In this document: piece by piece, positions 1 to 32,000 of the stretch
Layout of the letters: each line of letters opens with the position of its first letter
Position numbering within the stretch: the stretch's first letter is position 1
DNA from: an uncultured archaeon
GTDB lineage: Archaea; Iainarchaeota; Iainarchaeia; Iainarchaeales; JAAZKV01
Direction: 5' to 3'
Assembly: GCA_964551375.1 (NCBI GenBank)
Contig: CAZKBG010000002.1
Location: 64,962-96,961 of the forward strand
DNA length: 32,000 nucleotides
Notes under the pieces: generated by a model
Database searches by the model: none
Seen by the model: only the letters and a program-made list of their open reading frames with translations
Told to the model about the DNA's origin: nothing
Translations under genes and position numbers: made by a program

Positions 1-3000
1 TCCCTTACATTAACAACACAATGTTCTTTGAAGCAACTGATGGAAATAACTCACTAAGCGGAGTATTAATCCAAATCAAAAACGGAAAGAACACGCTTGG
101 AAAAGTTGAAACAAGCGGAGAAGGACTTGCAACTTACGAACTTAGCGAGCCAAAACTTGACGATGAAATAACATTTATCGCAAGCAAAGAAGGATATGAC
201 AATGTTGAAGTTACAAAGAAAGTTGACGCTGCGCTACTAACAATAACTCCTCAATCAATATCTGAAACAATCAAAATAGGGGATGTTACTGGACTAACTA
301 CAACAGTAATAATGCAAAATAACACTTCAAAAAATGTGAGACTTGGAAGCGTTCAAATAAACGGGGACATGAAAACTTATATTGACGCAAAATTCATTGA
401 AACATTAGCAGGAACAATAATCGAACAGGGAAAAGACAAAAACTTCACTTTATCACTAAAATTAAACTCAAGCGCAATTAAACTAAAAGCTCCAAAAGAC
501 TTGACTGGAACTGTGGTAATAAACACTGAAATACCAGGGACAAGCGCAGGATACTTAAACGAAATACCAATCTCAATAAGACTTTCAATGCCAGGGTACA
601 TGGATGACGCAAAATGCCTCAAAGTTACTCCTGCAACAATTGACTTTATTACAAGCGATACTGAAGAAAGCAAAACAGTAGTGCTGTCAAATTTATGCAC
701 AGCAGAAGACTTCCAAATCCCGCTTCACGATATATCAGCTAAACTAAATGAAGCAATGAAAGTTGGAACAATAAGCGTAAACGGCTCTGGATTTGCGACA
801 GTAAACCTTGGCGATAAATATGTGAAAATCGCAGACAGCCTTGAAAAAGATTCTGAAACAGAACTAACAATAAGATTCTCTCCAAATTCAGCAGTATCAA
901 GCGGAAAACAAACTGTTACTGTAACAATAATGGGAAAGAATATACTTGACGACAAAACTGAAGAAAAAGTTGAAACAACCCTAAAAGTTAATTCAACAAT
1001 GAACAGCCTTTCAAAATGCATTGAAATAGTAGAGCCATCAGGCGGAATACTGCTTGATATTGCTCCATGGAACTTAGGATACAACAGAATCCAGCAGTCA
1101 AACATGTCAGCATACGCTGGCGGGTACCAAGGATTCACAAATAGAAGCGCTCCATACAATATGTCTTACATGGGCGGAATGGGGATGATGGGATACGGAA
1201 CTAACGGATACGGTTCAGCATACGGCGGATTTAACTCATACGGAATGTACCCAGGAAGCGTAGCAGGCGGCGGAATGCAAAACATGAGCTACCAGCAGAA
1301 TTCATTTATAATAAAGAACAACTGCCAGACAGATGTTGATATAGACCTTGACCCAGATTCAAGAGTTACAGTATCAACTGACAAATTCACACTATCTGCA
1401 AACAGCGACGAAACAGTTACAGTTGATCCGGGATACGTTCTTGGAAAATACAAAATAAAAATAAACGCAAAGCCAAAAGGAACAACAACTTCAATGAAAA
1501 ACCTAAAAGAAGTTTCAGTGACAATAAGAAGACTTGGGGATATGGACACTGACTGCATTAAAACAAATGTAACAACAATTAACCTAAATTCATTCTTATA
1601 CAGGCCTCAGAAATACTCTGTTTTCAATTACTGCTATGATACAGGAGCTGCATTATCAAGAAGCAATGTTGCATCAATTGAATGCTCGGCTCCGCAGAAC
1701 AACAGTCTTGGATTAAATTACTTCCAGCAGGGACAAGAATCATACTACGGCTCAAGCTACCCTCTAAATGGACAGAATGCAACTTACAACAGTTATATCC
1801 AGCCAAGCGGATGCCAGACAAACTCATGCTCATTAATTACAGGAACAAGAGTAAGACAAAGAACTACTGAACAGGGGACAACAGGAACAATAGAAAGAGT
1901 AGACTTTGATGTAATGCCAAGCTCGCAATACATACCGCAGCAGAAATTATTTGACAATAAAGTCGGAAAATACGGAGCATTCCAAAACCTTAGCGCAATA
2001 AGATCATGGGCTACTGAAACCGACGCAAGAACTAATGTTTACGGAAATTTAAATATCAGCTACACAAACCAATACGGTTCGGCTGAATGCATGGAATTCC
2101 CAATCACAATCACTGATGTTTGGAGAATGGGAGAAAGCATAGATTCGGCAATCAACTGGGGAGACCCAACAGCAAGGCCAAAAGACTGCCAAGAAGCTGA
2201 CGCGCTGAATATTACTAAATACTGGGAGAATAAAACTCCAAATAAAGACGGAGTAGTTCCTGACAGCGGAGACGGATTTAATGCACAGGATAGATATGTT
2301 TACATGGCAGAACCGCCAGCGCTAAAAATCGGACCATCGCCGACTCAAAACAGCATGAGTTACCCTTCATCTTACGGAAACAACATGTATGCATACATGA
2401 ATCCTCAATACGGAATGTACAACAACCAGCAGGGCGCTCAATACTATAGTTCAGGAAATGAATCTTATATGAGAGGACAGCCAGCAAATAACGGGAATTC
2501 TGGAAGCGCAACAAAGAACTGCGGACTTCTTGACGGAATTGATGTCAAAACTGTAATCAATCCAAAAGATGCAGGCGGAGCAAAAGTAACAGTAACTGAC
2601 AGAGGAACAGGAAGCATAATCAACAACTCAAGAGGCTCAAACTTAATGGTGGAAATTGACAGAAGCACAATGACAGTTAACTGTGTGCACTTAAACATTC
2701 CAATTACAGCAAAAGTAACAAGATCAATCAACTTTGAATCACAGGACTTGACATGGTTCCTTGATGTAAAATTCGCAAAGAAAGGAATACCTTACAACGA
2801 AGCAGAATGCATGAAGACAACAACAAGCACAGTGACAGACTGCAAAGATGCATTAAGAAGCATACTTCTAAAGAACAACACAAAACAAAACGATGCTGCA
2901 GGAATTGAAGCTGCAATTAAAGAGCTTTTAGACAAGCGACCAGAATGCAGGCAATATGTTGATGTGTCAGTTGCAAATACTATTTTAGGGCAGATTGCTC

Positions 3001-4808
3001 AAGATACAAACTTAGGAAAAGGATGCGCTTTATCTCCTGCTGAATTCGGACACACTTTAATAAAAAGCACAAAGTCAACTCCTGCTGACACAGTTGACTG
3101 CACACAATACTTCTGCAGCGGAGAAATGCTGAATTTATTCTTGTTAAAGAAATTCTCTGAGGCAAGAACCATGTTGAACAATGAATTATCCGATTTAAGG
3201 AGCCCGCTTGAAATAGAAAAGAAAAGCAAAGTCGCAAAATACGATGCTGCAAAAGATGTTATGATTTCAAGATTATACAGAAGAGCAATTGAAAGAGATA
3301 TTAATATCTGCAACAGCGGAGCAAAAGCATTCTACTCAATTGAAGGCACAAAAGCGCTTGATATTTACGGCAAATACGAATTAAGCAATTTAAAAGTTGA
3401 TTCAGCTGCAAAGAAAATAATCACTGACAAAGGCGCAGGAGCAGTTCCATTAACAAACATGGTTACATACGTTCTTGGCGCAAGCGACTTGAAGAAAGAT
3501 TACAACAGTTTGCTAATCAAAGTTCCAGTTAATCCAGATGTAAACAAAGGGCTTGAAGGAATCGGATTTGTAGTATCAGGCTCGGATTATTACTTATCAC
3601 TTGAAACATACTCTGATTTATTGACTCAGGTTGCAAAAGACCTTGATAATGCTAAAACTTGCGATAAAGCAAACACTGCCTGCAAAATTACTCTGTGCGG
3701 AAGAAATGATGTTGTTCTTGAACCAAATGTAATAAAATACATTAATGACTTTGGACAACTCGTGAAAGGGGTATACGACAGAGAAGATATGGATCAGATT
3801 GATATTGAAGCAATTTACTCAAAGAATCCAAAATTAAACAAAGTTCATGACCTTGCTAAATTTAATTCAGTTCTTTCAAATACAAAAATTGGAAGCTCAA
3901 AATTAAATTCAGGACTTGCGCCGAGCGTTCTTCTTGCAAAAACAACACTTCCTGCAAATGGGTTTGATGCAAAAGCAATCCTGAATAATTCTTTAGGAGA
4001 CCTTGGACAGTTAAAAATAGCTTATTCTGGAGAAAACAATCCTAAAATCGGAAGGTATTCGCTCGAACTTGATTATGCTTATGTTGGAACTGAAGTTTCA
4101 AAAGAAGCAAAAGCAACACTTTCTGACCATAATTCAACAATTGAGGGCGCTCCAAAAGTGCAAAATAACGCATTGCTATTATACGGACTTTCTGAAAATG
4201 ACTTATTTGTTGTAAATTCAACAGATGCAATTTTCACAAGCCCTGCAAGAAATACAATTATTGGAGAAAGAACTATTGGTTTAGCAGGACAAATGGCATT
4301 CTTTAAGAAAATACCTTTAAAAGTAAGCGCAAGATTGTATGCCGGCGAAAGCGGATTAATGTACAAACCAGTTACAGGGCAAACATCCGTTCCGTCATTG
4401 ATTAACTGGTATGCTAGTGCGCAAGCTCCAAAAGGGCCTGATTCATTAGTTCAAGCAGGCAACGAGACTTGGTATAATATTAACATAATAAAATCAAACG
4501 AAACACAAAGTATTTATGGAATCTACTATTATCCTGATGGCGGAGCGCTTTTTGTTAACCGCGGAACTGCAAAGGGCGGGGAAATTACATTGACAAAAGC
4601 AGGGTATATGTTAAACATTCCAATCAGCACTGTTCCTTTGACAATACCTGGCGCAGATTCCCAGCGCAAAGAATTGTCGGCTGTTGTTTCAGCTAACACA
4701 ATGACGCTTGACGGACTCTTGCCTGAAATTAATGAAGGAAGAGCATGCTACTCGGATGACGGAACTTTGAACTGGAATGAAAGCAAATTAATCAAAGGCG
4801 CAAACTAA
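1..4808 (+). CDS. Giant surface protein, paralog 1 (5' end cut by window edge)
   Basis: The frame is open to the window edge: codons before the first ATG at 21 (cct tac att aac aac aca) contain no stop. 1595+ aa with a TAA stop. Contains Cys-bracketed Ig-like modules (C...N-[NL]-C pattern, e.g. CLKVTPATIDF...SNLC, CIEIVEPSGG...IIKNNC) and Y/G/M/N-rich low-complexity inserts. The C-terminal part aligns by eye to the two downstream giants (VDCTQYFCSGEMLNLFLLKKFSEA vs YCDGTQFMISLTKKLSQL; terminal TLDGLLPEINEGRACYSDDGTLNWN vs TLEKVLALVKEKKVCVIGGDYYWNN). Confidence 0.9.
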   Translation, partial: PYINNTMFFEATDGNNSLSGVLIQIKNGKNTLGKVETSGEGLATYELSEPKLDDEITFIASKEGYDNVEVTKKVDAALLTITPQSISETIKIGDVTGLTTTVIMQNNTSKNVRLGSVQINGDMKTYIDAKFIETLAGTIIEQGKDKNFTLSLKLNSSAIKLKAPKDLTGTVVINTEIPGTSAGYLNEIPISIRLSMPGYMDDAKCLKVTPATIDFITSDTEESKTVVLSNLCTAEDFQIPLHDISAKLNEAMKVGTISVNGSGFATVNLGDKYVKIADSLEKDSETELTIRFSPNSAVSSGKQTVTVTIMGKNILDDKTEEKVETTLKVNSTMNSLSKCIEIVEPSGGILLDIAPWNLGYNRIQQSNMSAYAGGYQGFTNRSAPYNMSYMGGMGMMGYGTNGYGSAYGGFNSYGMYPGSVAGGGMQNMSYQQNSFIIKNNCQTDVDIDLDPDSRVTVSTDKFTLSANSDETVTVDPGYVLGKYKIKINAKPKGTTTSMKNLKEVSVTIRRLGDMDTDCIKTNVTTINLNSFLYRPQKYSVFNYCYDTGAALSRSNVASIECSAPQNNSLGLNYFQQGQESYYGSSYPLNGQNATYNSYIQPSGCQTNSCSLITGTRVRQRTTEQGTTGTIERVDFDVMPSSQYIPQQKLFDNKVGKYGAFQNLSAIRSWATETDARTNVYGNLNISYTNQYGSAECMEFPITITDVWRMGESIDSAINWGDPTARPKDCQEADALNITKYWENKTPNKDGVVPDSGDGFNAQDRYVYMAEPPALKIGPSPTQNSMSYPSSYGNNMYAYMNPQYGMYNNQQGAQYYSSGNESYMRGQPANNGNSGSATKNCGLLDGIDVKTVINPKDAGGAKVTVTDRGTGSIINNSRGSNLMVEIDRSTMTVNCVHLNIPITAKVTRSINFESQDLTWFLDVKFAKKGIPYNEAECMKTTTSTVTDCKDALRSILLKNNTKQNDAAGIEAAIKELLDKRPECRQYVDVSVANTILGQIAQDTNLGKGCALSPAEFGHTLIKSTKSTPADTVDCTQYFCSGEMLNLFLLKKFSEARTMLNNELSDLRSPLEIEKKSKVAKYDAAKDVMISRLYRRAIERDINICNSGAKAFYSIEGTKALDIYGKYELSNLKVDSAAKKIITDKGAGAVPLTNMVTYVLGASDLKKDYNSLLIKVPVNPDVNKGLEGIGFVVSGSDYYLSLETYSDLLTQVAKDLDNAKTCDKANTACKITLCGRNDVVLEPNVIKYINDFGQLVKGVYDREDMDQIDIEAIYSKNPKLNKVHDLAKFNSVLSNTKIGSSKLNSGLAPSVLLAKTTLPANGFDAKAILNNSLGDLGQLKIAYSGENNPKIGRYSLELDYAYVGTEVSKEAKATLSDHNSTIEGAPKVQNNALLLYGLSENDLFVVNSTDAIFTSPARNTIIGERTIGLAGQMAFFKKIPLKVSARLYAGESGLMYKPVTGQTSVPSLINWYASAQAPKGPDSLVQAGNETWYNINIIKSNETQSIYGIYYYPDGGALFVNRGTAKGGEITLTKAGYMLNIPISTVPLTIPGADSQRKELSAVVSANTMTLDGLLPEINEGRACYSDDGTLNWNESKLIKGAN

Positions 4809-4993
4809 ATAAAACTAAATAAAACGCGCGGAAAAACTTTTGTAATTCAAATTTTGCCTAAAACAAAAACAAAACTAATTTAAGAAACTCATTTTGTTGG
4901 ACAAATTAATTTTTGAATCCTTAAATAAACAAGTTTATTAATAAGAAAAAAGATGATGATAAGAGCAGAAAGCTTGATTATTTAGGTGAAAAA

Positions 4994-6064
4994 GTGGATA
5001 ATAGAGTGCTGACATTTGTACTAATAAGCATAATTGCATTCTTGTCAGGCTTTGCCGCTTCATACCTCTTTCCAATTCAAACTCCTTTTGTTGATGTTCC
5101 ATTCAGCGTTCTTGCAATAGGATTAATCCTTGGAGGGGCCGCTTTTTTTGGATATCTTGGCTTTATTCCAGCACTTCTTTTGGGACTCCAGCTGGGCGCG
5201 GAAAAAAACGCGGCAGTATTCATTTACATTGCGCCTGTAATACTTGCAATTTATGCGGGAACTTATATTGGAGTTTTAATAAACAAAGATTTTGAAAGAA
5301 AAGAAATATTTGCAAAAAAAGCAAAAAATATTATTGTAATAGTGGCAATCGCCCTTGTAATATCATTCGCGGTTGAAATGGCGGTGCCGTACACTGTAGA
5401 GTACTGGCCGAAGGATTATCTTGGGATGAGTGTGGGCGGAGGATATATGTCATATGATTCCGATTTGACAGGGGAAAATATTATTTTAAGGGGAGATTCA
5501 TTAACAATTCCAATTGAATTAAAACAAATAGTTGTTGGAAAGAACAATGCTTCCGTGTTTAACACTTCAACGAATGCGATTTTAAAAATAAAAGACGCTG
5601 ATGAAGGCACGCCAGTTTATGGGGCTGAAGTTACTGCCACAAGCCAGAGCGGAAATGAACATGAATTTATTGAAACTTCAAGCGGAATGTACAAAAAAGA
5701 TCAGTTCCCATTCGGAGAACAAGTAACATTAATTGTAAAATCAAAAGGATACGAAGAGTACAATAAAAAAGTTACATTTAACCGCGATATTATAAATGAA
5801 ATCTCGCTTACTCCAGAACCTGTGGGCGAGGAAGCAGAATCAAGCGTTACAATAAGGGTATTTGGAAGCGATGGAAAGACAATAAACCAGGCAAAAGTAA
5901 CTGTTTATAATAAAGAAACATCCGCAACACTCCAAATAGGATACACTCAAAACGGACAAATTACGCTTAAAGCAATGACTGGGACAAGACTGAGAATAGT
6001 TGTTGAAAAAGGAAGCACAGCCGCAGGGCTTATTGGAAAACTTGCGAGCCTTAAAAGAAGATAA
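4994..6064 (+). CDS. Polytopic membrane protein with two C-terminal carboxypeptidase-regulatory-like beta-sandwich domains
   Basis: 356-aa ORF with a GTG start, preceded by an AGGTGA Shine-Dalgarno-like motif at 4984-4989. The N-terminal ~140 aa form 4-5 hydrophobic helices. C-terminal segments (TPVYGAEVTATSQSGNEHEF...VTLIVKSKGYEEY; VTIRVFGSDGKTINQAKVTVYNKET...LRIVVEK) fit the CarboxypepD_reg-like pattern. Confidence 0.8.
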   Translation: MDNRVLTFVLISIIAFLSGFAASYLFPIQTPFVDVPFSVLAIGLILGGAAFFGYLGFIPALLLGLQLGAEKNAAVFIYIAPVILAIYAGTYIGVLINKDFERKEIFAKKAKNIIVIVAIALVISFAVEMAVPYTVEYWPKDYLGMSVGGGYMSYDSDLTGENIILRGDSLTIPIELKQIVVGKNNASVFNTSTNAILKIKDADEGTPVYGAEVTATSQSGNEHEFIETSSGMYKKDQFPFGEQVTLIVKSKGYEEYNKKVTFNRDIINEISLTPEPVGEEAESSVTIRVFGSDGKTINQAKVTVYNKETSATLQIGYTQNGQITLKAMTGTRLRIVVEKGSTAAGLIGKLASLKRR

Positions 6065-6183
6065 TTTTAAAAAAGCATGAAAATTTAGCAAATTGCCAAA
6101 AATTTTGCAAAAATTTTATTAAAATCAAAATTTTTCTCAAAAATTAAAATAAATTGAGTTTAATTGAAGCTTATAGAAAGGTA

Positions 6184-6191
6184 TTTATATA
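6184..6191 (+). promoter_or_regulatory. TATA-like box (TTTATATA) upstream of giant gene 2
   Basis: Archaeal-type TATA motif 49 nt upstream of the ATG at 6240. The giant gene 3 TATA-like box has a similar spacing. No experimental TSS. Confidence 0.35.
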
Positions 6192-6239
6192 GTTGAAACA
6201 TTAATTTTATGGTATCGAGCAAAATACGGACGCATTGAT

Positions 6240-9200
6240 ATGGGCATTGGGGAATCGCTAAAAGGAATATACTATTCTGGCGAAGAAAAGTGGTATGCTT
6301 TCTGGGATAAAGTGGACGCACACATTCCTGTTTACAAAGTAATTGACCCAATTGATTCAGTAATACCGACATTTGCGCTGTTTTTGATTATTATCTTTTT
6401 AATTTTATTATTCGCAGGATATGCGCTTCTTGGCGGAATAGCTCCTGCAACCGCGACTCTAAAACTAAGCGTTGTTGACAGCGACGGAATGGGAGTAAGC
6501 GGAGCAACAGTGACTGTTGAAGGAGTTGATGGCGAATTCTACTCAAACGACTTCGGATTAATTGAAGACTTAATTGTTCCGTTTAATTCAACGCTTGAAG
6601 TAAATGCGGAGAAAGGCGAGAGCAAAACAACAATTCCAATTACAATTGACGAATTTGAAAAAATTGCAGAAGTAGTGCTTCCAGTTGAAAGAATAAGCTT
6701 TGAGCAGAAAACAATAAGATTCCAGAGCGAAGACGGCGCACTAATCCAAAGCGAATTAAGATTACATTACACATGCTCATCAGGAGTGGCTGCTCCTGAA
6801 GATGTTACAATTTACACAGGCAGCGCGAACTTAGCACAGCCTGCAAATTGCGGAACTCTTGAAGTAGAAGTAACTTCATCAAAATACGAAAGAGCAAGAT
6901 TTTCAGTAAGCGGACCATCAGGAGTATTTACACTAAAATTACTTGCGCCGGTTGAAAAAGGACGAGCTACAGTAAACCTAAAATACGAATCAAGATTAAT
7001 CACAGAACAAGTTACAGTTCAGGCATTTAGGGCAGATAATGCATTCCTTCCAGTAAACAGCGCAACAAGCGTAAACGGACAAGTTCAATTTGAACTTCCA
7101 CTTGGGGATTACAAATTCAAATCACTAATGCAAAGCGGGTACAAGCAGAAAGAATCATCAGTAGTTTCAATCACAAAAGCAAATTCAAACCCTGTTATTG
7201 ACTTAGATTTGCAGAAAGAAATAATCGGAGTAATTGTAGTTCAGGCAAAAGAAAATGGAGCTGCCTTAAGCGGAGTTCATATGAGCCTGACAAAAAAACT
7301 TCTAACCAGACAAGAGCCTGTAATTGACAGAGACACAAACGAAGGCGGATATGTTCAATTTGAAATTGCGGAAGACGCAAATTACACAGTAACAGCTACA
7401 AAAGATAATTACTGCGAAGTATCAGTTGCAGTATCAATAGGAGACTCAAGAGTAATCTCAATGAAGCAGAATGACTCAACATGCGGATACAAACTAATTG
7501 CAAGAGTAATAGACCAGGACAATAAGCCGGTAGCTCACGCAAAAGCGGCAATATTCATTGAAACAGCAGAAGATATTTACAAAATGCCAAGAGCAGAACA
7601 AGTAACAGGATACAATGGGGACGCAAACTGGAACCCTGTAAGAAAAACAAACAGCGACGAGAAATTCAAAGTATTCGCATATAAAGCATCATACTCCGGA
7701 TGGAGTGAAGCAAGAGTATTTGACTCGCTATCCTCAAGCACTCCATTTGTTGTAAAACTTGAAATCCCGATGGGAACAGTAAAAGTAATAGCAAAAGACA
7801 GAGACGCTAATCCATTGCAGTTTGCAGAAGTTCAGTTATTTGATGAATACGACGGAACAGCAGTAAGCGGCAGAAAATTAATTGAAAACGCTGACGGCTC
7901 AATTGAATTCAACTTAAAAGCTGACAAGAGAGTTTATGCAGTAGTAAAGAAAGAAGGATACGAATCATACACTACACTTCCAACAATGATGGTTGCAGGC
8001 GGAACAATTACATTTGACGTTGAACTATTCAAGCCACCTGTTCAGGAAATCTTTGTTAGATCGCTTGGATTCTTCAAAAACGGAACACCAGTTCTAAAAG
8101 TAGAGCCAAGCCAGGAATACGACGCATTGTTTGAATTAACTGCCCCTTCAACAAAAACATACTCAGAACTTGGATTCTTTGTAAGAATGGGCGCAGATAA
8201 TATGACTAAAACTGAGCTTGATAAAATATTTATCAAAGATGTAATGGCTTCAGGAGTAAAATCAATAGTAACAGGAGCGACTTACAATAAGCCAATGGGA
8301 TACTATAACACTGACTCAAAATACACTAACCTTGAAGAAAGCAAGTGGGCAGAAATAAAATGGCCAATGAACGGATATGTTCCTGGAAAAATCATAGTAG
8401 GAGTAAAAGTAAAAATCAGGCCAACTGCGCAGGCTGAAGAAAGACTTGAACTTGGATACAGAGCATGGGGCAAAACAACAAGCGGAGTATACGAAAGAGA
8501 CTTAATTGACGACGAACTTGGAACAAGCCAGAGCTCAACAACAAAACAAGAACTTTACGCTTCAACAAAGCCAGATTACATTACAGTTGGAATGGAAACA
8601 CTATGCGATACTCCAGAAAGCGGAAAATCATTCTGTATAACAGCAACTTACACTGATCCAGACGGATTCACAAAAAGCTTCAATGACTCATTTGACACTA
8701 AGAACAATACTCCTTACAATGTTTCAATCAAAATCATGAACAACTCAACAGTTGGATTTGATGACGCAAAAATAATGGTTGAAAACCCTGAAGAAAATTT
8801 ATACATGGGCACAATGACAGCAGTAACTCCAAGATTCTCTCCAAGCGAGATAAACGTAAACGGATACGCTACTGACTGGATTGACATGCCAAGATATGTA
8901 AAGAACTCATCAATTGAAATCCAATCAATGCAATTAACTCCGCAAAAAACAGGGACAGGCACATTGCTTGTAAAAATACGCGAAGGCGCATCAATGATTT
9001 ATGAAAAAGCATTTACAGTAAATATTGCAAGCGACAAGAAATTAACAGTGCGATTCATGAAAGGCGGAGTATTTGGAGACGAAATGCCTAAATTAGTATC
9101 AGGAAAAACTGAACTACTAACAGTTAAAGCATTAAACACAGTAAGCGGATTAGAAGTACAAGACGCAGTAGTAAAATTATTCGACAGATTTGGAACAAAA

Positions 9201-12200
9201 CTATTTGAAGCAACTACAAACAAGCTTGGAGTAGCAACAATACAAATACCAGCATCACTTCCAGGCGAAAGATTAGTTCTTTCAATTGAAAAATCAGAAT
9301 ACGAAACAGTGAGAAAAGATATTGTAATTGCAGAAGATGTAGTAAGCGTAGACCCAACTTCACTAAACTTCACAGTTAACCCGCAGTCAAAACTAACAGA
9401 TATGAAAACAGTGAAAATCACAAACGAAACAGCAATTGACCTTTATATAAAAAGCATAACACTAACAGGAAAACTAAAGGGAGTTCTTGACGAAGCCTCA
9501 ATTTCAGCATGGTTTGAGAACTTTAAAGGAAAGAAAATAAAATCACAAGACTATGAAGAAGTAGTATTCAAAGTAGCAAGCGCAGCAGTAGTTCCAACAG
9601 CAGAAGACCTTGAAGGAACATTTAACATTACACTAATATCACAGGGAAAAGAATGGGTAAAAGAAATCCCTGCAAAAATCAGAGTAGGACTTGGAAAAGA
9701 TGTTGACAACCAATCATGCCTTGAAGTAACAAAAACAATGTGGGACACAACAACAAGAGGAGCGCAGGTTGAAGCATCATTTGAACTAAGAAACAACTGC
9801 ACAGTAAACGGAGCGCCAGTAATTTTGAAAAACATCGGCGCAACAGTATCACAATCAACAACAGTAACAGGCACATTTAATGCGCAGTCAAAGAACATAC
9901 AAGTAGAACTTGGAAGCGCATTTGCAAGAATATTTAAAACATCAATGGACAAGGGGGAGAAAGTTCCAGTAACAATAAAATTCACCCCAATGCCAGGCTC
10001 AGCAGGAATAGCAACAGGCTCAATAATATTTGAAGCGCTGAATAATACTGACTCAAAAGCGCAGAAACTAACTGCTGAAATGAAATACAATATAATTTAC
10101 GAAAACTTGCAGGACTGCGTAGTGCTTGGAGCAGACGAATTAACAATTGAAGAAGAAGGAAGCGGAACATTTACAGTAAACAATAACTGCAAATCAAAAG
10201 TAGATGTTATACTAAGACCACAAGACTTGCAGGGCTCAATAAATAACACTGACTTTAAATTAAACGCAGGAGAAAACAAAGAAGTAACTGTAAAATCATA
10301 CAAAGGGCAAATAGCAGGAGCATACAATGTAGTTCTTGAAGCAAGAAGCACAGGAGCATCACTTGAACCGGTTGCAAATATTAAAGTAATAATAGAGCCA
10401 AAATCAAGCTGCTTTAAACTTACAAGATACGTTTATGATATATTTGACTACGAAGACAGCGTAAATCCATTTGACGGAATAGACAGAGGATACTTAATCA
10501 ACAACTGCGTTACAAAGAATGTAACAGCAAAAGTAACAGGAACTATTCCTTACGACTCATCAGCAATCCTAAAAACAATGCTATGGGGCGGACTAGTAGG
10601 CGGAGTAACAGCATACTTTAAGACAGGAAAATTTTGGCCAGATTCATGGTTCAACAAAAAGGACCCAAAAGTATCCTCAAATATACAAACAGGATACACT
10701 GATGTAGCGCACGCTCAAAGATCTGAACTTACAAGAGTAAGCACAGAAATGCAAACAGCAAAAGAAACAAATTACGGACAAATAGACGCTAAACTAAAGG
10801 CGCTTAAGAAACAAGCCGATGACACTAATGCAAAAGTAGTGAATAGATATAACTTAAATCGCGCAGAATGCGAAAAAATCTCAGCTAACCCTGCTGATGC
10901 TTCAAGAATTGCATGCTTAACAAAAGCAACTTCAATAAAAGCAGACGCTCAAGCAATAATTACAAAACAATACGCTGCCGCTGAAACTGATATTAATGCG
11001 TTAAGAGAAAAATTAAAGAAAGCTGAAGCAGAGTTCTCAACTCAATTAAAAGCTTCAGGCGAAAAGATGGATTCATACACAGAACAGCAGAGATCAAACG
11101 CTTCATTCCAAGTAGGACAAGGAACTATAAACAATGAGAAAGCAAACAGAGAAATGGACGCAACTCTAAGAGCAAATATTTCAAACTTAAGAAACGAAAT
11201 GAACGCAAAGATTGACGCATGGAATGGATACAGAAGCGACTTCATGAACACACTTTACAAGAAATATGAAAAACTTGACTTAAGCGATGTAGAGAAACAG
11301 AAGAATAACAAAATAACAGCTGATGCGGCTAAACCTGAAAAGTACTCATTAACAACTGCAGCGCTTGACGCAGTAACAGTTGACAAAGTAGAAGAGAAAG
11401 AGTTCTCAACAGCTCCAGCAATTACTGCTATTGACACAACAAAATCAGGACCAAGCCAGATAGCATCAAATGGACTTGCATCAACTAATGCTACAACTGT
11501 AACTGCGACTGATGTAATAACATCATCAGATGGATATACTTTGATTAAAGATGATGGAACAAATCCAAGCGCGGCTCCAGCTGATTATCAGCCTATGAAC
11601 AGTTTGACAAGCAATATTGGAAGATATTACAGAAATCCTGAAAGTTTAATAGTCCGCCCAACTGGTAATGATTCTTACACAGTAACAAGAAATGACGGGC
11701 AGTTAATTGGGACTTGGAGTTATAATAATTCAGTTTGGACTGAAACAATTGATTCAAGCACAAATTACTATGATAGTTCATTTAATCACTTAAAGAAAAA
11801 TGCTAAAGTTGACGGCTTTTTCCTGCTTGCAACAAGCGGAACAGGAGCTTCAACAGGAAGCACTTCATCTTCTGGCTCAAACTCAAACCAGTCAAGCGGA
11901 ATGAACGCAATATTAAACGGAGTAATTGGATACGGAGCAGGCTCGGTAATGCCTAACGGACTTGGCGGAGCACTTGCAGGCGCATTAACTACTGGATTTA
12001 TGCAGTGGATGCAGGCGCAAGACACTACAGTAAATTACAAAGACACTTTCGAAATGAACTGGATTGAATTTGTAAGTGCAACACTGGACAGCCCAAGCGG
12101 AGTAAAAATGGATGTGGGCGAAGCAATGTATGATTATGAAACTTACTACGGAACAACAGTAACTGGAAGCACAGTTTCAGAAACTACAAACGCAACATAC

Positions 12201-14513
12201 TCAGGAAACATAAAATACAACGCAGAAGCATTGAATGCTACAGTTGGAACAGTGGAAGAAAGAGAATTGACATTCACAAACAGCGGAAAACTAATCCAGG
12301 AAAAGAAATGGACTCCGTTTGTAGGATTAATGACAGTAAAAGGACAAGAAAAAATATATGATACTACTTACAAATATGATGAGATTAAGGAAAAAGCAAT
12401 AGAAAGAGGAGACTACGAAGAAGAAGACGGGTTCTTTGACAACTTCTTCTCAGGACCAAACAATGTAGGCGAAATAGCGCAAATAGCCGACTCTGATATT
12501 GATGTTAACTCGGTAAGATCATACGAAAAGAAATTCCACTTGCTGTTTGAAGCATGGCAGTACGTTGATTGCGGACCAAGAACATACGCTTGCCCAATAA
12601 AACAAAACGTAAGCTGTGACGTGGATGGAAAGAAAGGAGTAACAGGACCTGAAGGAGTTCCAAGAATATTACTTGACTGGACTTGGGGCGGAGTAGCAAA
12701 GAATGAATGCGACTCGGATGTAAAAAGCACAGGCGACAGATCAGCTTCATACAATTACTGCGACACAACACAATTGACAATTTCAACACTAAAGAAACTA
12801 AGCGAACTAAGGGATTTCTTCTCAAGCCCGACTTACTACTCAAACTTACAGTGCCCAAAAGCAATTGACATAGCAGGAACAAAGACACAAAAATTAAGCG
12901 AAACAGCAATTGATATTGGAATAACAAGCATACAAATGATACCAAATGAAAACGGCGCAACAATAGAAACAATTGTTGAAACAACAAATAATGTTCCAAT
13001 GCAGGCAAAAGTAGCATTCACTTTAACTCGAGCTGACGGCAGCGCAGTTAACGCAAACTGCCCTGAAGAGACAAAAACAATAACAAGCAGCGGCAAATTC
13101 ACTTGCACTGTTACACAAACAGGAACAGGAAGCATTGGAGTAGGAACATTCAATGTAGTTGCAGTCATGACTCCAACAATAGTAGCTGGAGTAGAGGATA
13201 ATGTTGCAAGCAATAATATAATTACAGCTTCACTAATAATGGGAAGCACAGGCGCAGCGCAGTGCCTTGGATACAGCACACAAAAAGAAGTGCTTGAAAA
13301 AGTATTCGCAGCAAGTTCAGCAGGCGGAACAAATGTGCTTGAATCAAAGAAATACCTGCTTGAAGATGTGTCATTTAAAGCAAACTTAATCAGAGACGGA
13401 TTCAGTAAAGACTTCAAGGAAGACTTTGACGCATGGGCAATGCAGATACTTGCATCAGCTCCTGAATACAATAACTTAAGAGAATTATTCTTAAGCGACA
13501 AATTCAGCGTAAAATGGCCAACAAAAGGAAGCTCTCCATGGGACGCAGGCAAGTACGACGCTAAATTAGTTGTAACATTCAAAGACAACTGGAAATGGGA
13601 CTACAATAATATTGAATCAGTAGTTCTTGATTTGTCACCACAGGGCGCTCCAGACCCAGACTTTACAATATACAATGTTCCATTTGACGGAATGATTGGA
13701 ATTAATTCTGATGACGGAAGACAAGGATACGGAGCAGATTACGTTCAAAAAACTGAAGACATATTCCAAATAGCTGAAACTGCTGGAAATGTTGTAGCAC
13801 AGCCAAAAGCAGGAAGCAACGCAGCAACAAGAGTAAATATGTCAGTAATTAAAGGAACAAATGCATTCACATTACTAAACAGCTCTCCAACAAGAGGAAA
13901 TGTATTAAGCATTTATAGAATCGGAGACGATGTTGATTTCACAATCACTCCAAGCCTTGCAGTGCCGGTAATACTTGATATTGAAAGAAAAGCAGAAAGC
14001 GATGCAGCAGCATTCTACACTGCAGAAGTAAACGGACAGCCGCAAGAAACAGGAACAAGCTTTATCTCATGGACTGGAATCGGACAGGGATGCGTTGCAT
14101 TTGACGGAACAAGCATGACACAGTACTATAATACTCCTGATTACAAAGCAAATTCATGCTTCATTGGATATGACGGATACGGACTATGCTGGCCAATGGC
14201 AAAAGTATCAGGAAAATCATCCTTCTACGGACAATTCTTCGCTCCACAGGACACAGTAACAGTTCTAAAAGTTACAGGCTCTAAAGGAACAGCAGGATTT
14301 TACACTACATTTGGAGAAGGCACAACAATACAAGTTGGAACAACAGGCAGCGAAATAAGAACGCTTGAAAAAGTGCTTGCGCTTGTAAAAGAAAAGAAAG
14401 TATGTGTAATCGGCGGAGACTACTACTGGAATAATTCTGAATTCACAGGCGACACTGAGTTCAAATCACAGATGAACGCCCGCGAAAACACATGCATTGA
14501 CAAAAGACCTTAA
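6240..14513 (+). CDS. Giant membrane-anchored surface protein, paralog 2 (2757 aa)
   Basis: Uninterrupted 8.27-kb ORF. The N-terminus has the conserved motif KGIYYSGEEKWYAFWDKVD followed by a hydrophobic anchor (TFALFLIIIFLILLFAGYALLGG). At least 6 CarboxypepD_reg-like repeats (e.g. GTVKVIAKDRDANPLQFAEVQLFDEYDG...VVKKEGYESY). Cys-bracketed Ig-like modules (CLEVTKTMWD...RNNC; CVVLGADELT...NNNC). Two internal Gly-rich hydrophobic segments flank a coiled-coil/Ser-Thr-rich region. The C-terminal module is shared with paralogs 1 and 3. Confidence 0.92.
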   Translation: MGIGESLKGIYYSGEEKWYAFWDKVDAHIPVYKVIDPIDSVIPTFALFLIIIFLILLFAGYALLGGIAPATATLKLSVVDSDGMGVSGATVTVEGVDGEFYSNDFGLIEDLIVPFNSTLEVNAEKGESKTTIPITIDEFEKIAEVVLPVERISFEQKTIRFQSEDGALIQSELRLHYTCSSGVAAPEDVTIYTGSANLAQPANCGTLEVEVTSSKYERARFSVSGPSGVFTLKLLAPVEKGRATVNLKYESRLITEQVTVQAFRADNAFLPVNSATSVNGQVQFELPLGDYKFKSLMQSGYKQKESSVVSITKANSNPVIDLDLQKEIIGVIVVQAKENGAALSGVHMSLTKKLLTRQEPVIDRDTNEGGYVQFEIAEDANYTVTATKDNYCEVSVAVSIGDSRVISMKQNDSTCGYKLIARVIDQDNKPVAHAKAAIFIETAEDIYKMPRAEQVTGYNGDANWNPVRKTNSDEKFKVFAYKASYSGWSEARVFDSLSSSTPFVVKLEIPMGTVKVIAKDRDANPLQFAEVQLFDEYDGTAVSGRKLIENADGSIEFNLKADKRVYAVVKKEGYESYTTLPTMMVAGGTITFDVELFKPPVQEIFVRSLGFFKNGTPVLKVEPSQEYDALFELTAPSTKTYSELGFFVRMGADNMTKTELDKIFIKDVMASGVKSIVTGATYNKPMGYYNTDSKYTNLEESKWAEIKWPMNGYVPGKIIVGVKVKIRPTAQAEERLELGYRAWGKTTSGVYERDLIDDELGTSQSSTTKQELYASTKPDYITVGMETLCDTPESGKSFCITATYTDPDGFTKSFNDSFDTKNNTPYNVSIKIMNNSTVGFDDAKIMVENPEENLYMGTMTAVTPRFSPSEINVNGYATDWIDMPRYVKNSSIEIQSMQLTPQKTGTGTLLVKIREGASMIYEKAFTVNIASDKKLTVRFMKGGVFGDEMPKLVSGKTELLTVKALNTVSGLEVQDAVVKLFDRFGTKLFEATTNKLGVATIQIPASLPGERLVLSIEKSEYETVRKDIVIAEDVVSVDPTSLNFTVNPQSKLTDMKTVKITNETAIDLYIKSITLTGKLKGVLDEASISAWFENFKGKKIKSQDYEEVVFKVASAAVVPTAEDLEGTFNITLISQGKEWVKEIPAKIRVGLGKDVDNQSCLEVTKTMWDTTTRGAQVEASFELRNNCTVNGAPVILKNIGATVSQSTTVTGTFNAQSKNIQVELGSAFARIFKTSMDKGEKVPVTIKFTPMPGSAGIATGSIIFEALNNTDSKAQKLTAEMKYNIIYENLQDCVVLGADELTIEEEGSGTFTVNNNCKSKVDVILRPQDLQGSINNTDFKLNAGENKEVTVKSYKGQIAGAYNVVLEARSTGASLEPVANIKVIIEPKSSCFKLTRYVYDIFDYEDSVNPFDGIDRGYLINNCVTKNVTAKVTGTIPYDSSAILKTMLWGGLVGGVTAYFKTGKFWPDSWFNKKDPKVSSNIQTGYTDVAHAQRSELTRVSTEMQTAKETNYGQIDAKLKALKKQADDTNAKVVNRYNLNRAECEKISANPADASRIACLTKATSIKADAQAIITKQYAAAETDINALREKLKKAEAEFSTQLKASGEKMDSYTEQQRSNASFQVGQGTINNEKANREMDATLRANISNLRNEMNAKIDAWNGYRSDFMNTLYKKYEKLDLSDVEKQKNNKITADAAKPEKYSLTTAALDAVTVDKVEEKEFSTAPAITAIDTTKSGPSQIASNGLASTNATTVTATDVITSSDGYTLIKDDGTNPSAAPADYQPMNSLTSNIGRYYRNPESLIVRPTGNDSYTVTRNDGQLIGTWSYNNSVWTETIDSSTNYYDSSFNHLKKNAKVDGFFLLATSGTGASTGSTSSSGSNSNQSSGMNAILNGVIGYGAGSVMPNGLGGALAGALTTGFMQWMQAQDTTVNYKDTFEMNWIEFVSATLDSPSGVKMDVGEAMYDYETYYGTTVTGSTVSETTNATYSGNIKYNAEALNATVGTVEERELTFTNSGKLIQEKKWTPFVGLMTVKGQEKIYDTTYKYDEIKEKAIERGDYEEEDGFFDNFFSGPNNVGEIAQIADSDIDVNSVRSYEKKFHLLFEAWQYVDCGPRTYACPIKQNVSCDVDGKKGVTGPEGVPRILLDWTWGGVAKNECDSDVKSTGDRSASYNYCDTTQLTISTLKKLSELRDFFSSPTYYSNLQCPKAIDIAGTKTQKLSETAIDIGITSIQMIPNENGATIETIVETTNNVPMQAKVAFTLTRADGSAVNANCPEETKTITSSGKFTCTVTQTGTGSIGVGTFNVVAVMTPTIVAGVEDNVASNNIITASLIMGSTGAAQCLGYSTQKEVLEKVFAASSAGGTNVLESKKYLLEDVSFKANLIRDGFSKDFKEDFDAWAMQILASAPEYNNLRELFLSDKFSVKWPTKGSSPWDAGKYDAKLVVTFKDNWKWDYNNIESVVLDLSPQGAPDPDFTIYNVPFDGMIGINSDDGRQGYGADYVQKTEDIFQIAETAGNVVAQPKAGSNAATRVNMSVIKGTNAFTLLNSSPTRGNVLSIYRIGDDVDFTITPSLAVPVILDIERKAESDAAAFYTAEVNGQPQETGTSFISWTGIGQGCVAFDGTSMTQYYNTPDYKANSCFIGYDGYGLCWPMAKVSGKSSFYGQFFAPQDTVTVLKVTGSKGTAGFYTTFGEGTTIQVGTTGSEIRTLEKVLALVKEKKVCVIGGDYYWNNSEFTGDTEFKSQMNARENTCIDKRP

Positions 14514-14605
14514 TTAATTAAAAGGTTTTTCAAAATTTAACCCTAAAAAATCACAAAATTATTTTTTTGGGCAGTGCAAACAAAGATTTTTGCGCATGAA
14601 TAATG

Positions 14606-14613
14606 TTTAAATA
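14606..14613 (+). promoter_or_regulatory. TATA-like box (TTTAAATA) upstream of giant gene 3
   Basis: Archaeal-type TATA motif 46 nt upstream of the ATG at 14659, within a 145-nt AT-rich spacer after the stop of giant gene 2. Confidence 0.35.
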
Positions 14614-14658
14614 CAACAAAATCGTTCTTTTAATGAAATAACCAAAAAGTGTTGCACC

Positions 14659-17600
14659 ATGGCTGATGGAATAAAGGGAGTTTACTATGCTATTGAAGAT
14701 AAATGGTACGCTTTCTGGGACTCGGTTGACAGAGTTCTTCCAGTAGGCGGAGTAATTGACGCAATTGACACAGTAATTCCAAGCATGATACTTTTTATTT
14801 TAGTAATAATACTATTAATCGCATTTGGCGCATTCTTTTTACTAAGCGCAAACCAAGTATTTGACGCGACATTCACAGTTCAGACATTTGACGGCAGACC
14901 AGTGAATGACACTCTTTTAAGCGTTGAATTAATGGAAAATGGGGAGCTTGTAAAAACATTTGAGCAAAGAACTGATTCAGTTGGAGTTGTTACATTTAAT
15001 GCAATAAAGATGGGGCAGGAACTGATTTTTGATATTAACATAAGCAAAGGAACATTCAGCGGCTCATTTGTTATGGGCGAAGGCGCAATGGATGAAGTAA
15101 TAACGCTTGAAGAAAGAAGAGTGCCGCTAAATCTTTCCCCAGTTGTGAAAAAAATACTTGTAAAAGAATCAAGCGGATTTTTAGCAAGAGAACCTATTTC
15201 ATTAGTTTTTGGATGCGAATCATCAATTGTTCTTCCAAACCCATCAAAAGCAACTTTTTCAGGAACATTTGCAGTTGAAGTAACTGAACCAGTTGGATGC
15301 CGTTTAACTGCGACAGTAAATAATCCAAAGTACAAGCAGAAGACTTATTTAATTCAGTCGACAAATTATGATTTATTCCTTGAGCCAATAGAGCCGGTTG
15401 GAACACAATTAAAAGTAATAATCCGCTCTGCAGGATTTCCTGTAAGCGGAACAAATTTTAAAATAAAAATAACAGGAGACGCTAGTTACGAACTTGCAAC
15501 AACAGGCGAATCACAGGCAAGCGCAAATGTTAACCCCGGAAATTACTTAATCACTGTTACTGACCCAAAAGGAAATTATGGTTTAGTATCCAAAAATGTT
15601 ACTGTCACTTCAACAACAGAAGTTTTGGTGGAAGTATCAAAAACTGTAAAAGCACGGGCTACTATAAAAGTAATTGACAGCGAAACAGGCGTTGCAATTT
15701 CAAACGCAATTGTAAATTTAAGAGATTCATTTGGAAGAGAACTTGCAACTCAATTAACTGATAGCCTTGGATATACAACATACAGCTTTACTGATTTAGG
15801 CGATTATTCATTCATTGCTAAAAGAGCAGGGGACCTTAACGGAGGATACCTTCCAAAGGAATCGAAACAGACAATTTCAACTGATACAAATTTTACAATG
15901 GCGCTTGAGGCAATTACAGAAGAAAATGCAGGGAGAACAATTGTTACTGTGTACGATCAGGACAAAGTTCCAGTAGCAAATGCAAAAGTAATGCTGAAGT
16001 ACAAAGAAAATGACGGGCTTGTTGAACTAATGCAGGAGAAAAATTACGGACTAACTGACGCAAACGGAGAAGTATCACTAATTGCTGGACAGCCTTCCGG
16101 TTCAGTGTACGCTTACGCAATAAAAGGACCGTTTAACGGAGCATCAATGGACAAAAGGCTTGCAGTTGAAGCAATAAACAAATTTAATATCGAAATGGAA
16201 ATAGGAAGCGCAACAGTAAAAATAAACGTGCTTGACGAATCAGGAAACAAACTTGACGCAACAGCAGAAATACACTTAGTAAGCGGAGTGAGCGCTGATG
16301 AACACGGAATAGCTGGACTAATACCTGTTGAAAGCGGATATGCAGCAAGAAGCGTAAAAGCAGGACAAAAAGTATTTGTAAAAGTAATGGCTGAAACATT
16401 CGAAGACTATTACACAGCCCCAATTGATTTATGGCCTGACAGACCATATGACCTTGAAATTGTGATGCTGAAAAATATAGCTGAAGCAAAAATACTTCCA
16501 AAAGGAGTGTATAATGCAGACGGCGCTTTAGTTCAAACAATGGCTGCAGGAAAGAGATATTATGCTAAATTTTACATCTTATCAAACAGCGCATATGCAA
16601 ATGTAAAATTTAATTTCAGAGCGGGAAAAGAATCACTCCTTGAAAATGACATAATGGAAGTTGATGAAGTAGAAGCAAGCGGACTAACTTCACAGGCAAG
16701 AGGAGTAAGCTATGATCCTCAAAAAGGATATGATTTTGACGGAAATATTCTAAACCGAACAGACGGACTCTCAAAATGGGTTGAAATGGAATGGACTTCA
16801 TTTGGAAAAGGACTAAGAGAAGTAAAAGTATGGTTTAGAATAAAAAACACCGCTGCTCCAAACCAAGAACTTCAATTCTTCTACCGTGGAAAGTTTGATA
16901 ACTTAAGAAAACCTGAAAGCACTGCAGCGCTTGACTTTTACGCAGACACTTATTTCTCAGAAAAATTCTACGTTGGAGCAGAAACAATCTGCAAAGAGGG
17001 CTTCTGTGCAAACTCTGAATGGCTGTACTCCACAAAAAGCGAGCTTTACGTTGACGAACCTTACTCAATAAAACAGACAACAAATTACAATTATCACATA
17101 ACTTTACTTAACAATTCCGGAATTGACTACGGAACTTCAAAAAAACCAGTGACTTTGTCAATTTACGTGATGGGCGATGATTCTGACGACAAGAAAATCA
17201 AAATCAAAAGCTATGAAATAAAGGACTCCATTGGAAGGCTTACAAATAACTCCGCAATATACAGCGCTGAGAACTTATCCATTACTTCATTTGAGAAAAG
17301 CTCCACAATTGACATGCTTTTCAGCCTTGAAGGAATAAAACAGGGCGCAGAAGCGCTTAAGTTTGAGTTAAAATCAGAAGGAAAAATAATTTACTCAAAA
17401 GAAACTGACATAAAAGTTGTGAGAGAAAAAGACTTTAATGTTGGAATATCTCCTCAATTCATCCCTGCTTTGATTAACACAATGATAGAAGTTACAATAG
17501 TGGATGAAAAAGGCGAACCGCTTCCAGGCGCAACAGTAAATGTTTATGCAAAAGAGCCAGGATACGCGCAGTACCCGATTGATTCAAAAGAAACCGACAG

Positions 17601-20600
17601 GCTTGGAAGAGCTGAAGTAAAATCAGGAGCGCATTTTACAAAAACAAAAGTTATAATTGAAATAATAAAAGAAGGATACTCAAGACAAATGTTCTCAACA
17701 ACTGTTTCGGACGATTTAATCATTGCGTCTCCAGAAGAGCTGTTTGTTGAATTAAACACATTTTCAAAAAGAGAAGAAGTTAAAAAAGTTGAATTCGCAA
17801 ACCTTTCAAGAAGCAAAATGGTGCTAAAAAATATAGTTCTTGACTCAAAGTTCAAAGACTTGATAAATGAAGAAGCATTAAACGCATATTTTGAAGAACT
17901 GACACTTGAACAAAAGACAGTGAAGGGAGAGGACACGCTTGAAATAGAATTTATGAAAATAAGGCTTGCGAATTCAATTAACGAAGATAATTTCATTGAA
18001 CCTATTACTGTAGAAGGAATTGTAAAATTAGTATTTGTAGAACCTGAATCAGGGCTTACATTCAATATAGAACTTCCACTAAGAGTAAATGTATCCTCAA
18101 GCGCAAATCCAGACGCTGAATGCCTGATAATAAAACCAACAAGCAAAACAAGCATGACAACAGAAAACGCGCAGGTTAGATTTAATTTTGAATTAATCAA
18201 CGCATGCACTTCAGACGGAGTAGGAATACCTCTTCAATCGCTAATGGTGCAAGCTCCTGCTGAAATACCAGGAATTGCTGAAATAAGCCTAAGAAACTCA
18301 ACAGGCTCCTCAATTGGAATTACAGCTCTTGACGGCGGAAAAAGAAAATTAGTGGATAATGTCCGCGCAAACGAAAAATTATTCGGCGAAATAACATTTG
18401 CTCCAGGCCAAGAAGCGGTTGGCAAATCAGTACAGATTGCAGTTTCGTACGAAGCAAAGTTTAAGGGAACTACAGTAACAAGCAGTCCTTCAACAGTGAC
18501 TTATACAGCAAATGTAGTAAACCTAAAAGAATGCATGACAATAAGCTCCGAATCAGCTCCTGTTGAATTTAAGGGCAAATCAAAAATCAAAATTGACACA
18601 ACAGCATGCCTTGGGCAAATGATTGACATAATACTTTGCAAAGAAGATTCAGGATGCTCGGGTGGAGCGGACGGTAAAATTGTTTTAAGCAAAAAAACAT
18701 TCACACTTCAAAACAAAGCAGAAGAAATTGAAGCATATAATCCAACATACCCTGGAACTTACGGCGTAACAGTGCACGCAAGAACCAGAGGAACAGCAGG
18801 ATTCTCATACATAGGCGAAGTGCCTGTATCTTTCCTTGAATCTGAAACTAAATACTTCAACTTAAACAAATTTGAATTAACTTTAGTTGGAACAGGCGCA
18901 AAGGACTCAATCATACTTACAAACAAAATGATTTCAGAAACTATAAATGTAAAAGCGGATGAATGCACCTGGGGAAAAGAAGACGCAGAATTTAACTGGT
19001 CAAGCGCATTAACAGGCGCAATGATGGGCGCAATGCTTGGAAACCTAATTGGCTCTGCATACCACCCTGGAACAAAAGACAGCAAAAGCGGGAAAGACAA
19101 AAGTGGCGGAAGCGATGTTGAAGGGATGGACGCAAAAACAAGAGGTGAGGAAATCAGCAGATTAAATGACCTTGAAGCAAAGGGAGGGTTAAGCAGGGAC
19201 CAAGTAGCATATAGAAATGACTTAATCAGCGCGCAAAATAGATTTACAACAGGATATGATTCTTTTATCAACGGCGCAACTGCGCTTAATACGGGAGTGG
19301 ATGTAAGTTCAAGCTCTTCACTATCTTCAGTATTTGGCTCAGGCTCAGCAGCAAGCCTTGGAGTAGGAGAATCAACAACAATGGATACTGAAATGGGAAC
19401 AGTAAGAGTAACAAATATGGGAAACAATGAATACTTTGTACGCTCAAACAGCATTCCTTCAGGAAGAACATACACGGGGGATGTGCAGCTTGGAACAGTT
19501 GGAAATCAATTCGCAAATGCTTATTCAAATACTTCAGGACTTAGAAATTTCTCAAATTCACTTACAATGCCTTTTAGAACCACTCCAAGCACAACAACAT
19601 TAAATCCTTCAACAACAGGGTGGTCAGCTGCGACATATGGGGAAGTTGGACGAATACCAACAAGATATTTTGTTAACCTTCCTGCAATAATACATGCGCA
19701 GGAAAATGCATTGAAAGCAGATTCAAATAAATTATTATTAGCTGGCTCGGGCGGAAGTAGCACAAACTGGGTTCAAATATCACTAACAATAATCGGAGCA
19801 GTAGTTGGCGGATGGCTAATGGGCGACTCAGGATACAAATGCGCTGATAATTACGATGTTGTTCCAATGGAAGACTTTGTAATACTACTTCAGGGAACAA
19901 CAGTTGACTACACAGGACCGACAGGCGAAACAAGCGGAGAAAGAGTAATACCATCAGATGCAGGAGCATTAACATTTACTCTGGACAATATTGCTCCAGC
20001 ATGGAACTTTGAAGACGCGCAGTACGGATCTGAAGAAACTGTTGCAATTGACTTCGAAAATAACGGACTCAACGAGCCTGTTCCAAGATACGGCACATTC
20101 ACTGTGAATGCAAATGTACACAACCATGGAAGCGTAGTTCACAAAGTTGACGGAAGCACTCACACAAGCACTGGAGAAAGCGATTATGATGTATTCTGCA
20201 ATAACGAATCATTTGGAAGCTTTTGGATAGGCTCTGAAAGCAATCAGGGAGACTGCGGAACAGGCGGGAGAATTTCAGTAAGCAATTATTCTCAGAAGTA
20301 TCATTTAAGAGTAATCAGCGGAGAGCCAAAGGATGAAGAATCTTACATTAAGAAAGCAACAACATGCTATATGGGAGCTCTAACTGGAGCAACAGGAAAA
20401 GAAGCATTGCCAAAAGTAAAACTTGACTGGACATGGGACTCAATTAAAGCAGATACATGCGATTACACAAATCCTGACCACGTTTATTGTGACGGAACTC
20501 AATTCATGATTTCACTTACAAAGAAACTATCTCAGCTTCAGAAATTCATGAGAACAAACGGGGGCAAATTTGAATGTCCTCCTGACGAAATAGAAAATGA

Positions 20601-22275
20601 AGTGCAGAATGCAATTGAAGAAGTTAATTCAAAAGTGAATGAAGTTCCTGACGGATTTATCGGAATATCTGATATATCCTTGACTCTTGATGTTGTTACA
20701 GGGGAAGCAGTTCCTACAATAAAAATAAACAACAGGTCGGGAAAAGTTGAAACATCATACTTAAGCTTTGCATGGAAAGGACAGGGCGAAGCAACTCCAG
20801 AATACCCAAGCAATGTAATTGAATGGGATGTTCCAATCGGAGAAAGCACAAGAGTACTTGACTCAGTAGTAGTTTCAAAATATGAAGGAGTATATTACTT
20901 CACAGCAGTAATGAACGGACCGATGGGAGACTCAAGATCATTATCAAGAGCATTCCTATATAGAGACACAAACGGAACCTGCTGGATGCCGCAGACAACA
21001 GATTCAATTGCAGGACTTCCAGGACTTGCATTCTACGTAGCAGCAATGGACAACCCTACTTACACTGAAGGGGTAAGCGATCCGTCAGAATTGTACAATC
21101 ACATAAACTTTGGAATGTACCTAACAAAAGAAACATTTAGTGAAGACTTCCTAAGAGACTTCAAGGATTATTACGGAGGGGGCATACTCCAAATATCAGA
21201 TCCTGACGAGCAGGATATTGTAAATTACTTAACATCAGGAAATTTTAAGATAAAGAAAAAATTCTCGGGAGACAACACAATTGAGCCTGGACTTTATGAT
21301 GTTTGGGTAAGATTAAACGCAAAAGACAAATTCCTTGTAATTGACGGAAACAATACAAATATGACAATAGAACTTTTAATGATTAGAAGACCAAGCGTGG
21401 ACAGTCCGTTTTACATGATACCATTTGATGGAAGACTTGGAGAAAGAGGCGGAAGACAAGGATACGGAGCAGTTTACACAAGAGGGGAAGGCGAAAGCGA
21501 CATTGAAATAAGCAATTACAGCCAGAATGGAGTTTATACTTTCTACAATGCGGCAAGCAATGGTGTAATAAAAGTTACAACAAAAACAAAAACAAGCTTT
21601 GAAGGTGTAAACTCATCAGTATCAACAAGAGGACAGCTTGGAGCGGTAAGCGTGTCAGGCTCAACAGCAGAAATGATACTCACTCCAAATTATGCGACTC
21701 CTGTAATTTTAAAGAACACAATTGACGGCACAGAAGGAAACATTGCATTCAGCGTTGAAAATCCAAACAGAGCAGTTGTTACAAGAGGAAATATAGCATA
21801 CTGGACAGGCGCTGCAAAAAGCAAAGATTACTTTGGAGCAAACGCAGTTGAATCATATTATAATTCGCCTGACTTTAGACTATCAAAACTCGGAGAGAAC
21901 GTATTCGGATTTGAATACAGAAACATTTCAAAGAAAGGCACAATGTACCTAAAAACCACTTTATTCACTCCAGTGGATCAGGCATCATACATGCTTACTT
22001 CAAAGAACAGCACTACAAAATTCTGGACTCCTGAAACAACATTCACTGAAACAGTTGACTTAAAAGGAATAAGCGGAATGGCTTACAATGCGCCAGGCGA
22101 TTACATTAACTCATTGCAGGATTTATTCACAGCAGTTGAAAATAATGAAGTGTGCCTGTCAAATGACGGCTCAAGCACCACATTCTGGTGGAACCCAGTT
22201 GCTATTGAAGGAACTGTGGGCTCGCTTGGAAGAAGCTTATACCACGAAGAAGTTGCATTAGTTGGAGTGAACTAA
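14659..22275 (+). CDS. Giant membrane-anchored surface protein, paralog 3 (2538 aa)
   Basis: Uninterrupted 7.6-kb ORF. The N-terminal KGVYYAIEDKWYAFWDSVD motif plus anchor (MILFILVIILLIAFGAFFLL) is colinear with paralog 2. Multiple CarboxypepD_reg-like repeats (ATIKVIDSETGVAISNAIVNLRD...; RTIVTVYDQDKVPVANAKVMLKY...; VTIVDEKGEPLPGATVNVYAKE...). A GxxxG-zipper segment GAMMGAMLGNLIG starts at the same residue number (1447) as the equivalent segment in paralog 2. C-terminal motifs shared with paralog 2: LDWTW, C..TQ...KKLSQL, PFDGRLGERGGRQGYGAVY. Confidence 0.92.
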   Translation: MADGIKGVYYAIEDKWYAFWDSVDRVLPVGGVIDAIDTVIPSMILFILVIILLIAFGAFFLLSANQVFDATFTVQTFDGRPVNDTLLSVELMENGELVKTFEQRTDSVGVVTFNAIKMGQELIFDINISKGTFSGSFVMGEGAMDEVITLEERRVPLNLSPVVKKILVKESSGFLAREPISLVFGCESSIVLPNPSKATFSGTFAVEVTEPVGCRLTATVNNPKYKQKTYLIQSTNYDLFLEPIEPVGTQLKVIIRSAGFPVSGTNFKIKITGDASYELATTGESQASANVNPGNYLITVTDPKGNYGLVSKNVTVTSTTEVLVEVSKTVKARATIKVIDSETGVAISNAIVNLRDSFGRELATQLTDSLGYTTYSFTDLGDYSFIAKRAGDLNGGYLPKESKQTISTDTNFTMALEAITEENAGRTIVTVYDQDKVPVANAKVMLKYKENDGLVELMQEKNYGLTDANGEVSLIAGQPSGSVYAYAIKGPFNGASMDKRLAVEAINKFNIEMEIGSATVKINVLDESGNKLDATAEIHLVSGVSADEHGIAGLIPVESGYAARSVKAGQKVFVKVMAETFEDYYTAPIDLWPDRPYDLEIVMLKNIAEAKILPKGVYNADGALVQTMAAGKRYYAKFYILSNSAYANVKFNFRAGKESLLENDIMEVDEVEASGLTSQARGVSYDPQKGYDFDGNILNRTDGLSKWVEMEWTSFGKGLREVKVWFRIKNTAAPNQELQFFYRGKFDNLRKPESTAALDFYADTYFSEKFYVGAETICKEGFCANSEWLYSTKSELYVDEPYSIKQTTNYNYHITLLNNSGIDYGTSKKPVTLSIYVMGDDSDDKKIKIKSYEIKDSIGRLTNNSAIYSAENLSITSFEKSSTIDMLFSLEGIKQGAEALKFELKSEGKIIYSKETDIKVVREKDFNVGISPQFIPALINTMIEVTIVDEKGEPLPGATVNVYAKEPGYAQYPIDSKETDRLGRAEVKSGAHFTKTKVIIEIIKEGYSRQMFSTTVSDDLIIASPEELFVELNTFSKREEVKKVEFANLSRSKMVLKNIVLDSKFKDLINEEALNAYFEELTLEQKTVKGEDTLEIEFMKIRLANSINEDNFIEPITVEGIVKLVFVEPESGLTFNIELPLRVNVSSSANPDAECLIIKPTSKTSMTTENAQVRFNFELINACTSDGVGIPLQSLMVQAPAEIPGIAEISLRNSTGSSIGITALDGGKRKLVDNVRANEKLFGEITFAPGQEAVGKSVQIAVSYEAKFKGTTVTSSPSTVTYTANVVNLKECMTISSESAPVEFKGKSKIKIDTTACLGQMIDIILCKEDSGCSGGADGKIVLSKKTFTLQNKAEEIEAYNPTYPGTYGVTVHARTRGTAGFSYIGEVPVSFLESETKYFNLNKFELTLVGTGAKDSIILTNKMISETINVKADECTWGKEDAEFNWSSALTGAMMGAMLGNLIGSAYHPGTKDSKSGKDKSGGSDVEGMDAKTRGEEISRLNDLEAKGGLSRDQVAYRNDLISAQNRFTTGYDSFINGATALNTGVDVSSSSSLSSVFGSGSAASLGVGESTTMDTEMGTVRVTNMGNNEYFVRSNSIPSGRTYTGDVQLGTVGNQFANAYSNTSGLRNFSNSLTMPFRTTPSTTTLNPSTTGWSAATYGEVGRIPTRYFVNLPAIIHAQENALKADSNKLLLAGSGGSSTNWVQISLTIIGAVVGGWLMGDSGYKCADNYDVVPMEDFVILLQGTTVDYTGPTGETSGERVIPSDAGALTFTLDNIAPAWNFEDAQYGSEETVAIDFENNGLNEPVPRYGTFTVNANVHNHGSVVHKVDGSTHTSTGESDYDVFCNNESFGSFWIGSESNQGDCGTGGRISVSNYSQKYHLRVISGEPKDEESYIKKATTCYMGALTGATGKEALPKVKLDWTWDSIKADTCDYTNPDHVYCDGTQFMISLTKKLSQLQKFMRTNGGKFECPPDEIENEVQNAIEEVNSKVNEVPDGFIGISDISLTLDVVTGEAVPTIKINNRSGKVETSYLSFAWKGQGEATPEYPSNVIEWDVPIGESTRVLDSVVVSKYEGVYYFTAVMNGPMGDSRSLSRAFLYRDTNGTCWMPQTTDSIAGLPGLAFYVAAMDNPTYTEGVSDPSELYNHINFGMYLTKETFSEDFLRDFKDYYGGGILQISDPDEQDIVNYLTSGNFKIKKKFSGDNTIEPGLYDVWVRLNAKDKFLVIDGNNTNMTIELLMIRRPSVDSPFYMIPFDGRLGERGGRQGYGAVYTRGEGESDIEISNYSQNGVYTFYNAASNGVIKVTTKTKTSFEGVNSSVSTRGQLGAVSVSGSTAEMILTPNYATPVILKNTIDGTEGNIAFSVENPNRAVVTRGNIAYWTGAAKSKDYFGANAVESYYNSPDFRLSKLGENVFGFEYRNISKKGTMYLKTTLFTPVDQASYMLTSKNSTTKFWTPETTFTETVDLKGISGMAYNAPGDYINSLQDLFTAVENNEVCLSNDGSSTTFWWNPVAIEGTVGSLGRSLYHEEVALVGVN

Positions 22276-22386
22276 AAATAATCTTAGCTTGCATTACTAA
22301 ACTAATTATCTCGCAATTATTTTGGAAAAATCAAAACCTTCAAGAAATGCTTTTATATTACAAATTCCTAATTGTAGCGTGAAATA

Positions 22387-22806
22387 ATGATTCTATCTTT
22401 GCTCACTTTGGGGCTTTCAAGCATTACCCCCCCGATTCTCTTCTTTGACGAGCTGATTGGGGACATGACTTTTGTTCTAAAAATATTTGTTCTAATGACA
22501 ATAGTATCTTATGTTGTCCAACACCTTGGGAAAGGAGTTTTAGCGCTTCTTGTAATTGCAGTAATGTCCTGGTTCATTATATTTGACTACTTCATGTACT
22601 TTGGCGGAATTTATATTTTATACATGTTAGCTCTGTTCGGCGGAGTACAGCTTGCAATGGATTTCTTTATTGTTGGTCCTCAGATGTTTGCCGGCGGACA
22701 CGGCGGCGGAGGCCACGGAGAAAGCGAAGGCGAGCACATTACAGGGTTGGAATTCAAAGAAAAACAGCACAGGATGATGGAAATGAGAAAGAGGGCTGGA
22801 TTCTAA
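22387..22806 (+). CDS. Small polytopic membrane protein with Gly/His-rich C-terminal tail
   Basis: 139 aa with about 4 hydrophobic helices. The tail is GGHGGGGHGESEGEH followed by a basic end. Its stop overlaps the next start (TAATG at 22804-22808). Confidence 0.75.
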   Translation: MILSLLTLGLSSITPPILFFDELIGDMTFVLKIFVLMTIVSYVVQHLGKGVLALLVIAVMSWFIIFDYFMYFGGIYILYMLALFGGVQLAMDFFIVGPQMFAGGHGGGGHGESEGEHITGLEFKEKQHRMMEMRKRAGF

Positions 22807-23132
22807 TGAACTCAAAAGGAAACTTCTTATTTATAATAATAGGATTAATGGTGGGTTCGGTAGTTTTGCTCCCTGTGTTGATGTATGTATTTCCTCCGAT
22901 TGATATTATTGTAAAAATAATTCTTGTTTTTTCAATCTTTATGATGGTGAGAGGATTTTTAGGAAACGGAGTGCTAACACTCATTGTTTCAGGAATTTTA
23001 ATTTACTTTTTAGTAATCAAATGGTGGTGGATTGGAGCAGGCGGATGGATGGCAATAACCTTAGCATCGCTTGGAATATTCAGCATAATAATGTGGGGCT
23101 CACAGACATTAATGATGTTCACAAAAAGATAA
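22806..23132 (+). CDS. Small polytopic membrane protein
   Basis: 108 aa, almost entirely hydrophobic (3-4 helices, WWWIGAGGW segment). The ATG shares a base with the upstream stop, which implies translational coupling. Confidence 0.75.
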   Translation: MNSKGNFLFIIIGLMVGSVVLLPVLMYVFPPIDIIVKIILVFSIFMMVRGFLGNGVLTLIVSGILIYFLVIKWWWIGAGGWMAITLASLGIFSIIMWGSQTLMMFTKR

Positions 23133-23134
23133 CC

Positions 23135-23163
23135 CTCGCTTGGTTTGAACTAAGGGCGAGTTT
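23135..23163 (+). terminator. Hairpin followed by TTT immediately after the stop codon
   Basis: CTCGCTT (23135-23141) pairs with GGGCGAG (23154-23160): 5 Watson-Crick plus 2 G-U pairs and a 12-nt loop, followed by TTT. A terminator or processing role is only a guess. Confidence 0.3.
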
Positions 23164-23251
23164 GAGACAGGAAGAAAGGTTTAATTAGGAAGAAATGGTA
23201 GTTATTTGTAAGGAGAATAGATTGGAGATAGGCAGGTAAGGAAGTGCAAAA

Positions 23252-23512
23252 ATGGCTATTGACATATTTGGAGCATTGAGCGGAGAAGACATATTCACAA
23301 CGCTGACGCTTATTCTTCTTATAGTATACTTTCTTTGGATTTATGCATGGGCAAAAAAACAAATCGGCCCTAACTTGGGGCTTTTGCTTGCAATAATTAT
23401 AACTTTCCTTTTGTTTTACAATTTCCCTGACCTTATTTGGATACCGTTTATTTTATTCATCTGGTCAGTTTTCGGAAAGGACCTTTTGGAGCGCGTTCCC
23501 AAAACAAAGTAA
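23252..23512 (+). CDS. Small membrane protein (2-3 TM)
   Basis: 86 aa. Hydrophobic helices TLTLILLIVYFLWIYAW and LGLLLAIIITFLLFY... An AGGAAGTG SD-like motif lies upstream of the ATG. Confidence 0.7.
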   Translation: MAIDIFGALSGEDIFTTLTLILLIVYFLWIYAWAKKQIGPNLGLLLAIIITFLLFYNFPDLIWIPFILFIWSVFGKDLLERVPKTK

Positions 23513-23622
23513 GTAAATGAAGTCAAGATGAATAAAGTAAATGAATTTGCCAGTGCTAAAGCAGTGATATTTAGAAGCATAAAGGAAAATTTTGGTTGGA
23601 AAAAAAATTTTGGATGATTTAG

Positions 23623-23943
23623 ATGGATTTGTTGATGTTTTTAGTTTCAGTTGCGCTACTGGGATTTGCTGTCCAGCTTGGCGAACTATGGATAGTTCTT
23701 GGCGCGGCAACAATTCTAATCCTTGCTTCAAGAGATTTTAAGACAAGCCTGCTTTTGGTTTTTTCAGTATTTGTTTTATATGTGGTTAATGGAATTGGAA
23801 TGAAAGAATACTGGATTGTTGCAGTATTTTTGCTTTTAGGCGTGGCTTACATGCTTGGGTTAGGAAAAGAAGAAGCTCCTGCGGATCCATATGCCGGATT
23901 ACTTGGCGGAATGGGCGGCGGGGGAATGCCTGGGATGGAGTAA
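23623..23943 (+). CDS. Small polytopic membrane protein with Gly/Met-rich C-terminal tail
   Basis: 106 aa with 3-4 hydrophobic helices. The tail is PYAGLLGGMGGGGMPGME. Confidence 0.7.
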   Translation: MDLLMFLVSVALLGFAVQLGELWIVLGAATILILASRDFKTSLLLVFSVFVLYVVNGIGMKEYWIVAVFLLLGVAYMLGLGKEEAPADPYAGLLGGMGGGGMPGME

Positions 23944-23949
23944 GGTATT

Positions 23950-24294
23950 ATGAACTGGGGCGGGGCGGTTGTGGCGCTTCTAATTGCTGTAATCTTCTTA
24001 TGGGCTCAGCTTGAATGGCTTGCTTTTGTTTTTTTTGTGATAATGGTGCTTGTGCTCGTTTATCCGCGGGCAAAGAAAGAAGCTAAAAAATCATGGGAAG
24101 ACATGAAAAAAGCAGATGCTTTCAATCCTGAAGCTAAATTTGACGGCTATGTGAAAGGCATTTCAAAGCATGCAAGCGAGCACCTGATAAAGAAGCCTGT
24201 GGACTCTACTGAAGTGAACGCAAAAGCATGGCTTCATAAAACTTCAAACATGGCAAAAAATTTTTTCAGCGAACTCGAATCGCTCTTTAAGTGA
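23950..24294 (+). CDS. Membrane-anchored protein (2 N-terminal TM helices plus charged soluble tail)
   Basis: 114 aa, starting 6 nt after the previous stop with an AAGGT motif upstream. N-terminal hydrophobic hairpin followed by a Lys/Glu-rich helical C-terminus. Confidence 0.7.
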   Translation: MNWGGAVVALLIAVIFLWAQLEWLAFVFFVIMVLVLVYPRAKKEAKKSWEDMKKADAFNPEAKFDGYVKGISKHASEHLIKKPVDSTEVNAKAWLHKTSNMAKNFFSELESLFK

Positions 24295-24349
24295 AAAAAA
24301 GTTTAGCTTAATCTTAGAAATAAATCACATTTTATTGGACACTAATTAG

Positions 24350-24425
24350 CATGGCTCTTTTTAATTAAAAAAAAGGCAATTTTGAGAATAAGCTGCTTAT
24401 TTAGCAAATTATTTTTTTTAAATTA
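24350..24425. terminator. Convergent intergenic region with oligo-T/oligo-A tracts
   Basis: Lies between the convergent genes ending at 24294 (+) and 24463 (-). Contains CTCTTTTT, AAAAAAAA and ATTTTTTTT runs, consistent with archaeal oligo-T termination on both strands. Confidence 0.3.
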
Positions 24426-24462
24426 GTTGCTTGTTTTTAGTTAATTATTTGTTTTAGATTAA

Positions 24463-24960
24463 CTACTTCTTTGCTTCAAGTTCAGTAAGTATTTTTCTAT
24501 TATTTTCAAGAATCTTCTGGAGCAAATCAATGCTGGCTTTTGTTGCCGCATTAATATCTTCCATTTTTGTCTCCATTTCAGAAAGCCTAAAAGCAAGAGA
24601 AGAATCAATAGGCGCTTTTGGGGCTTCTATGCTTGTTTTAACTTCCTCAACGCTCTTTGCAATAGTATCAAGTTTTTCAGAATGCTCGTCAAGCGTGTTA
24701 TTAACCATTGTGTGATGCAAGTCCTGCGTCTCGGCAGTAGTCTCCACCTGTGCTTTTAGCATTTGAACTTCCCTTGGCTGAACAGCCGGCTGAATAGGCG
24801 GAGCTTCTTCCTGTTTTGGCTGCTTGGACTTGGCAAGAACTGCATTTGCTTCTTCTGCAGTCAAACCCGCATCAACAAGAGTGGAAATAATTGTAGGATC
24901 ATCAATTCCGGCTTCAATGAGCCGGTTAACAGTATCCATCATCACTTGCTCATTAAGCAT
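24463..24960 (-). CDS. Coiled-coil protein with UBA-like helical N-terminal domain
   Basis: 165 aa. The N-terminus VNRLIEAGIDDPTIISTLVDAGLTAEEANAVLA resembles a three-helix UBA-like pattern. It is followed by a Pro/Gln linker (PKQEEAPPIQPAVQP) and heptad-like charged helices. No family recognised. Confidence 0.7.
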   Translation of the reverse strand: MLNEQVMMDTVNRLIEAGIDDPTIISTLVDAGLTAEEANAVLAKSKQPKQEEAPPIQPAVQPREVQMLKAQVETTAETQDLHHTMVNNTLDEHSEKLDTIAKSVEEVKTSIEAPKAPIDSSLAFRLSEMETKMEDINAATKASIDLLQKILENNRKILTELEAKK

Positions 24961-25153
24961 TCAAATCACTTTACCTAATTTAAACCCAAAAACCAAATTT
25001 AACGGTTTTATCAAATAATGCTTTTATTGTATTTAAATCATCGCTTTTTGATTTTTAAGTTCAAATAAAGTACTGCTAAATTCAAACTTGTTTCAAACTT
25101 ATTCACCCAAAAGGCATAAATACCAAAAAGTGTTAATTTATCTCGAGCAAGTT

Positions 25154-26638
25154 ATGGATATGCGGCTGGACTATGGTCCATGGGAAGTAATTTTTAACGG
25201 ACAAGCCTACGGACACGAAGTGGAAGTAGCGATGAATCCTGAACATTTTTACATTGCGCTGATTTATGATAAAAAAGAAGGAAAAAGAAACGGCGCGGTA
25301 GTTGAAGGATACAAAGCATTTTATGCAAGAGGCTCGCTTGAAGCATTTGTGCAAACCCTTCCAAAGAACTGCTTTGCCGTTGAAAAAAATCTTGGGGACA
25401 AAACTTCAAAAATATTCTTTTTATCATTTGACCCTTTCTATGTGGATTTTAAGCAGGAAGATTATTCAAGAAAAATCGATAATATTATTCGAAAAACCGA
25501 CGAAGGCGCGGCAACAATAGTTGACCTTGCGAGAGCAAGCGCAATAGAGCTAAAAGAGCTTGATACTGTTTCAAAGGCGGACTATGTGGGAGTGCTTGGA
25601 GACCCTTTCACAATAATGCAGTTTGTTTTAGGAAGCAAGGAAAATAAACTTACGAGAATGGACCTTGTGCAGAAGAAAGAATATCCTGAAGACATGGCTC
25701 CGATGATACAGCTTGGATTAAGCAAAACAAGAGAAATAATGAAAGAGCCGGCAAAAAATCTTTATAAAACACAAATCACGGGAGACGGGCTCGGATTATA
25801 TTATTCAGCATATGTTGTCTGCGAGCAGATGCTTCTTGACGATTATCCTGTGCTTATAATAGACGACATCGGATATTTTTCCCAGCTGGGAGTAGTTTCA
25901 ACAAACTCAACCGAGTTAAAAGAAGAAATAGTCGACTTTGAGCCGATGGCTTTTCCAATGCGCCCGCTTGTTGCAAAAGAATCAATAAATGTTTCACTAA
26001 AAGACGCTGATTTGATGTTCATGCTGGAACTAAACGGGCTCTTTGACACTGAATTTAACAAAAACCTTGCGCTGTTCAGCTTTGCAGCACAGGTGAATAC
26101 AATAAAAGAACTTGTTGACAAAGTGCTTTTTACAAATGAAATGGGGGAGTATGATAAATTAAGAGCTGAAAGAATACTTAAAATAATTGAGAAAAAACTT
26201 CCAAACATCTTCGGCTCATCGCTTCCGATTGATGAATTAACAAAAACAGTCGCGGGAAAACTTGGAAGAGCGGTGGTTGTTGAAATAAAAAAACTTGACA
26301 TGGAAGAAAGACTTGTATTCATGCACACACTTTTTAGGCAGATAACAAAATCAGCATCGGAGAACAAGCAGTTAAACTGCGTTCTTGTTGTTCCTAACCT
26401 TGATGATTTGCTTGCCGCAAATGAAGAAAGAGCCACAACTGCGCTCTTGAGGCTTCAGAGAAGAGGAATCGGACTTGTAGTTTGCACAGGAAAAGAACTG
26501 CCTGAAAATTTAACACAGGCATTCAGCGCAAAAGTAAGCGTTGTGAGCGGAAAAGATGTTGCGGTTTCAATAAAAGGGAAAAGAAATTACAGAATCACAC
26601 TAAGACCTACTCTAAGCGGCTCTCCAAGAGCAAACTGA
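25154..26638 (+). CDS. HerA/FtsK-like (DUF87-type) P-loop protein with degenerate Walker A/B motifs; probable pseudo-ATPase
   Basis: The ORF track starts at a TTG (25088); I prefer the ATG at 25154 (MDMRLDYG...). QITGDGLGLYYSAYVV...YPVLIIDDIGYF is colinear with the HerA pattern I-x-G-x-T-G-S-G-K-S ... V-x-I-x-D-P-H-G-E-Y, but GK[ST] is replaced by LYY. NCVLVVPNLDDLL sits where hhhhDEAH is expected. RLQRRGIGLVVCTGKELPENL matches the G-R-K/R-x-G-h-x-h-h-h-x-T-Q segment. No canonical GxxxxGK[ST] anywhere in the protein. Confidence 0.6.
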   Translation: MDMRLDYGPWEVIFNGQAYGHEVEVAMNPEHFYIALIYDKKEGKRNGAVVEGYKAFYARGSLEAFVQTLPKNCFAVEKNLGDKTSKIFFLSFDPFYVDFKQEDYSRKIDNIIRKTDEGAATIVDLARASAIELKELDTVSKADYVGVLGDPFTIMQFVLGSKENKLTRMDLVQKKEYPEDMAPMIQLGLSKTREIMKEPAKNLYKTQITGDGLGLYYSAYVVCEQMLLDDYPVLIIDDIGYFSQLGVVSTNSTELKEEIVDFEPMAFPMRPLVAKESINVSLKDADLMFMLELNGLFDTEFNKNLALFSFAAQVNTIKELVDKVLFTNEMGEYDKLRAERILKIIEKKLPNIFGSSLPIDELTKTVAGKLGRAVVVEIKKLDMEERLVFMHTLFRQITKSASENKQLNCVLVVPNLDDLLAANEERATTALLRLQRRGIGLVVCTGKELPENLTQAFSAKVSVVSGKDVAVSIKGKRNYRITLRPTLSGSPRAN

Positions 26639-26692
26639 AAATAACTGCGAATCAGACTAAACCTAAAAATCAGACTTGTTCTAACTGAAAAA

Positions 26693-27184
26693 TTATATTT
26701 TCTTTGAAGCGTCTTTTTCGCGAAGCTTTTTATCAATAAGATCCCGAACTTGAGTCAGCGTTGCAAAATCAAGCGGATTAATAGAATCAATTACATATTT
26801 TAGTTCTTTTAGTTCTTCCTTGCTTGCGGTTCTTCCACGCATATCCTCAACCTGCGCGCCAAGAAGAGCAACCTGCTGCTTTAGTGAATTAACTTCCTCG
26901 CTGTTTGCCCCGCCCTGAGAAGAAAGCGCGGGGGCATTAACAACCTTATCTTCAAGATTTTTGATTTTCTTGTTCAAAACAACTAAGTTTCTTCCTAAAA
27001 TCTTCTCATTTCTGACAAGATACTTGATTTTTTGGGTTACAAGAAGAATGCTTGAATTTAATGCCCTAATATCCTCTCTAATTCCTCCGCCGCCGCTAAC
27101 TATTGGCATCGAAGAACTAACTGACTGCATCTGCATCGGGGCGCCCTGCCCACCGGAGGTATTTGATCTATCAGGCCTTGGCAT
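26693..27184 (-). CDS. Coiled-coil protein with disordered Gly/Ser/Met-rich N-terminus
   Basis: The ORF track begins at a GTG (27193); the first ATG is at 27184 (MPRPDRSNTSGG...). Heptad-like regions (ILGRNLVVLNKKIKNLEDKV; VNSLKQQVALLGAQVEDM). No family recognised. Confidence 0.65.
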   Translation of the reverse strand: MPRPDRSNTSGGQGAPMQMQSVSSSMPIVSGGGGIREDIRALNSSILLVTQKIKYLVRNEKILGRNLVVLNKKIKNLEDKVVNAPALSSQGGANSEEVNSLKQQVALLGAQVEDMRGRTASKEELKELKYVIDSINPLDFATLTQVRDLIDKKLREKDASKKI

Positions 27185-27280
27185 AAATAACACACATTAG
27201 TAAAATTAACCTGGCTATTATTAAATAGGTTTTGATACTTAAAAATGTATTGTATGCAGAAAGAAAGAAAAGAGAAAGCA

Positions 27281-29806
27281 ATGCTTCTTGACGCAACTTA
27301 TTTTGATTCAAGCGAAAAATCTGAAATTGCATTGTACTGCTTTGACGGCAAAAGCCATTACTGGGTAAAAGACACAAACTTTCTGCCCTACTTGTACATC
27401 TTATCTTCAAAAGCTGATGTTAAGAGAACCGCAAGCGAAGTGCTGAATTTGACATTCGGCTCTGAAGAAAAGTTCAAGGCAAAAACTGCCTCACAAACGG
27501 AGCTTATCTGCAAAGGCAAATCAGTTATAAAAGTTGAATTTAACAAAGTCTCCCAGCTTGTTTTAGCAAGAAAAACATTCTCCGAAGCAGGATATGAAAA
27601 GCATGAATATGACATTCAATATTCAAAAAGATATTTGCTTGACAAAAGACTTGAGCCGGGAAACTGGGTTGAATACACTGTTGTTTCTGAAGAAAAAACT
27701 GCTGAAAAGAGCGCATCTGCCAAAGATTTAGAAAATAAAACTGCTGATTTTGAAAGCGAAGACGAAGAAGGGGTTTTGAAGCTCCCAGTTGAAGGAAAAA
27801 TTAAGGTAATCAAAGATGCGCATGCAATTGACGGGGAATTTATCGGCAGAGCAACTGCGTTTGATCTTGAAACAAAGATGGGCAAAAAGTTTACTATTGG
27901 AATTGAGCCAATATTAATGGTTTCAGTAGTGGCAAATGATGTGGGGTTAGCTTCGTCAAAGCCAAATTATGAACGAGTAATGTCCTACGGCACCGCAAAA
28001 GTTCCAAATCTTGAAATGCTTAAAGATGAAAAAGAGCTTGTTGAAAAAACAATAACTGAACTAAATCACGATAATAGTTTTATTGTAACTTATAATGGGG
28101 ATAATTTTGATTTTGCTTATACAAAAGAGCGCGCAAAGAAATTCAAGCTGGATTATTTGGTAAATGGAATATCCCCAAGGACTATGCGAAAAGGAATTGA
28201 TAATGCAGTAAAGTTAAGCGGAGTCCAGCATATAGATTCATTTCAGATAATGCGATTTCTTCAAAGAACAGGCGCAGTGAATGTATCCAAACTTGATATT
28301 GAAAGCGTTTCAGAGAAAGTATTTGGGGAATGGAAAGAAAAAGTCCTTCCTAAAGAAATTACCGAAGCATGGGAAAGTAAGGATAAGAAAAAACTTGAAA
28401 GGCTTGTGGATTACAACTTGAAAGATTCAAGAGTTGCATTAAAAATTGCAAAAGAATTTCTTCCATTGTTTGTGGAAATATCTAAACTAACTTCCCAAAC
28501 GCTTTACGAAACAACAAGAAACACCACTTCCCAAATGGTTGAAGATTTGCTCCTCAAGGAAGCTCATTATCGCGGAATAGTTGCGCCAAACAAGCCGAAA
28601 GAAAATGAAGTAACTCAAAGAACAATGAATCCAATTAAAGGGGCATTTGTAAAAGAGCCCTTAGCAGGGCTTCATGAAAACTTAGCAGTGCTTGACTTTG
28701 CCTCGCTTTATCCAAGCATAATAATAAGCCATAATATTTCTCCTGATACCTTGAACTGCGCTCACGAAGAATGCAAAAAAAATGTTTCTCCAGACGGCAC
28801 ATGGTTTTGTACATATGAAAGAGGGTTATTCCCGCAAATACTTGAAAGCATGCTAAAGCAAAGACTTGTATTAAAACGCGAATACAAACGCAAGAAAAAA
28901 GAAGATGGAATTGATGATAAAGTTTTATTTGCAAAACAATGGGCGCTCAAAATTATTCTAAACTCGGTTTATGGATACTTGGGGTATCCAAGGGCAAGAT
29001 GGTACTCAAGAGAATGCGCAAGCGCAACAACCGCCTGGGAAAGAGATTATATTCACAAAACTATTACAAAAGCTGAAAAAGAGGGATTCAAAGTATTATA
29101 CGGCGACACTGACTCTGCATTTATTTTAATGAATAAAAAAACACGTGATGAAGTAAAGGATTTTGTTGAAGGAGTGAATAAAGAGCTTCCAGAAGATATG
29201 GAGCTTGAAGTGGACGGGTTTTATAAAAGAGGAATATTTGTGACAAAAAAAGAAGGAGGCGCGGCGAAGAAAAGATACGCATTAATGGATGACAAGGGCG
29301 CGTTAAAAATTGTCGGATTTGAATATGTAAGAAGAGACTGGTGCATGCTTGCAAGAGAAACCCAAAAAAAAGTAATAGAACTAGTGCTAAGCGAAGGAAA
29401 ACCGGAAAAAGCGGTTGAATATGTAAGAAATGTAATTAAAAATTTAAAAGAAGGCAAAGTGGAGAAGAAAGAATTAGTAATAATGACAATTCTTCAAAGA
29501 GAGCCAAAAGATTATGATTCAATCGGCCCTCATGTTGCGGCTGCGGAAAAAGCAATTGCGCGAGGAAAAGAACTTGGAGTGGGCTCAATGCTGAGTTTTG
29601 TTATAAAAAAACCAACCAAAGGAAAAGAAAGCATTTCAGAAAAAGCAGAGCTTGAAGAATATGTGAGCGAAGGCGATTATGATGTTGATTACTATCTTGA
29701 AAACCAAGTAATTCCTGCCGTTATAAAGATACTTGCAGAACTCGGATATTCAAAAGAAGATTTACTCACAGGCGGAAAGCAGACTGGATTAAGCGCATGG
29801 GGTTGA
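27281..29806 (+). CDS. polB: Family B DNA polymerase (archaeal type)
   Basis: All motifs are present and contiguous: Exo I FDLET, Exo II YNGDNFDFAY, Exo III DYNLKD, Pol A LDFASLYPSII, Pol B KIILNSVYGYLG, Pol C YGDTDS, plus KKRYAL. The start at 27281 (MLLDATYF, the usual archaeal PolB N-terminus) is preferred over the upstream ATG at 27245. Confidence 0.95.
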   Translation: MLLDATYFDSSEKSEIALYCFDGKSHYWVKDTNFLPYLYILSSKADVKRTASEVLNLTFGSEEKFKAKTASQTELICKGKSVIKVEFNKVSQLVLARKTFSEAGYEKHEYDIQYSKRYLLDKRLEPGNWVEYTVVSEEKTAEKSASAKDLENKTADFESEDEEGVLKLPVEGKIKVIKDAHAIDGEFIGRATAFDLETKMGKKFTIGIEPILMVSVVANDVGLASSKPNYERVMSYGTAKVPNLEMLKDEKELVEKTITELNHDNSFIVTYNGDNFDFAYTKERAKKFKLDYLVNGISPRTMRKGIDNAVKLSGVQHIDSFQIMRFLQRTGAVNVSKLDIESVSEKVFGEWKEKVLPKEITEAWESKDKKKLERLVDYNLKDSRVALKIAKEFLPLFVEISKLTSQTLYETTRNTTSQMVEDLLLKEAHYRGIVAPNKPKENEVTQRTMNPIKGAFVKEPLAGLHENLAVLDFASLYPSIIISHNISPDTLNCAHEECKKNVSPDGTWFCTYERGLFPQILESMLKQRLVLKREYKRKKKEDGIDDKVLFAKQWALKIILNSVYGYLGYPRARWYSRECASATTAWERDYIHKTITKAEKEGFKVLYGDTDSAFILMNKKTRDEVKDFVEGVNKELPEDMELEVDGFYKRGIFVTKKEGGAAKKRYALMDDKGALKIVGFEYVRRDWCMLARETQKKVIELVLSEGKPEKAVEYVRNVIKNLKEGKVEKKELVIMTILQREPKDYDSIGPHVAAAEKAIARGKELGVGSMLSFVIKKPTKGKESISEKAELEEYVSEGDYDVDYYLENQVIPAVIKILAELGYSKEDLLTGGKQTGLSAWG

Positions 29807-29912
29807 AGTTTTTTTATAAGTAAAGTGTATATACTACCGCAAAGACAAAGACCAGAGGTTAAACTTGCTCCGCTAAAGTGAGTTTAAAACACTTGCTAAA
29901 TAAGGTTATTTT

Positions 29913-30812
29913 ATGGAAACGAATGTTTTGAATGCTTATAAAAAAGCGGCTGGTATTTGGCGAAGCGCAATTGGAGTAGCGGAGAAAAAAGCGCAGGAAG
30001 GAGTTCTTCTTTTTGATTTGGCTGAAGAAGTGGAAGCATTTGTAAGAGCCGAAGGGGCAGAAAGCGCATTTCCAATAAATTTAAGCATTAATGAAGAAGC
30101 AGCGCACTTTACTCCAAAATGGAATGACTCCCTTGAACTAAAAGCAAGCGATTTATTAAAAGTTGATATTGGGGTAAGTTTTGACGGATACATCTGCGAT
30201 GGGGCAGTAAGCGTGAATTTAGACAATACGCACGCAAAGCAAATTGAAGCAAACACGCTTGCGCTTGAAAATGCAATCAGCGTAGCAAAATTTGGAAAAC
30301 CAGTTGAATTAATCGGGGCTGAAATTGAAAAAACACTAAAATCAAAAGGGTTTAATCCGGTGTATAATCTTGGCGGGCACGGACTTGGAAGAAATGATAT
30401 TCATTCATCGCCAAGCATACCAAATCATGCAGGCGGGAGCAGCGAAGGACTAAAAGAAGGCGCAATTGCAATAGAGCCTTTTGCTTCAACCGGAGTAGGG
30501 CATGTTGCTGAAGTGCAAAATGTTGAAATATTTGCGCTAACCGATAAAAAAACAGTTAGAAATAATTATGCAAGAGAAATAATTAGAATTGCGGCAAGAT
30601 ATGAAGGAAGACCATTTGCTGAAAGATGGATACGAAAAGAACTTGACACTAAACTTAGCGGGTTTCAAGTAACAATAGGGCTAAAAGAGCTGATGAAGTA
30701 CGGCTGTGTTACTGCATTTCCCGGGCTGAAAGAAGCAAAAGGCGCGATGATTACTCAAGTTGAAAAATCTGTTCTAATACTTGAAGACAAAACAATAGTG
30801 CTTGGCGAATAA
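29913..30812 (+). CDS. map: Methionine aminopeptidase, type 2 (archaeal, M24A)
   Basis: 299 aa. Has AFPINLSINEEAAHFTP, the metal-ligand context KVDIGVSFDGYICDGAVS (D, D), GGHGLG (H), IAIEPF (E) and QVEKSVLI (E), plus the type-2 helical insert between them. Confidence 0.9.
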   Translation: METNVLNAYKKAAGIWRSAIGVAEKKAQEGVLLFDLAEEVEAFVRAEGAESAFPINLSINEEAAHFTPKWNDSLELKASDLLKVDIGVSFDGYICDGAVSVNLDNTHAKQIEANTLALENAISVAKFGKPVELIGAEIEKTLKSKGFNPVYNLGGHGLGRNDIHSSPSIPNHAGGSSEGLKEGAIAIEPFASTGVGHVAEVQNVEIFALTDKKTVRNNYAREIIRIAARYEGRPFAERWIRKELDTKLSGFQVTIGLKELMKYGCVTAFPGLKEAKGAMITQVEKSVLILEDKTIVLGE

Positions 30813-30857
30813 CTTTTCAACTAAAGGCTTAAATTAAGCGCGAACTAGGTTATACTT

Positions 30858-31481
30858 ATGCAAAGCAGTGTAAGCCGAGACATGGTGTTAAGAGCAAAAA
30901 GAAAATTTGCCAAAAAAGAGCTTGCGCGCAAAAGAAAAGAATCTCTTTCTAATGCACGAAAGTTGACTACGGAAAATCTTGCGCTTCGGCTTAGGGAATC
31001 TGCATCCAAAAAAGTTCGAAAGATTAAGGGCGGGGGGATAATAATTTCTCATAGCGGAAAAAAAATGTTTCTCTCGCTTAATGACGGGCAGAATATGCTT
31101 GCAAAGGCGGACATAAGCGTTCATGTTCACGGACTTCAATTAATTGCGGCAATTGACCAGATACAAGGGGTATTTGGAAGAAAGAAAGAGCTTGATTTGA
31201 TAAAATCAGCAAATAAAAAACCGTGGAACATACTACTTGTGACAATGGCAGTTGAGGCTGCAAAAGAAGCTGGATTTACAAAAGTTTTACTTAGGGATAT
31301 AACTACAAGCAGGTTTTACCGAAAGCCAAATGTTCCGTTCCATTCAATGATGCCATCTGAAGTGGTGGTAAAATGGCAGCTGGAAAAAAGAGCCGCAATG
31401 GAAAGATTATACAAAGCAACTGCAAGAGAACTTGGATTTAAGGAAAAAGAAGGGCATTATTATTCAAAATTGTTAATTTAA
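30858..31481 (+). CDS. Hypothetical protein with strongly basic N-terminus
   Basis: 207-aa ORF with an AGGT motif upstream of the ATG. The N-terminal ~55 aa are Lys/Arg-rich. The C-terminal part (VEAAKEAGFTKVLLRD ... RLYKATARELGF) is vaguely acyltransferase-fold-like, but no diagnostic motif is present. Confidence 0.6.
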   Translation: MQSSVSRDMVLRAKRKFAKKELARKRKESLSNARKLTTENLALRLRESASKKVRKIKGGGIIISHSGKKMFLSLNDGQNMLAKADISVHVHGLQLIAAIDQIQGVFGRKKELDLIKSANKKPWNILLVTMAVEAAKEAGFTKVLLRDITTSRFYRKPNVPFHSMMPSEVVVKWQLEKRAAMERLYKATARELGFKEKEGHYYSKLLI

Positions 31482-31506
31482 CTAATTTTTAATTTAAAAT
31501 AAGTTA

Positions 31507-31578
31507 TGCCCCCGCAGGGAATGCGCTCGACTGTTGTTGAGGCAACTCGCATTGCTGTGCAATGCTCGTTCGAACCCT
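31507..31578 (-). pseudogene. Duplicated tRNA-Arg 3' fragment (T-arm halves plus acceptor 3' strand) interrupted by a ~48-nt structured insert
   Basis: A 17-nt exact direct repeat of the tRNA-Arg 3' end (atgcccccgcagggaat, 31506-31522 = 31588-31604) plus a 9-nt repeat of the T-arm 5' half (tcgaaccct, 31570-31578 = 31604-31612). These are separated by an insert (31523-31570) holding two hairpins (31549-31565 and 31528-31549). No 5' half (D arm or anticodon arm) is present. Confidence 0.5.
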
Positions 31579-31588
31579 TCTATTTGCA

Positions 31589-31661
31589 TGCCCCCGCAGG
31601 GAATCGAACCCTGGTCTCAAGCTCCGCAAGCTTGCATACTAATCCACTATACTACGAGGGC
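31589..31661 (-). tRNA. tRNA-Arg (anticodon GCG)
   Basis: Hand-folded cloverleaf on the - strand: GCCCTCG TA GTAT AGTGGATTA GTAT G CAAGC TTGCGGA GCTTG AGAC CAGGG TTCGATT CCCTG CGGGGGC A. 7-bp acceptor stem (one G-U), 5-bp anticodon and T stems, canonical T-loop, no encoded CCA. Confidence 0.88.
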
Positions 31662-31687
31662 GGTATCAAATTAATTCCCAGAAACTC

Positions 31688-31695
31688 TTATAAAA
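31688..31695 (-). promoter_or_regulatory. TATA box (TTTTATAA on - strand) for tRNA-Arg
   Basis: The proximal edge lies 27 nt upstream of the tRNA 5' end at 31661, which is typical archaeal TATA spacing. Confidence 0.5.
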
Positions 31696-31923
31696 GTCAA
31701 TTCAAGTAGTTGGAGGGATTTTTTTTATAAATTTCAGCTTTTTTCAAATCACACTCTTTTTCTTGGACAATAACAACCTTTATAAACAAAGAAGTGAGTA
31801 ATTATTTTATGAACGCAATAAGTGAGTGTATTCATCTACTTTAAATCCAAAACTTATAGCGTTAGCTCTGCAAGACAGAATAAGAACAATTTTAATCCTT
31901 CTTGCGAAGCATATATTTCAGAT

Positions 31924-31996
31924 GGTTGGGATCGTCCAGTAGTTAGGATAGGAGACTGTGGATCTCTTGACCCGGGTGCAATTCCCGGTCCTGACC
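31924..31996 (+). tRNA. tRNA-His (anticodon GUG) with genome-encoded G-1
   Basis: Hand-folded: G(-1) GTTGGGA TC GTCC AGTAGTTA GGAT A GGAGA CTGTGGA TCTCT TGAC CCGGG TGCAATT CCCGG TCCTGAC C. G-1 opposite discriminator C73 is the tRNA-His identity feature. No encoded CCA. Ends 4 nt before the window edge. Confidence 0.75.
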
Positions 31997-32000
31997 TTTC

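Follow-up and report, generated by a model that had tools for sequence, protein, structure and literature searches.

What are the three giant genes that stand one after another on a single strand of this archaeal DNA, and do they work together with the genes around them? The answer that we favour, and to which, taken as a whole, we give about an even chance of being right, is that they encode anciently diverged, non-redundant paralogs of a lineage-specific giant envelope protein family, which would jointly build a surface structure on a membrane-associated base. The window (the whole stretch of DNA analysed, 32,000 nucleotides) had been ascribed in an earlier note to a small-genome archaeon, and it is indeed from a DPANN archaeon whose relatives are named Iainarchaeum, Diapherotrites and Micrarchaeota, with contigs of up to about 1 Mb.

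The giant gene array

The earlier note had described three consecutive giant ORFs on the same strand. ORF calls place them on the + strand at 3-4808 (G1), 6240-14513 (G2) and 14659-22275 (G3), with the amendment that G1 continues beyond the window edge, by which it is cut: the complete protein (P0018) has 2525 aa and is 100% identical. The genes of the array are separated by AT-rich gaps of 145-185 nt:

3..4808, + strand: G1, C-terminal 1601 aa (ORF 21..4808; frame open back to base 3, at least 1601 aa)
4994..6064, + strand: S356, 356 aa, between G1 and G2
6240..14513, + strand: G2, 2757 aa, type B
14659..22275, + strand: G3, 2538 aa, type B

Giant coding sequence amounts to 20,697 nt inside the window, and the full coding outlay on the three giants to about 23 kb. 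Two TATA-like TTTAWATA boxes precede the starts of G2 and G3 by ~55 nt; across the whole window the count of this string shows no excess over chance.

The possibility that the ORFs are assembly artefacts, for which the earlier note had proposed to look for frameshifts or stops, or decaying pseudogenes is effectively refuted. The giant reading frames run without interruption, synteny is kept, and dozens of independent assemblies hold full-length homologues of similar size (17 G3-type, 35 G1-type), so that the ORFs are not an artefact; no point in support of the artefact or pseudogene explanation was found.

Pairwise alignment upheld the proposal that the giants are true paralogs. G2 and G3 align across residues 1-1400 (E 8e-58) and again across the C-terminal ~650 aa (E 2e-32), while the window portion of G1 matches G2 with E 3e-15. 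Full-length G1, which also carries the N-terminal motif and TM helix of G2 and G3, matches G2 with E 6e-57 and G3 with E 8e-44. BLAST revealed no internal repeats inside the giants. Summed bit scores were about 2000-2700 inside orthologue groups compared to 150-400 between paralogs, and orthology is strictly 1:1:1 by position; as each paralog has its own positional orthologs, the triplication must be ancient.

Architecture of the giant proteins

Every giant opens with a conserved ~45-aa segment (consensus G.S.K..YY..EEKWY.FWDKVD..IP) followed by a strong hydrophobic helix, and a strong N-terminal TM helix was found in 16/16 G3-type, 29 of the 30 G1-type and 89 of the 92 family representatives (of at least 2200 aa). 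AxA-like A|T sites come after helix 1. The next ~1400 aa of all three giants are weakly detectable, divergent prealbumin/CarboxypepD_reg/Ig-like β-sandwich sequence, by our estimate ~14 domains at roughly 100 aa each. The segments of G2 and G3 are as follows, all on the + strand:

6240..6434, + strand: G2 N-terminal motif and TM helix 1
10563..10619, + strand: G2 Gly-rich hydrophobic segment A, aa 1442-1460
10620..11900, + strand: G2 variable loop, aa 1461-1887
11901..12011, + strand: G2 Gly-rich hydrophobic segment(s) B, aa 1888-1924
12510..14510, + strand: G2 C-terminal domain, aa 2091-2757
14659..14853, + strand: G3 N-terminal motif and TM helix 1
19003..19059, + strand: G3 Gly-rich hydrophobic segment A, aa 1449-1467
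19060..19770, + strand: G3 hypervariable low-complexity loop, aa 1468-1704
19771..19824, + strand: G3 Gly-rich hydrophobic segment B, aa 1705-1722
20275..22272, + strand: G3 C-terminal domain, aa 1873-2538

The CarboxypepD_reg and Ig-like domain vocabulary previously read from the letters reappeared in Pfam searches (CarboxypepD_reg E 6.8e-10 in G2 and 5e-6 in G3), with bMG3, Big_1 and SpaA weakly matched. The PF13620 gathering threshold (32.3 bits) was passed by G2 (39.6) and S356 (33.5); G3 scored below it (27.1), and the Pfam scan gave no PF13620 match in the window portion of G1. NCBI labels the homologues 'carboxypeptidase-like regulatory domain-containing protein'. Membership of the bacterial alpha-2-macroglobulins was rejected, the CxEQ thioester motif being absent and the bMG3 and MG4 matches below threshold. 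The giants share their β-sandwich repeat vocabulary with CarboxypepD_reg, prealbumin-like and bacterial Ig-like adhesins and with archaeal S-layer-like proteins, but only one or two domains per giant reach significance, and their N-terminal motif, Gly-rich pair and C-terminal domain occur in no described family. They show neither the PGF motif nor the C-terminal TM helix of archaeal S-layer glycoproteins, no enrichment of N-glycosylation sequons, no cell-wall sorting signal, no ATPase domain and no conserved Walker A motif, Walker-A-like strings being confined to non-homologous positions of the ectodomain. A surface location of the giants is a well-supported prediction.

In G2 and G3, a pair of Gly-rich, glycine-zipper-like hydrophobic segments flanks a hypervariable loop. 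G2 and G3 do have the common N-terminal motif that the earlier note had ascribed to them, but the Gly-rich segment that it had put at the identical residue number (1447) in both lies at close, not identical, positions (1442-1460 and 1449-1467). The first part of the G2 loop is rich in K, E, A and Q and coiled-coil-like by eye, and its tail is rich in S, T, N and G; the G3 loop is 11% identical to its orthologues compared to about 50% for the rest of the protein. With values of 1.2-1.8, the Gly-rich segments are borderline in hydropathy, and a positive-inside test on the hairpin across the family gave no significance (p=0.89 and 0.14).

The ~670-aa C-terminal domain of G2 and G3 is β-rich and rich in Cys and Trp; that of G3 has a pair of long helices, numerous invariant residues (Cys, Trp, Gly), the GGRQGYG motif and the terminal C...WWN motif. 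Ordered C-terminal motifs had been reported before, and they are present in G2 and G3, although the regular expressions given for them were slightly off in spacing. The accompanying statement that G1 keeps part of the set holds for the terminal motif (TL..L...EG..C...DG...WN in G1), plus a weak match of the C..TQ/KKL helix (E 0.02), whereas YxxKxHL, LDWTW, CxxTQ, KKLSxL and PFDG...GRQGYGA occur in G2 and G3 only. In support of that terminal motif, a family-profile hhalign comparison matched the last ~180 aa of G1 with a Prob of 69% (E 4.5e-5). In G1 the β-sandwich ectodomain is followed by a strongly diverged C-terminal half, the N-terminal motif and TM helix lying outside the window, and the mid-protein Gly-rich pair is absent. 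As it shares only the terminal motif and the weak helix match and lacks the Gly-rich pair, G1 is a distinct subtype (type A) and not simply a reduced copy.

The C-terminal domain matched nothing in Pfam, NCBIfam or PDB sequences, and the C-terminal half of G1 had no match among PDB sequences. Foldseek searches of a model of the domain against PDB and BFVD returned generic Ig-like/FN3 sandwiches only (TM about 0.1, E>=2e-3), and no structural match to a P-loop fold. Together these searches agree with the earlier view that no characterised family spans the whole architecture. The many invariant polar and aromatic residues of the domain (H, D, Q, R, Y, W, C) and weak Foldseek matches to β-sandwich accessory domains of glycoside hydrolases could be explained if it were an enzyme displayed at the surface (a protease or a polymer-degrading hydrolase), making the giants nutrient-scavenging exoenzymes on long stalks. 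This we consider improbable, as the Foldseek matches are limited to the Ig-like sandwiches above and no catalytic domain was matched in Pfam, NCBIfam, PDB sequences or BFVD.

At E<=1e-3, the C-terminal domain family comprises 768 clusters at 50% identity, and the domain always forms the extreme C-terminus of proteins of 2200-3250 aa. The MAGs that carry it are labelled Diapherotrites/Iainarchaeum and Micrarchaeota in their sources.

The conserved neighbourhood and its HerA-like protein

The giant array belongs to a more extensive conserved cluster, absent from the earlier note, that reaches about 27.2 kb in the window:

22387..22806, + strand: m139, small polytopic membrane protein, 63-68% identical in L001-L003
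22806..23132, + strand: m108, small 4-TM protein, 50-75% identical in orthologous loci
23252..23512, + strand: m86, small membrane protein
23623..23943, + strand: m106, small membrane protein
23950..24294, + strand: m114, small membrane protein with N-terminal TM helix or helices and a soluble tail
24463..24960, - strand: cc165, conserved coiled-coil protein
25160..26638, + strand: p492, 492 aa, HerA/VirB4/TrwB (FtsK-HerA superfamily) fold with N-terminal β-barrel (mechanical ORF start TTG 25088)
26693..27193, - strand: cc166, conserved coiled-coil protein, 59-63% identical in orthologous loci

The order G2-G3-m139-m108-m86-m106-m114-cc165(-)-p492-cc166(-) is kept in loci L001, L002, L005-L008, L010, L011 and L014, and indeed held in every contig that was long enough, even at 37-42% identity of the G3 C-terminal domain. 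In all, the giants stand in a fixed order with six small polytopic membrane proteins, the two coiled-coil proteins and p492. Between orthologues the small TM proteins share 50-79% identity and, in the closer genomes, are conserved as much as PolB or more. Nothing in Pfam matched them significantly (the best hit, E 4e-4, is below threshold and to an unrelated family), and the best similarity among them, of m108 to m139, is marginal at most (E 0.002 in a tiny database). S356, inside the array (4994..6064, + strand), has a conserved 4-TM N-terminal domain (aa 1-150; orthologues 154-166 aa), and a C-terminal extension with CarboxypepD_reg-like domains that only this genome and one close relative possess. 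Across all cluster proteins, weak β-sandwich matches were all that Pfam, NCBIfam and PADLOC yielded. Upstream of G1 lies a pilin-like 488-aa gene.

The AF2 model of p492 (pLDDT 83) found HerA as its top Foldseek match (4d2i, E 3e-10), then VirB4 and TrwB, with the HAS-barrel and RecA-like fold of HerA/VirB4 ATPases, and one p492 orthologue carries a precomputed PF01935 (DUF87) match. The p492 of the window had no match in Pfam, NCBIfam or PADLOC, and the HerA-based defence systems (Sir2-HerA, DUF4297-HerA) were rejected as an assignment; a p492 profile found nothing among PDB sequences and a single short contig in a metagenome search. While the predicted N-terminal β-barrel and RecA-like core are those of HerA, VirB4 and TrwB, neither Walker A (GxxxxGK[ST]) nor Walker B (hhhhDE) is found: the GK[ST] of Walker A is absent in 25 orthologues, in which the P-loop position is variable, and in the Walker-B-like hhhhD the Asp alone is invariant, the catalytic Glu after it being absent. 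Because Walker A is missing, p492 cannot be a DNA translocase; it is probably a pseudo-ATPase scaffold.

PolB and MetAP lie directly downstream of the cluster in most loci, and since the HerA-like gene and cc166 adjoin PolB there, both might belong to DNA metabolism; in small genomes that rearrange slowly, gene order may also last where no functional coupling exists. By a rival explanation, which we think quite unlikely, the giants would be ordinary S-layer or sheath subunits, and the genes downstream would be housekeeping genes without relation to them, those for the HerA-like and coiled-coil proteins having a part in DNA metabolism. It draws on the neighbouring PolB and MetAP, on the HerA fold with its HAS-like barrel, typical of the archaeal HerA of DNA-end resection, and on the opposite strand of the coiled-coil genes. 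Yet p492 has no Walker A, no NurA, Mre11 or Rad50 gene was found nearby, and in L005, where PolB is set off from the cluster by ABC-transporter and Trk genes, as in L014, with its inserted LamG gene, p492 remains beside the giants and the small TM genes. The giants, moreover, match no S-layer family in Pfam or NCBIfam, and three 2500-aa paralogs would be atypical of S-layers, which consist of one or two proteins (PMC5744192).

A candidate cell-surface apparatus

As the giants always stand beside the small membrane proteins and the disabled HerA-like motor protein, the cluster looks like an undescribed cell-surface apparatus. The N-terminal segment of each giant would be cytoplasmic and its helix a signal-anchor or a very long signal peptide, the β-sandwich domains would form an extended extracellular stalk, for which ~14 domains in extended form give an estimated length of roughly 50 nm, and the three giants could together form a heteromeric structure at the surface (a coat, a fibril or an adhesive canopy). 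A base composed of the small membrane proteins together with a ring of the inactive HerA-like protein would carry their membrane-proximal ends, either as an assembly platform or as an anchor, and the main role at the cell surface would be structural or adhesive, not ATP-driven transport.

Giant Ig-like proteins coupled to VirB4-like modules have been described in Nanohaloarchaeota (PMC10266531), and these SPEARE giants are the nearest analogue. Like them, the proteins described here come from a DPANN archaeon and have a huge, mostly tandem Ig-like β-sandwich ectodomain, a membrane anchor, and a genetic tie to an FtsK/HerA/VirB4-superfamily module (here the nearby HerA-family gene p492) and to coiled-coil elements, and they occupy a large share of a ~1 Mb genome. 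SPEARE proteins, however, are single chains of 6000-9400 aa with a Sec signal peptide and a C-proximal TM helix (Hamm et al. 2019; La Cono et al. 2023, PMC10266531), with a conserved VirB4/TraG ATPase domain in cis and a second, active-looking VirB4 gene downstream (PMC10266531). Measured against these descriptions, the present proteins are three paralogs of ~2500 aa, anchored N-terminally, that have a unique C-terminal ectodomain but no ATPase domain, and their HerA-like neighbour is a separate protein without a P-loop; Pfam, motif scans and Foldseek revealed no VirB4/TraG-like ATPase domain after a C-proximal TM helix in the giants. The family is therefore not a SPEARE member, being set apart by those descriptions.

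Whether the cluster could nonetheless be a machine for contact with a host or partner cell, as in the SPEARE/T4SS-like systems of Nanohaloarchaeota, with stalks and C-terminal heads binding the other cell and the small TM proteins and HerA/VirB4-like ring serving as a conduit for macromolecules or metabolites, is a question that the SPEARE precedent of a cis VirB4/TraG domain and second VirB4 gene (PMC10266531) invites for a DPANN archaeon. A locus in which giant Ig-like proteins stand together with a VirB4/HerA-fold protein and several small TM proteins would fit such a machine, as would the glycine-zipper-like segments around the hypervariable loop and the pilin-like gene upstream of G1. We nevertheless regard it as fairly unlikely. 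The HerA-like protein lacks the P-loop in 25/25 orthologues, so that the cluster encodes no energy source; no signature of VirB6, VirB2 or VirD4 turned up; some Iainarchaeota are predicted to be free-living; and evolution outside the loop is even (about 50% identity, strict orthology), unlike that of typical fast-evolving host-interaction adhesins. The uniform ortholog identity of ~50%, the strict 1:1:1 orthology and the core-genome position suit a structural envelope role at least as well as host contact. Assignment to a type IV secretion or Ced-like DNA transfer system fails likewise on the lost P-loop, and Pfam recognised no VirB6/CedA-type components among the small TM proteins.

The cluster also resembles the putative archaeal secretion/S-layer system of arCOG01314, which comprises a DUF4350 protein, a MoxR-type AAA+ ATPase and vWA proteins (Makarova et al. 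2015, PMC5898192), in its predicted membrane complex with Ig-like S-layer-type proteins and small 2-5-TM proteins. Membership was rejected: the Pfam scan found DUF4350, MoxR AAA+ and vWA domains in no scanned ORF of the window.

Cryo-electron tomography of the micrarchaeon ARM-1 has revealed an S-layer and a 21-nm barrel-like docking platform that receives host nanotubes, both of unassigned molecular identity (PMC11329633). It is a long shot that the giants, six small membrane proteins, two coiled-coil proteins and a P-loop-less HerA-like ring form an unrecognised envelope-spanning apparatus of Iainarchaeota and Micrarchaeota, whose glycine-zipper hairpins and loop would insert into a second membrane (outer or of a partner cell), and which might possibly be the S-layer or docking platform of ARM-1.

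Taken together, the locus defines a large uncharacterised family (the 768 clusters above) with a fixed architecture, an ancient three-paralog layout and a strictly conserved neighbourhood, and offers a concrete, testable candidate for the apparatus of the envelope, or of cell contact, in a branch of DPANN whose surface structures, though imaged, have no genes assigned to them. Giant Ig-like surface proteins are a recurring, poorly understood hallmark of ultra-small DPANN archaea, and this locus suggests that Nanohaloarchaeota are not alone in coupling giant β-sandwich proteins to FtsK/HerA-fold modules.

Three giant paralogs and their shared anatomy

Four consecutive plus-strand ORFs of the window comprise three giant genes (G1, G2 and G3), which together take up 20,697 nt and have a coding strand markedly skewed towards A over T, and one gene for a 356-aa protein (S356):

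21..4808 (frame open back to base 3), plus strand, G1, at least 1601 aa within the window
4994..6064, plus strand, S356, 356 aa
6240..14513, plus strand, G2, 2757 aa
14659..22275, plus strand, G3, 2538 aa

An earlier note had read the giants as true paralogs, and all-versus-all alignment bears this out, with significant pairwise matches that extend outside low-complexity sequence. By BLASTP, G2 and G3 align over residues 1-1400 (E 8e-58) and over their last ~650 residues (E 2e-32), and the part of G1 in the window aligns with G2 residues 966-1294 (E 3e-15). The window edge cuts G1, whose full length of 2525 aa is given by an identical database protein (P0018); full-length G1 aligns with G2 at E 6e-57 and with G3 at E 8e-44. 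Because homologues of similar length occur in independent assemblies (17 of G3 type, 35 of G1 type), the concern that the giant ORFs are assembly artefacts is not borne out, and we give that explanation negligible weight. Antisense ORFs of 150-250 aa inside the giant genes (minus strand, 9551-10090, 12505-13588 and 17544-19475) most likely do not represent genuine genes and arise from the strong A>T strand skew (AT skew 0.15-0.36). TATA-box-like octamers lie ~55 nt before the start codons of G2 (TTTATATA, 6184-6191) and G3 (TTTAAATA, 14606-14613), which suggests that each giant has its own promoter; the count of TATA-like motifs across the whole window is not above chance.

The giants have in common an N-terminal motif of ~45 aa (G.S.K..YY..E[DE]KWY.F.D.V....P....D..D..IP[ST]F), followed by a very hydrophobic helix and a small-x-Ala|Thr junction; full-length G1 also has this motif and TM helix at its start, and looser versions of the motif are found across the family. 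Over the next ~1400 aa, Pfam matches are weak (CarboxypepD_reg, bMG3, Big_1, SpaA and MG4); the CarboxypepD_reg match of G2 (E 6.8e-10) lies above the Pfam threshold, in agreement with the surface-type domain vocabulary proposed earlier. Given these matches and the absence of internal repeats by BLAST, the region fits a string of highly diverged β-sandwich domains. A first Gly-rich hydrophobic segment follows (G2 1442-1460, G3 1449-1467), separated from a second by a loop of ~430 aa in G2, which starts with a K/E/A/Q-rich stretch that is coiled-coil-like by eye, and of ~240 aa in G3, where identity to orthologues is 11% as against 42-57% in all other regions. The segment pair has borderline hydropathy, with no significant result in a family-wide positive-inside test; it is present in 14/16 members of the G3 family and 74/92 family representatives, and missing from 28/30 members of the G1 family.

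C-terminal domain and family distribution

The last ~670 aa of G2 and G3 form a conserved domain with ~60 invariant residues, including six Cys and the motifs LDWxW, CDY...YCD.TQ, GGRQGYG and terminal C...WWN. Its AF2 model (pLDDT 65) shows a β-rich structure containing two long helices; Foldseek searches of PDB and BFVD returned only generic Ig-like sandwiches, and a profile search of PDB sequences gave no match. For the architecture as a whole, the searches gave no known family, as the earlier note had supposed. That the giants are a surface-displayed enzyme is, in our judgement, very unlikely.

The ordered C-terminal motifs that had been ascribed to all three giants are fully present in G2 and G3; in G1 they are kept in the tail only. 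The C-terminal ~1000 aa of G1 have no pairwise similarity to G2 or G3 by BLASTP, and family-profile hhalign joins G1 to them only in the last ~180 aa (Prob 69%, E 4.5e-5), which include the terminal TL..L...EG.AC..DG..WN motif; for the C..TQ/KKL helix the link is weak (hhalign E 0.02). G1 represents a subtype of its own.

For each paralog, other genomes contain separate positional orthologues, and summed bit scores are far higher within orthologue groups (~2000-2700) than between paralogs (150-400); on these scores the triplication therefore predates the divergence of the sampled lineages, all copies having been retained. With a profile HMM of the C-terminal domain, exhaustive searching recovered 768 clusters (50% identity) at E<=1e-3, of which 456 also reach E<=1e-30. 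Throughout the best 150 of the 768, the domain occupies the extreme C-terminus of a full-length protein of 2200-3250 aa. Source names include Candidatus Diapherotrites, Ca. Iainarchaeum and Ca. Micrarchaeota, and the closest genomes assemble into contigs of ~1 Mb. A more distant genome (L016) encodes a fourth giant of 2771 aa (1-7541), upstream of a 498-aa gene and G1, with a faint CarboxypepD_reg match only and a last 900 aa without similarity to G1-G3; there, a PIN-domain gene and no G3 follows G2.

A conserved neighbourhood with a HerA-like protein

Downstream of G3 the window holds:

22387-24294, five small polytopic membrane proteins (m139, m108, m86, m106, m114)
24463-24960, reverse strand, coiled-coil protein (cc165)
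25160-26638, 492-aa protein (p492)
26693-27193, reverse strand, second coiled-coil protein (cc166)
27245-29806, family B DNA polymerase (PolB), 853 aa, directly downstream of the cluster
29913-30812, type-2 methionine aminopeptidase, 299 aa, downstream of PolB
31589-31661, minus strand, tRNA-Arg(GCG), ARAGORN and Rfam agreeing
31924-31997, plus strand, tRNA-His(GTG), ARAGORN and Rfam agreeing

Pfam, NCBIfam and PADLOC gave no assignment for any cluster protein. All fetched contigs of sufficient length (L001, L002, L005-L008, L010, L011 and L014) preserve the order G2-G3-m139-m108-m86-m106-m114-cc165(-)-p492-cc166(-), even where identity of the G3 C-terminal domain falls to 37-42%. That order also holds where PolB is set apart from the cluster, by ABC-transporter and Trk genes in L005 and by a LamG gene in L014. 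PolB and the aminopeptidase are syntenic in most related contigs (57-70% identity); the small TM proteins share 50-79% identity with their orthologues and are, in closer genomes, conserved equally to PolB or better.

The p492 model (pLDDT 83) matches HerA (4d2i, E 3e-10), VirB4 and TrwB. Its P-loop position is variable, GK[ST] being absent in 25/25 aligned orthologues, and only the Asp of a Walker-B-like motif is invariant; p492 is thus most likely a catalytically dead scaffold of FtsK-HerA fold. That the neighbours are unrelated to the giants, with p492 serving DNA metabolism, we consider rather unlikely.

Several further features of the locus were recorded. The mechanical p492 ORF starts at a TTG (25088, 516 aa; 25088-25159 extra), and database orthologues and the identical P0053 begin at a Met 24 codons downstream (25160, 492 aa). 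The m139 stop codon overlaps the m108 start (both at 22806; 22803-22809) and 6 nt separate m106 from m114, suggesting translational coupling within this block. S356 has a conserved 4-TM N-terminal domain (orthologues, 154-166 aa); its CarboxypepD_reg-like C-terminal ~200 aa (aa ~151-356, 5444-6064), missing from the L001, L002 and L016 orthologues, is a lineage-specific fusion or extension. A 207-aa ORF (30858-31481), K/R-rich at its N-terminus, lacks Pfam matches and was not detected among the related loci examined. Immediately upstream of G1 lies a conserved 488/498-aa protein (L004 836-2302, outside the window; L016 8300-9796), with no Pfam match and an N-terminus (..QRGFNMFSAIVAVLLIMAG..) resembling an archaeal class III (type IV pilin-like) signal peptide. 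L014 carries Laminin_G_3 (LamG) proteins of 646 and 1077 aa (11502-13442, 16827-20060), one beside the HerA-like gene and one after PolB, further surface-type proteins of this neighbourhood.

Proposed role and relation to known systems

Established here are three ancient paralogs sharing one N-terminal anchor architecture, together with β-sandwich content and a novel conserved C-terminal domain, in a conserved neighbourhood of small membrane proteins and a HerA-fold pseudo-ATPase. We infer that the giants are exported and keep their N-terminal motif in the cytoplasm, and that they would form an extended heteromeric surface structure, for whose assembly or anchoring the small membrane proteins and a HerA-like ring may provide a membrane/cytoplasmic platform. 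Strict orthology, even ~50% conservation and a core-genome position, in a cluster that encodes no energy source, lead us to favour a structural or adhesive role at the envelope, at about an even chance.

The closest analogue is the giant SPEARE proteins of Nanohaloarchaeota, which have a Sec signal peptide and ~75 Ig-like domains together with a TM helix and, in cis, a VirB4/TraG ATPase domain; a second VirB4 gene lies downstream of them (PMC10266531). Both pair giant β-sandwich proteins with an FtsK/HerA-fold module, in a similar genomic logic; however, the present family has no cis ATPase and its trans protein, p492, no P-loop, so that SPEARE's defining features are lacking, and a SPEARE-like host-contact or secretion machine is an unlikely alternative to the structural or adhesive role. 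The family and cluster are not the arCOG01314/MoxR/vWA system (Makarova et al. 2015), the giants are not recognisable as an S-layer family, an alpha-2-macroglobulin identity was rejected, and a full-text literature search found no description of either family or cluster.

In the micrarchaeon ARM-1, cryo-ET revealed two structures of unknown molecular identity, an S-layer and a 21-nm barrel-like docking structure (PMC11329633), and the giant family is a candidate for either. Giant β-sandwich surface proteins of DPANN archaea are a kind already known; new here are the undescribed C-terminal domain, the three-paralog organisation and the conserved accessory cluster.

What the first reader, a model, noticed from the sequence alone, without database searches (positions are those of the whole stretch)
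10560..12011. Giant 2: two internal Gly-rich hydrophobic segments enclose a ~425-aa coiled-coil plus Ser/Thr-rich insert
A first segment, AILKTMLWGGLVGGVTAYF (10560-10619), sits mid-protein after about 1440 aa of beta-sandwich repeats. It is followed by a long heptad-like helical stretch (about 10690-11290: AKLKALKKQADDTNAK..., INALREKLKKAEAEFSTQLK..., LRANISNLRNEMNAKIDAW) and then a Ser/Thr/Ala/Asn-rich, low-complexity stretch that looks disordered. A second segment follows: GMNAILNGVIGYGAGSVMPNGLGGALAGALTTGFMQWM (11898-12011). If these segments span the membrane, the protein would have two large ectodomains joined by a cytoplasmic coiled-coil loop. That is an unusual topology for an adhesin and could couple the surface to something inside the cell. 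Alternatively they are glycine-zipper oligomerisation or membrane-insertion elements.
Basis: partly seen in the sequence, partly recalled or inferred. Interest (0 to 1): 0.6.

Follow-up and report, generated by a model that had tools for sequence, protein, structure and literature searches.

The report
Split glycine-zipper hairpin, extracellular variable insert
Two conserved glycine-rich greasy helices in a 2,757-residue surface protein of a tiny DPANN (Iainarchaeota-like) archaeon flank a fast-evolving 426-residue insert that most likely lies outside the cell, so the proposed cytoplasmic signalling loop is unlikely.

Summary
Giant 2 (window 6240-14513, 2757 aa) has seg1 at residues 1442-1460 and seg2 at 1887-1924. 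They enclose 426 aa: three long AF2-predicted helices, then disordered Ser/Thr-rich sequence. The two segments are conserved islands (37% and 43% identity) around a hypervariable insert (about 14% identity; 18-896 aa in homologs). Paralog G3 has the same pair; G1 lacks it.

The cytoplasmic-loop reading is not supported:
- Both segments are below membrane-span hydrophobicity (KD19 1.24 and 1.01, against 3.06 for the N-anchor).
- In some orthologs the seg1 apolar core is only 10-12 residues.
- An ortholog insert carries a LysM domain and another an fn3 domain, with no further hydrophobic segment.
- Cysteines in the inserts appear as pairs or not at all, and as repeated C..C..CC modules.

Best reading: this is a split glycine-zipper hairpin at the stalk/head junction, whose turn has grown into a variable, displayed extracellular cassette. 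Whether the arms touch a membrane is unsettled; compact relatives have membrane-grade hairpins. Heptad periodicity is not significant, so "coiled coil" is unproven. The scan has already noted this hairpin family in other Iainarchaeota genomes. Interest is moderate.

The parts
6240..14513 (+). Giant 2 gene, 2757 aa (P0001)
   Evidence: ORF list and translation. Full-length orthologs at 40-55% identity occur in same-genus genomes.
6240..6440 (+). Conserved N-terminal motif (about 40 aa) plus a strong signal anchor (residues 41-67)
   Evidence: KD19 3.06 and rough Hessa sum -5.5. The motif is conserved in all 20 fetched homologs.
10278..10547 (+). Last beta-sandwich domain of the N-terminal stalk (residues 1347-1436), ending in the conserved FDGxDxGYLxNxC motif
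   Evidence: AF2 strands; 56% pairwise identity; alignment.
10563..10619 (+). Seg1, first hairpin arm (residues 1442-1460). Glycine zipper; AF2 helix 1440-1462.
   Evidence: KD19 1.24 and Hessa sum +4.6. Helix has pLDDT < 50. Zipper motif present in 16 of 16 sequences; 37% identity.
10671..11264 (+). Three long helices (1478-1545, 1554-1626, 1632-1675), probably an intramolecular antiparallel rod
   Evidence: AF2 pLDDT 70-91. No significant Foldseek match, best E 0.095. No heptad signal. About 14% identity among orthologs.
10869..10916 (+). Cys1544 and Cys1559 flanking the turn between helix 1 and helix 2; putative disulfide staple
   Evidence: Among 15 orthologs both Cys are present in 7, neither in 7, and one only in 1.
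11265..11897 (+). Variable Ser/Thr/Asn/Ala-rich region with a small beta unit (residues 1803-1844, nt 11646-11771) and the conserved G-F-F-L-L-A motif before seg2
   Evidence: AF2 pLDDT mostly < 50, beta unit 50-60; composition; consensus.
11898..12014 (+). Seg2, second hairpin arm: seg2a (1887-1904), PNG turn, seg2b (1905-1925)
   Evidence: KD19 1.01 and Hessa sum +6.9. AF2 helices 1885-1894 and 1907-1925 have pLDDT about 50 or lower in two models. Seg2b shows 43% identity.
12015..14510 (+). C-terminal module, rich in beta-sandwiches, with conserved cysteines
   Evidence: AF2 mean pLDDT 72. Foldseek gives only generic Ig/CARDB-like matches at TM about 0.1. Invariant Cys columns.
18997..19062 (+). 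Paralog G3, first arm (residues 1447-1468): G-AMM-G-AML-G-NLI-G
   Evidence: Sub-threshold Pfam glycine-zipper hits: PF13441 at 18.1 bits against a cut-off of 28.9.
19750..19836 (+). Paralog G3, second arm (residues 1698-1726), about 230 aa after the first arm
   Evidence: KD19 1.53.

Best explanation
Seg1 and seg2 are the two arms of a conserved glycine-zipper helical hairpin. The hairpin sits at the junction between the N-terminal beta-sandwich stalk and the C-terminal beta-rich, Cys-containing module. The protein is a giant surface protein of an Iainarchaeota-like DPANN archaeon, anchored by its N-terminus. In this clade the hairpin turn has expanded into a hypervariable extracellular cassette. 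In G2 the cassette is a three-helix rod with a putative disulfide staple at its first turn, followed by a disordered Ser/Thr-rich linker and a small beta unit. Orthologs add Cys-rich repeats, a LysM domain or an fn3 domain. In G2 the arms are too weakly hydrophobic, and in several orthologs too short, to act as independent stop-transfer and re-insertion spans. The whole protein after the N-anchor is therefore exported. The arms most likely pack against each other through their small-xxx-small faces, possibly also between subunits or with paralog G3. That would clamp the base of the cassette, which is displayed as a variable binding module. SHOWN: positional conservation of the arms; hypervariability of the insert; sub-TM hydrophobicity; extracellular-type domains and pairs-or-none cysteines in homologous inserts. 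INFERRED: arm-arm packing, oligomerisation, the disulfide, and a binding role for the cassette.
For: The arms are conserved at a fixed junction in G2, in G3 and in homologs across the order. Identity is 37% (seg1) and 43% (seg2b), against about 14% in the insert. Insert length ranges from 18 to 896 aa. KD19 is 1.24 and 1.01 and rough Hessa sums are +4.6 and +6.9. For comparison, the N-anchor gives 3.06 and -5.5, and the TM helices of the neighbouring polytopic ORF give KD 2.0-2.9 and Hessa -1.6 to +1.5. The seg1 apolar core is only 10-12 residues in L051/L055/L056. The insert of same-genus ortholog L021 holds a LysM domain (40.6 bits, cut-off 20.9). It is the only LysM found in that genome. 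The insert of L026 holds an fn3 domain (26.8 bits, cut-off 25). In both, no other window in the region exceeds the arms in hydrophobicity. The Cys pair at the helix 1-helix 2 turn is both-or-neither in 14 of 15 orthologs. The Cys pair just after seg1 numbers 0 or 2 in all 16 sequences. Repeated C-x~20-C-x~18-CC modules occur in the inserts of L020, L021, L052, L054 and L058. The flanking N and C parts are beta-sandwich ectodomains with invariant cysteines.
Against: Compact relatives (L035, L033, L061, L062, L065) have membrane-grade hairpins with tight turns (KD19 2.1-2.8). There the turn would face the cytoplasm, which is the site where the insert lies in G2. The LysM and fn3 evidence comes from one homolog each, not from G2 itself. 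Seg2 reaches KD 1.6-1.9 in some orthologs, such as L021 and L054. No TM-topology predictor could be run. Disulfides are inferred from co-variation only, and the sequences are related.
Confidence: 0.55

Rival explanations
1. One reading: seg1 and seg2 each span the archaeon's own membrane once. The helical and Ser/Thr-rich insert is then a cytoplasmic loop joining two large ectodomains, and could couple the surface to the cell interior.
For: The flanking parts must both be outside, so an even number of crossings is allowed. Compact relatives have membrane-grade hairpins whose turn would be cytoplasmic, and G3's arms align to the arms of the compact hairpin. A few Lys residues follow seg1 in G2 (net +3 in 25 aa).
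Against: Hydrophobicity is sub-TM and the apolar cores are short. Homologous inserts contain LysM, fn3 and Cys-rich CC modules, with no additional hydrophobic segment. Cysteines follow a pairs-or-none pattern. Inserts are net acidic, and across orthologs there is no consistent positive flank (net -5 to +4). This charge test is weak, because even the N-anchor flank is acidic. No cytoplasmic-type domain was found in 20 inserts scanned.
Confidence: 0.1
2. Latent membrane-insertion device. The arms are fusion-peptide-like or pore-hairpin-like elements, held about 1,400 residues out on the stalk, that enter a partner (host) cell's membrane. The variable cassette (LysM, fn3, Cys-rich modules) first binds the partner's envelope.
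For: The segments are Gly-rich, moderately hydrophobic and charge-free, and lie far from the N-anchor. In L021 the LysM domain lies about 35 residues before seg2. A Gly-rich segment followed by long helices and a Cys-flanked chain reversal recalls class I fusogens; this is a resemblance from memory only. Clustered giant membrane-anchored proteins of a Diapherotrites archaeon were proposed to mediate cell-cell interaction (PMC5905446).
Against: There is no heptad signal. Foldseek found no fusogen or pore-former: the helical model had best E 0.095, and a Fusexin1 hit to the C-module had TM 0.10-0.17, which is generic. A large insert at the hairpin turn would prevent the hairpin from spanning a bilayer. 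Paralog G1 lacks the arms altogether. No host is known.
Confidence: 0.15
3. Second anchor in the cell's own membrane. The arms, possibly with seg2a-PNG-seg2b as a short re-entrant hairpin, lie in or on the outer leaflet. They tie the stalk/head junction back to the cell surface while the insert stays outside.
For: Membrane-grade hairpins in compact relatives suggest an ancestral own-membrane anchor. Aromatic and Lys residues flank seg1 (W...GYFK). Seg2 reaches KD 1.6-1.9 in some orthologs. Earlier scan follow-ups on other genomes favoured this reading (those notes are unchecked).
Against: The helices show no amphipathic moment, as an in-plane helix would. Single 15-20 residue helices cannot enter and leave on the same side. 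The hydrophobicity is low in G2.
Confidence: 0.15

Closest known systems
Clustered giant membrane-anchored proteins of Diapherotrites/Iainarchaeota (Candidatus Forterrea multitransposorum; Probst and Banfield 2018, PMC5905446)
   Same: The phylum-level group appears to be the same: the window's DNA polymerase B best matches 'Candidatus Iainarchaeum' MAGs. Several proteins of more than 1,800 aa with a membrane anchor are clustered in one region and have been proposed to act in cell-cell interaction. The window has three in a row, with further ones elsewhere in the genome.
   Different: The paper gives one sentence and no domain analysis. Neither the mid-protein hairpin nor the variable insert is described. 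Homology between the Forterrea proteins and G2 was not tested here.
Transmembrane glycine zippers, (G/A/S)xxxGxxxG (Kim et al. 2005 PNAS, cited from memory), and the Pfam glycine-zipper families PF05433, PF13441 and PF13488
   Same: The small-xxx-small periodicity occurs on short, charge-free helices and is conserved in seg1 of all 16 aligned sequences. G3's first arm gives sub-threshold hits to these Pfam models.
   Different: G2 gives no hit even at E <= 5. G3's hits are below the cut-offs (18.1 against 28.9 bits). The Pfam domains are two adjacent helices in small bacterial outer-membrane lipoproteins. Here the arms are 426 aa apart in a 2,757-aa archaeal protein.
Elongated three-helix-bundle surface receptors (for example the trypanosome haptoglobin-haemoglobin receptor, 4e40/5jdo) and BAR-type bundles
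   Same: These were the best Foldseek matches to the helical part of the insert; they are long antiparallel helices.
   Different: E-values are 0.095 or worse and TM-scores 0.1-0.3. This is a generic shape similarity only, with no evidence of homology or shared function.
Archaeal S-layer and surface glycoproteins with Ser/Thr-rich linkers next to a hydrophobic anchor (haloarchaeal S-layer glycoprotein; from memory)
   Same: A Ser/Thr-rich, low-complexity stretch lies directly before a hydrophobic, Gly/Ala-rich segment in an exported archaeal protein.
   Different: That anchor is C-terminal and strongly hydrophobic. Here 830 exported residues follow seg2. Glycosylation was not tested, and sequon density is not enriched.

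Membership tests
Iainarchaeota giant N-anchored surface protein family (undescribed; as seen in relatives' genomes) | Conserved N-terminal motif of about 40 aa followed by one strong signal anchor | tested here: met
   KD19 3.06. The motif is conserved in all 20 fetched homologs.
Iainarchaeota giant N-anchored surface protein family (undescribed; as seen in relatives' genomes) | About 1,400 aa of beta-sandwich repeats plus a shared C-terminal Cys-containing module, with homologs across the order | tested here: met
   40 of 41 related genomes have matches. CarboxypepD_reg scores 39.6 bits. Invariant Cys columns are seen.
Iainarchaeota giant N-anchored surface protein family (undescribed; as seen in relatives' genomes) | Gly-rich hydrophobic hairpin at the stalk/C-module junction | tested here: met
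   Present in G2, G3 and most homologs. It is not universal: G1, L034 and L030 lack a clear one.
Pfam glycine-zipper domains (PF05433 Glycine zipper 2TM, PF13441, PF13488, PF13436) | HMM score above the gathering cut-off | tested here: not met
   G2 segments give no hit at E <= 5. G3's first arm scores 18.1, 14.2, 12.3 and 12.5 bits, all below the cut-offs.
Pfam glycine-zipper domains (PF05433 Glycine zipper 2TM, PF13441, PF13488, PF13436) | (G/A/S)xxxGxxxG-type motif on the helix | tested here: met
   Found in seg1 in 16 of 16 sequences. Seg2 is variable, with 0-4 motif matches and none in G2.
Membrane-spanning helices (stop-transfer plus re-insertion pair) | About 18 or more apolar residues with KD19 >= 1.6, or a negative apparent insertion energy | tested here: not met
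   KD19 is 1.24 and 1.01; rough Hessa sums are +4.6 and +6.9. Local true TM helices give KD 2.0-3.4. Ortholog seg1 cores are 10-12 aa.
Membrane-spanning helices (stop-transfer plus re-insertion pair) | Loop between the spans has cytoplasmic character | tested here: not met
   Homologous loops contain LysM, fn3, Cys-rich CC repeats and pairs-or-none cysteines. The charge bias test was uninformative.
Membrane-spanning helices (stop-transfer plus re-insertion pair) | Call by a trained topology predictor (DeepTMHMM, TOPCONS) | not testable with these tools
Canonical coiled coil | Significant heptad (3.5-residue) hydrophobic periodicity over long helices | tested here: not met
   Long helices are predicted with pLDDT 70-91. 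However, z at period 3.5 is -0.88, 0.12 and -0.75 against shuffles.
Class I fusogen-like architecture | Trimeric heptad-repeat core, a fusion peptide freed by cleavage, a C-terminal TM anchor | tested here: not met
   There is no heptad signal and no structural match. The strong anchor is N-terminal. Cleavage and trimerisation cannot be tested here.

The most novel reading that the evidence does not exclude
The split hairpin arms are a host-membrane insertion device of an episymbiotic DPANN archaeon. The variable cassette (rod, Cys-rich modules, LysM in one species) would dock on the partner's envelope about 1,400 residues out from the symbiont. The Gly-rich arms would then enter the partner's membrane, alone or as an oligomer with G3, to start a cell-cell bridge.
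Probability: 0.15. Interest if true: 0.8.

Novelty: new variant of a known kind. Interest (0 to 1): 0.42.

Why it matters
DPANN archaea devote several per cent of their roughly 1-Mb genomes to clustered giant surface proteins that no one has characterised. How these cells attach to partners, and perhaps open them, is an open question. This analysis maps one such protein. A conserved glycine-zipper hairpin marks the stalk/head junction, and in this clade its turn is a hot spot where extracellular modules (helical rod, Cys-rich repeats, LysM, fn3) are swapped in and out. That identifies the most probable ligand- or host-recognition region of the protein. It also gives concrete targets for topology and binding experiments. 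Finally, it removes a more exotic but poorly supported idea, a cytoplasmic signalling loop inside an adhesin.

Tried and rejected
- **Positive-inside rule.** Flank charges after seg1 range from -5 to +4 across orthologs, and even the N-anchor's presumed cytoplasmic flank is acidic. The test is uninformative (sequence).
- **N-glycosylation sequon density.** Observed/expected is 0.74-0.90 in the insert, 0.76-1.64 in the ectodomains and 1.3-1.8 in cytoplasmic PolB and MetAP. It does not discriminate.
- **Insert length against arm hydrophobicity.** The trend is weak (Spearman -0.25, p 0.12, related sequences). It was not used as evidence.
- **BLAST of inserts against N and C ectodomains.** This looked for shared modules and found only a boundary artefact.
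- **Pfam on G2's own segments and insert.** Nothing scored above the cut-offs. phmmer against PDB sequences gave no hit at E <= 1.
- **Foldseek.** The insert model gave nothing below E 0.095. The C-module gave only generic Ig/CARDB/GH2-accessory matches at TM about 0.1, including a non-meaningful Fusexin1 hit.
- **Word-indexed protein search with the insert region.** It returned only 3 relatives, because low-complexity words swamped the candidate list.
- **LysM elsewhere in the relatives' genomes.** A 1.4-kb contig (L071) and a 1,488-aa protein (L072) carry LysM, but neither belongs to the G2 family.
- **Literature.** No paper combines DPANN with glycine zipper. Only the one-sentence Forterrea mention is relevant.
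- **Not possible here.** Model coordinates could not be read, so arm-arm contacts could not be measured. No TM predictor or multimer folding was available.
Full report
**Context.** The window has 38% GC and carries three consecutive giant genes on the + strand: G1 (3-4808, open at the 5' end), G2 (6240-14513, 2757 aa) and G3 (14659-22275, 2538 aa). Small membrane proteins, a family-B DNA polymerase and a methionine aminopeptidase follow. The polymerase's closest public relatives are MAGs labelled Candidatus Iainarchaeum. The genome is 1.09 Mb in 10 contigs and 93% complete. It is therefore a DPANN archaeon of the Iainarchaeota/Diapherotrites type. No ORF of 100 aa or more lies on the opposite strand within 10560-12011.

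**Checking the observation.** Seg1 (AILKTMLWGGLVGGVTAYF) is residues 1442-1460, nt 10563-10619. Seg2 is residues 1887-1924, nt 11898-12011. The insert between the segments is 426 aa.

AF2 on residues 1340-2060 with a 16-sequence alignment gave mean pLDDT 59.7. Its predictions, in order along the sequence, are:
- a beta-sandwich at 1347-1436;
- a helix over seg1 at 1440-1462 (pLDDT < 50);
- three long helices at 1478-1545, 1554-1626 and 1632-1675 (pLDDT 70-91), joined by short turns;
- disorder, apart from a small beta unit at 1803-1844;
- two helices in seg2 at 1885-1894 and 1907-1925 (pLDDT about 50);
- the first strands of the C-terminal module.

The label "heptad-like" is not confirmed. The hydrophobic power at period 3.5 is no higher than in shuffles (z = -0.88, 0.12 and -0.75). 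The short turns suggest an intramolecular antiparallel rod rather than a classical oligomeric coiled coil. Foldseek found nothing significant for this model. The best match had E 0.095 and belonged to generic long helical bundles such as the trypanosome HpHb receptor and BAR domains.

**The feature is not a chance one.** G3 is a paralog of G2, at 22-33% identity over the N- and C-terminal parts. It has the same pair of arms at the same place: residues 1447-1468, with G-AMM-G-AML-G-NLI-G, and residues 1698-1726, about 230 aa apart. G1 has no such segments at the equivalent junction, only Gln/Asn/Tyr/Ser-rich low complexity.

The protein family is present in 40 of 41 related genomes across the order. 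HMMER matches typically split into an N block ending near residue 1450-1700 and a C block starting near 1855. I fetched 20 genomic homologs and 29 metagenomic loci. The two arms recur at this junction in most of them.

Among 15 orthologs, mean pairwise identity varies sharply along the region:

| Region | Mean pairwise identity |
|---|---|
| Last beta-sandwich | 56% |
| Seg1 | 37% |
| Each of the three helices | about 14% |
| Disordered part | 14% |
| Seg2b | 43% |
| Region after seg2 | 48% |

A (G/A/S)xxxGxxx(G/A/S) motif occurs in seg1 of all 16 aligned sequences. Insert length ranges from 18 aa (L035) to 896 aa (L026). The arms are thus conserved islands around a hypervariable insert.

**Are the arms membrane spans?** By Kyte-Doolittle (19-residue window) they score 1.24 and 1.01. 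The N-terminal anchors of G2 and G3 score 3.06 and 3.36. The four helices of the neighbouring polytopic ORF score 2.0-2.9. A rough sum of the Hessa 2005 biological scale gives +4.6 and +6.9 kcal/mol for the arms. It gives -5.5 for the anchor and -1.6 to +1.5 for the neighbour's helices. In several orthologs the apolar core of seg1 is only 10-12 residues, for example QQ-ALIGAVIGFF-KSDC in L055/L056. A segment that must stop translocation after 1,400 exported residues would be expected to be longer and more hydrophobic. No trained topology predictor was available, so this remains an argument from scales with local positive controls.

**On which side is the insert?** Both flanks look extracellular. 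The N part is made of CarboxypepD_reg/MG-like beta-sandwiches. The C module is beta-sandwich-rich (AF2 mean pLDDT 72.4). Its Foldseek matches are only generic Ig/CARDB-type hits at TM about 0.1. It has invariant cysteines. The region from seg1 to seg2 must therefore cross the membrane an even number of times.

I scanned 20 homologous inserts against Pfam.
- The insert of L021, the same-genus ortholog in G011 (48% identical in both flanks), contains a full-length LysM domain (40.6 bits, cut-off 20.9). It ends about 35 residues before seg2.
- That is the only LysM found in that genome, and LysM was found in only 3 of 41 relatives.
- The 896-aa insert of L026 contains an fn3 domain (26.8 bits, cut-off 25), plus sub-threshold beta-sandwich hits.
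- In both proteins no window between the arms is more hydrophobic than the arms themselves. The helical part, these domains and the linkers therefore share one compartment.
- LysM binds peptidoglycan and chitin-type glycans non-covalently (PMC4004799, listed). In prokaryotes both LysM and fn3 are overwhelmingly extracytoplasmic (established knowledge).

The cysteines point the same way. G2's only two insert cysteines, C1544 and C1559, flank the turn between helix 1 and helix 2. In 15 orthologs both are present in 7, neither in 7, and one alone in 1. This holds although the surrounding sequence is about 14% identical. A second pair directly after seg1 (SDC-x11-C) numbers 0 or 2 in all 16 sequences. 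Across inserts, cysteines come as close pairs and as repeated C-x~20-C-x~18-CC modules in L020, L021, L052, L054 and L058. None shows the CxxC spacing typical of zinc sites. This is the signature of structural disulfides. The caveat is that the sequences are related and no bond was observed. No cytoplasmic-type domain turned up in any insert. Two further tests, charge bias and sequon density, were uninformative.

**The counter-evidence.** Compact relatives have the two arms adjacent, with tight turns and membrane-grade hydrophobicity.
- L035 has W-ILKGASIGAVFGSSAAIITAMGIGAW-AGP-VGILLGGLIGLLFSLFG-CHGC, with KD 2.09.
- L033 scores 2.21 and L028 scores 2.02.
- The metagenomic L061, L062 and L065 score 2.2-2.8 and are followed by CPDPC.

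G3's arms align with the arms of these compact hairpins, so the insert does sit at the hairpin turn. If the compact hairpins span the cell's own membrane, their turn is cytoplasmic. I reconcile the two observations by supposing that, in the insert-bearing clade, the hairpin no longer spans a bilayer. This fits its lower hydrophobicity. However, the trend of hydrophobicity against insert length is weak (rho -0.25, p 0.12) and I do not lean on it. This tension is the main reason my confidence is moderate.

**Most likely mechanism.** After the N-terminal signal anchor the whole chain is exported. The two arms form a glycine-zipper helical clasp at the junction of stalk and C-module, packing through their small-residue faces and possibly between subunits or with G3. 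The expanded turn is a displayed, rapidly evolving cassette into which binding modules are recruited.
- Shown: conservation of the arms, sub-TM hydrophobicity, and the extracellular-type content and cysteine pattern of homologous inserts.
- Inferred: I put about 0.8 on "the insert is not cytoplasmic" and 0.55 on the full statement.

**Comparison with what is known.** The only published mention I found is one sentence on Candidatus Forterrea, a Diapherotrites archaeon. [quoted passage not shown] Homology to G2 was not tested.

The arms resemble transmembrane glycine zippers and the Pfam glycine-zipper domains. G2 does not hit those models, and G3's first arm hits them only below the cut-offs. 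This is a resemblance in motif, not membership. The scan has already reported the same family's "split glycine-zipper hairpin" in other Iainarchaeota genomes. Those notes agree on the anatomy and differ on which membrane, if any, is involved. I reached my reading before seeing them, and I took from them only the lead to the Forterrea paper, which I then checked.

**Verdict.** The feature is a new variant within an uncharacterised but recurrent family. It is of moderate interest, mainly as the probable recognition hot spot of DPANN giant surface proteins.

Noticed in passing
window 3-4808 (G1), about nt 1500-2600: Paralog G1 shares the stalk and the C-module with G2 and G3 but has no Gly-rich hydrophobic arms at the equivalent junction. 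It carries a Gln/Asn/Tyr/Ser-rich low-complexity stretch there instead.
   Followed up: partly
L061:2632-2790, L062:2554-2660, L065:1943-2050 (metagenome loci): Distant family members have a membrane-grade two-helix hairpin (KD19 2.2-2.8) directly followed by a CPDPC-type cysteine motif just before the C-module.
   Followed up: partly
Inserts of L020, L021, L052, L054 and L058 (for example L058:3298-5118): Repeated modules of about 50 aa with the pattern C-x~20-C-x~18-CC match no Pfam family. They may be a new small disulfide-rich extracellular repeat.
   Followed up: no
L071 (G010:C214:1-1396): A fragment encodes a cell-surface-type beta domain, a strong TM helix, NKRKNW and then a LysM domain. 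That order would put LysM on the side opposite the ectodomain. The fragment is on a 1.4-kb contig of a MAG with 5% contamination and is not a G2 relative.
   Followed up: partly
L072 (G012:C5:6500-13500): A protein of at least 1,488 aa has three LysM domains, Pro/Thr-rich linkers and its own Gly-rich hydrophobic stretch. It has no BLAST similarity to G2.
   Followed up: no
window 6240-6359 and 14659-14790; also G000:C2:25499-26401 and G000:C1:807859-808050: The N-terminal motif of about 40 aa ahead of the signal anchor is shared by at least five giant ORFs of this genome (1,843-2,757 aa). It is conserved across the order, which suggests a common export or anchoring module.
   Followed up: partly
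window 4994-6064: A 356-aa protein with four strong TM helices and a CarboxypepD_reg domain (33.5 bits) lies between G1 and G2.
   Followed up: no
window 12015-14510: The C-terminal module folds with mean pLDDT 72 into several beta-sandwich domains with some helices. It has no specific structural relative in the PDB; the best hits are generic Ig/CARDB/GH2-accessory domains at TM about 0.1.
   Followed up: partly

Follow-up and report, generated by a model that had tools for sequence, protein, structure and literature searches.

Midway along giant 3, a surface protein of a small uncultivated archaeon of the Iainarchaeota (DPANN), a cassette of two glycine-rich hydrophobic segments (seg1 and seg2) separates the Ig-like array from the C-terminal head. 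On balance, the two segments probably form a two-helix membrane hairpin, clamped by a disulfide, that anchors the protein a second time at this point and leaves the variable loop between the helices in the cytoplasm. We infer both the insertion into the membrane and the cytoplasmic location of the loop. The segments would be the arms of a single helical hairpin, located at the junction of two extracellular β-sandwich domains, that enters the cytoplasmic membrane of the archaeon itself and most probably crosses it. A disulfide between Cys1436 and Cys1728 would shut the base of this hairpin, the glycine stripes of its arms (G1453/57/61/65 and G1713/17/18/22) would pack together, and the loop of 235 residues would lie at its tip, which would then be cytoplasmic. 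The hairpin would act as a second membrane anchor that holds down the ~1,385-residue Ig-like array at its far end and the ~810-residue head at its start. All coordinates (Table 1) refer to the window, that is, the whole stretch of 32,000 nucleotides that was analysed.

Table 1. Features of giant 3, and their giant 2 counterparts, in window coordinates.
Feature	Position	Strand	Details
Giant 2 counterpart of seg1	10563..10619	+	residues 1442-1460, AILKTMLWGGLVGGVTAYF
Giant 2 counterpart of seg2	11901..12014	+	residues 1888-1925; two short Gly-rich helices
Giant 3 gene	14659..22275	+	2,538 aa (ORF list and translation)
N-terminal membrane anchor of giant 3	14770..14862	+	uncharged core, residues 38-68
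β-sandwich directly upstream of the cassette	18541..18963	+	residues ~1295-1435; AF2 strands, pLDDT 72-92
Cys1436, upstream member of the putative clamp	18964..18966	+	motif C-x-W-G; kept in 15/16 orthologues
seg1, glycine-zipper helix (predicted)	18997..19062	+	residues 1447-1468 (W1447-Y1468), WSSALTGAMMGAMLGNLIGSAY (GAMMGAMLGNLIG)
Variable loop	19063..19764	+	residues 1469-1702, ~235 aa, no Cys
Predicted helix-turn-helix inside the loop	19132..19248	+	residues 1492-1530; AF2
seg2, second Gly-rich hydrophobic helix (predicted)	19765..19824	+	residues 1703-1722 (N1703-G1722), NWVQISLTIIGAVVGGWLMG
Cys1728, downstream member of the putative clamp	19840..19842	+	motif Y-K-C-x-D
β-sandwich directly downstream of the cassette	19843..20373	+	residues 1729-1905; AF2 strands

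Architecture of giant 3 and its gene neighbourhood

The genome is archaeal (it encodes PolB and MetAP), and giant 3 is made up of an N-terminal anchor, an array of Ig-like/CarboxypepD_reg-type sandwiches, the cassette and a Cys-rich C-terminal part, with weak Pfam matches to bMG3, CarboxypepD_reg, SpaA and Big_1 and with orthologues of 41-56% identity. A conserved acidic motif of 37 aa precedes the core of the N-terminal anchor, no positive-inside signal was found on either side of this anchor, and giant 3 has no lipobox, the anchor standing in its place. The cassette is flanked by β-sandwich domains with conserved Cys on both sides, the downstream one opening with a conserved DFVILLQG and showing a pairwise identity of 51% among 16 orthologues. 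When the AF2 model was compared with the PDB by Foldseek, the matches were all generic sandwiches (Ig-like, adhesin or PapD-like), and none was to the hairpin. Two antisense ORFs that overlap the cassette (18759-19475 and 19673-19975) fall within the conserved reading frame and were regarded as shadow ORFs.

Four giants lie consecutively on the contig (C2), the g1-g2-g3 order recurs in at least seven MAGs, and five small membrane proteins and a HerA-like ATPase are encoded in synteny with the giants. Giant 1 has no hydrophobic segment of this kind. In the giant 2 family alignment the counterpart of seg1 is a shorter helix that contains K or D, and the variable loop of giant 2 holds a coiled coil of ~200 residues. 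The preliminary description had the first segment beginning at residue 1447 exactly as in giant 2; the giant 2 segment in fact begins at 1441/1442, but the two sites are still positionally homologous, the segment starting 44 residues beyond the end of the BLAST alignment in giant 2 and 42 residues beyond it in giant 3. An extended reading, to which we give only a slim chance, would make the hairpins of giants 2 and 3 the membrane core of a conserved cell-contact machine, in which the zippers assemble a ring or channel, the loops dock cytoplasmic parts and an adhesin is coupled to intercellular transport. The partners proposed for such a machine are the five small polytopic membrane proteins, two coiled-coil proteins and the HerA/FtsK-like ATPase, all of which keep their synteny with the giants throughout the Iainarchaeota genomes that were examined; its docking loops would be the Lys-rich helices of giant 3 and the coiled coil of giant 2.

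Hydrophobicity and conservation of the two segments

Translation of 18997-19824 bears out the peptides quoted in the preliminary description, together with the glycine zipper and the second hydrophobic segment. The seg1 glycines (G1453, G1457, G1461 and G1465) form a perfect G-x3-G-x3-G-x3-G series, in agreement with the (G/A/S)xxxGxxxG motif, and the uncharged lengths of seg1 (22 residues) and seg2 (20 residues) are enough to span a bilayer. In a scan with a crude Hessa-type 19-mer scale, which omits the position-dependent terms of the complete predictor, only seg1, seg2 and the N-terminal anchor fall below +6 in all of giant 3, and nearly the same pattern of hydrophobic windows is found in every orthologue. 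The crude dG is -6.9 for the N-terminal anchor (KD 3.36), +4.9 for seg1 (KD 1.10) and +3.5 for seg2 (KD 1.53), as against -4.2 to +2.7 on the same crude scale for the helices of SecY, which is encoded in the same genome; the hydrophobicity of seg1 and seg2 in giant 3 is merely marginal. SecY served as the yardstick since an ATP-synthase c subunit, sought as a glycine-zipper hairpin for this purpose, is absent from the genome. That a SecY is encoded at all also speaks for the hairpin anchor. The marginal values of both helices relative to SecY count against a hairpin anchor, as does the circumstance that, with a loop of 235 aa between them, either helix would need to work on its own as a stop-transfer or re-start signal. 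Both segments are predicted to be helical by AF2, but at low confidence (pLDDT 52-67), a further point against the hairpin anchor.

By itself the four-glycine motif is unremarkable, because GxxxGxxxGxxxG occurs 65 times in the ORFs of this genome against 7 expected from composition, mainly in GLUG-like repeats and Gly-rich tails. This excess speaks for a reading of seg1 as a chance, low-complexity Gly-rich stretch that matches the GxxxG spacing but serves no structural purpose. However, it is conservation that raises the seg1 zipper above chance: among the 16 orthologues, G1453 is kept in 15, G1457 in all 16, G1461 in 14 and G1465 in 12, and within seg2 G1713 is kept in 13, G1717 in 15 and T1710 in 14. 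Both helices are found at the same site in 16/16 orthologues and, together with the Gly positions, in about 100 more distant relatives, and the Cys pair that flanks them co-varies. The chance reading is already refuted by these conservation data and retains next to no probability. On the isolated cassette, the Pfam glycine-zipper families stayed below their gathering thresholds (PF13441, 17.0-17.7 bits against 28.9; PF05433, 13.6-14.3 against 24.2; PF13436 and PF13488, 13-15.5 against 25-27), and a PDB sequence search with the cassette gave nothing meaningful (a single match, E 0.25).

A hydrophobic element occupies the cassette site in most of 146 representative relatives. In many distant relatives a Gly-rich first helix and a turn lead into a second, strongly hydrophobic helix, with (E/D)DPC after it; this second helix reaches a crude dG of -2 to -4 and so matches or beats the SecY helices. 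Because the homologous helix is strongly hydrophobic in these relatives, embedding in the membrane is the best reading at the level of the family. Relatives with longer loops tend to be less hydrophobic, not more, which would count against the hairpin; the limits of the cassette are imprecise in the more distant sequences, however, which confounds this trend, and no weight is placed on it. In the orthologues without a loop (L010 and L011/P0012), an unbroken run of 52-53 uncharged residues reads as helix, Pro/Gly turn and helix, and the AF2 model of a loopless orthologue places helices at 153-173 and 182-203 between two β-sandwiches.

The segments might instead form the core of an extracellular helical bundle outside the membrane, within one chain or between giants, with an exposed, fast-evolving and probably glycosylated loop at its tip, an arrangement that we regard as somewhat unlikely. 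The marginal hydrophobicity in the clade of giant 3 would suit such a bundle, as would a loop that resembles extracellular Thr/Ser-rich linkers in composition and sequon density and that varies as strongly in length and sequence as exposed surface loops typically do; moreover, the Gly stripe and the conserved Asn1462 of seg1 (10 of 16 orthologues) would suit tight helix packing in any environment. However, the uncharged stretches of seg1 and seg2, and the longer ones of the loopless orthologues, would be hard to keep soluble, the second helix of many relatives would be integrated by a Sec translocon, and the loop-side flank of seg1 is the only K/R-rich flank in the otherwise acidic giant 3.

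A co-varying cysteine pair at the ends of the cassette

Across 52 relatives, C1436 and C1728 are both present in 48 and both absent in 4, and neither is ever found singly. Joint loss, as in the orthologue L009, has taken place in at least two unrelated lineages, once with replacement by K/E. Because the pair co-varies, the two ends of the cassette probably meet and lie on the same side, which is most likely the extracellular one; we infer a contact between C1436 and C1728, for which a disulfide is proposed.

Transmembrane glycine zippers are best known from homo-oligomeric channels and toxins, and the preliminary description had linked the zipper to homo-oligomeric helices and pore formers. 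Nothing supports the formation of pores by seg1 and seg2. The simplest partner for the Gly face of either helix would be the other helix of the same hairpin. The co-variation of the Cys pair fits intramolecular pairing of this kind, and AF2 predicts a helix-turn-helix.

Close to the pore-former idea is the possibility, which we consider rather improbable, of a weapon or docking device, in which the hairpin, kept extracellular on the tip of the Ig-like stalk, would enter the membrane of a partner or host and the zippers would oligomerise into a pore or fusion-like bridge. The Gly/Ala/Met-rich, moderately hydrophobic make-up of the segments is typical of fusion peptides and glycine-zipper toxins (e.g. 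T7SS glycine-zipper toxins), and the synteny of the giants with the small membrane proteins and the HerA-like ATPase is in keeping with such a role. The same holds for the dependence of DPANN archaea on cell contact and for the proposal that giant anchored proteins of a Diapherotrite serve cell-cell interaction (PMC5905446). However, the strongly hydrophobic second helix of the relatives would be captured by the cell's own translocon during export, and a polar tip loop of 235-363 aa would need to cross the target membrane. In addition, no toxin, fusogen or pore-former family was found by Pfam, Foldseek or PDB sequence searches, and the organism is without a known host.

The variable loop and its putative side of the membrane

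As the preliminary description had it, the two-segment architecture is conserved and the loop fully diverged, loop lengths ranging from 7 to 363 aa in the 16 orthologues, with loopless relatives besides. Pairwise identity among these orthologues is 48% in seg1, 40% in seg2 and 51-59% in the flanking folded domains, whereas the loop (14-17%) is unalignable. The same account spoke of a charged loop, but it is charged or helical in its first ~85 residues only: the start is Lys-rich and contains the predicted helix-turn-helix, and the remainder is rich in Thr, Ser, Gly, Asn and Pro and largely disordered. In the AF2 model (m9312557c3989) the loop helices are H198-213 and H219-236, in a block with pLDDT 75-79, and the loop outside its helices has pLDDT 22-38; the helix-turn-helix is common only to the closest orthologue, P0005. 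No Pfam or PDB match was obtained for the loop, and no DGR-type template or DNA repeat of it was found in the genome. Since distant relatives have a loopless hairpin, the loop of giant 3 is best read, from the sequence comparison, as an insertion that is specific to its lineage, is under weak constraint and was added to the tip of a membrane hairpin of older origin.

As for the compartment of the loop, two candidate markers were tested: the density of N-x-S/T sequons (1.73 per 100 aa, at least that of the ectodomains) tracks composition, and the lack of Cys is compatible with either side of the membrane. The loop's Thr/Ser/Gly/Asn/Pro composition and its sequons, which are as much like a glycosylated extracellular linker as a cytoplasmic segment, count against the hairpin anchor. 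The 15-aa flanks on the loop side contain 51 K+R versus 42 D+E, and those on the ectodomain side 35 K+R versus 94 D+E, a modest bias that comes mainly from fewer acidic residues on the loop side.

Relation to known systems

Hairpins inserted by the translocon in the model studies of von Heijne reportedly consist of two closely spaced hydrophobic helices joined by a Pro/Gly/polar turn. The giant 3 cassette resembles them in its two uncharged helices of ~20 residues with ends probably on the same side, in the Pro/Gly turn of the loopless orthologues and in the strongly hydrophobic second arm of many relatives. It differs in its place halfway along an extracellular protein of 2,500 residues, with a β-sandwich on either side, in a base that the co-varying Cys pair would clamp and, within giant 3's clade, in a variable tip insert of 95-363 residues and in arms of only marginal hydrophobicity.

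The glycine-zipper set of Pfam, which comprises PF05433 (Rick_17kDa_Anti), PF13441 (YMGG), PF13488 and PF13436 and represents outer-membrane lipoproteins of the SlyB/Pcp and YfgH types, offers a similar Gly-x3-Gly stripe on short, weakly hydrophobic helices in a two-helix membrane hairpin. However, those families are small bacterial outer-membrane lipoproteins, whereas the present hairpin would belong to a single-membrane archaeon, has sub-threshold scores and no lipobox, and lies inside a giant protein, split by a long loop. Kim et al. 2005 (PNAS) are said to have defined transmembrane glycine zippers, (G/A/S)xxxGxxxG; seg1 shares with these the perfect G-x3-G-x3-G-x3-G in an uncharged helix, conserved in the giant 3 orthologues, but its packing partner would be the hairpin's own second arm, and there is no sign of an oligomer or channel.

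Giant 3 also fits the description of giant surface proteins in Diapherotrites/Iainarchaeota (>1,800 aa, an N-terminal anchor and neighbouring copies). In Ca. Forterrea multitransposorum, a Diapherotrite, membrane-anchored giants (>1,800 aa) encoded as a cluster have been described, and a part in cell-cell interaction was proposed for them (Probst and Banfield 2018; PMC5905446). The likeness, which is one of description, lies in the same phylum-level group and in several N-terminally anchored giants side by side; the mid-protein hairpin, Cys clamp and variable loop are not described in that account.

Implications

The cassette is a compact unit of 70-300 residues whose topology, disulfide and oligomerisation are directly testable, and the series from loopless forms to inserts of 360 residues is a natural experiment on what the tip of a marginally hydrophobic hairpin will tolerate. 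Giant surface proteins take up a large share of the ~1-Mb genomes of DPANN archaea, and giant 3 would otherwise be expected to be a fibre of ~2,500 residues with its N-terminus as the sole anchor. If the clamped hairpin is real, giant 3 would instead be fixed to the membrane at either end of the Ig-like array, with a head that has an anchor of its own.

Hydrophobic segments of the third giant protein

The genes for three giant surface proteins (g1, g2 and g3) lie head to tail in the window, which is archaeal (G+C 38%) and belongs to a 1.09 Mb genome in 10 contigs (93% complete). As judged from sequence, g2 and g3 are paralogues: BLASTP aligned residues 1-1405 of g3 with 3-1397 of g2 (23% identity, E 3e-56), as well as the C-terminal parts (1873-2512 with 2091-2731), with no g2/g3 alignment in the region between.

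Translation of 18997-19824 reproduced exactly the two Gly-rich hydrophobic peptides, here seg1 and seg2, quoted in the preliminary description. In a crude scan that summed the translocon free energies of the single residues in 19-residue windows (values after Hessa et al., 2005, without position terms), only three g3 windows fell below +6, namely the N-terminal anchor (-6.9), seg1 (+4.9) and seg2 (+3.5), with Kyte-Doolittle means of 3.36, 1.10 and 1.53, respectively. The two segments are thus, with the anchor, the most hydrophobic sites of g3, yet marginal as membrane helices, SecY helices of the same genome spanning -4.2 to +2.7 on this scale. The motif GxxxGxxxGxxxG is by itself not rare in this genome (65 occurrences versus 7 expected), its matches lying mainly in GLUG-like repeats and Gly-rich tails, and Pfam glycine-zipper families gave sub-threshold matches only. 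A second cluster of large proteins (C1:767543-788000; 1,134-1,994 aa), rich in GLUG-like repeats (VGGLVGY..G), supplies most of the genomic matches.

Coordinates and conservation of the features discussed
Feature	Window position	Residues or length	Conservation (16 g3-type orthologues)	Remarks
g1		2,525 aa in genome		5'-truncated in window
g2	6240-14513	2,757 aa
g3	14659-22275	2,538 aa
N-terminal acidic motif	14659-14769, 6240-6374			also genome C2:62192, C1:807844
seg1	18997-19062	1447-1468	48% mean pairwise identity	Gly at 1453, 1457, 1461, 1465
Loop		1469-1702	14-17% mean pairwise identity
seg2	19765-19824	1703-1722	40% mean pairwise identity
Flanking domains			51-59% mean pairwise identity
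G1453			15/16
G1457			16/16
G1461			14/16	Ala in rest
N1462			10/16
G1465			12/16
T1710			14/16
G1713			13/16
G1717			15/16
Family-B DNA polymerase (PolB)	27245-29806
Methionine aminopeptidase-type M24 peptidase	29913-30812

Conservation and the cysteine clamp

A word-based search recovered eight relatives of 2.0-2.7 kaa, and a genome scan 13 loci, of which seven show g1-g2-g3 in full and another three have g2 followed by g3. Both helices are kept in all 16 g3-type orthologues, with seg1 at residues ~1430-1460, and that the arrangement is due to chance seems extremely improbable. The intervening loop comprises 7, 7, 95, 102 or 193-363 residues; because the genome contains no further copy of its DNA, a diversity-generating template for it is unlikely.

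The segments are bracketed by C1436, 11 residues upstream of seg1 in the motif C-x-W-G, and C1728, 6 residues downstream of seg2 in Y-K-C-x-D, which together delimit what we term the cassette. Invariant in the first nine aligned proteins, both cysteines occur in 15 of the 16 orthologues, the exception (L009) carrying Lys and Glu instead. Among 52 non-identical relatives whose flank alignments extend to the cassette edges, 48 retain the pair, four lack it entirely and none shows a single cysteine; the four come from no fewer than two unrelated groups, one a long-loop clade and one the loopless P0112. Cysteine is absent from all 3,343 loop residues of the 16 orthologues (versus 0.9% elsewhere in the proteins). 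We read this co-occurrence as a probable disulfide, or at least a contact, shutting the base of the cassette, which would place both its ends on the same, presumably extracellular, side as the cysteine-rich beta-sandwich domains.

In AlphaFold2 models, built from alignments of 12 sequences only, a loopless orthologue (mean pLDDT 67.7) is predicted as a pair of confident beta-sandwiches (blocks at 70-92) connected by helices 153-173 and 182-203 (pLDDT 52-64). In the model of the window's g3 (mean pLDDT 56.6) both segments are helical at 52-67, and the loop holds a helix-turn-helix at 1492-1530 (75-79), the remainder scoring 22-38. Foldseek matched Ig-like adhesin or PapD-like sandwiches only.

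Wider family and paralogues

Profile searching across 1.84 billion representative proteins yielded 146 clusters, mainly giants of 2.2-2.65 kaa, most with a hydrophobic element at the equivalent mid-protein site. Many relatives are loopless: C-x-W and some 10-20 further residues lead into a weakly hydrophobic, Gly-rich helix, which a short turn (uncharged or Pro/Gly) joins to a second helix followed by (E/D)-D-P-C, and uncharged runs reach 45-65 residues. Their second helix is strongly hydrophobic (crude free energy -2 to -4); the Sec translocon would integrate a segment of this kind, and SecY is encoded in the source genome. As the series is graded, running from loopless proteins (L010, L011/P0012, P0073) to the window's clade with its loops of 235-363 residues, with inserts of ~70-140 residues in between (P0022, L004, P0009), the g3 loop is best regarded as a probable later insert in the tip of a pre-existing hairpin.

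The preliminary description put the start of the first segment at residue 1447 in g2 and g3 alike. For g2 this number does not hold, its segment starting at 1441/1442, but the site is homologous, 44 residues in g2 and 42 in g3 after the last aligned residue. The first helix of the g2 family is shorter, often with Lys or Asp inside (e.g. WKKILLDALIGGISGY), the second element consists of two short Gly-rich helices, the insert (286-662 residues) includes a coiled coil, and the cysteine clamp is not conserved. Further paralogue classes carry Ala/Gln-rich helical rods between the helices and clustered cysteines (CxxC, CC-x-C), and g1 has no such two-segment element. The claimed common architecture therefore stands as a family theme, with considerable variation.

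In place of any hydrophobic hairpin, g1 has low-complexity stretches, one Gly/Met/Tyr/Asn-rich (window 1170-1290, residues ~390-430 of the truncated frame; MGGMGMMGYGTNGYGSAYGG...) and others downstream rich in Tyr/Asn/Gln/Met; two downstream small membrane proteins end in Gly/His- or Gly/Met-rich tails. CPPC, CPVC or CPAC opens the second hairpin helix in the distant relatives P0037, P0052, P0058, P0089, P0103 and P0116, and clustered cysteines (CxxC, CC-x-C, C-x-C-x2-C) lie in the inserted Ala/Gln-rich rod of P0032, P0035, P0044 and P0053; these patterns look more like metal/redox sites than simple disulfide staples. Two 1,743-aa paralogues (C2:31846-37074, C1:200096-205324), counterparts of a shorter class (about 1,650-1,850 aa) of family representatives, share the pre-cassette domain (residues ~450-490) and have Gly-rich hydrophobic segments near residues 980-1010.

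Topology of the cassette

Points for a cytoplasmic loop are the charge of the 15-residue flanks (K+R 51 and D+E 42 on the loop side, 35 and 94 on the ectodomain side) and KDSKSGKDK right after seg1, the sole basic flank in the generally acidic g3. Counted against it are the loop's richness in Thr/Ser/Gly/Asn/Pro, its N-x-S/T density (1.73 per 100 residues versus 1.38 elsewhere) and its length, which would require each marginal helix to insert alone. The g3 cassette is probably a disulfide-clamped membrane hairpin of two helices, which would anchor the protein a second time, between its Ig-like array and C-terminal head, with Gly stripes packing one arm on the other and, at the tip, a weakly constrained insert that in this reading is cytoplasmic. 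That the helices bundle together outside the cell and expose the variable loop there appears unlikely. Insertion of the hairpin into the membrane of a partner cell is, in our estimation, quite improbable, and this analysis of the g3 cassette found no evidence for a pore.

N-terminal motif and genomic neighbourhood

Every giant of the family begins with a conserved net-acidic motif of 35-38 residues, approximately YY-x-x-E-x-KWY-x-F-x-D-K-x-D-x-x-x-P-V-x-x-V-I-D-x-I-D-x-V-x-P-S-F, directly upstream of the membrane anchor, a possible signal for targeting or assembly. The anchor has no positive-inside signal on either side (K+R 44 versus D+E 87, 12 orthologues); the genome's other large surface proteins have ordinary signal peptides and C-terminal anchors. 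An ATP-synthase c/K subunit (PF00137) was not found in the genome (estimated 93% complete), which encodes SecY; its absence is consistent with a reduced DPANN metabolism that depends on a host.

A Diapherotrite encodes five membrane-anchored proteins of >1,800 aa within one 42-kb region, for which a role in cell-cell interaction was suggested (Probst and Banfield, PMC5905446); an internal hairpin is not part of the published description. In the syntenic block around the giants (window 4994-27193; loci L001-L005, L007-L011 and L013), a 356-aa CarboxypepD_reg protein precedes g1, g2 and g3, after which come four or more small, polytopic membrane proteins and then a HerA/FtsK-like protein with a coiled-coil protein on either side; PolB comes next. 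Its members are 30-80% identical across Iainarchaeota loci (tblastn). The block has the appearance of a single conserved module for surface functions or contact.

What the first reader, a model, noticed from the sequence alone, without database searches (positions are those of the whole stretch)
25154..26638. HerA/FtsK-like protein that appears to have lost its Walker A lysine and Walker B acidic/His motif
The order of conserved blocks matches HerA-type (DUF87) ATPases. There is a P-loop position (25775-25807: ITGDGLGLYYS where I-x-G-x-T-G-S-G-K-S is expected). It is followed about 20 aa later by VLIIDDIGYF (HerA: V-h-h-h-D-P-H-G-E-Y). Next is a Walker-B position (26375-26413: NCVLVVPNLDDLL where hhhhDEAH is expected), then RRGIGLVVCTGKELPENL (HerA: G-R-K-x-G-h-x-h-h-h-x-T-Q-x-P). 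The catalytic GK[ST] is replaced by LYY, and no other GxxxxGK[ST] exists in the protein. A conserved scaffold with dead catalytic motifs suggests a structural pseudo-ATPase, for example a hexameric hub or regulator.
Basis: partly seen in the sequence, partly recalled or inferred. Interest (0 to 1): 0.6.

Follow-up and report, generated by a model that had tools for sequence, protein, structure and literature searches.

The report
Disabled HerA motor, core archaeal gene
This gene encodes a HerA-type ring-motor protein that has lost its ATP-splitting residues yet is kept by almost every genome of its phylum of tiny archaea, next to small membrane proteins, so it is probably a structural part of an undescribed membrane complex.

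Summary

The loss is family-wide: 0 of 240 relatives keep GK[ST], and 213 keep none of four catalytic features. It is no pseudogene: dN/dS is 0.05-0.21, with a strong match in 146 of 151 genomes of the phylum (Iainarchaeota by labels) and a Micrarchaeia-labelled member.

It sits head-to-head with a coiled-coil gene in 56 of 59 genomes and beside small membrane-protein genes in 26 of 27 loci, often after giant Ig-like surface proteins and a pilus ATPase.

Best reading: a non-catalytic cytoplasmic platform of a membrane complex (0.45). Rivals are a partner of an active HerA paralog, or a division/segregation scaffold. Oligomer state and binding are untested. An earlier scan note on this window mentioned the disabled HerA; no look-alike was noted on other DNA.

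The parts
25154..26638 (+). HerA-fold pseudo-ATPase, 494 aa, no predicted membrane helix
25154..25633 (+). N-terminal alpha/beta domain (residues 1-160) with conserved GPW and NP motifs; no family match; weak structural hint of the VirB4 pre-ATPase region
25682..26629 (+). HerA/VirB4-type ATPase domain with helical insert (residues 177-492)
25781..25801 (+). Degenerate P-loop G210-Y216; L215 at the Walker A lysine position (Arg in 147 of 240 relatives, Lys in 4)
25823..25864 (+). E224 (240 of 240) and D237 (208 of 240; by motif the equivalent of Sulfolobus D176)
26393..26398 (+). Walker B position P414-N415 (Pro in 155 of 240; [DE]E in 7 of 240)
26456..26458 (+). Arginine-finger position, Q435 (Arg in 10 of 240)
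26591..26617 (+). C-terminal RxxLRPxLS motif (R480 in 227, R484 in 233 of 240)
24463..24960 (-). F1: small helical N-domain, linker and coiled coil; head-to-head with the pseudo-ATPase in 56 of 59 genomes
26693..27193 (-). F4: strongly conserved coiled-coil protein, tail-to-tail in 50 of 59 genomes, divergent from PolB
22387..23512 (+). Three paralogous small membrane-protein genes (F2; 139, 108 and 86 aa), no family match
23623..24294 (+). Two further small membrane-protein genes (F7, 106 aa; F11, 114 aa)
1..22275 (+). Giant Ig-like proteins (the two complete ones have one N-terminal membrane helix; the first is cut by the window edge) and a 356-aa membrane protein; linked in 19 of 27 loci, not part of the minimal cassette
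27245..30812 (+). Family B DNA polymerase and type II methionyl aminopeptidase; syntenic housekeeping neighbours

Best explanation
The protein is an ancient, catalytically dead offshoot of the HerA (DUF87) ATPases that now serves as a structural, cytoplasmic platform of a conserved membrane complex. SHOWN: fold, loss of Walker A, Walker B and arginine finger, purifying selection, near-universal single-copy presence in the phylum, and gene linkage. INFERRED from established HerA biochemistry (about 0.9): it cannot hydrolyse ATP and cannot complete a neighbour's site in trans. INFERRED from gene context (about 0.6): it works with the coiled-coil protein F1 and the small membrane proteins F2/F7. 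INFERRED, weakest: it oligomerises through the retained HerA core (E224, R340, R480, R484), docks under the membrane by its own N-terminal domain, and forms the inner base on which the giant Ig-like surface proteins or the pilus-type machine are mounted, with energy coming from a separate ATPase such as the T2SSE-family ATPase upstream.
For: Fold. Motif loss in 240 of 240 for GK[ST]; 213 keep none of four features, 25 one, 2 two. Control: the active 435-aa paralog keeps both Walker motifs in 29 of 29 proteins extracted from 30 loci. K154R, E356Q and R381K leave very low or no ATPase in S. islandicus HerA (PMC4351679, passages). Core gene: 146 of 151 genomes at E <= 3e-66; 55 of 55 genomes at least 90% complete. 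dN/dS 0.046-0.21 in 5 pairs. F1 head-to-head in 56 of 59; F2 genes in 26 of 27 loci; the same order recurs in a distant clade at about 20% identity. After rearrangement F2+F7+F1+pseudo-ATPase stay together in 4 of the 5 loci without giant genes; three of them also lose PolB and F4. Pilus ATPase 20-66 kb upstream on the opposite strand in 17 of 22 genomes with both on one contig.
Against: All functional links rest on gene order, and PolB and MAP are linked too (23 and 18 of 27 loci), so part of the synteny is inherited. F1 and the pseudo-ATPase are on opposite strands, so they are not one transcript. The giant genes are missing from 8 of 27 fetched regions, and in L078 no small membrane gene lies near. 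The pilus ATPase is not in the usual place in 5 of 22 genomes. The protein has no membrane helix. G210 (194 of 240), D237 (208 of 240) and an Arg at the lysine position (147 of 240) are kept, so some ligand binding is not excluded.
Confidence: 0.45

Rival explanations
1. It is an inactive subunit or brake of an active HerA paralog (the 435-aa, about 1100-aa or 728-aa DUF87 ATPase), joining a mixed ring to set asymmetry or throttle DNA translocation.
For: Four DUF87 ATPases in the own genome, all with Walker motifs in their translations. The 435-aa family, or its about 1000-aa paralog, is found in 61 of 61 genomes. The family profile scores these paralogs (43.8, 17.5, 17.2, 12.9 bits) above R388 VirB4 and VirD4 (negative scores). 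The 435-aa gene lies about 4 kb away in L072 and 16 kb away in G016.
Against: Only 5 of 53 genomes have both on one contig, 4 of them more than 370 kb apart. The arginine finger is lost, so it would silence both interfaces. A 1:1 mix of K154A and wild-type HerA nearly abolishes unwinding (PMC4351679 citing its ref. 43, passage), which fits an inhibitor but not a constitutive subunit. It diverges much faster (21-30% identity across families) than the 435-aa ATPase (about 60-68%).
Confidence: 0.2
2. It is a cell-cycle scaffold: an FtsK-like but motor-less hub that, with small membrane proteins and two coiled-coil proteins, ties the chromosome or replisome to the membrane or division site.
Against: No division gene was recognised among the conserved neighbours. 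PolB and F4 separate from the cassette in family f6. No DNA-binding domain was detected.
Confidence: 0.2
3. It keeps a non-canonical nucleotide-binding or catalytic site and acts as a sensor or slow enzyme.
For: Arg at the lysine position in 147 of 240, D237 in 208, G210 in 194, E224 in 240. Elp4-6 appears among the fold matches and was reported to use ATP without a canonical P-loop (recalled, not checked).
Against: The query's own clade has Leu at that position. Ser/Thr for Mg2+ is kept in 8 of 240. Pro replaces the Walker B acid. K154R inactivates HerA.
Confidence: 0.1
4. It is a decaying pseudogene or a chance resemblance.
For: No Pfam or NCBIfam hit for the query itself; the copy in L005 is split over two frames.
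Confidence: 0.01

Closest known systems
Archaeal and bacterial HerA (DUF87, PF01935; S. solfataricus 4D2I, D. radiodurans 7WRW)
   Same: RecA-like core with helical insert, same order of motifs, D176-equivalent kept; best fold and profile matches.
   Different: Walker A, Walker B and arginine finger lost; structural alignments do not extend into the N-domain; no NurA among conserved neighbours. A separate canonical HerA exists in the genome.
VirB4 / CedB / TedB ATPases (4AG5; TrwK 7O43, 8RTD)
   Different: No catalytic motifs. No sequence signal to TrwK or PF03135. No VirB6/CedA-like channel or pilin was identified.
Nanohaloarchaeal giant Ig-like (SPEARE) proteins with VirB4/TraG-like ATPases (PMC10266531, section 11 read)
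   Same: DPANN archaea, giant membrane-anchored Ig-like proteins, FtsK/HerA-superfamily ATPase domains in one locus; proposed host attachment and secretion.
   Different: There the ATPase is described as well conserved and is fused to the giant protein; here it is separate and dead, with several small membrane proteins and two coiled-coil proteins. Homology of the loci was not tested.
Non-catalytic RecA-fold scaffolds: Elp4-6, FlaH, EccC/EssC domains 2-3
   Different: Much weaker fold match than HerA, different systems; FlaH and EccC domains still bind ATP (recalled).

Membership tests
FtsK-HerA superfamily (fold) | RecA-like P-loop domain with HerA-type helical insert | tested here: met
HerA helicase/translocase | Walker A GxxxxGK[ST] | tested here: not met
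   0 of 240 at the aligned position
HerA helicase/translocase | Walker B hhhh[DE]E | tested here: not met
   P414-N415 in the query; [DE]E in 7 of 240
HerA helicase/translocase | Trans-acting arginine finger (R381) | tested here: not met
   Q435 in the query; Arg in 10 of 240
HerA helicase/translocase | Conserved Asp after the second strand (D176) | tested here: met
   D237, 208 of 240; equivalence to D176 rests on the motif, not on a residue-level alignment
HerA helicase/translocase | N-terminal HAS barrel | tested here: inconclusive
   HerA alignments start at residues 176-182; the single-domain model was poor (pLDDT 40); no Pfam hit
HerA helicase/translocase | Gene linkage to NurA/Mre11/Rad50 | tested here: not met
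   Conserved neighbours in 27 loci are membrane, coiled-coil, PolB and MAP genes; no dedicated NurA profile was run
HerA helicase/translocase | Hexameric ring; ATP hydrolysis; DNA translocation | not testable with these tools
   Needs experiment; the complex predictor was not available
VirB4 / T4SS ATPase | VirB4 N-terminal domain (PF03135-like) | tested here: inconclusive
   Structural extension only with TrwK chains, 306-375 aligned at rmsd 15-17; hhalign probability 0.3; PF03135 in 0 of 26 genomes
VirB4 / T4SS ATPase | Intact Walker motifs | tested here: not met
VirB4 / T4SS ATPase | Linked VirB2, VirB3 or VirB6-like membrane genes | tested here: inconclusive
   Small membrane genes are linked, but F2 has no informative match in Pfam, NCBIfam or PDB; not folded

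The most novel reading that the evidence does not exclude
The cassette is a domesticated type IV secretion-derived base plate. A VirB4-like protein that gave up catalysis holds several small pilin- or VirB3-like membrane proteins and coiled-coil adaptors under giant Ig-like adhesins and is powered by the neighbouring pilus ATPase. It would be the host-contact organelle of Iainarchaeota and at least part of Micrarchaeota.
Probability: 0.15. Interest if true: 0.85.

Novelty: new variant of a known kind. Interest (0 to 1): 0.58.

Why it matters
Genomes of about 1 Mb discard what they do not need, yet nearly all sampled genomes of this phylum keep a HerA-fold protein without catalytic residues, together with several unnamed membrane and coiled-coil proteins. 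That defines a compact parts list for an unknown core machine of DPANN archaea, whose means of host contact and division are open questions. The parts are small and can be modelled, expressed and looked for in proteomes of cultured Micrarchaeota. It also adds a phylum-wide pseudoenzyme branch to the FtsK-HerA superfamily.

Tried and rejected
Single-sequence Pfam, NCBIfam and PDB searches gave nothing informative; the close-homolog profile found no PDB relative.

F1 and F4 matched only generic coiled coils; the weak FlaX/ArlX match for F1 was rejected for that reason.

Eleven of 175 relatives have a [GA]xxxxGK[ST] string elsewhere, at scattered positions; rejected as a relocated Walker A.

No relatives were found in viral contigs with one Micrarchaeia-clade pattern. 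No RNA holder was listed, which says nothing on expression. The sigma-70 promoter scan was at chance level and does not suit archaea.

The complex predictor was not available, so there is no verdict on oligomers or on F1 binding. The phylum-wide search could not be centred outside the window's phylum.

Literature: ten full-text searches listed no paper on this family; most subscription papers are not covered, and Iyer et al. 2004 was not held.

Full report
OBSERVATION. The ORF at 25154-26638 (+) encodes 494 aa. Its 52 closest homologs are 35-81% identical and start at the same Met. The quoted motifs are in the translation, and no [GA]xxxxGK[ST] occurs in the protein. The query alone matches no informative Pfam, NCBIfam or PDB entry, but 20 of 53 aligned members hit DUF87 at E <= 0.1, best 8e-6. 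The window lies in a 1.09-Mb, 93% complete genome. Source labels of relatives are mostly 'archaeon', Iainarchaeum or Diapherotrites; one reads Bacteroidales, which I take for a binning error (inference).

REGISTER OF THE MOTIFS. Profile alignments to four active paralogs of the same genome place GK[ST] on G214-L215-Y216; in three of them a one-residue gap falls in the loop. Walker B falls on P414-N415, and the arginine of GRKFG on Q435. In S. islandicus HerA these are K154, E356 and R381; K154R, E356Q and R381K leave very low or undetectable ATPase (PMC4351679, passages seen).

FAMILY-WIDE LOSS. I pooled proteins of 400 aa or more with ORFs from loci L005-L092, left out one remote hit (P0204) and shorter fragments, and reduced 285 sequences to 240 by removing duplicates. 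GK[ST] is present at the aligned position in 0 of 240. Lys is present in 4, Arg in 147, Leu in 39. Ser/Thr follows in 8; [DE]E at Walker B is present in 7; the finger Arg in 10. Of the four features, 213 sequences keep none, 25 one, 2 two, and none keeps three or four. As a control, the 435-aa active paralog keeps both Walker motifs in 29 of 29 proteins extracted from 30 loci (the extraction itself required the Walker B string). Other positions are strongly held: E224 in 240, R340 in 235, R484 in 233, R480 in 227, D237 in 208, G210 in 194, plus GPW and NP in the N-domain.

A CORE GENE. A2 matched 148 of 151 genomes drawn from the phylum. Two of these matches are weak (E 3e-5 and 9e-4), so 146 have a strong hit; 55 of 55 genomes at least 90% complete match. 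The listed rows show one strong copy per genome, sometimes split over contigs; 61 weaker rows were not listed. dN/dS against five relatives is 0.046, 0.12, 0.17, 0.15 and 0.21, with dS near saturation in four. The protein diverges faster than PolB, MAP and F4, and about as fast as F1. A tree of 237 sequences has two well-supported clades (37 and 31 members) without any locus that I fetched from the window's phylum; one holds a Micrarchaeia-labelled protein. The range beyond that is unknown.

NEIGHBOURHOOD. In 27 loci (the window, 6 of 28, and 20 regions chosen across families) the usual order is giant Ig-like gene(s), small membrane genes, F1 on the opposite strand, the pseudo-ATPase, F4 on the opposite strand, PolB, MAP. 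Families occur in: F1 27, F2 26, F4 23, PolB 23, giants 19, F7 19, MAP 18, F11 12 of 27. In a 61-genome sample, 59 have the gene. F1 is head-to-head within 600 bp in 56 of 59 and F4 tail-to-tail in 50 of 59. The two genomes without the gene also lack strong F1 and F4 hits. Ten metagenome loci of the distant 37-member clade show F1 in 9, F2 in 6 and F4 in 6, several contigs being short, and up to eight small membrane genes. In four rearranged loci (L065, L071, L072, L066) F2, F7, F1 and the pseudo-ATPase stay together without giant genes; three of them also lose PolB and F4. In L078 only F1 stays near. Following an earlier scan note, I tested a T2SSE-family ATPase 39 kb upstream in this genome. 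It shares a contig with the gene in 22 of 56 genomes and lies 20-66 kb upstream on the opposite strand in 17 of those 22. The 435-aa HerA paralog shares a contig in 5 of 53, four of them more than 370 kb away. Kin are not independent, and PolB and MAP show that housekeeping genes ride along.

N-DOMAIN. Among the 50 rows of the second structural look, HerA chains align from residue 176-182, whereas the five full-length TrwK/VirB4 chains align from residue 16-23 to TrwK 203-221 onward (306-375 residues, rmsd 15-17). This is a lead only. Folding the domain alone failed, sequence tests against TrwK and PF03135 were negative, and by profile score the ATPase domain is nearer to the genome's own DUF87 proteins than to R388 VirB4 or VirD4.

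MECHANISM. Loss of catalysis follows from the alignments and established HerA biochemistry (about 0.9). With no finger, the protein also cannot complete a neighbour's site. The most stable genomic partners are F1 and small membrane proteins, so I commit to a non-catalytic cytoplasmic platform of a membrane complex, probably the base of a surface apparatus that includes the giant proteins and is powered by a separate ATPase (0.45). Rivals are an inactive partner or brake of an active HerA paralog (0.2), a division or segregation scaffold (0.2), and a non-canonical nucleotide-binding protein (0.1). No oligomer or binding prediction could be obtained, so ring formation and partners are open.

WHAT IS KNOWN. 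It works like neither HerA-NurA nor VirB4 as an enzyme and fails membership of both on catalytic motifs, while belonging to the superfamily by fold. The nearest systems in print are Ced/Ted (PMC9905601, passages) and the nanohaloarchaeal giant proteins with VirB4-like ATPases (PMC10266531, passages and section 11). Passage searches in PMC4858521, PMC11329633, PMC12892359 (no hits) and PMC12857230 showed no description of this family; their supplements were not read and could list it as a hypothetical protein or arCOG. Ten library searches listed no paper on it. Iyer et al. 2004 was not held; statements on Elp4-6, FlaH, EccC, divisome parts, inteins, NurA and ScpAB are recalled. Earlier scan notes: one on this window already mentions a disabled HerA-like protein beside the giant genes; look-ups by sequence, words and relatives found nothing.

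VERDICT. A real, phylum-wide HerA-fold pseudoenzyme within a conserved cassette of unnamed membrane and coiled-coil proteins. New variant of a known kind; interest 0.58.

Noticed in passing
G000:C1:395226-396533 (L004) and relatives L093-L122: A 435-aa active HerA-like ATPase is highly conserved across the phylum (about 60-68% identity between families). In about ten genomes the match is split right at Walker A, in frames of up to about 900 aa, which looks like an intein (intein reading recalled).
   Followed up: partly
G000:C1:157156-160686 (L003): An 1176-aa HerA-like ATPase with a long acidic N-terminus lies three genes from an SMC-like gene; relatives of about 850-1100 aa occur in most sampled genomes, some with large insertions.
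   Followed up: partly
G000:C1:661587-665839: Canonical HerA with a NurA-like gene a few genes upstream (NurA read from motifs, recalled).
   Followed up: no
window 26693-27193 (F4): This coiled-coil protein is as conserved as PolB and MAP, single-copy in 58 of 61 genomes and divergent from PolB; it may belong with replication and not with the membrane cassette.
   Followed up: partly
L085-L090, L092: In the distant clade the small membrane genes expand to as many as eight; several have tails with recurring PIIIES- or PIIVKRKY-like motifs, candidate docking peptides.
   Followed up: no
L065, L071, L072: In family f6 the cassette sits between an L15e-like ribosomal protein gene and a TFB-like gene, with ScpA/ScpB-like genes a few kb away in L065 and L071 (names recalled from sequence).
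   Followed up: no
L005:2120-3599: The closest relative's copy is split over two frames, probably an assembly error on a low-coverage contig.
   Followed up: no
G000:C2:25487-87236: Six giant genes of 1700-2960 aa of one broad family lie on this 97-kb contig, four of them between the pilus ATPase and the cassette.
   Followed up: no
window 30858-31481: A 207-aa basic ORF after MAP has no family match and is not shared by the compared loci.
   Followed up: no
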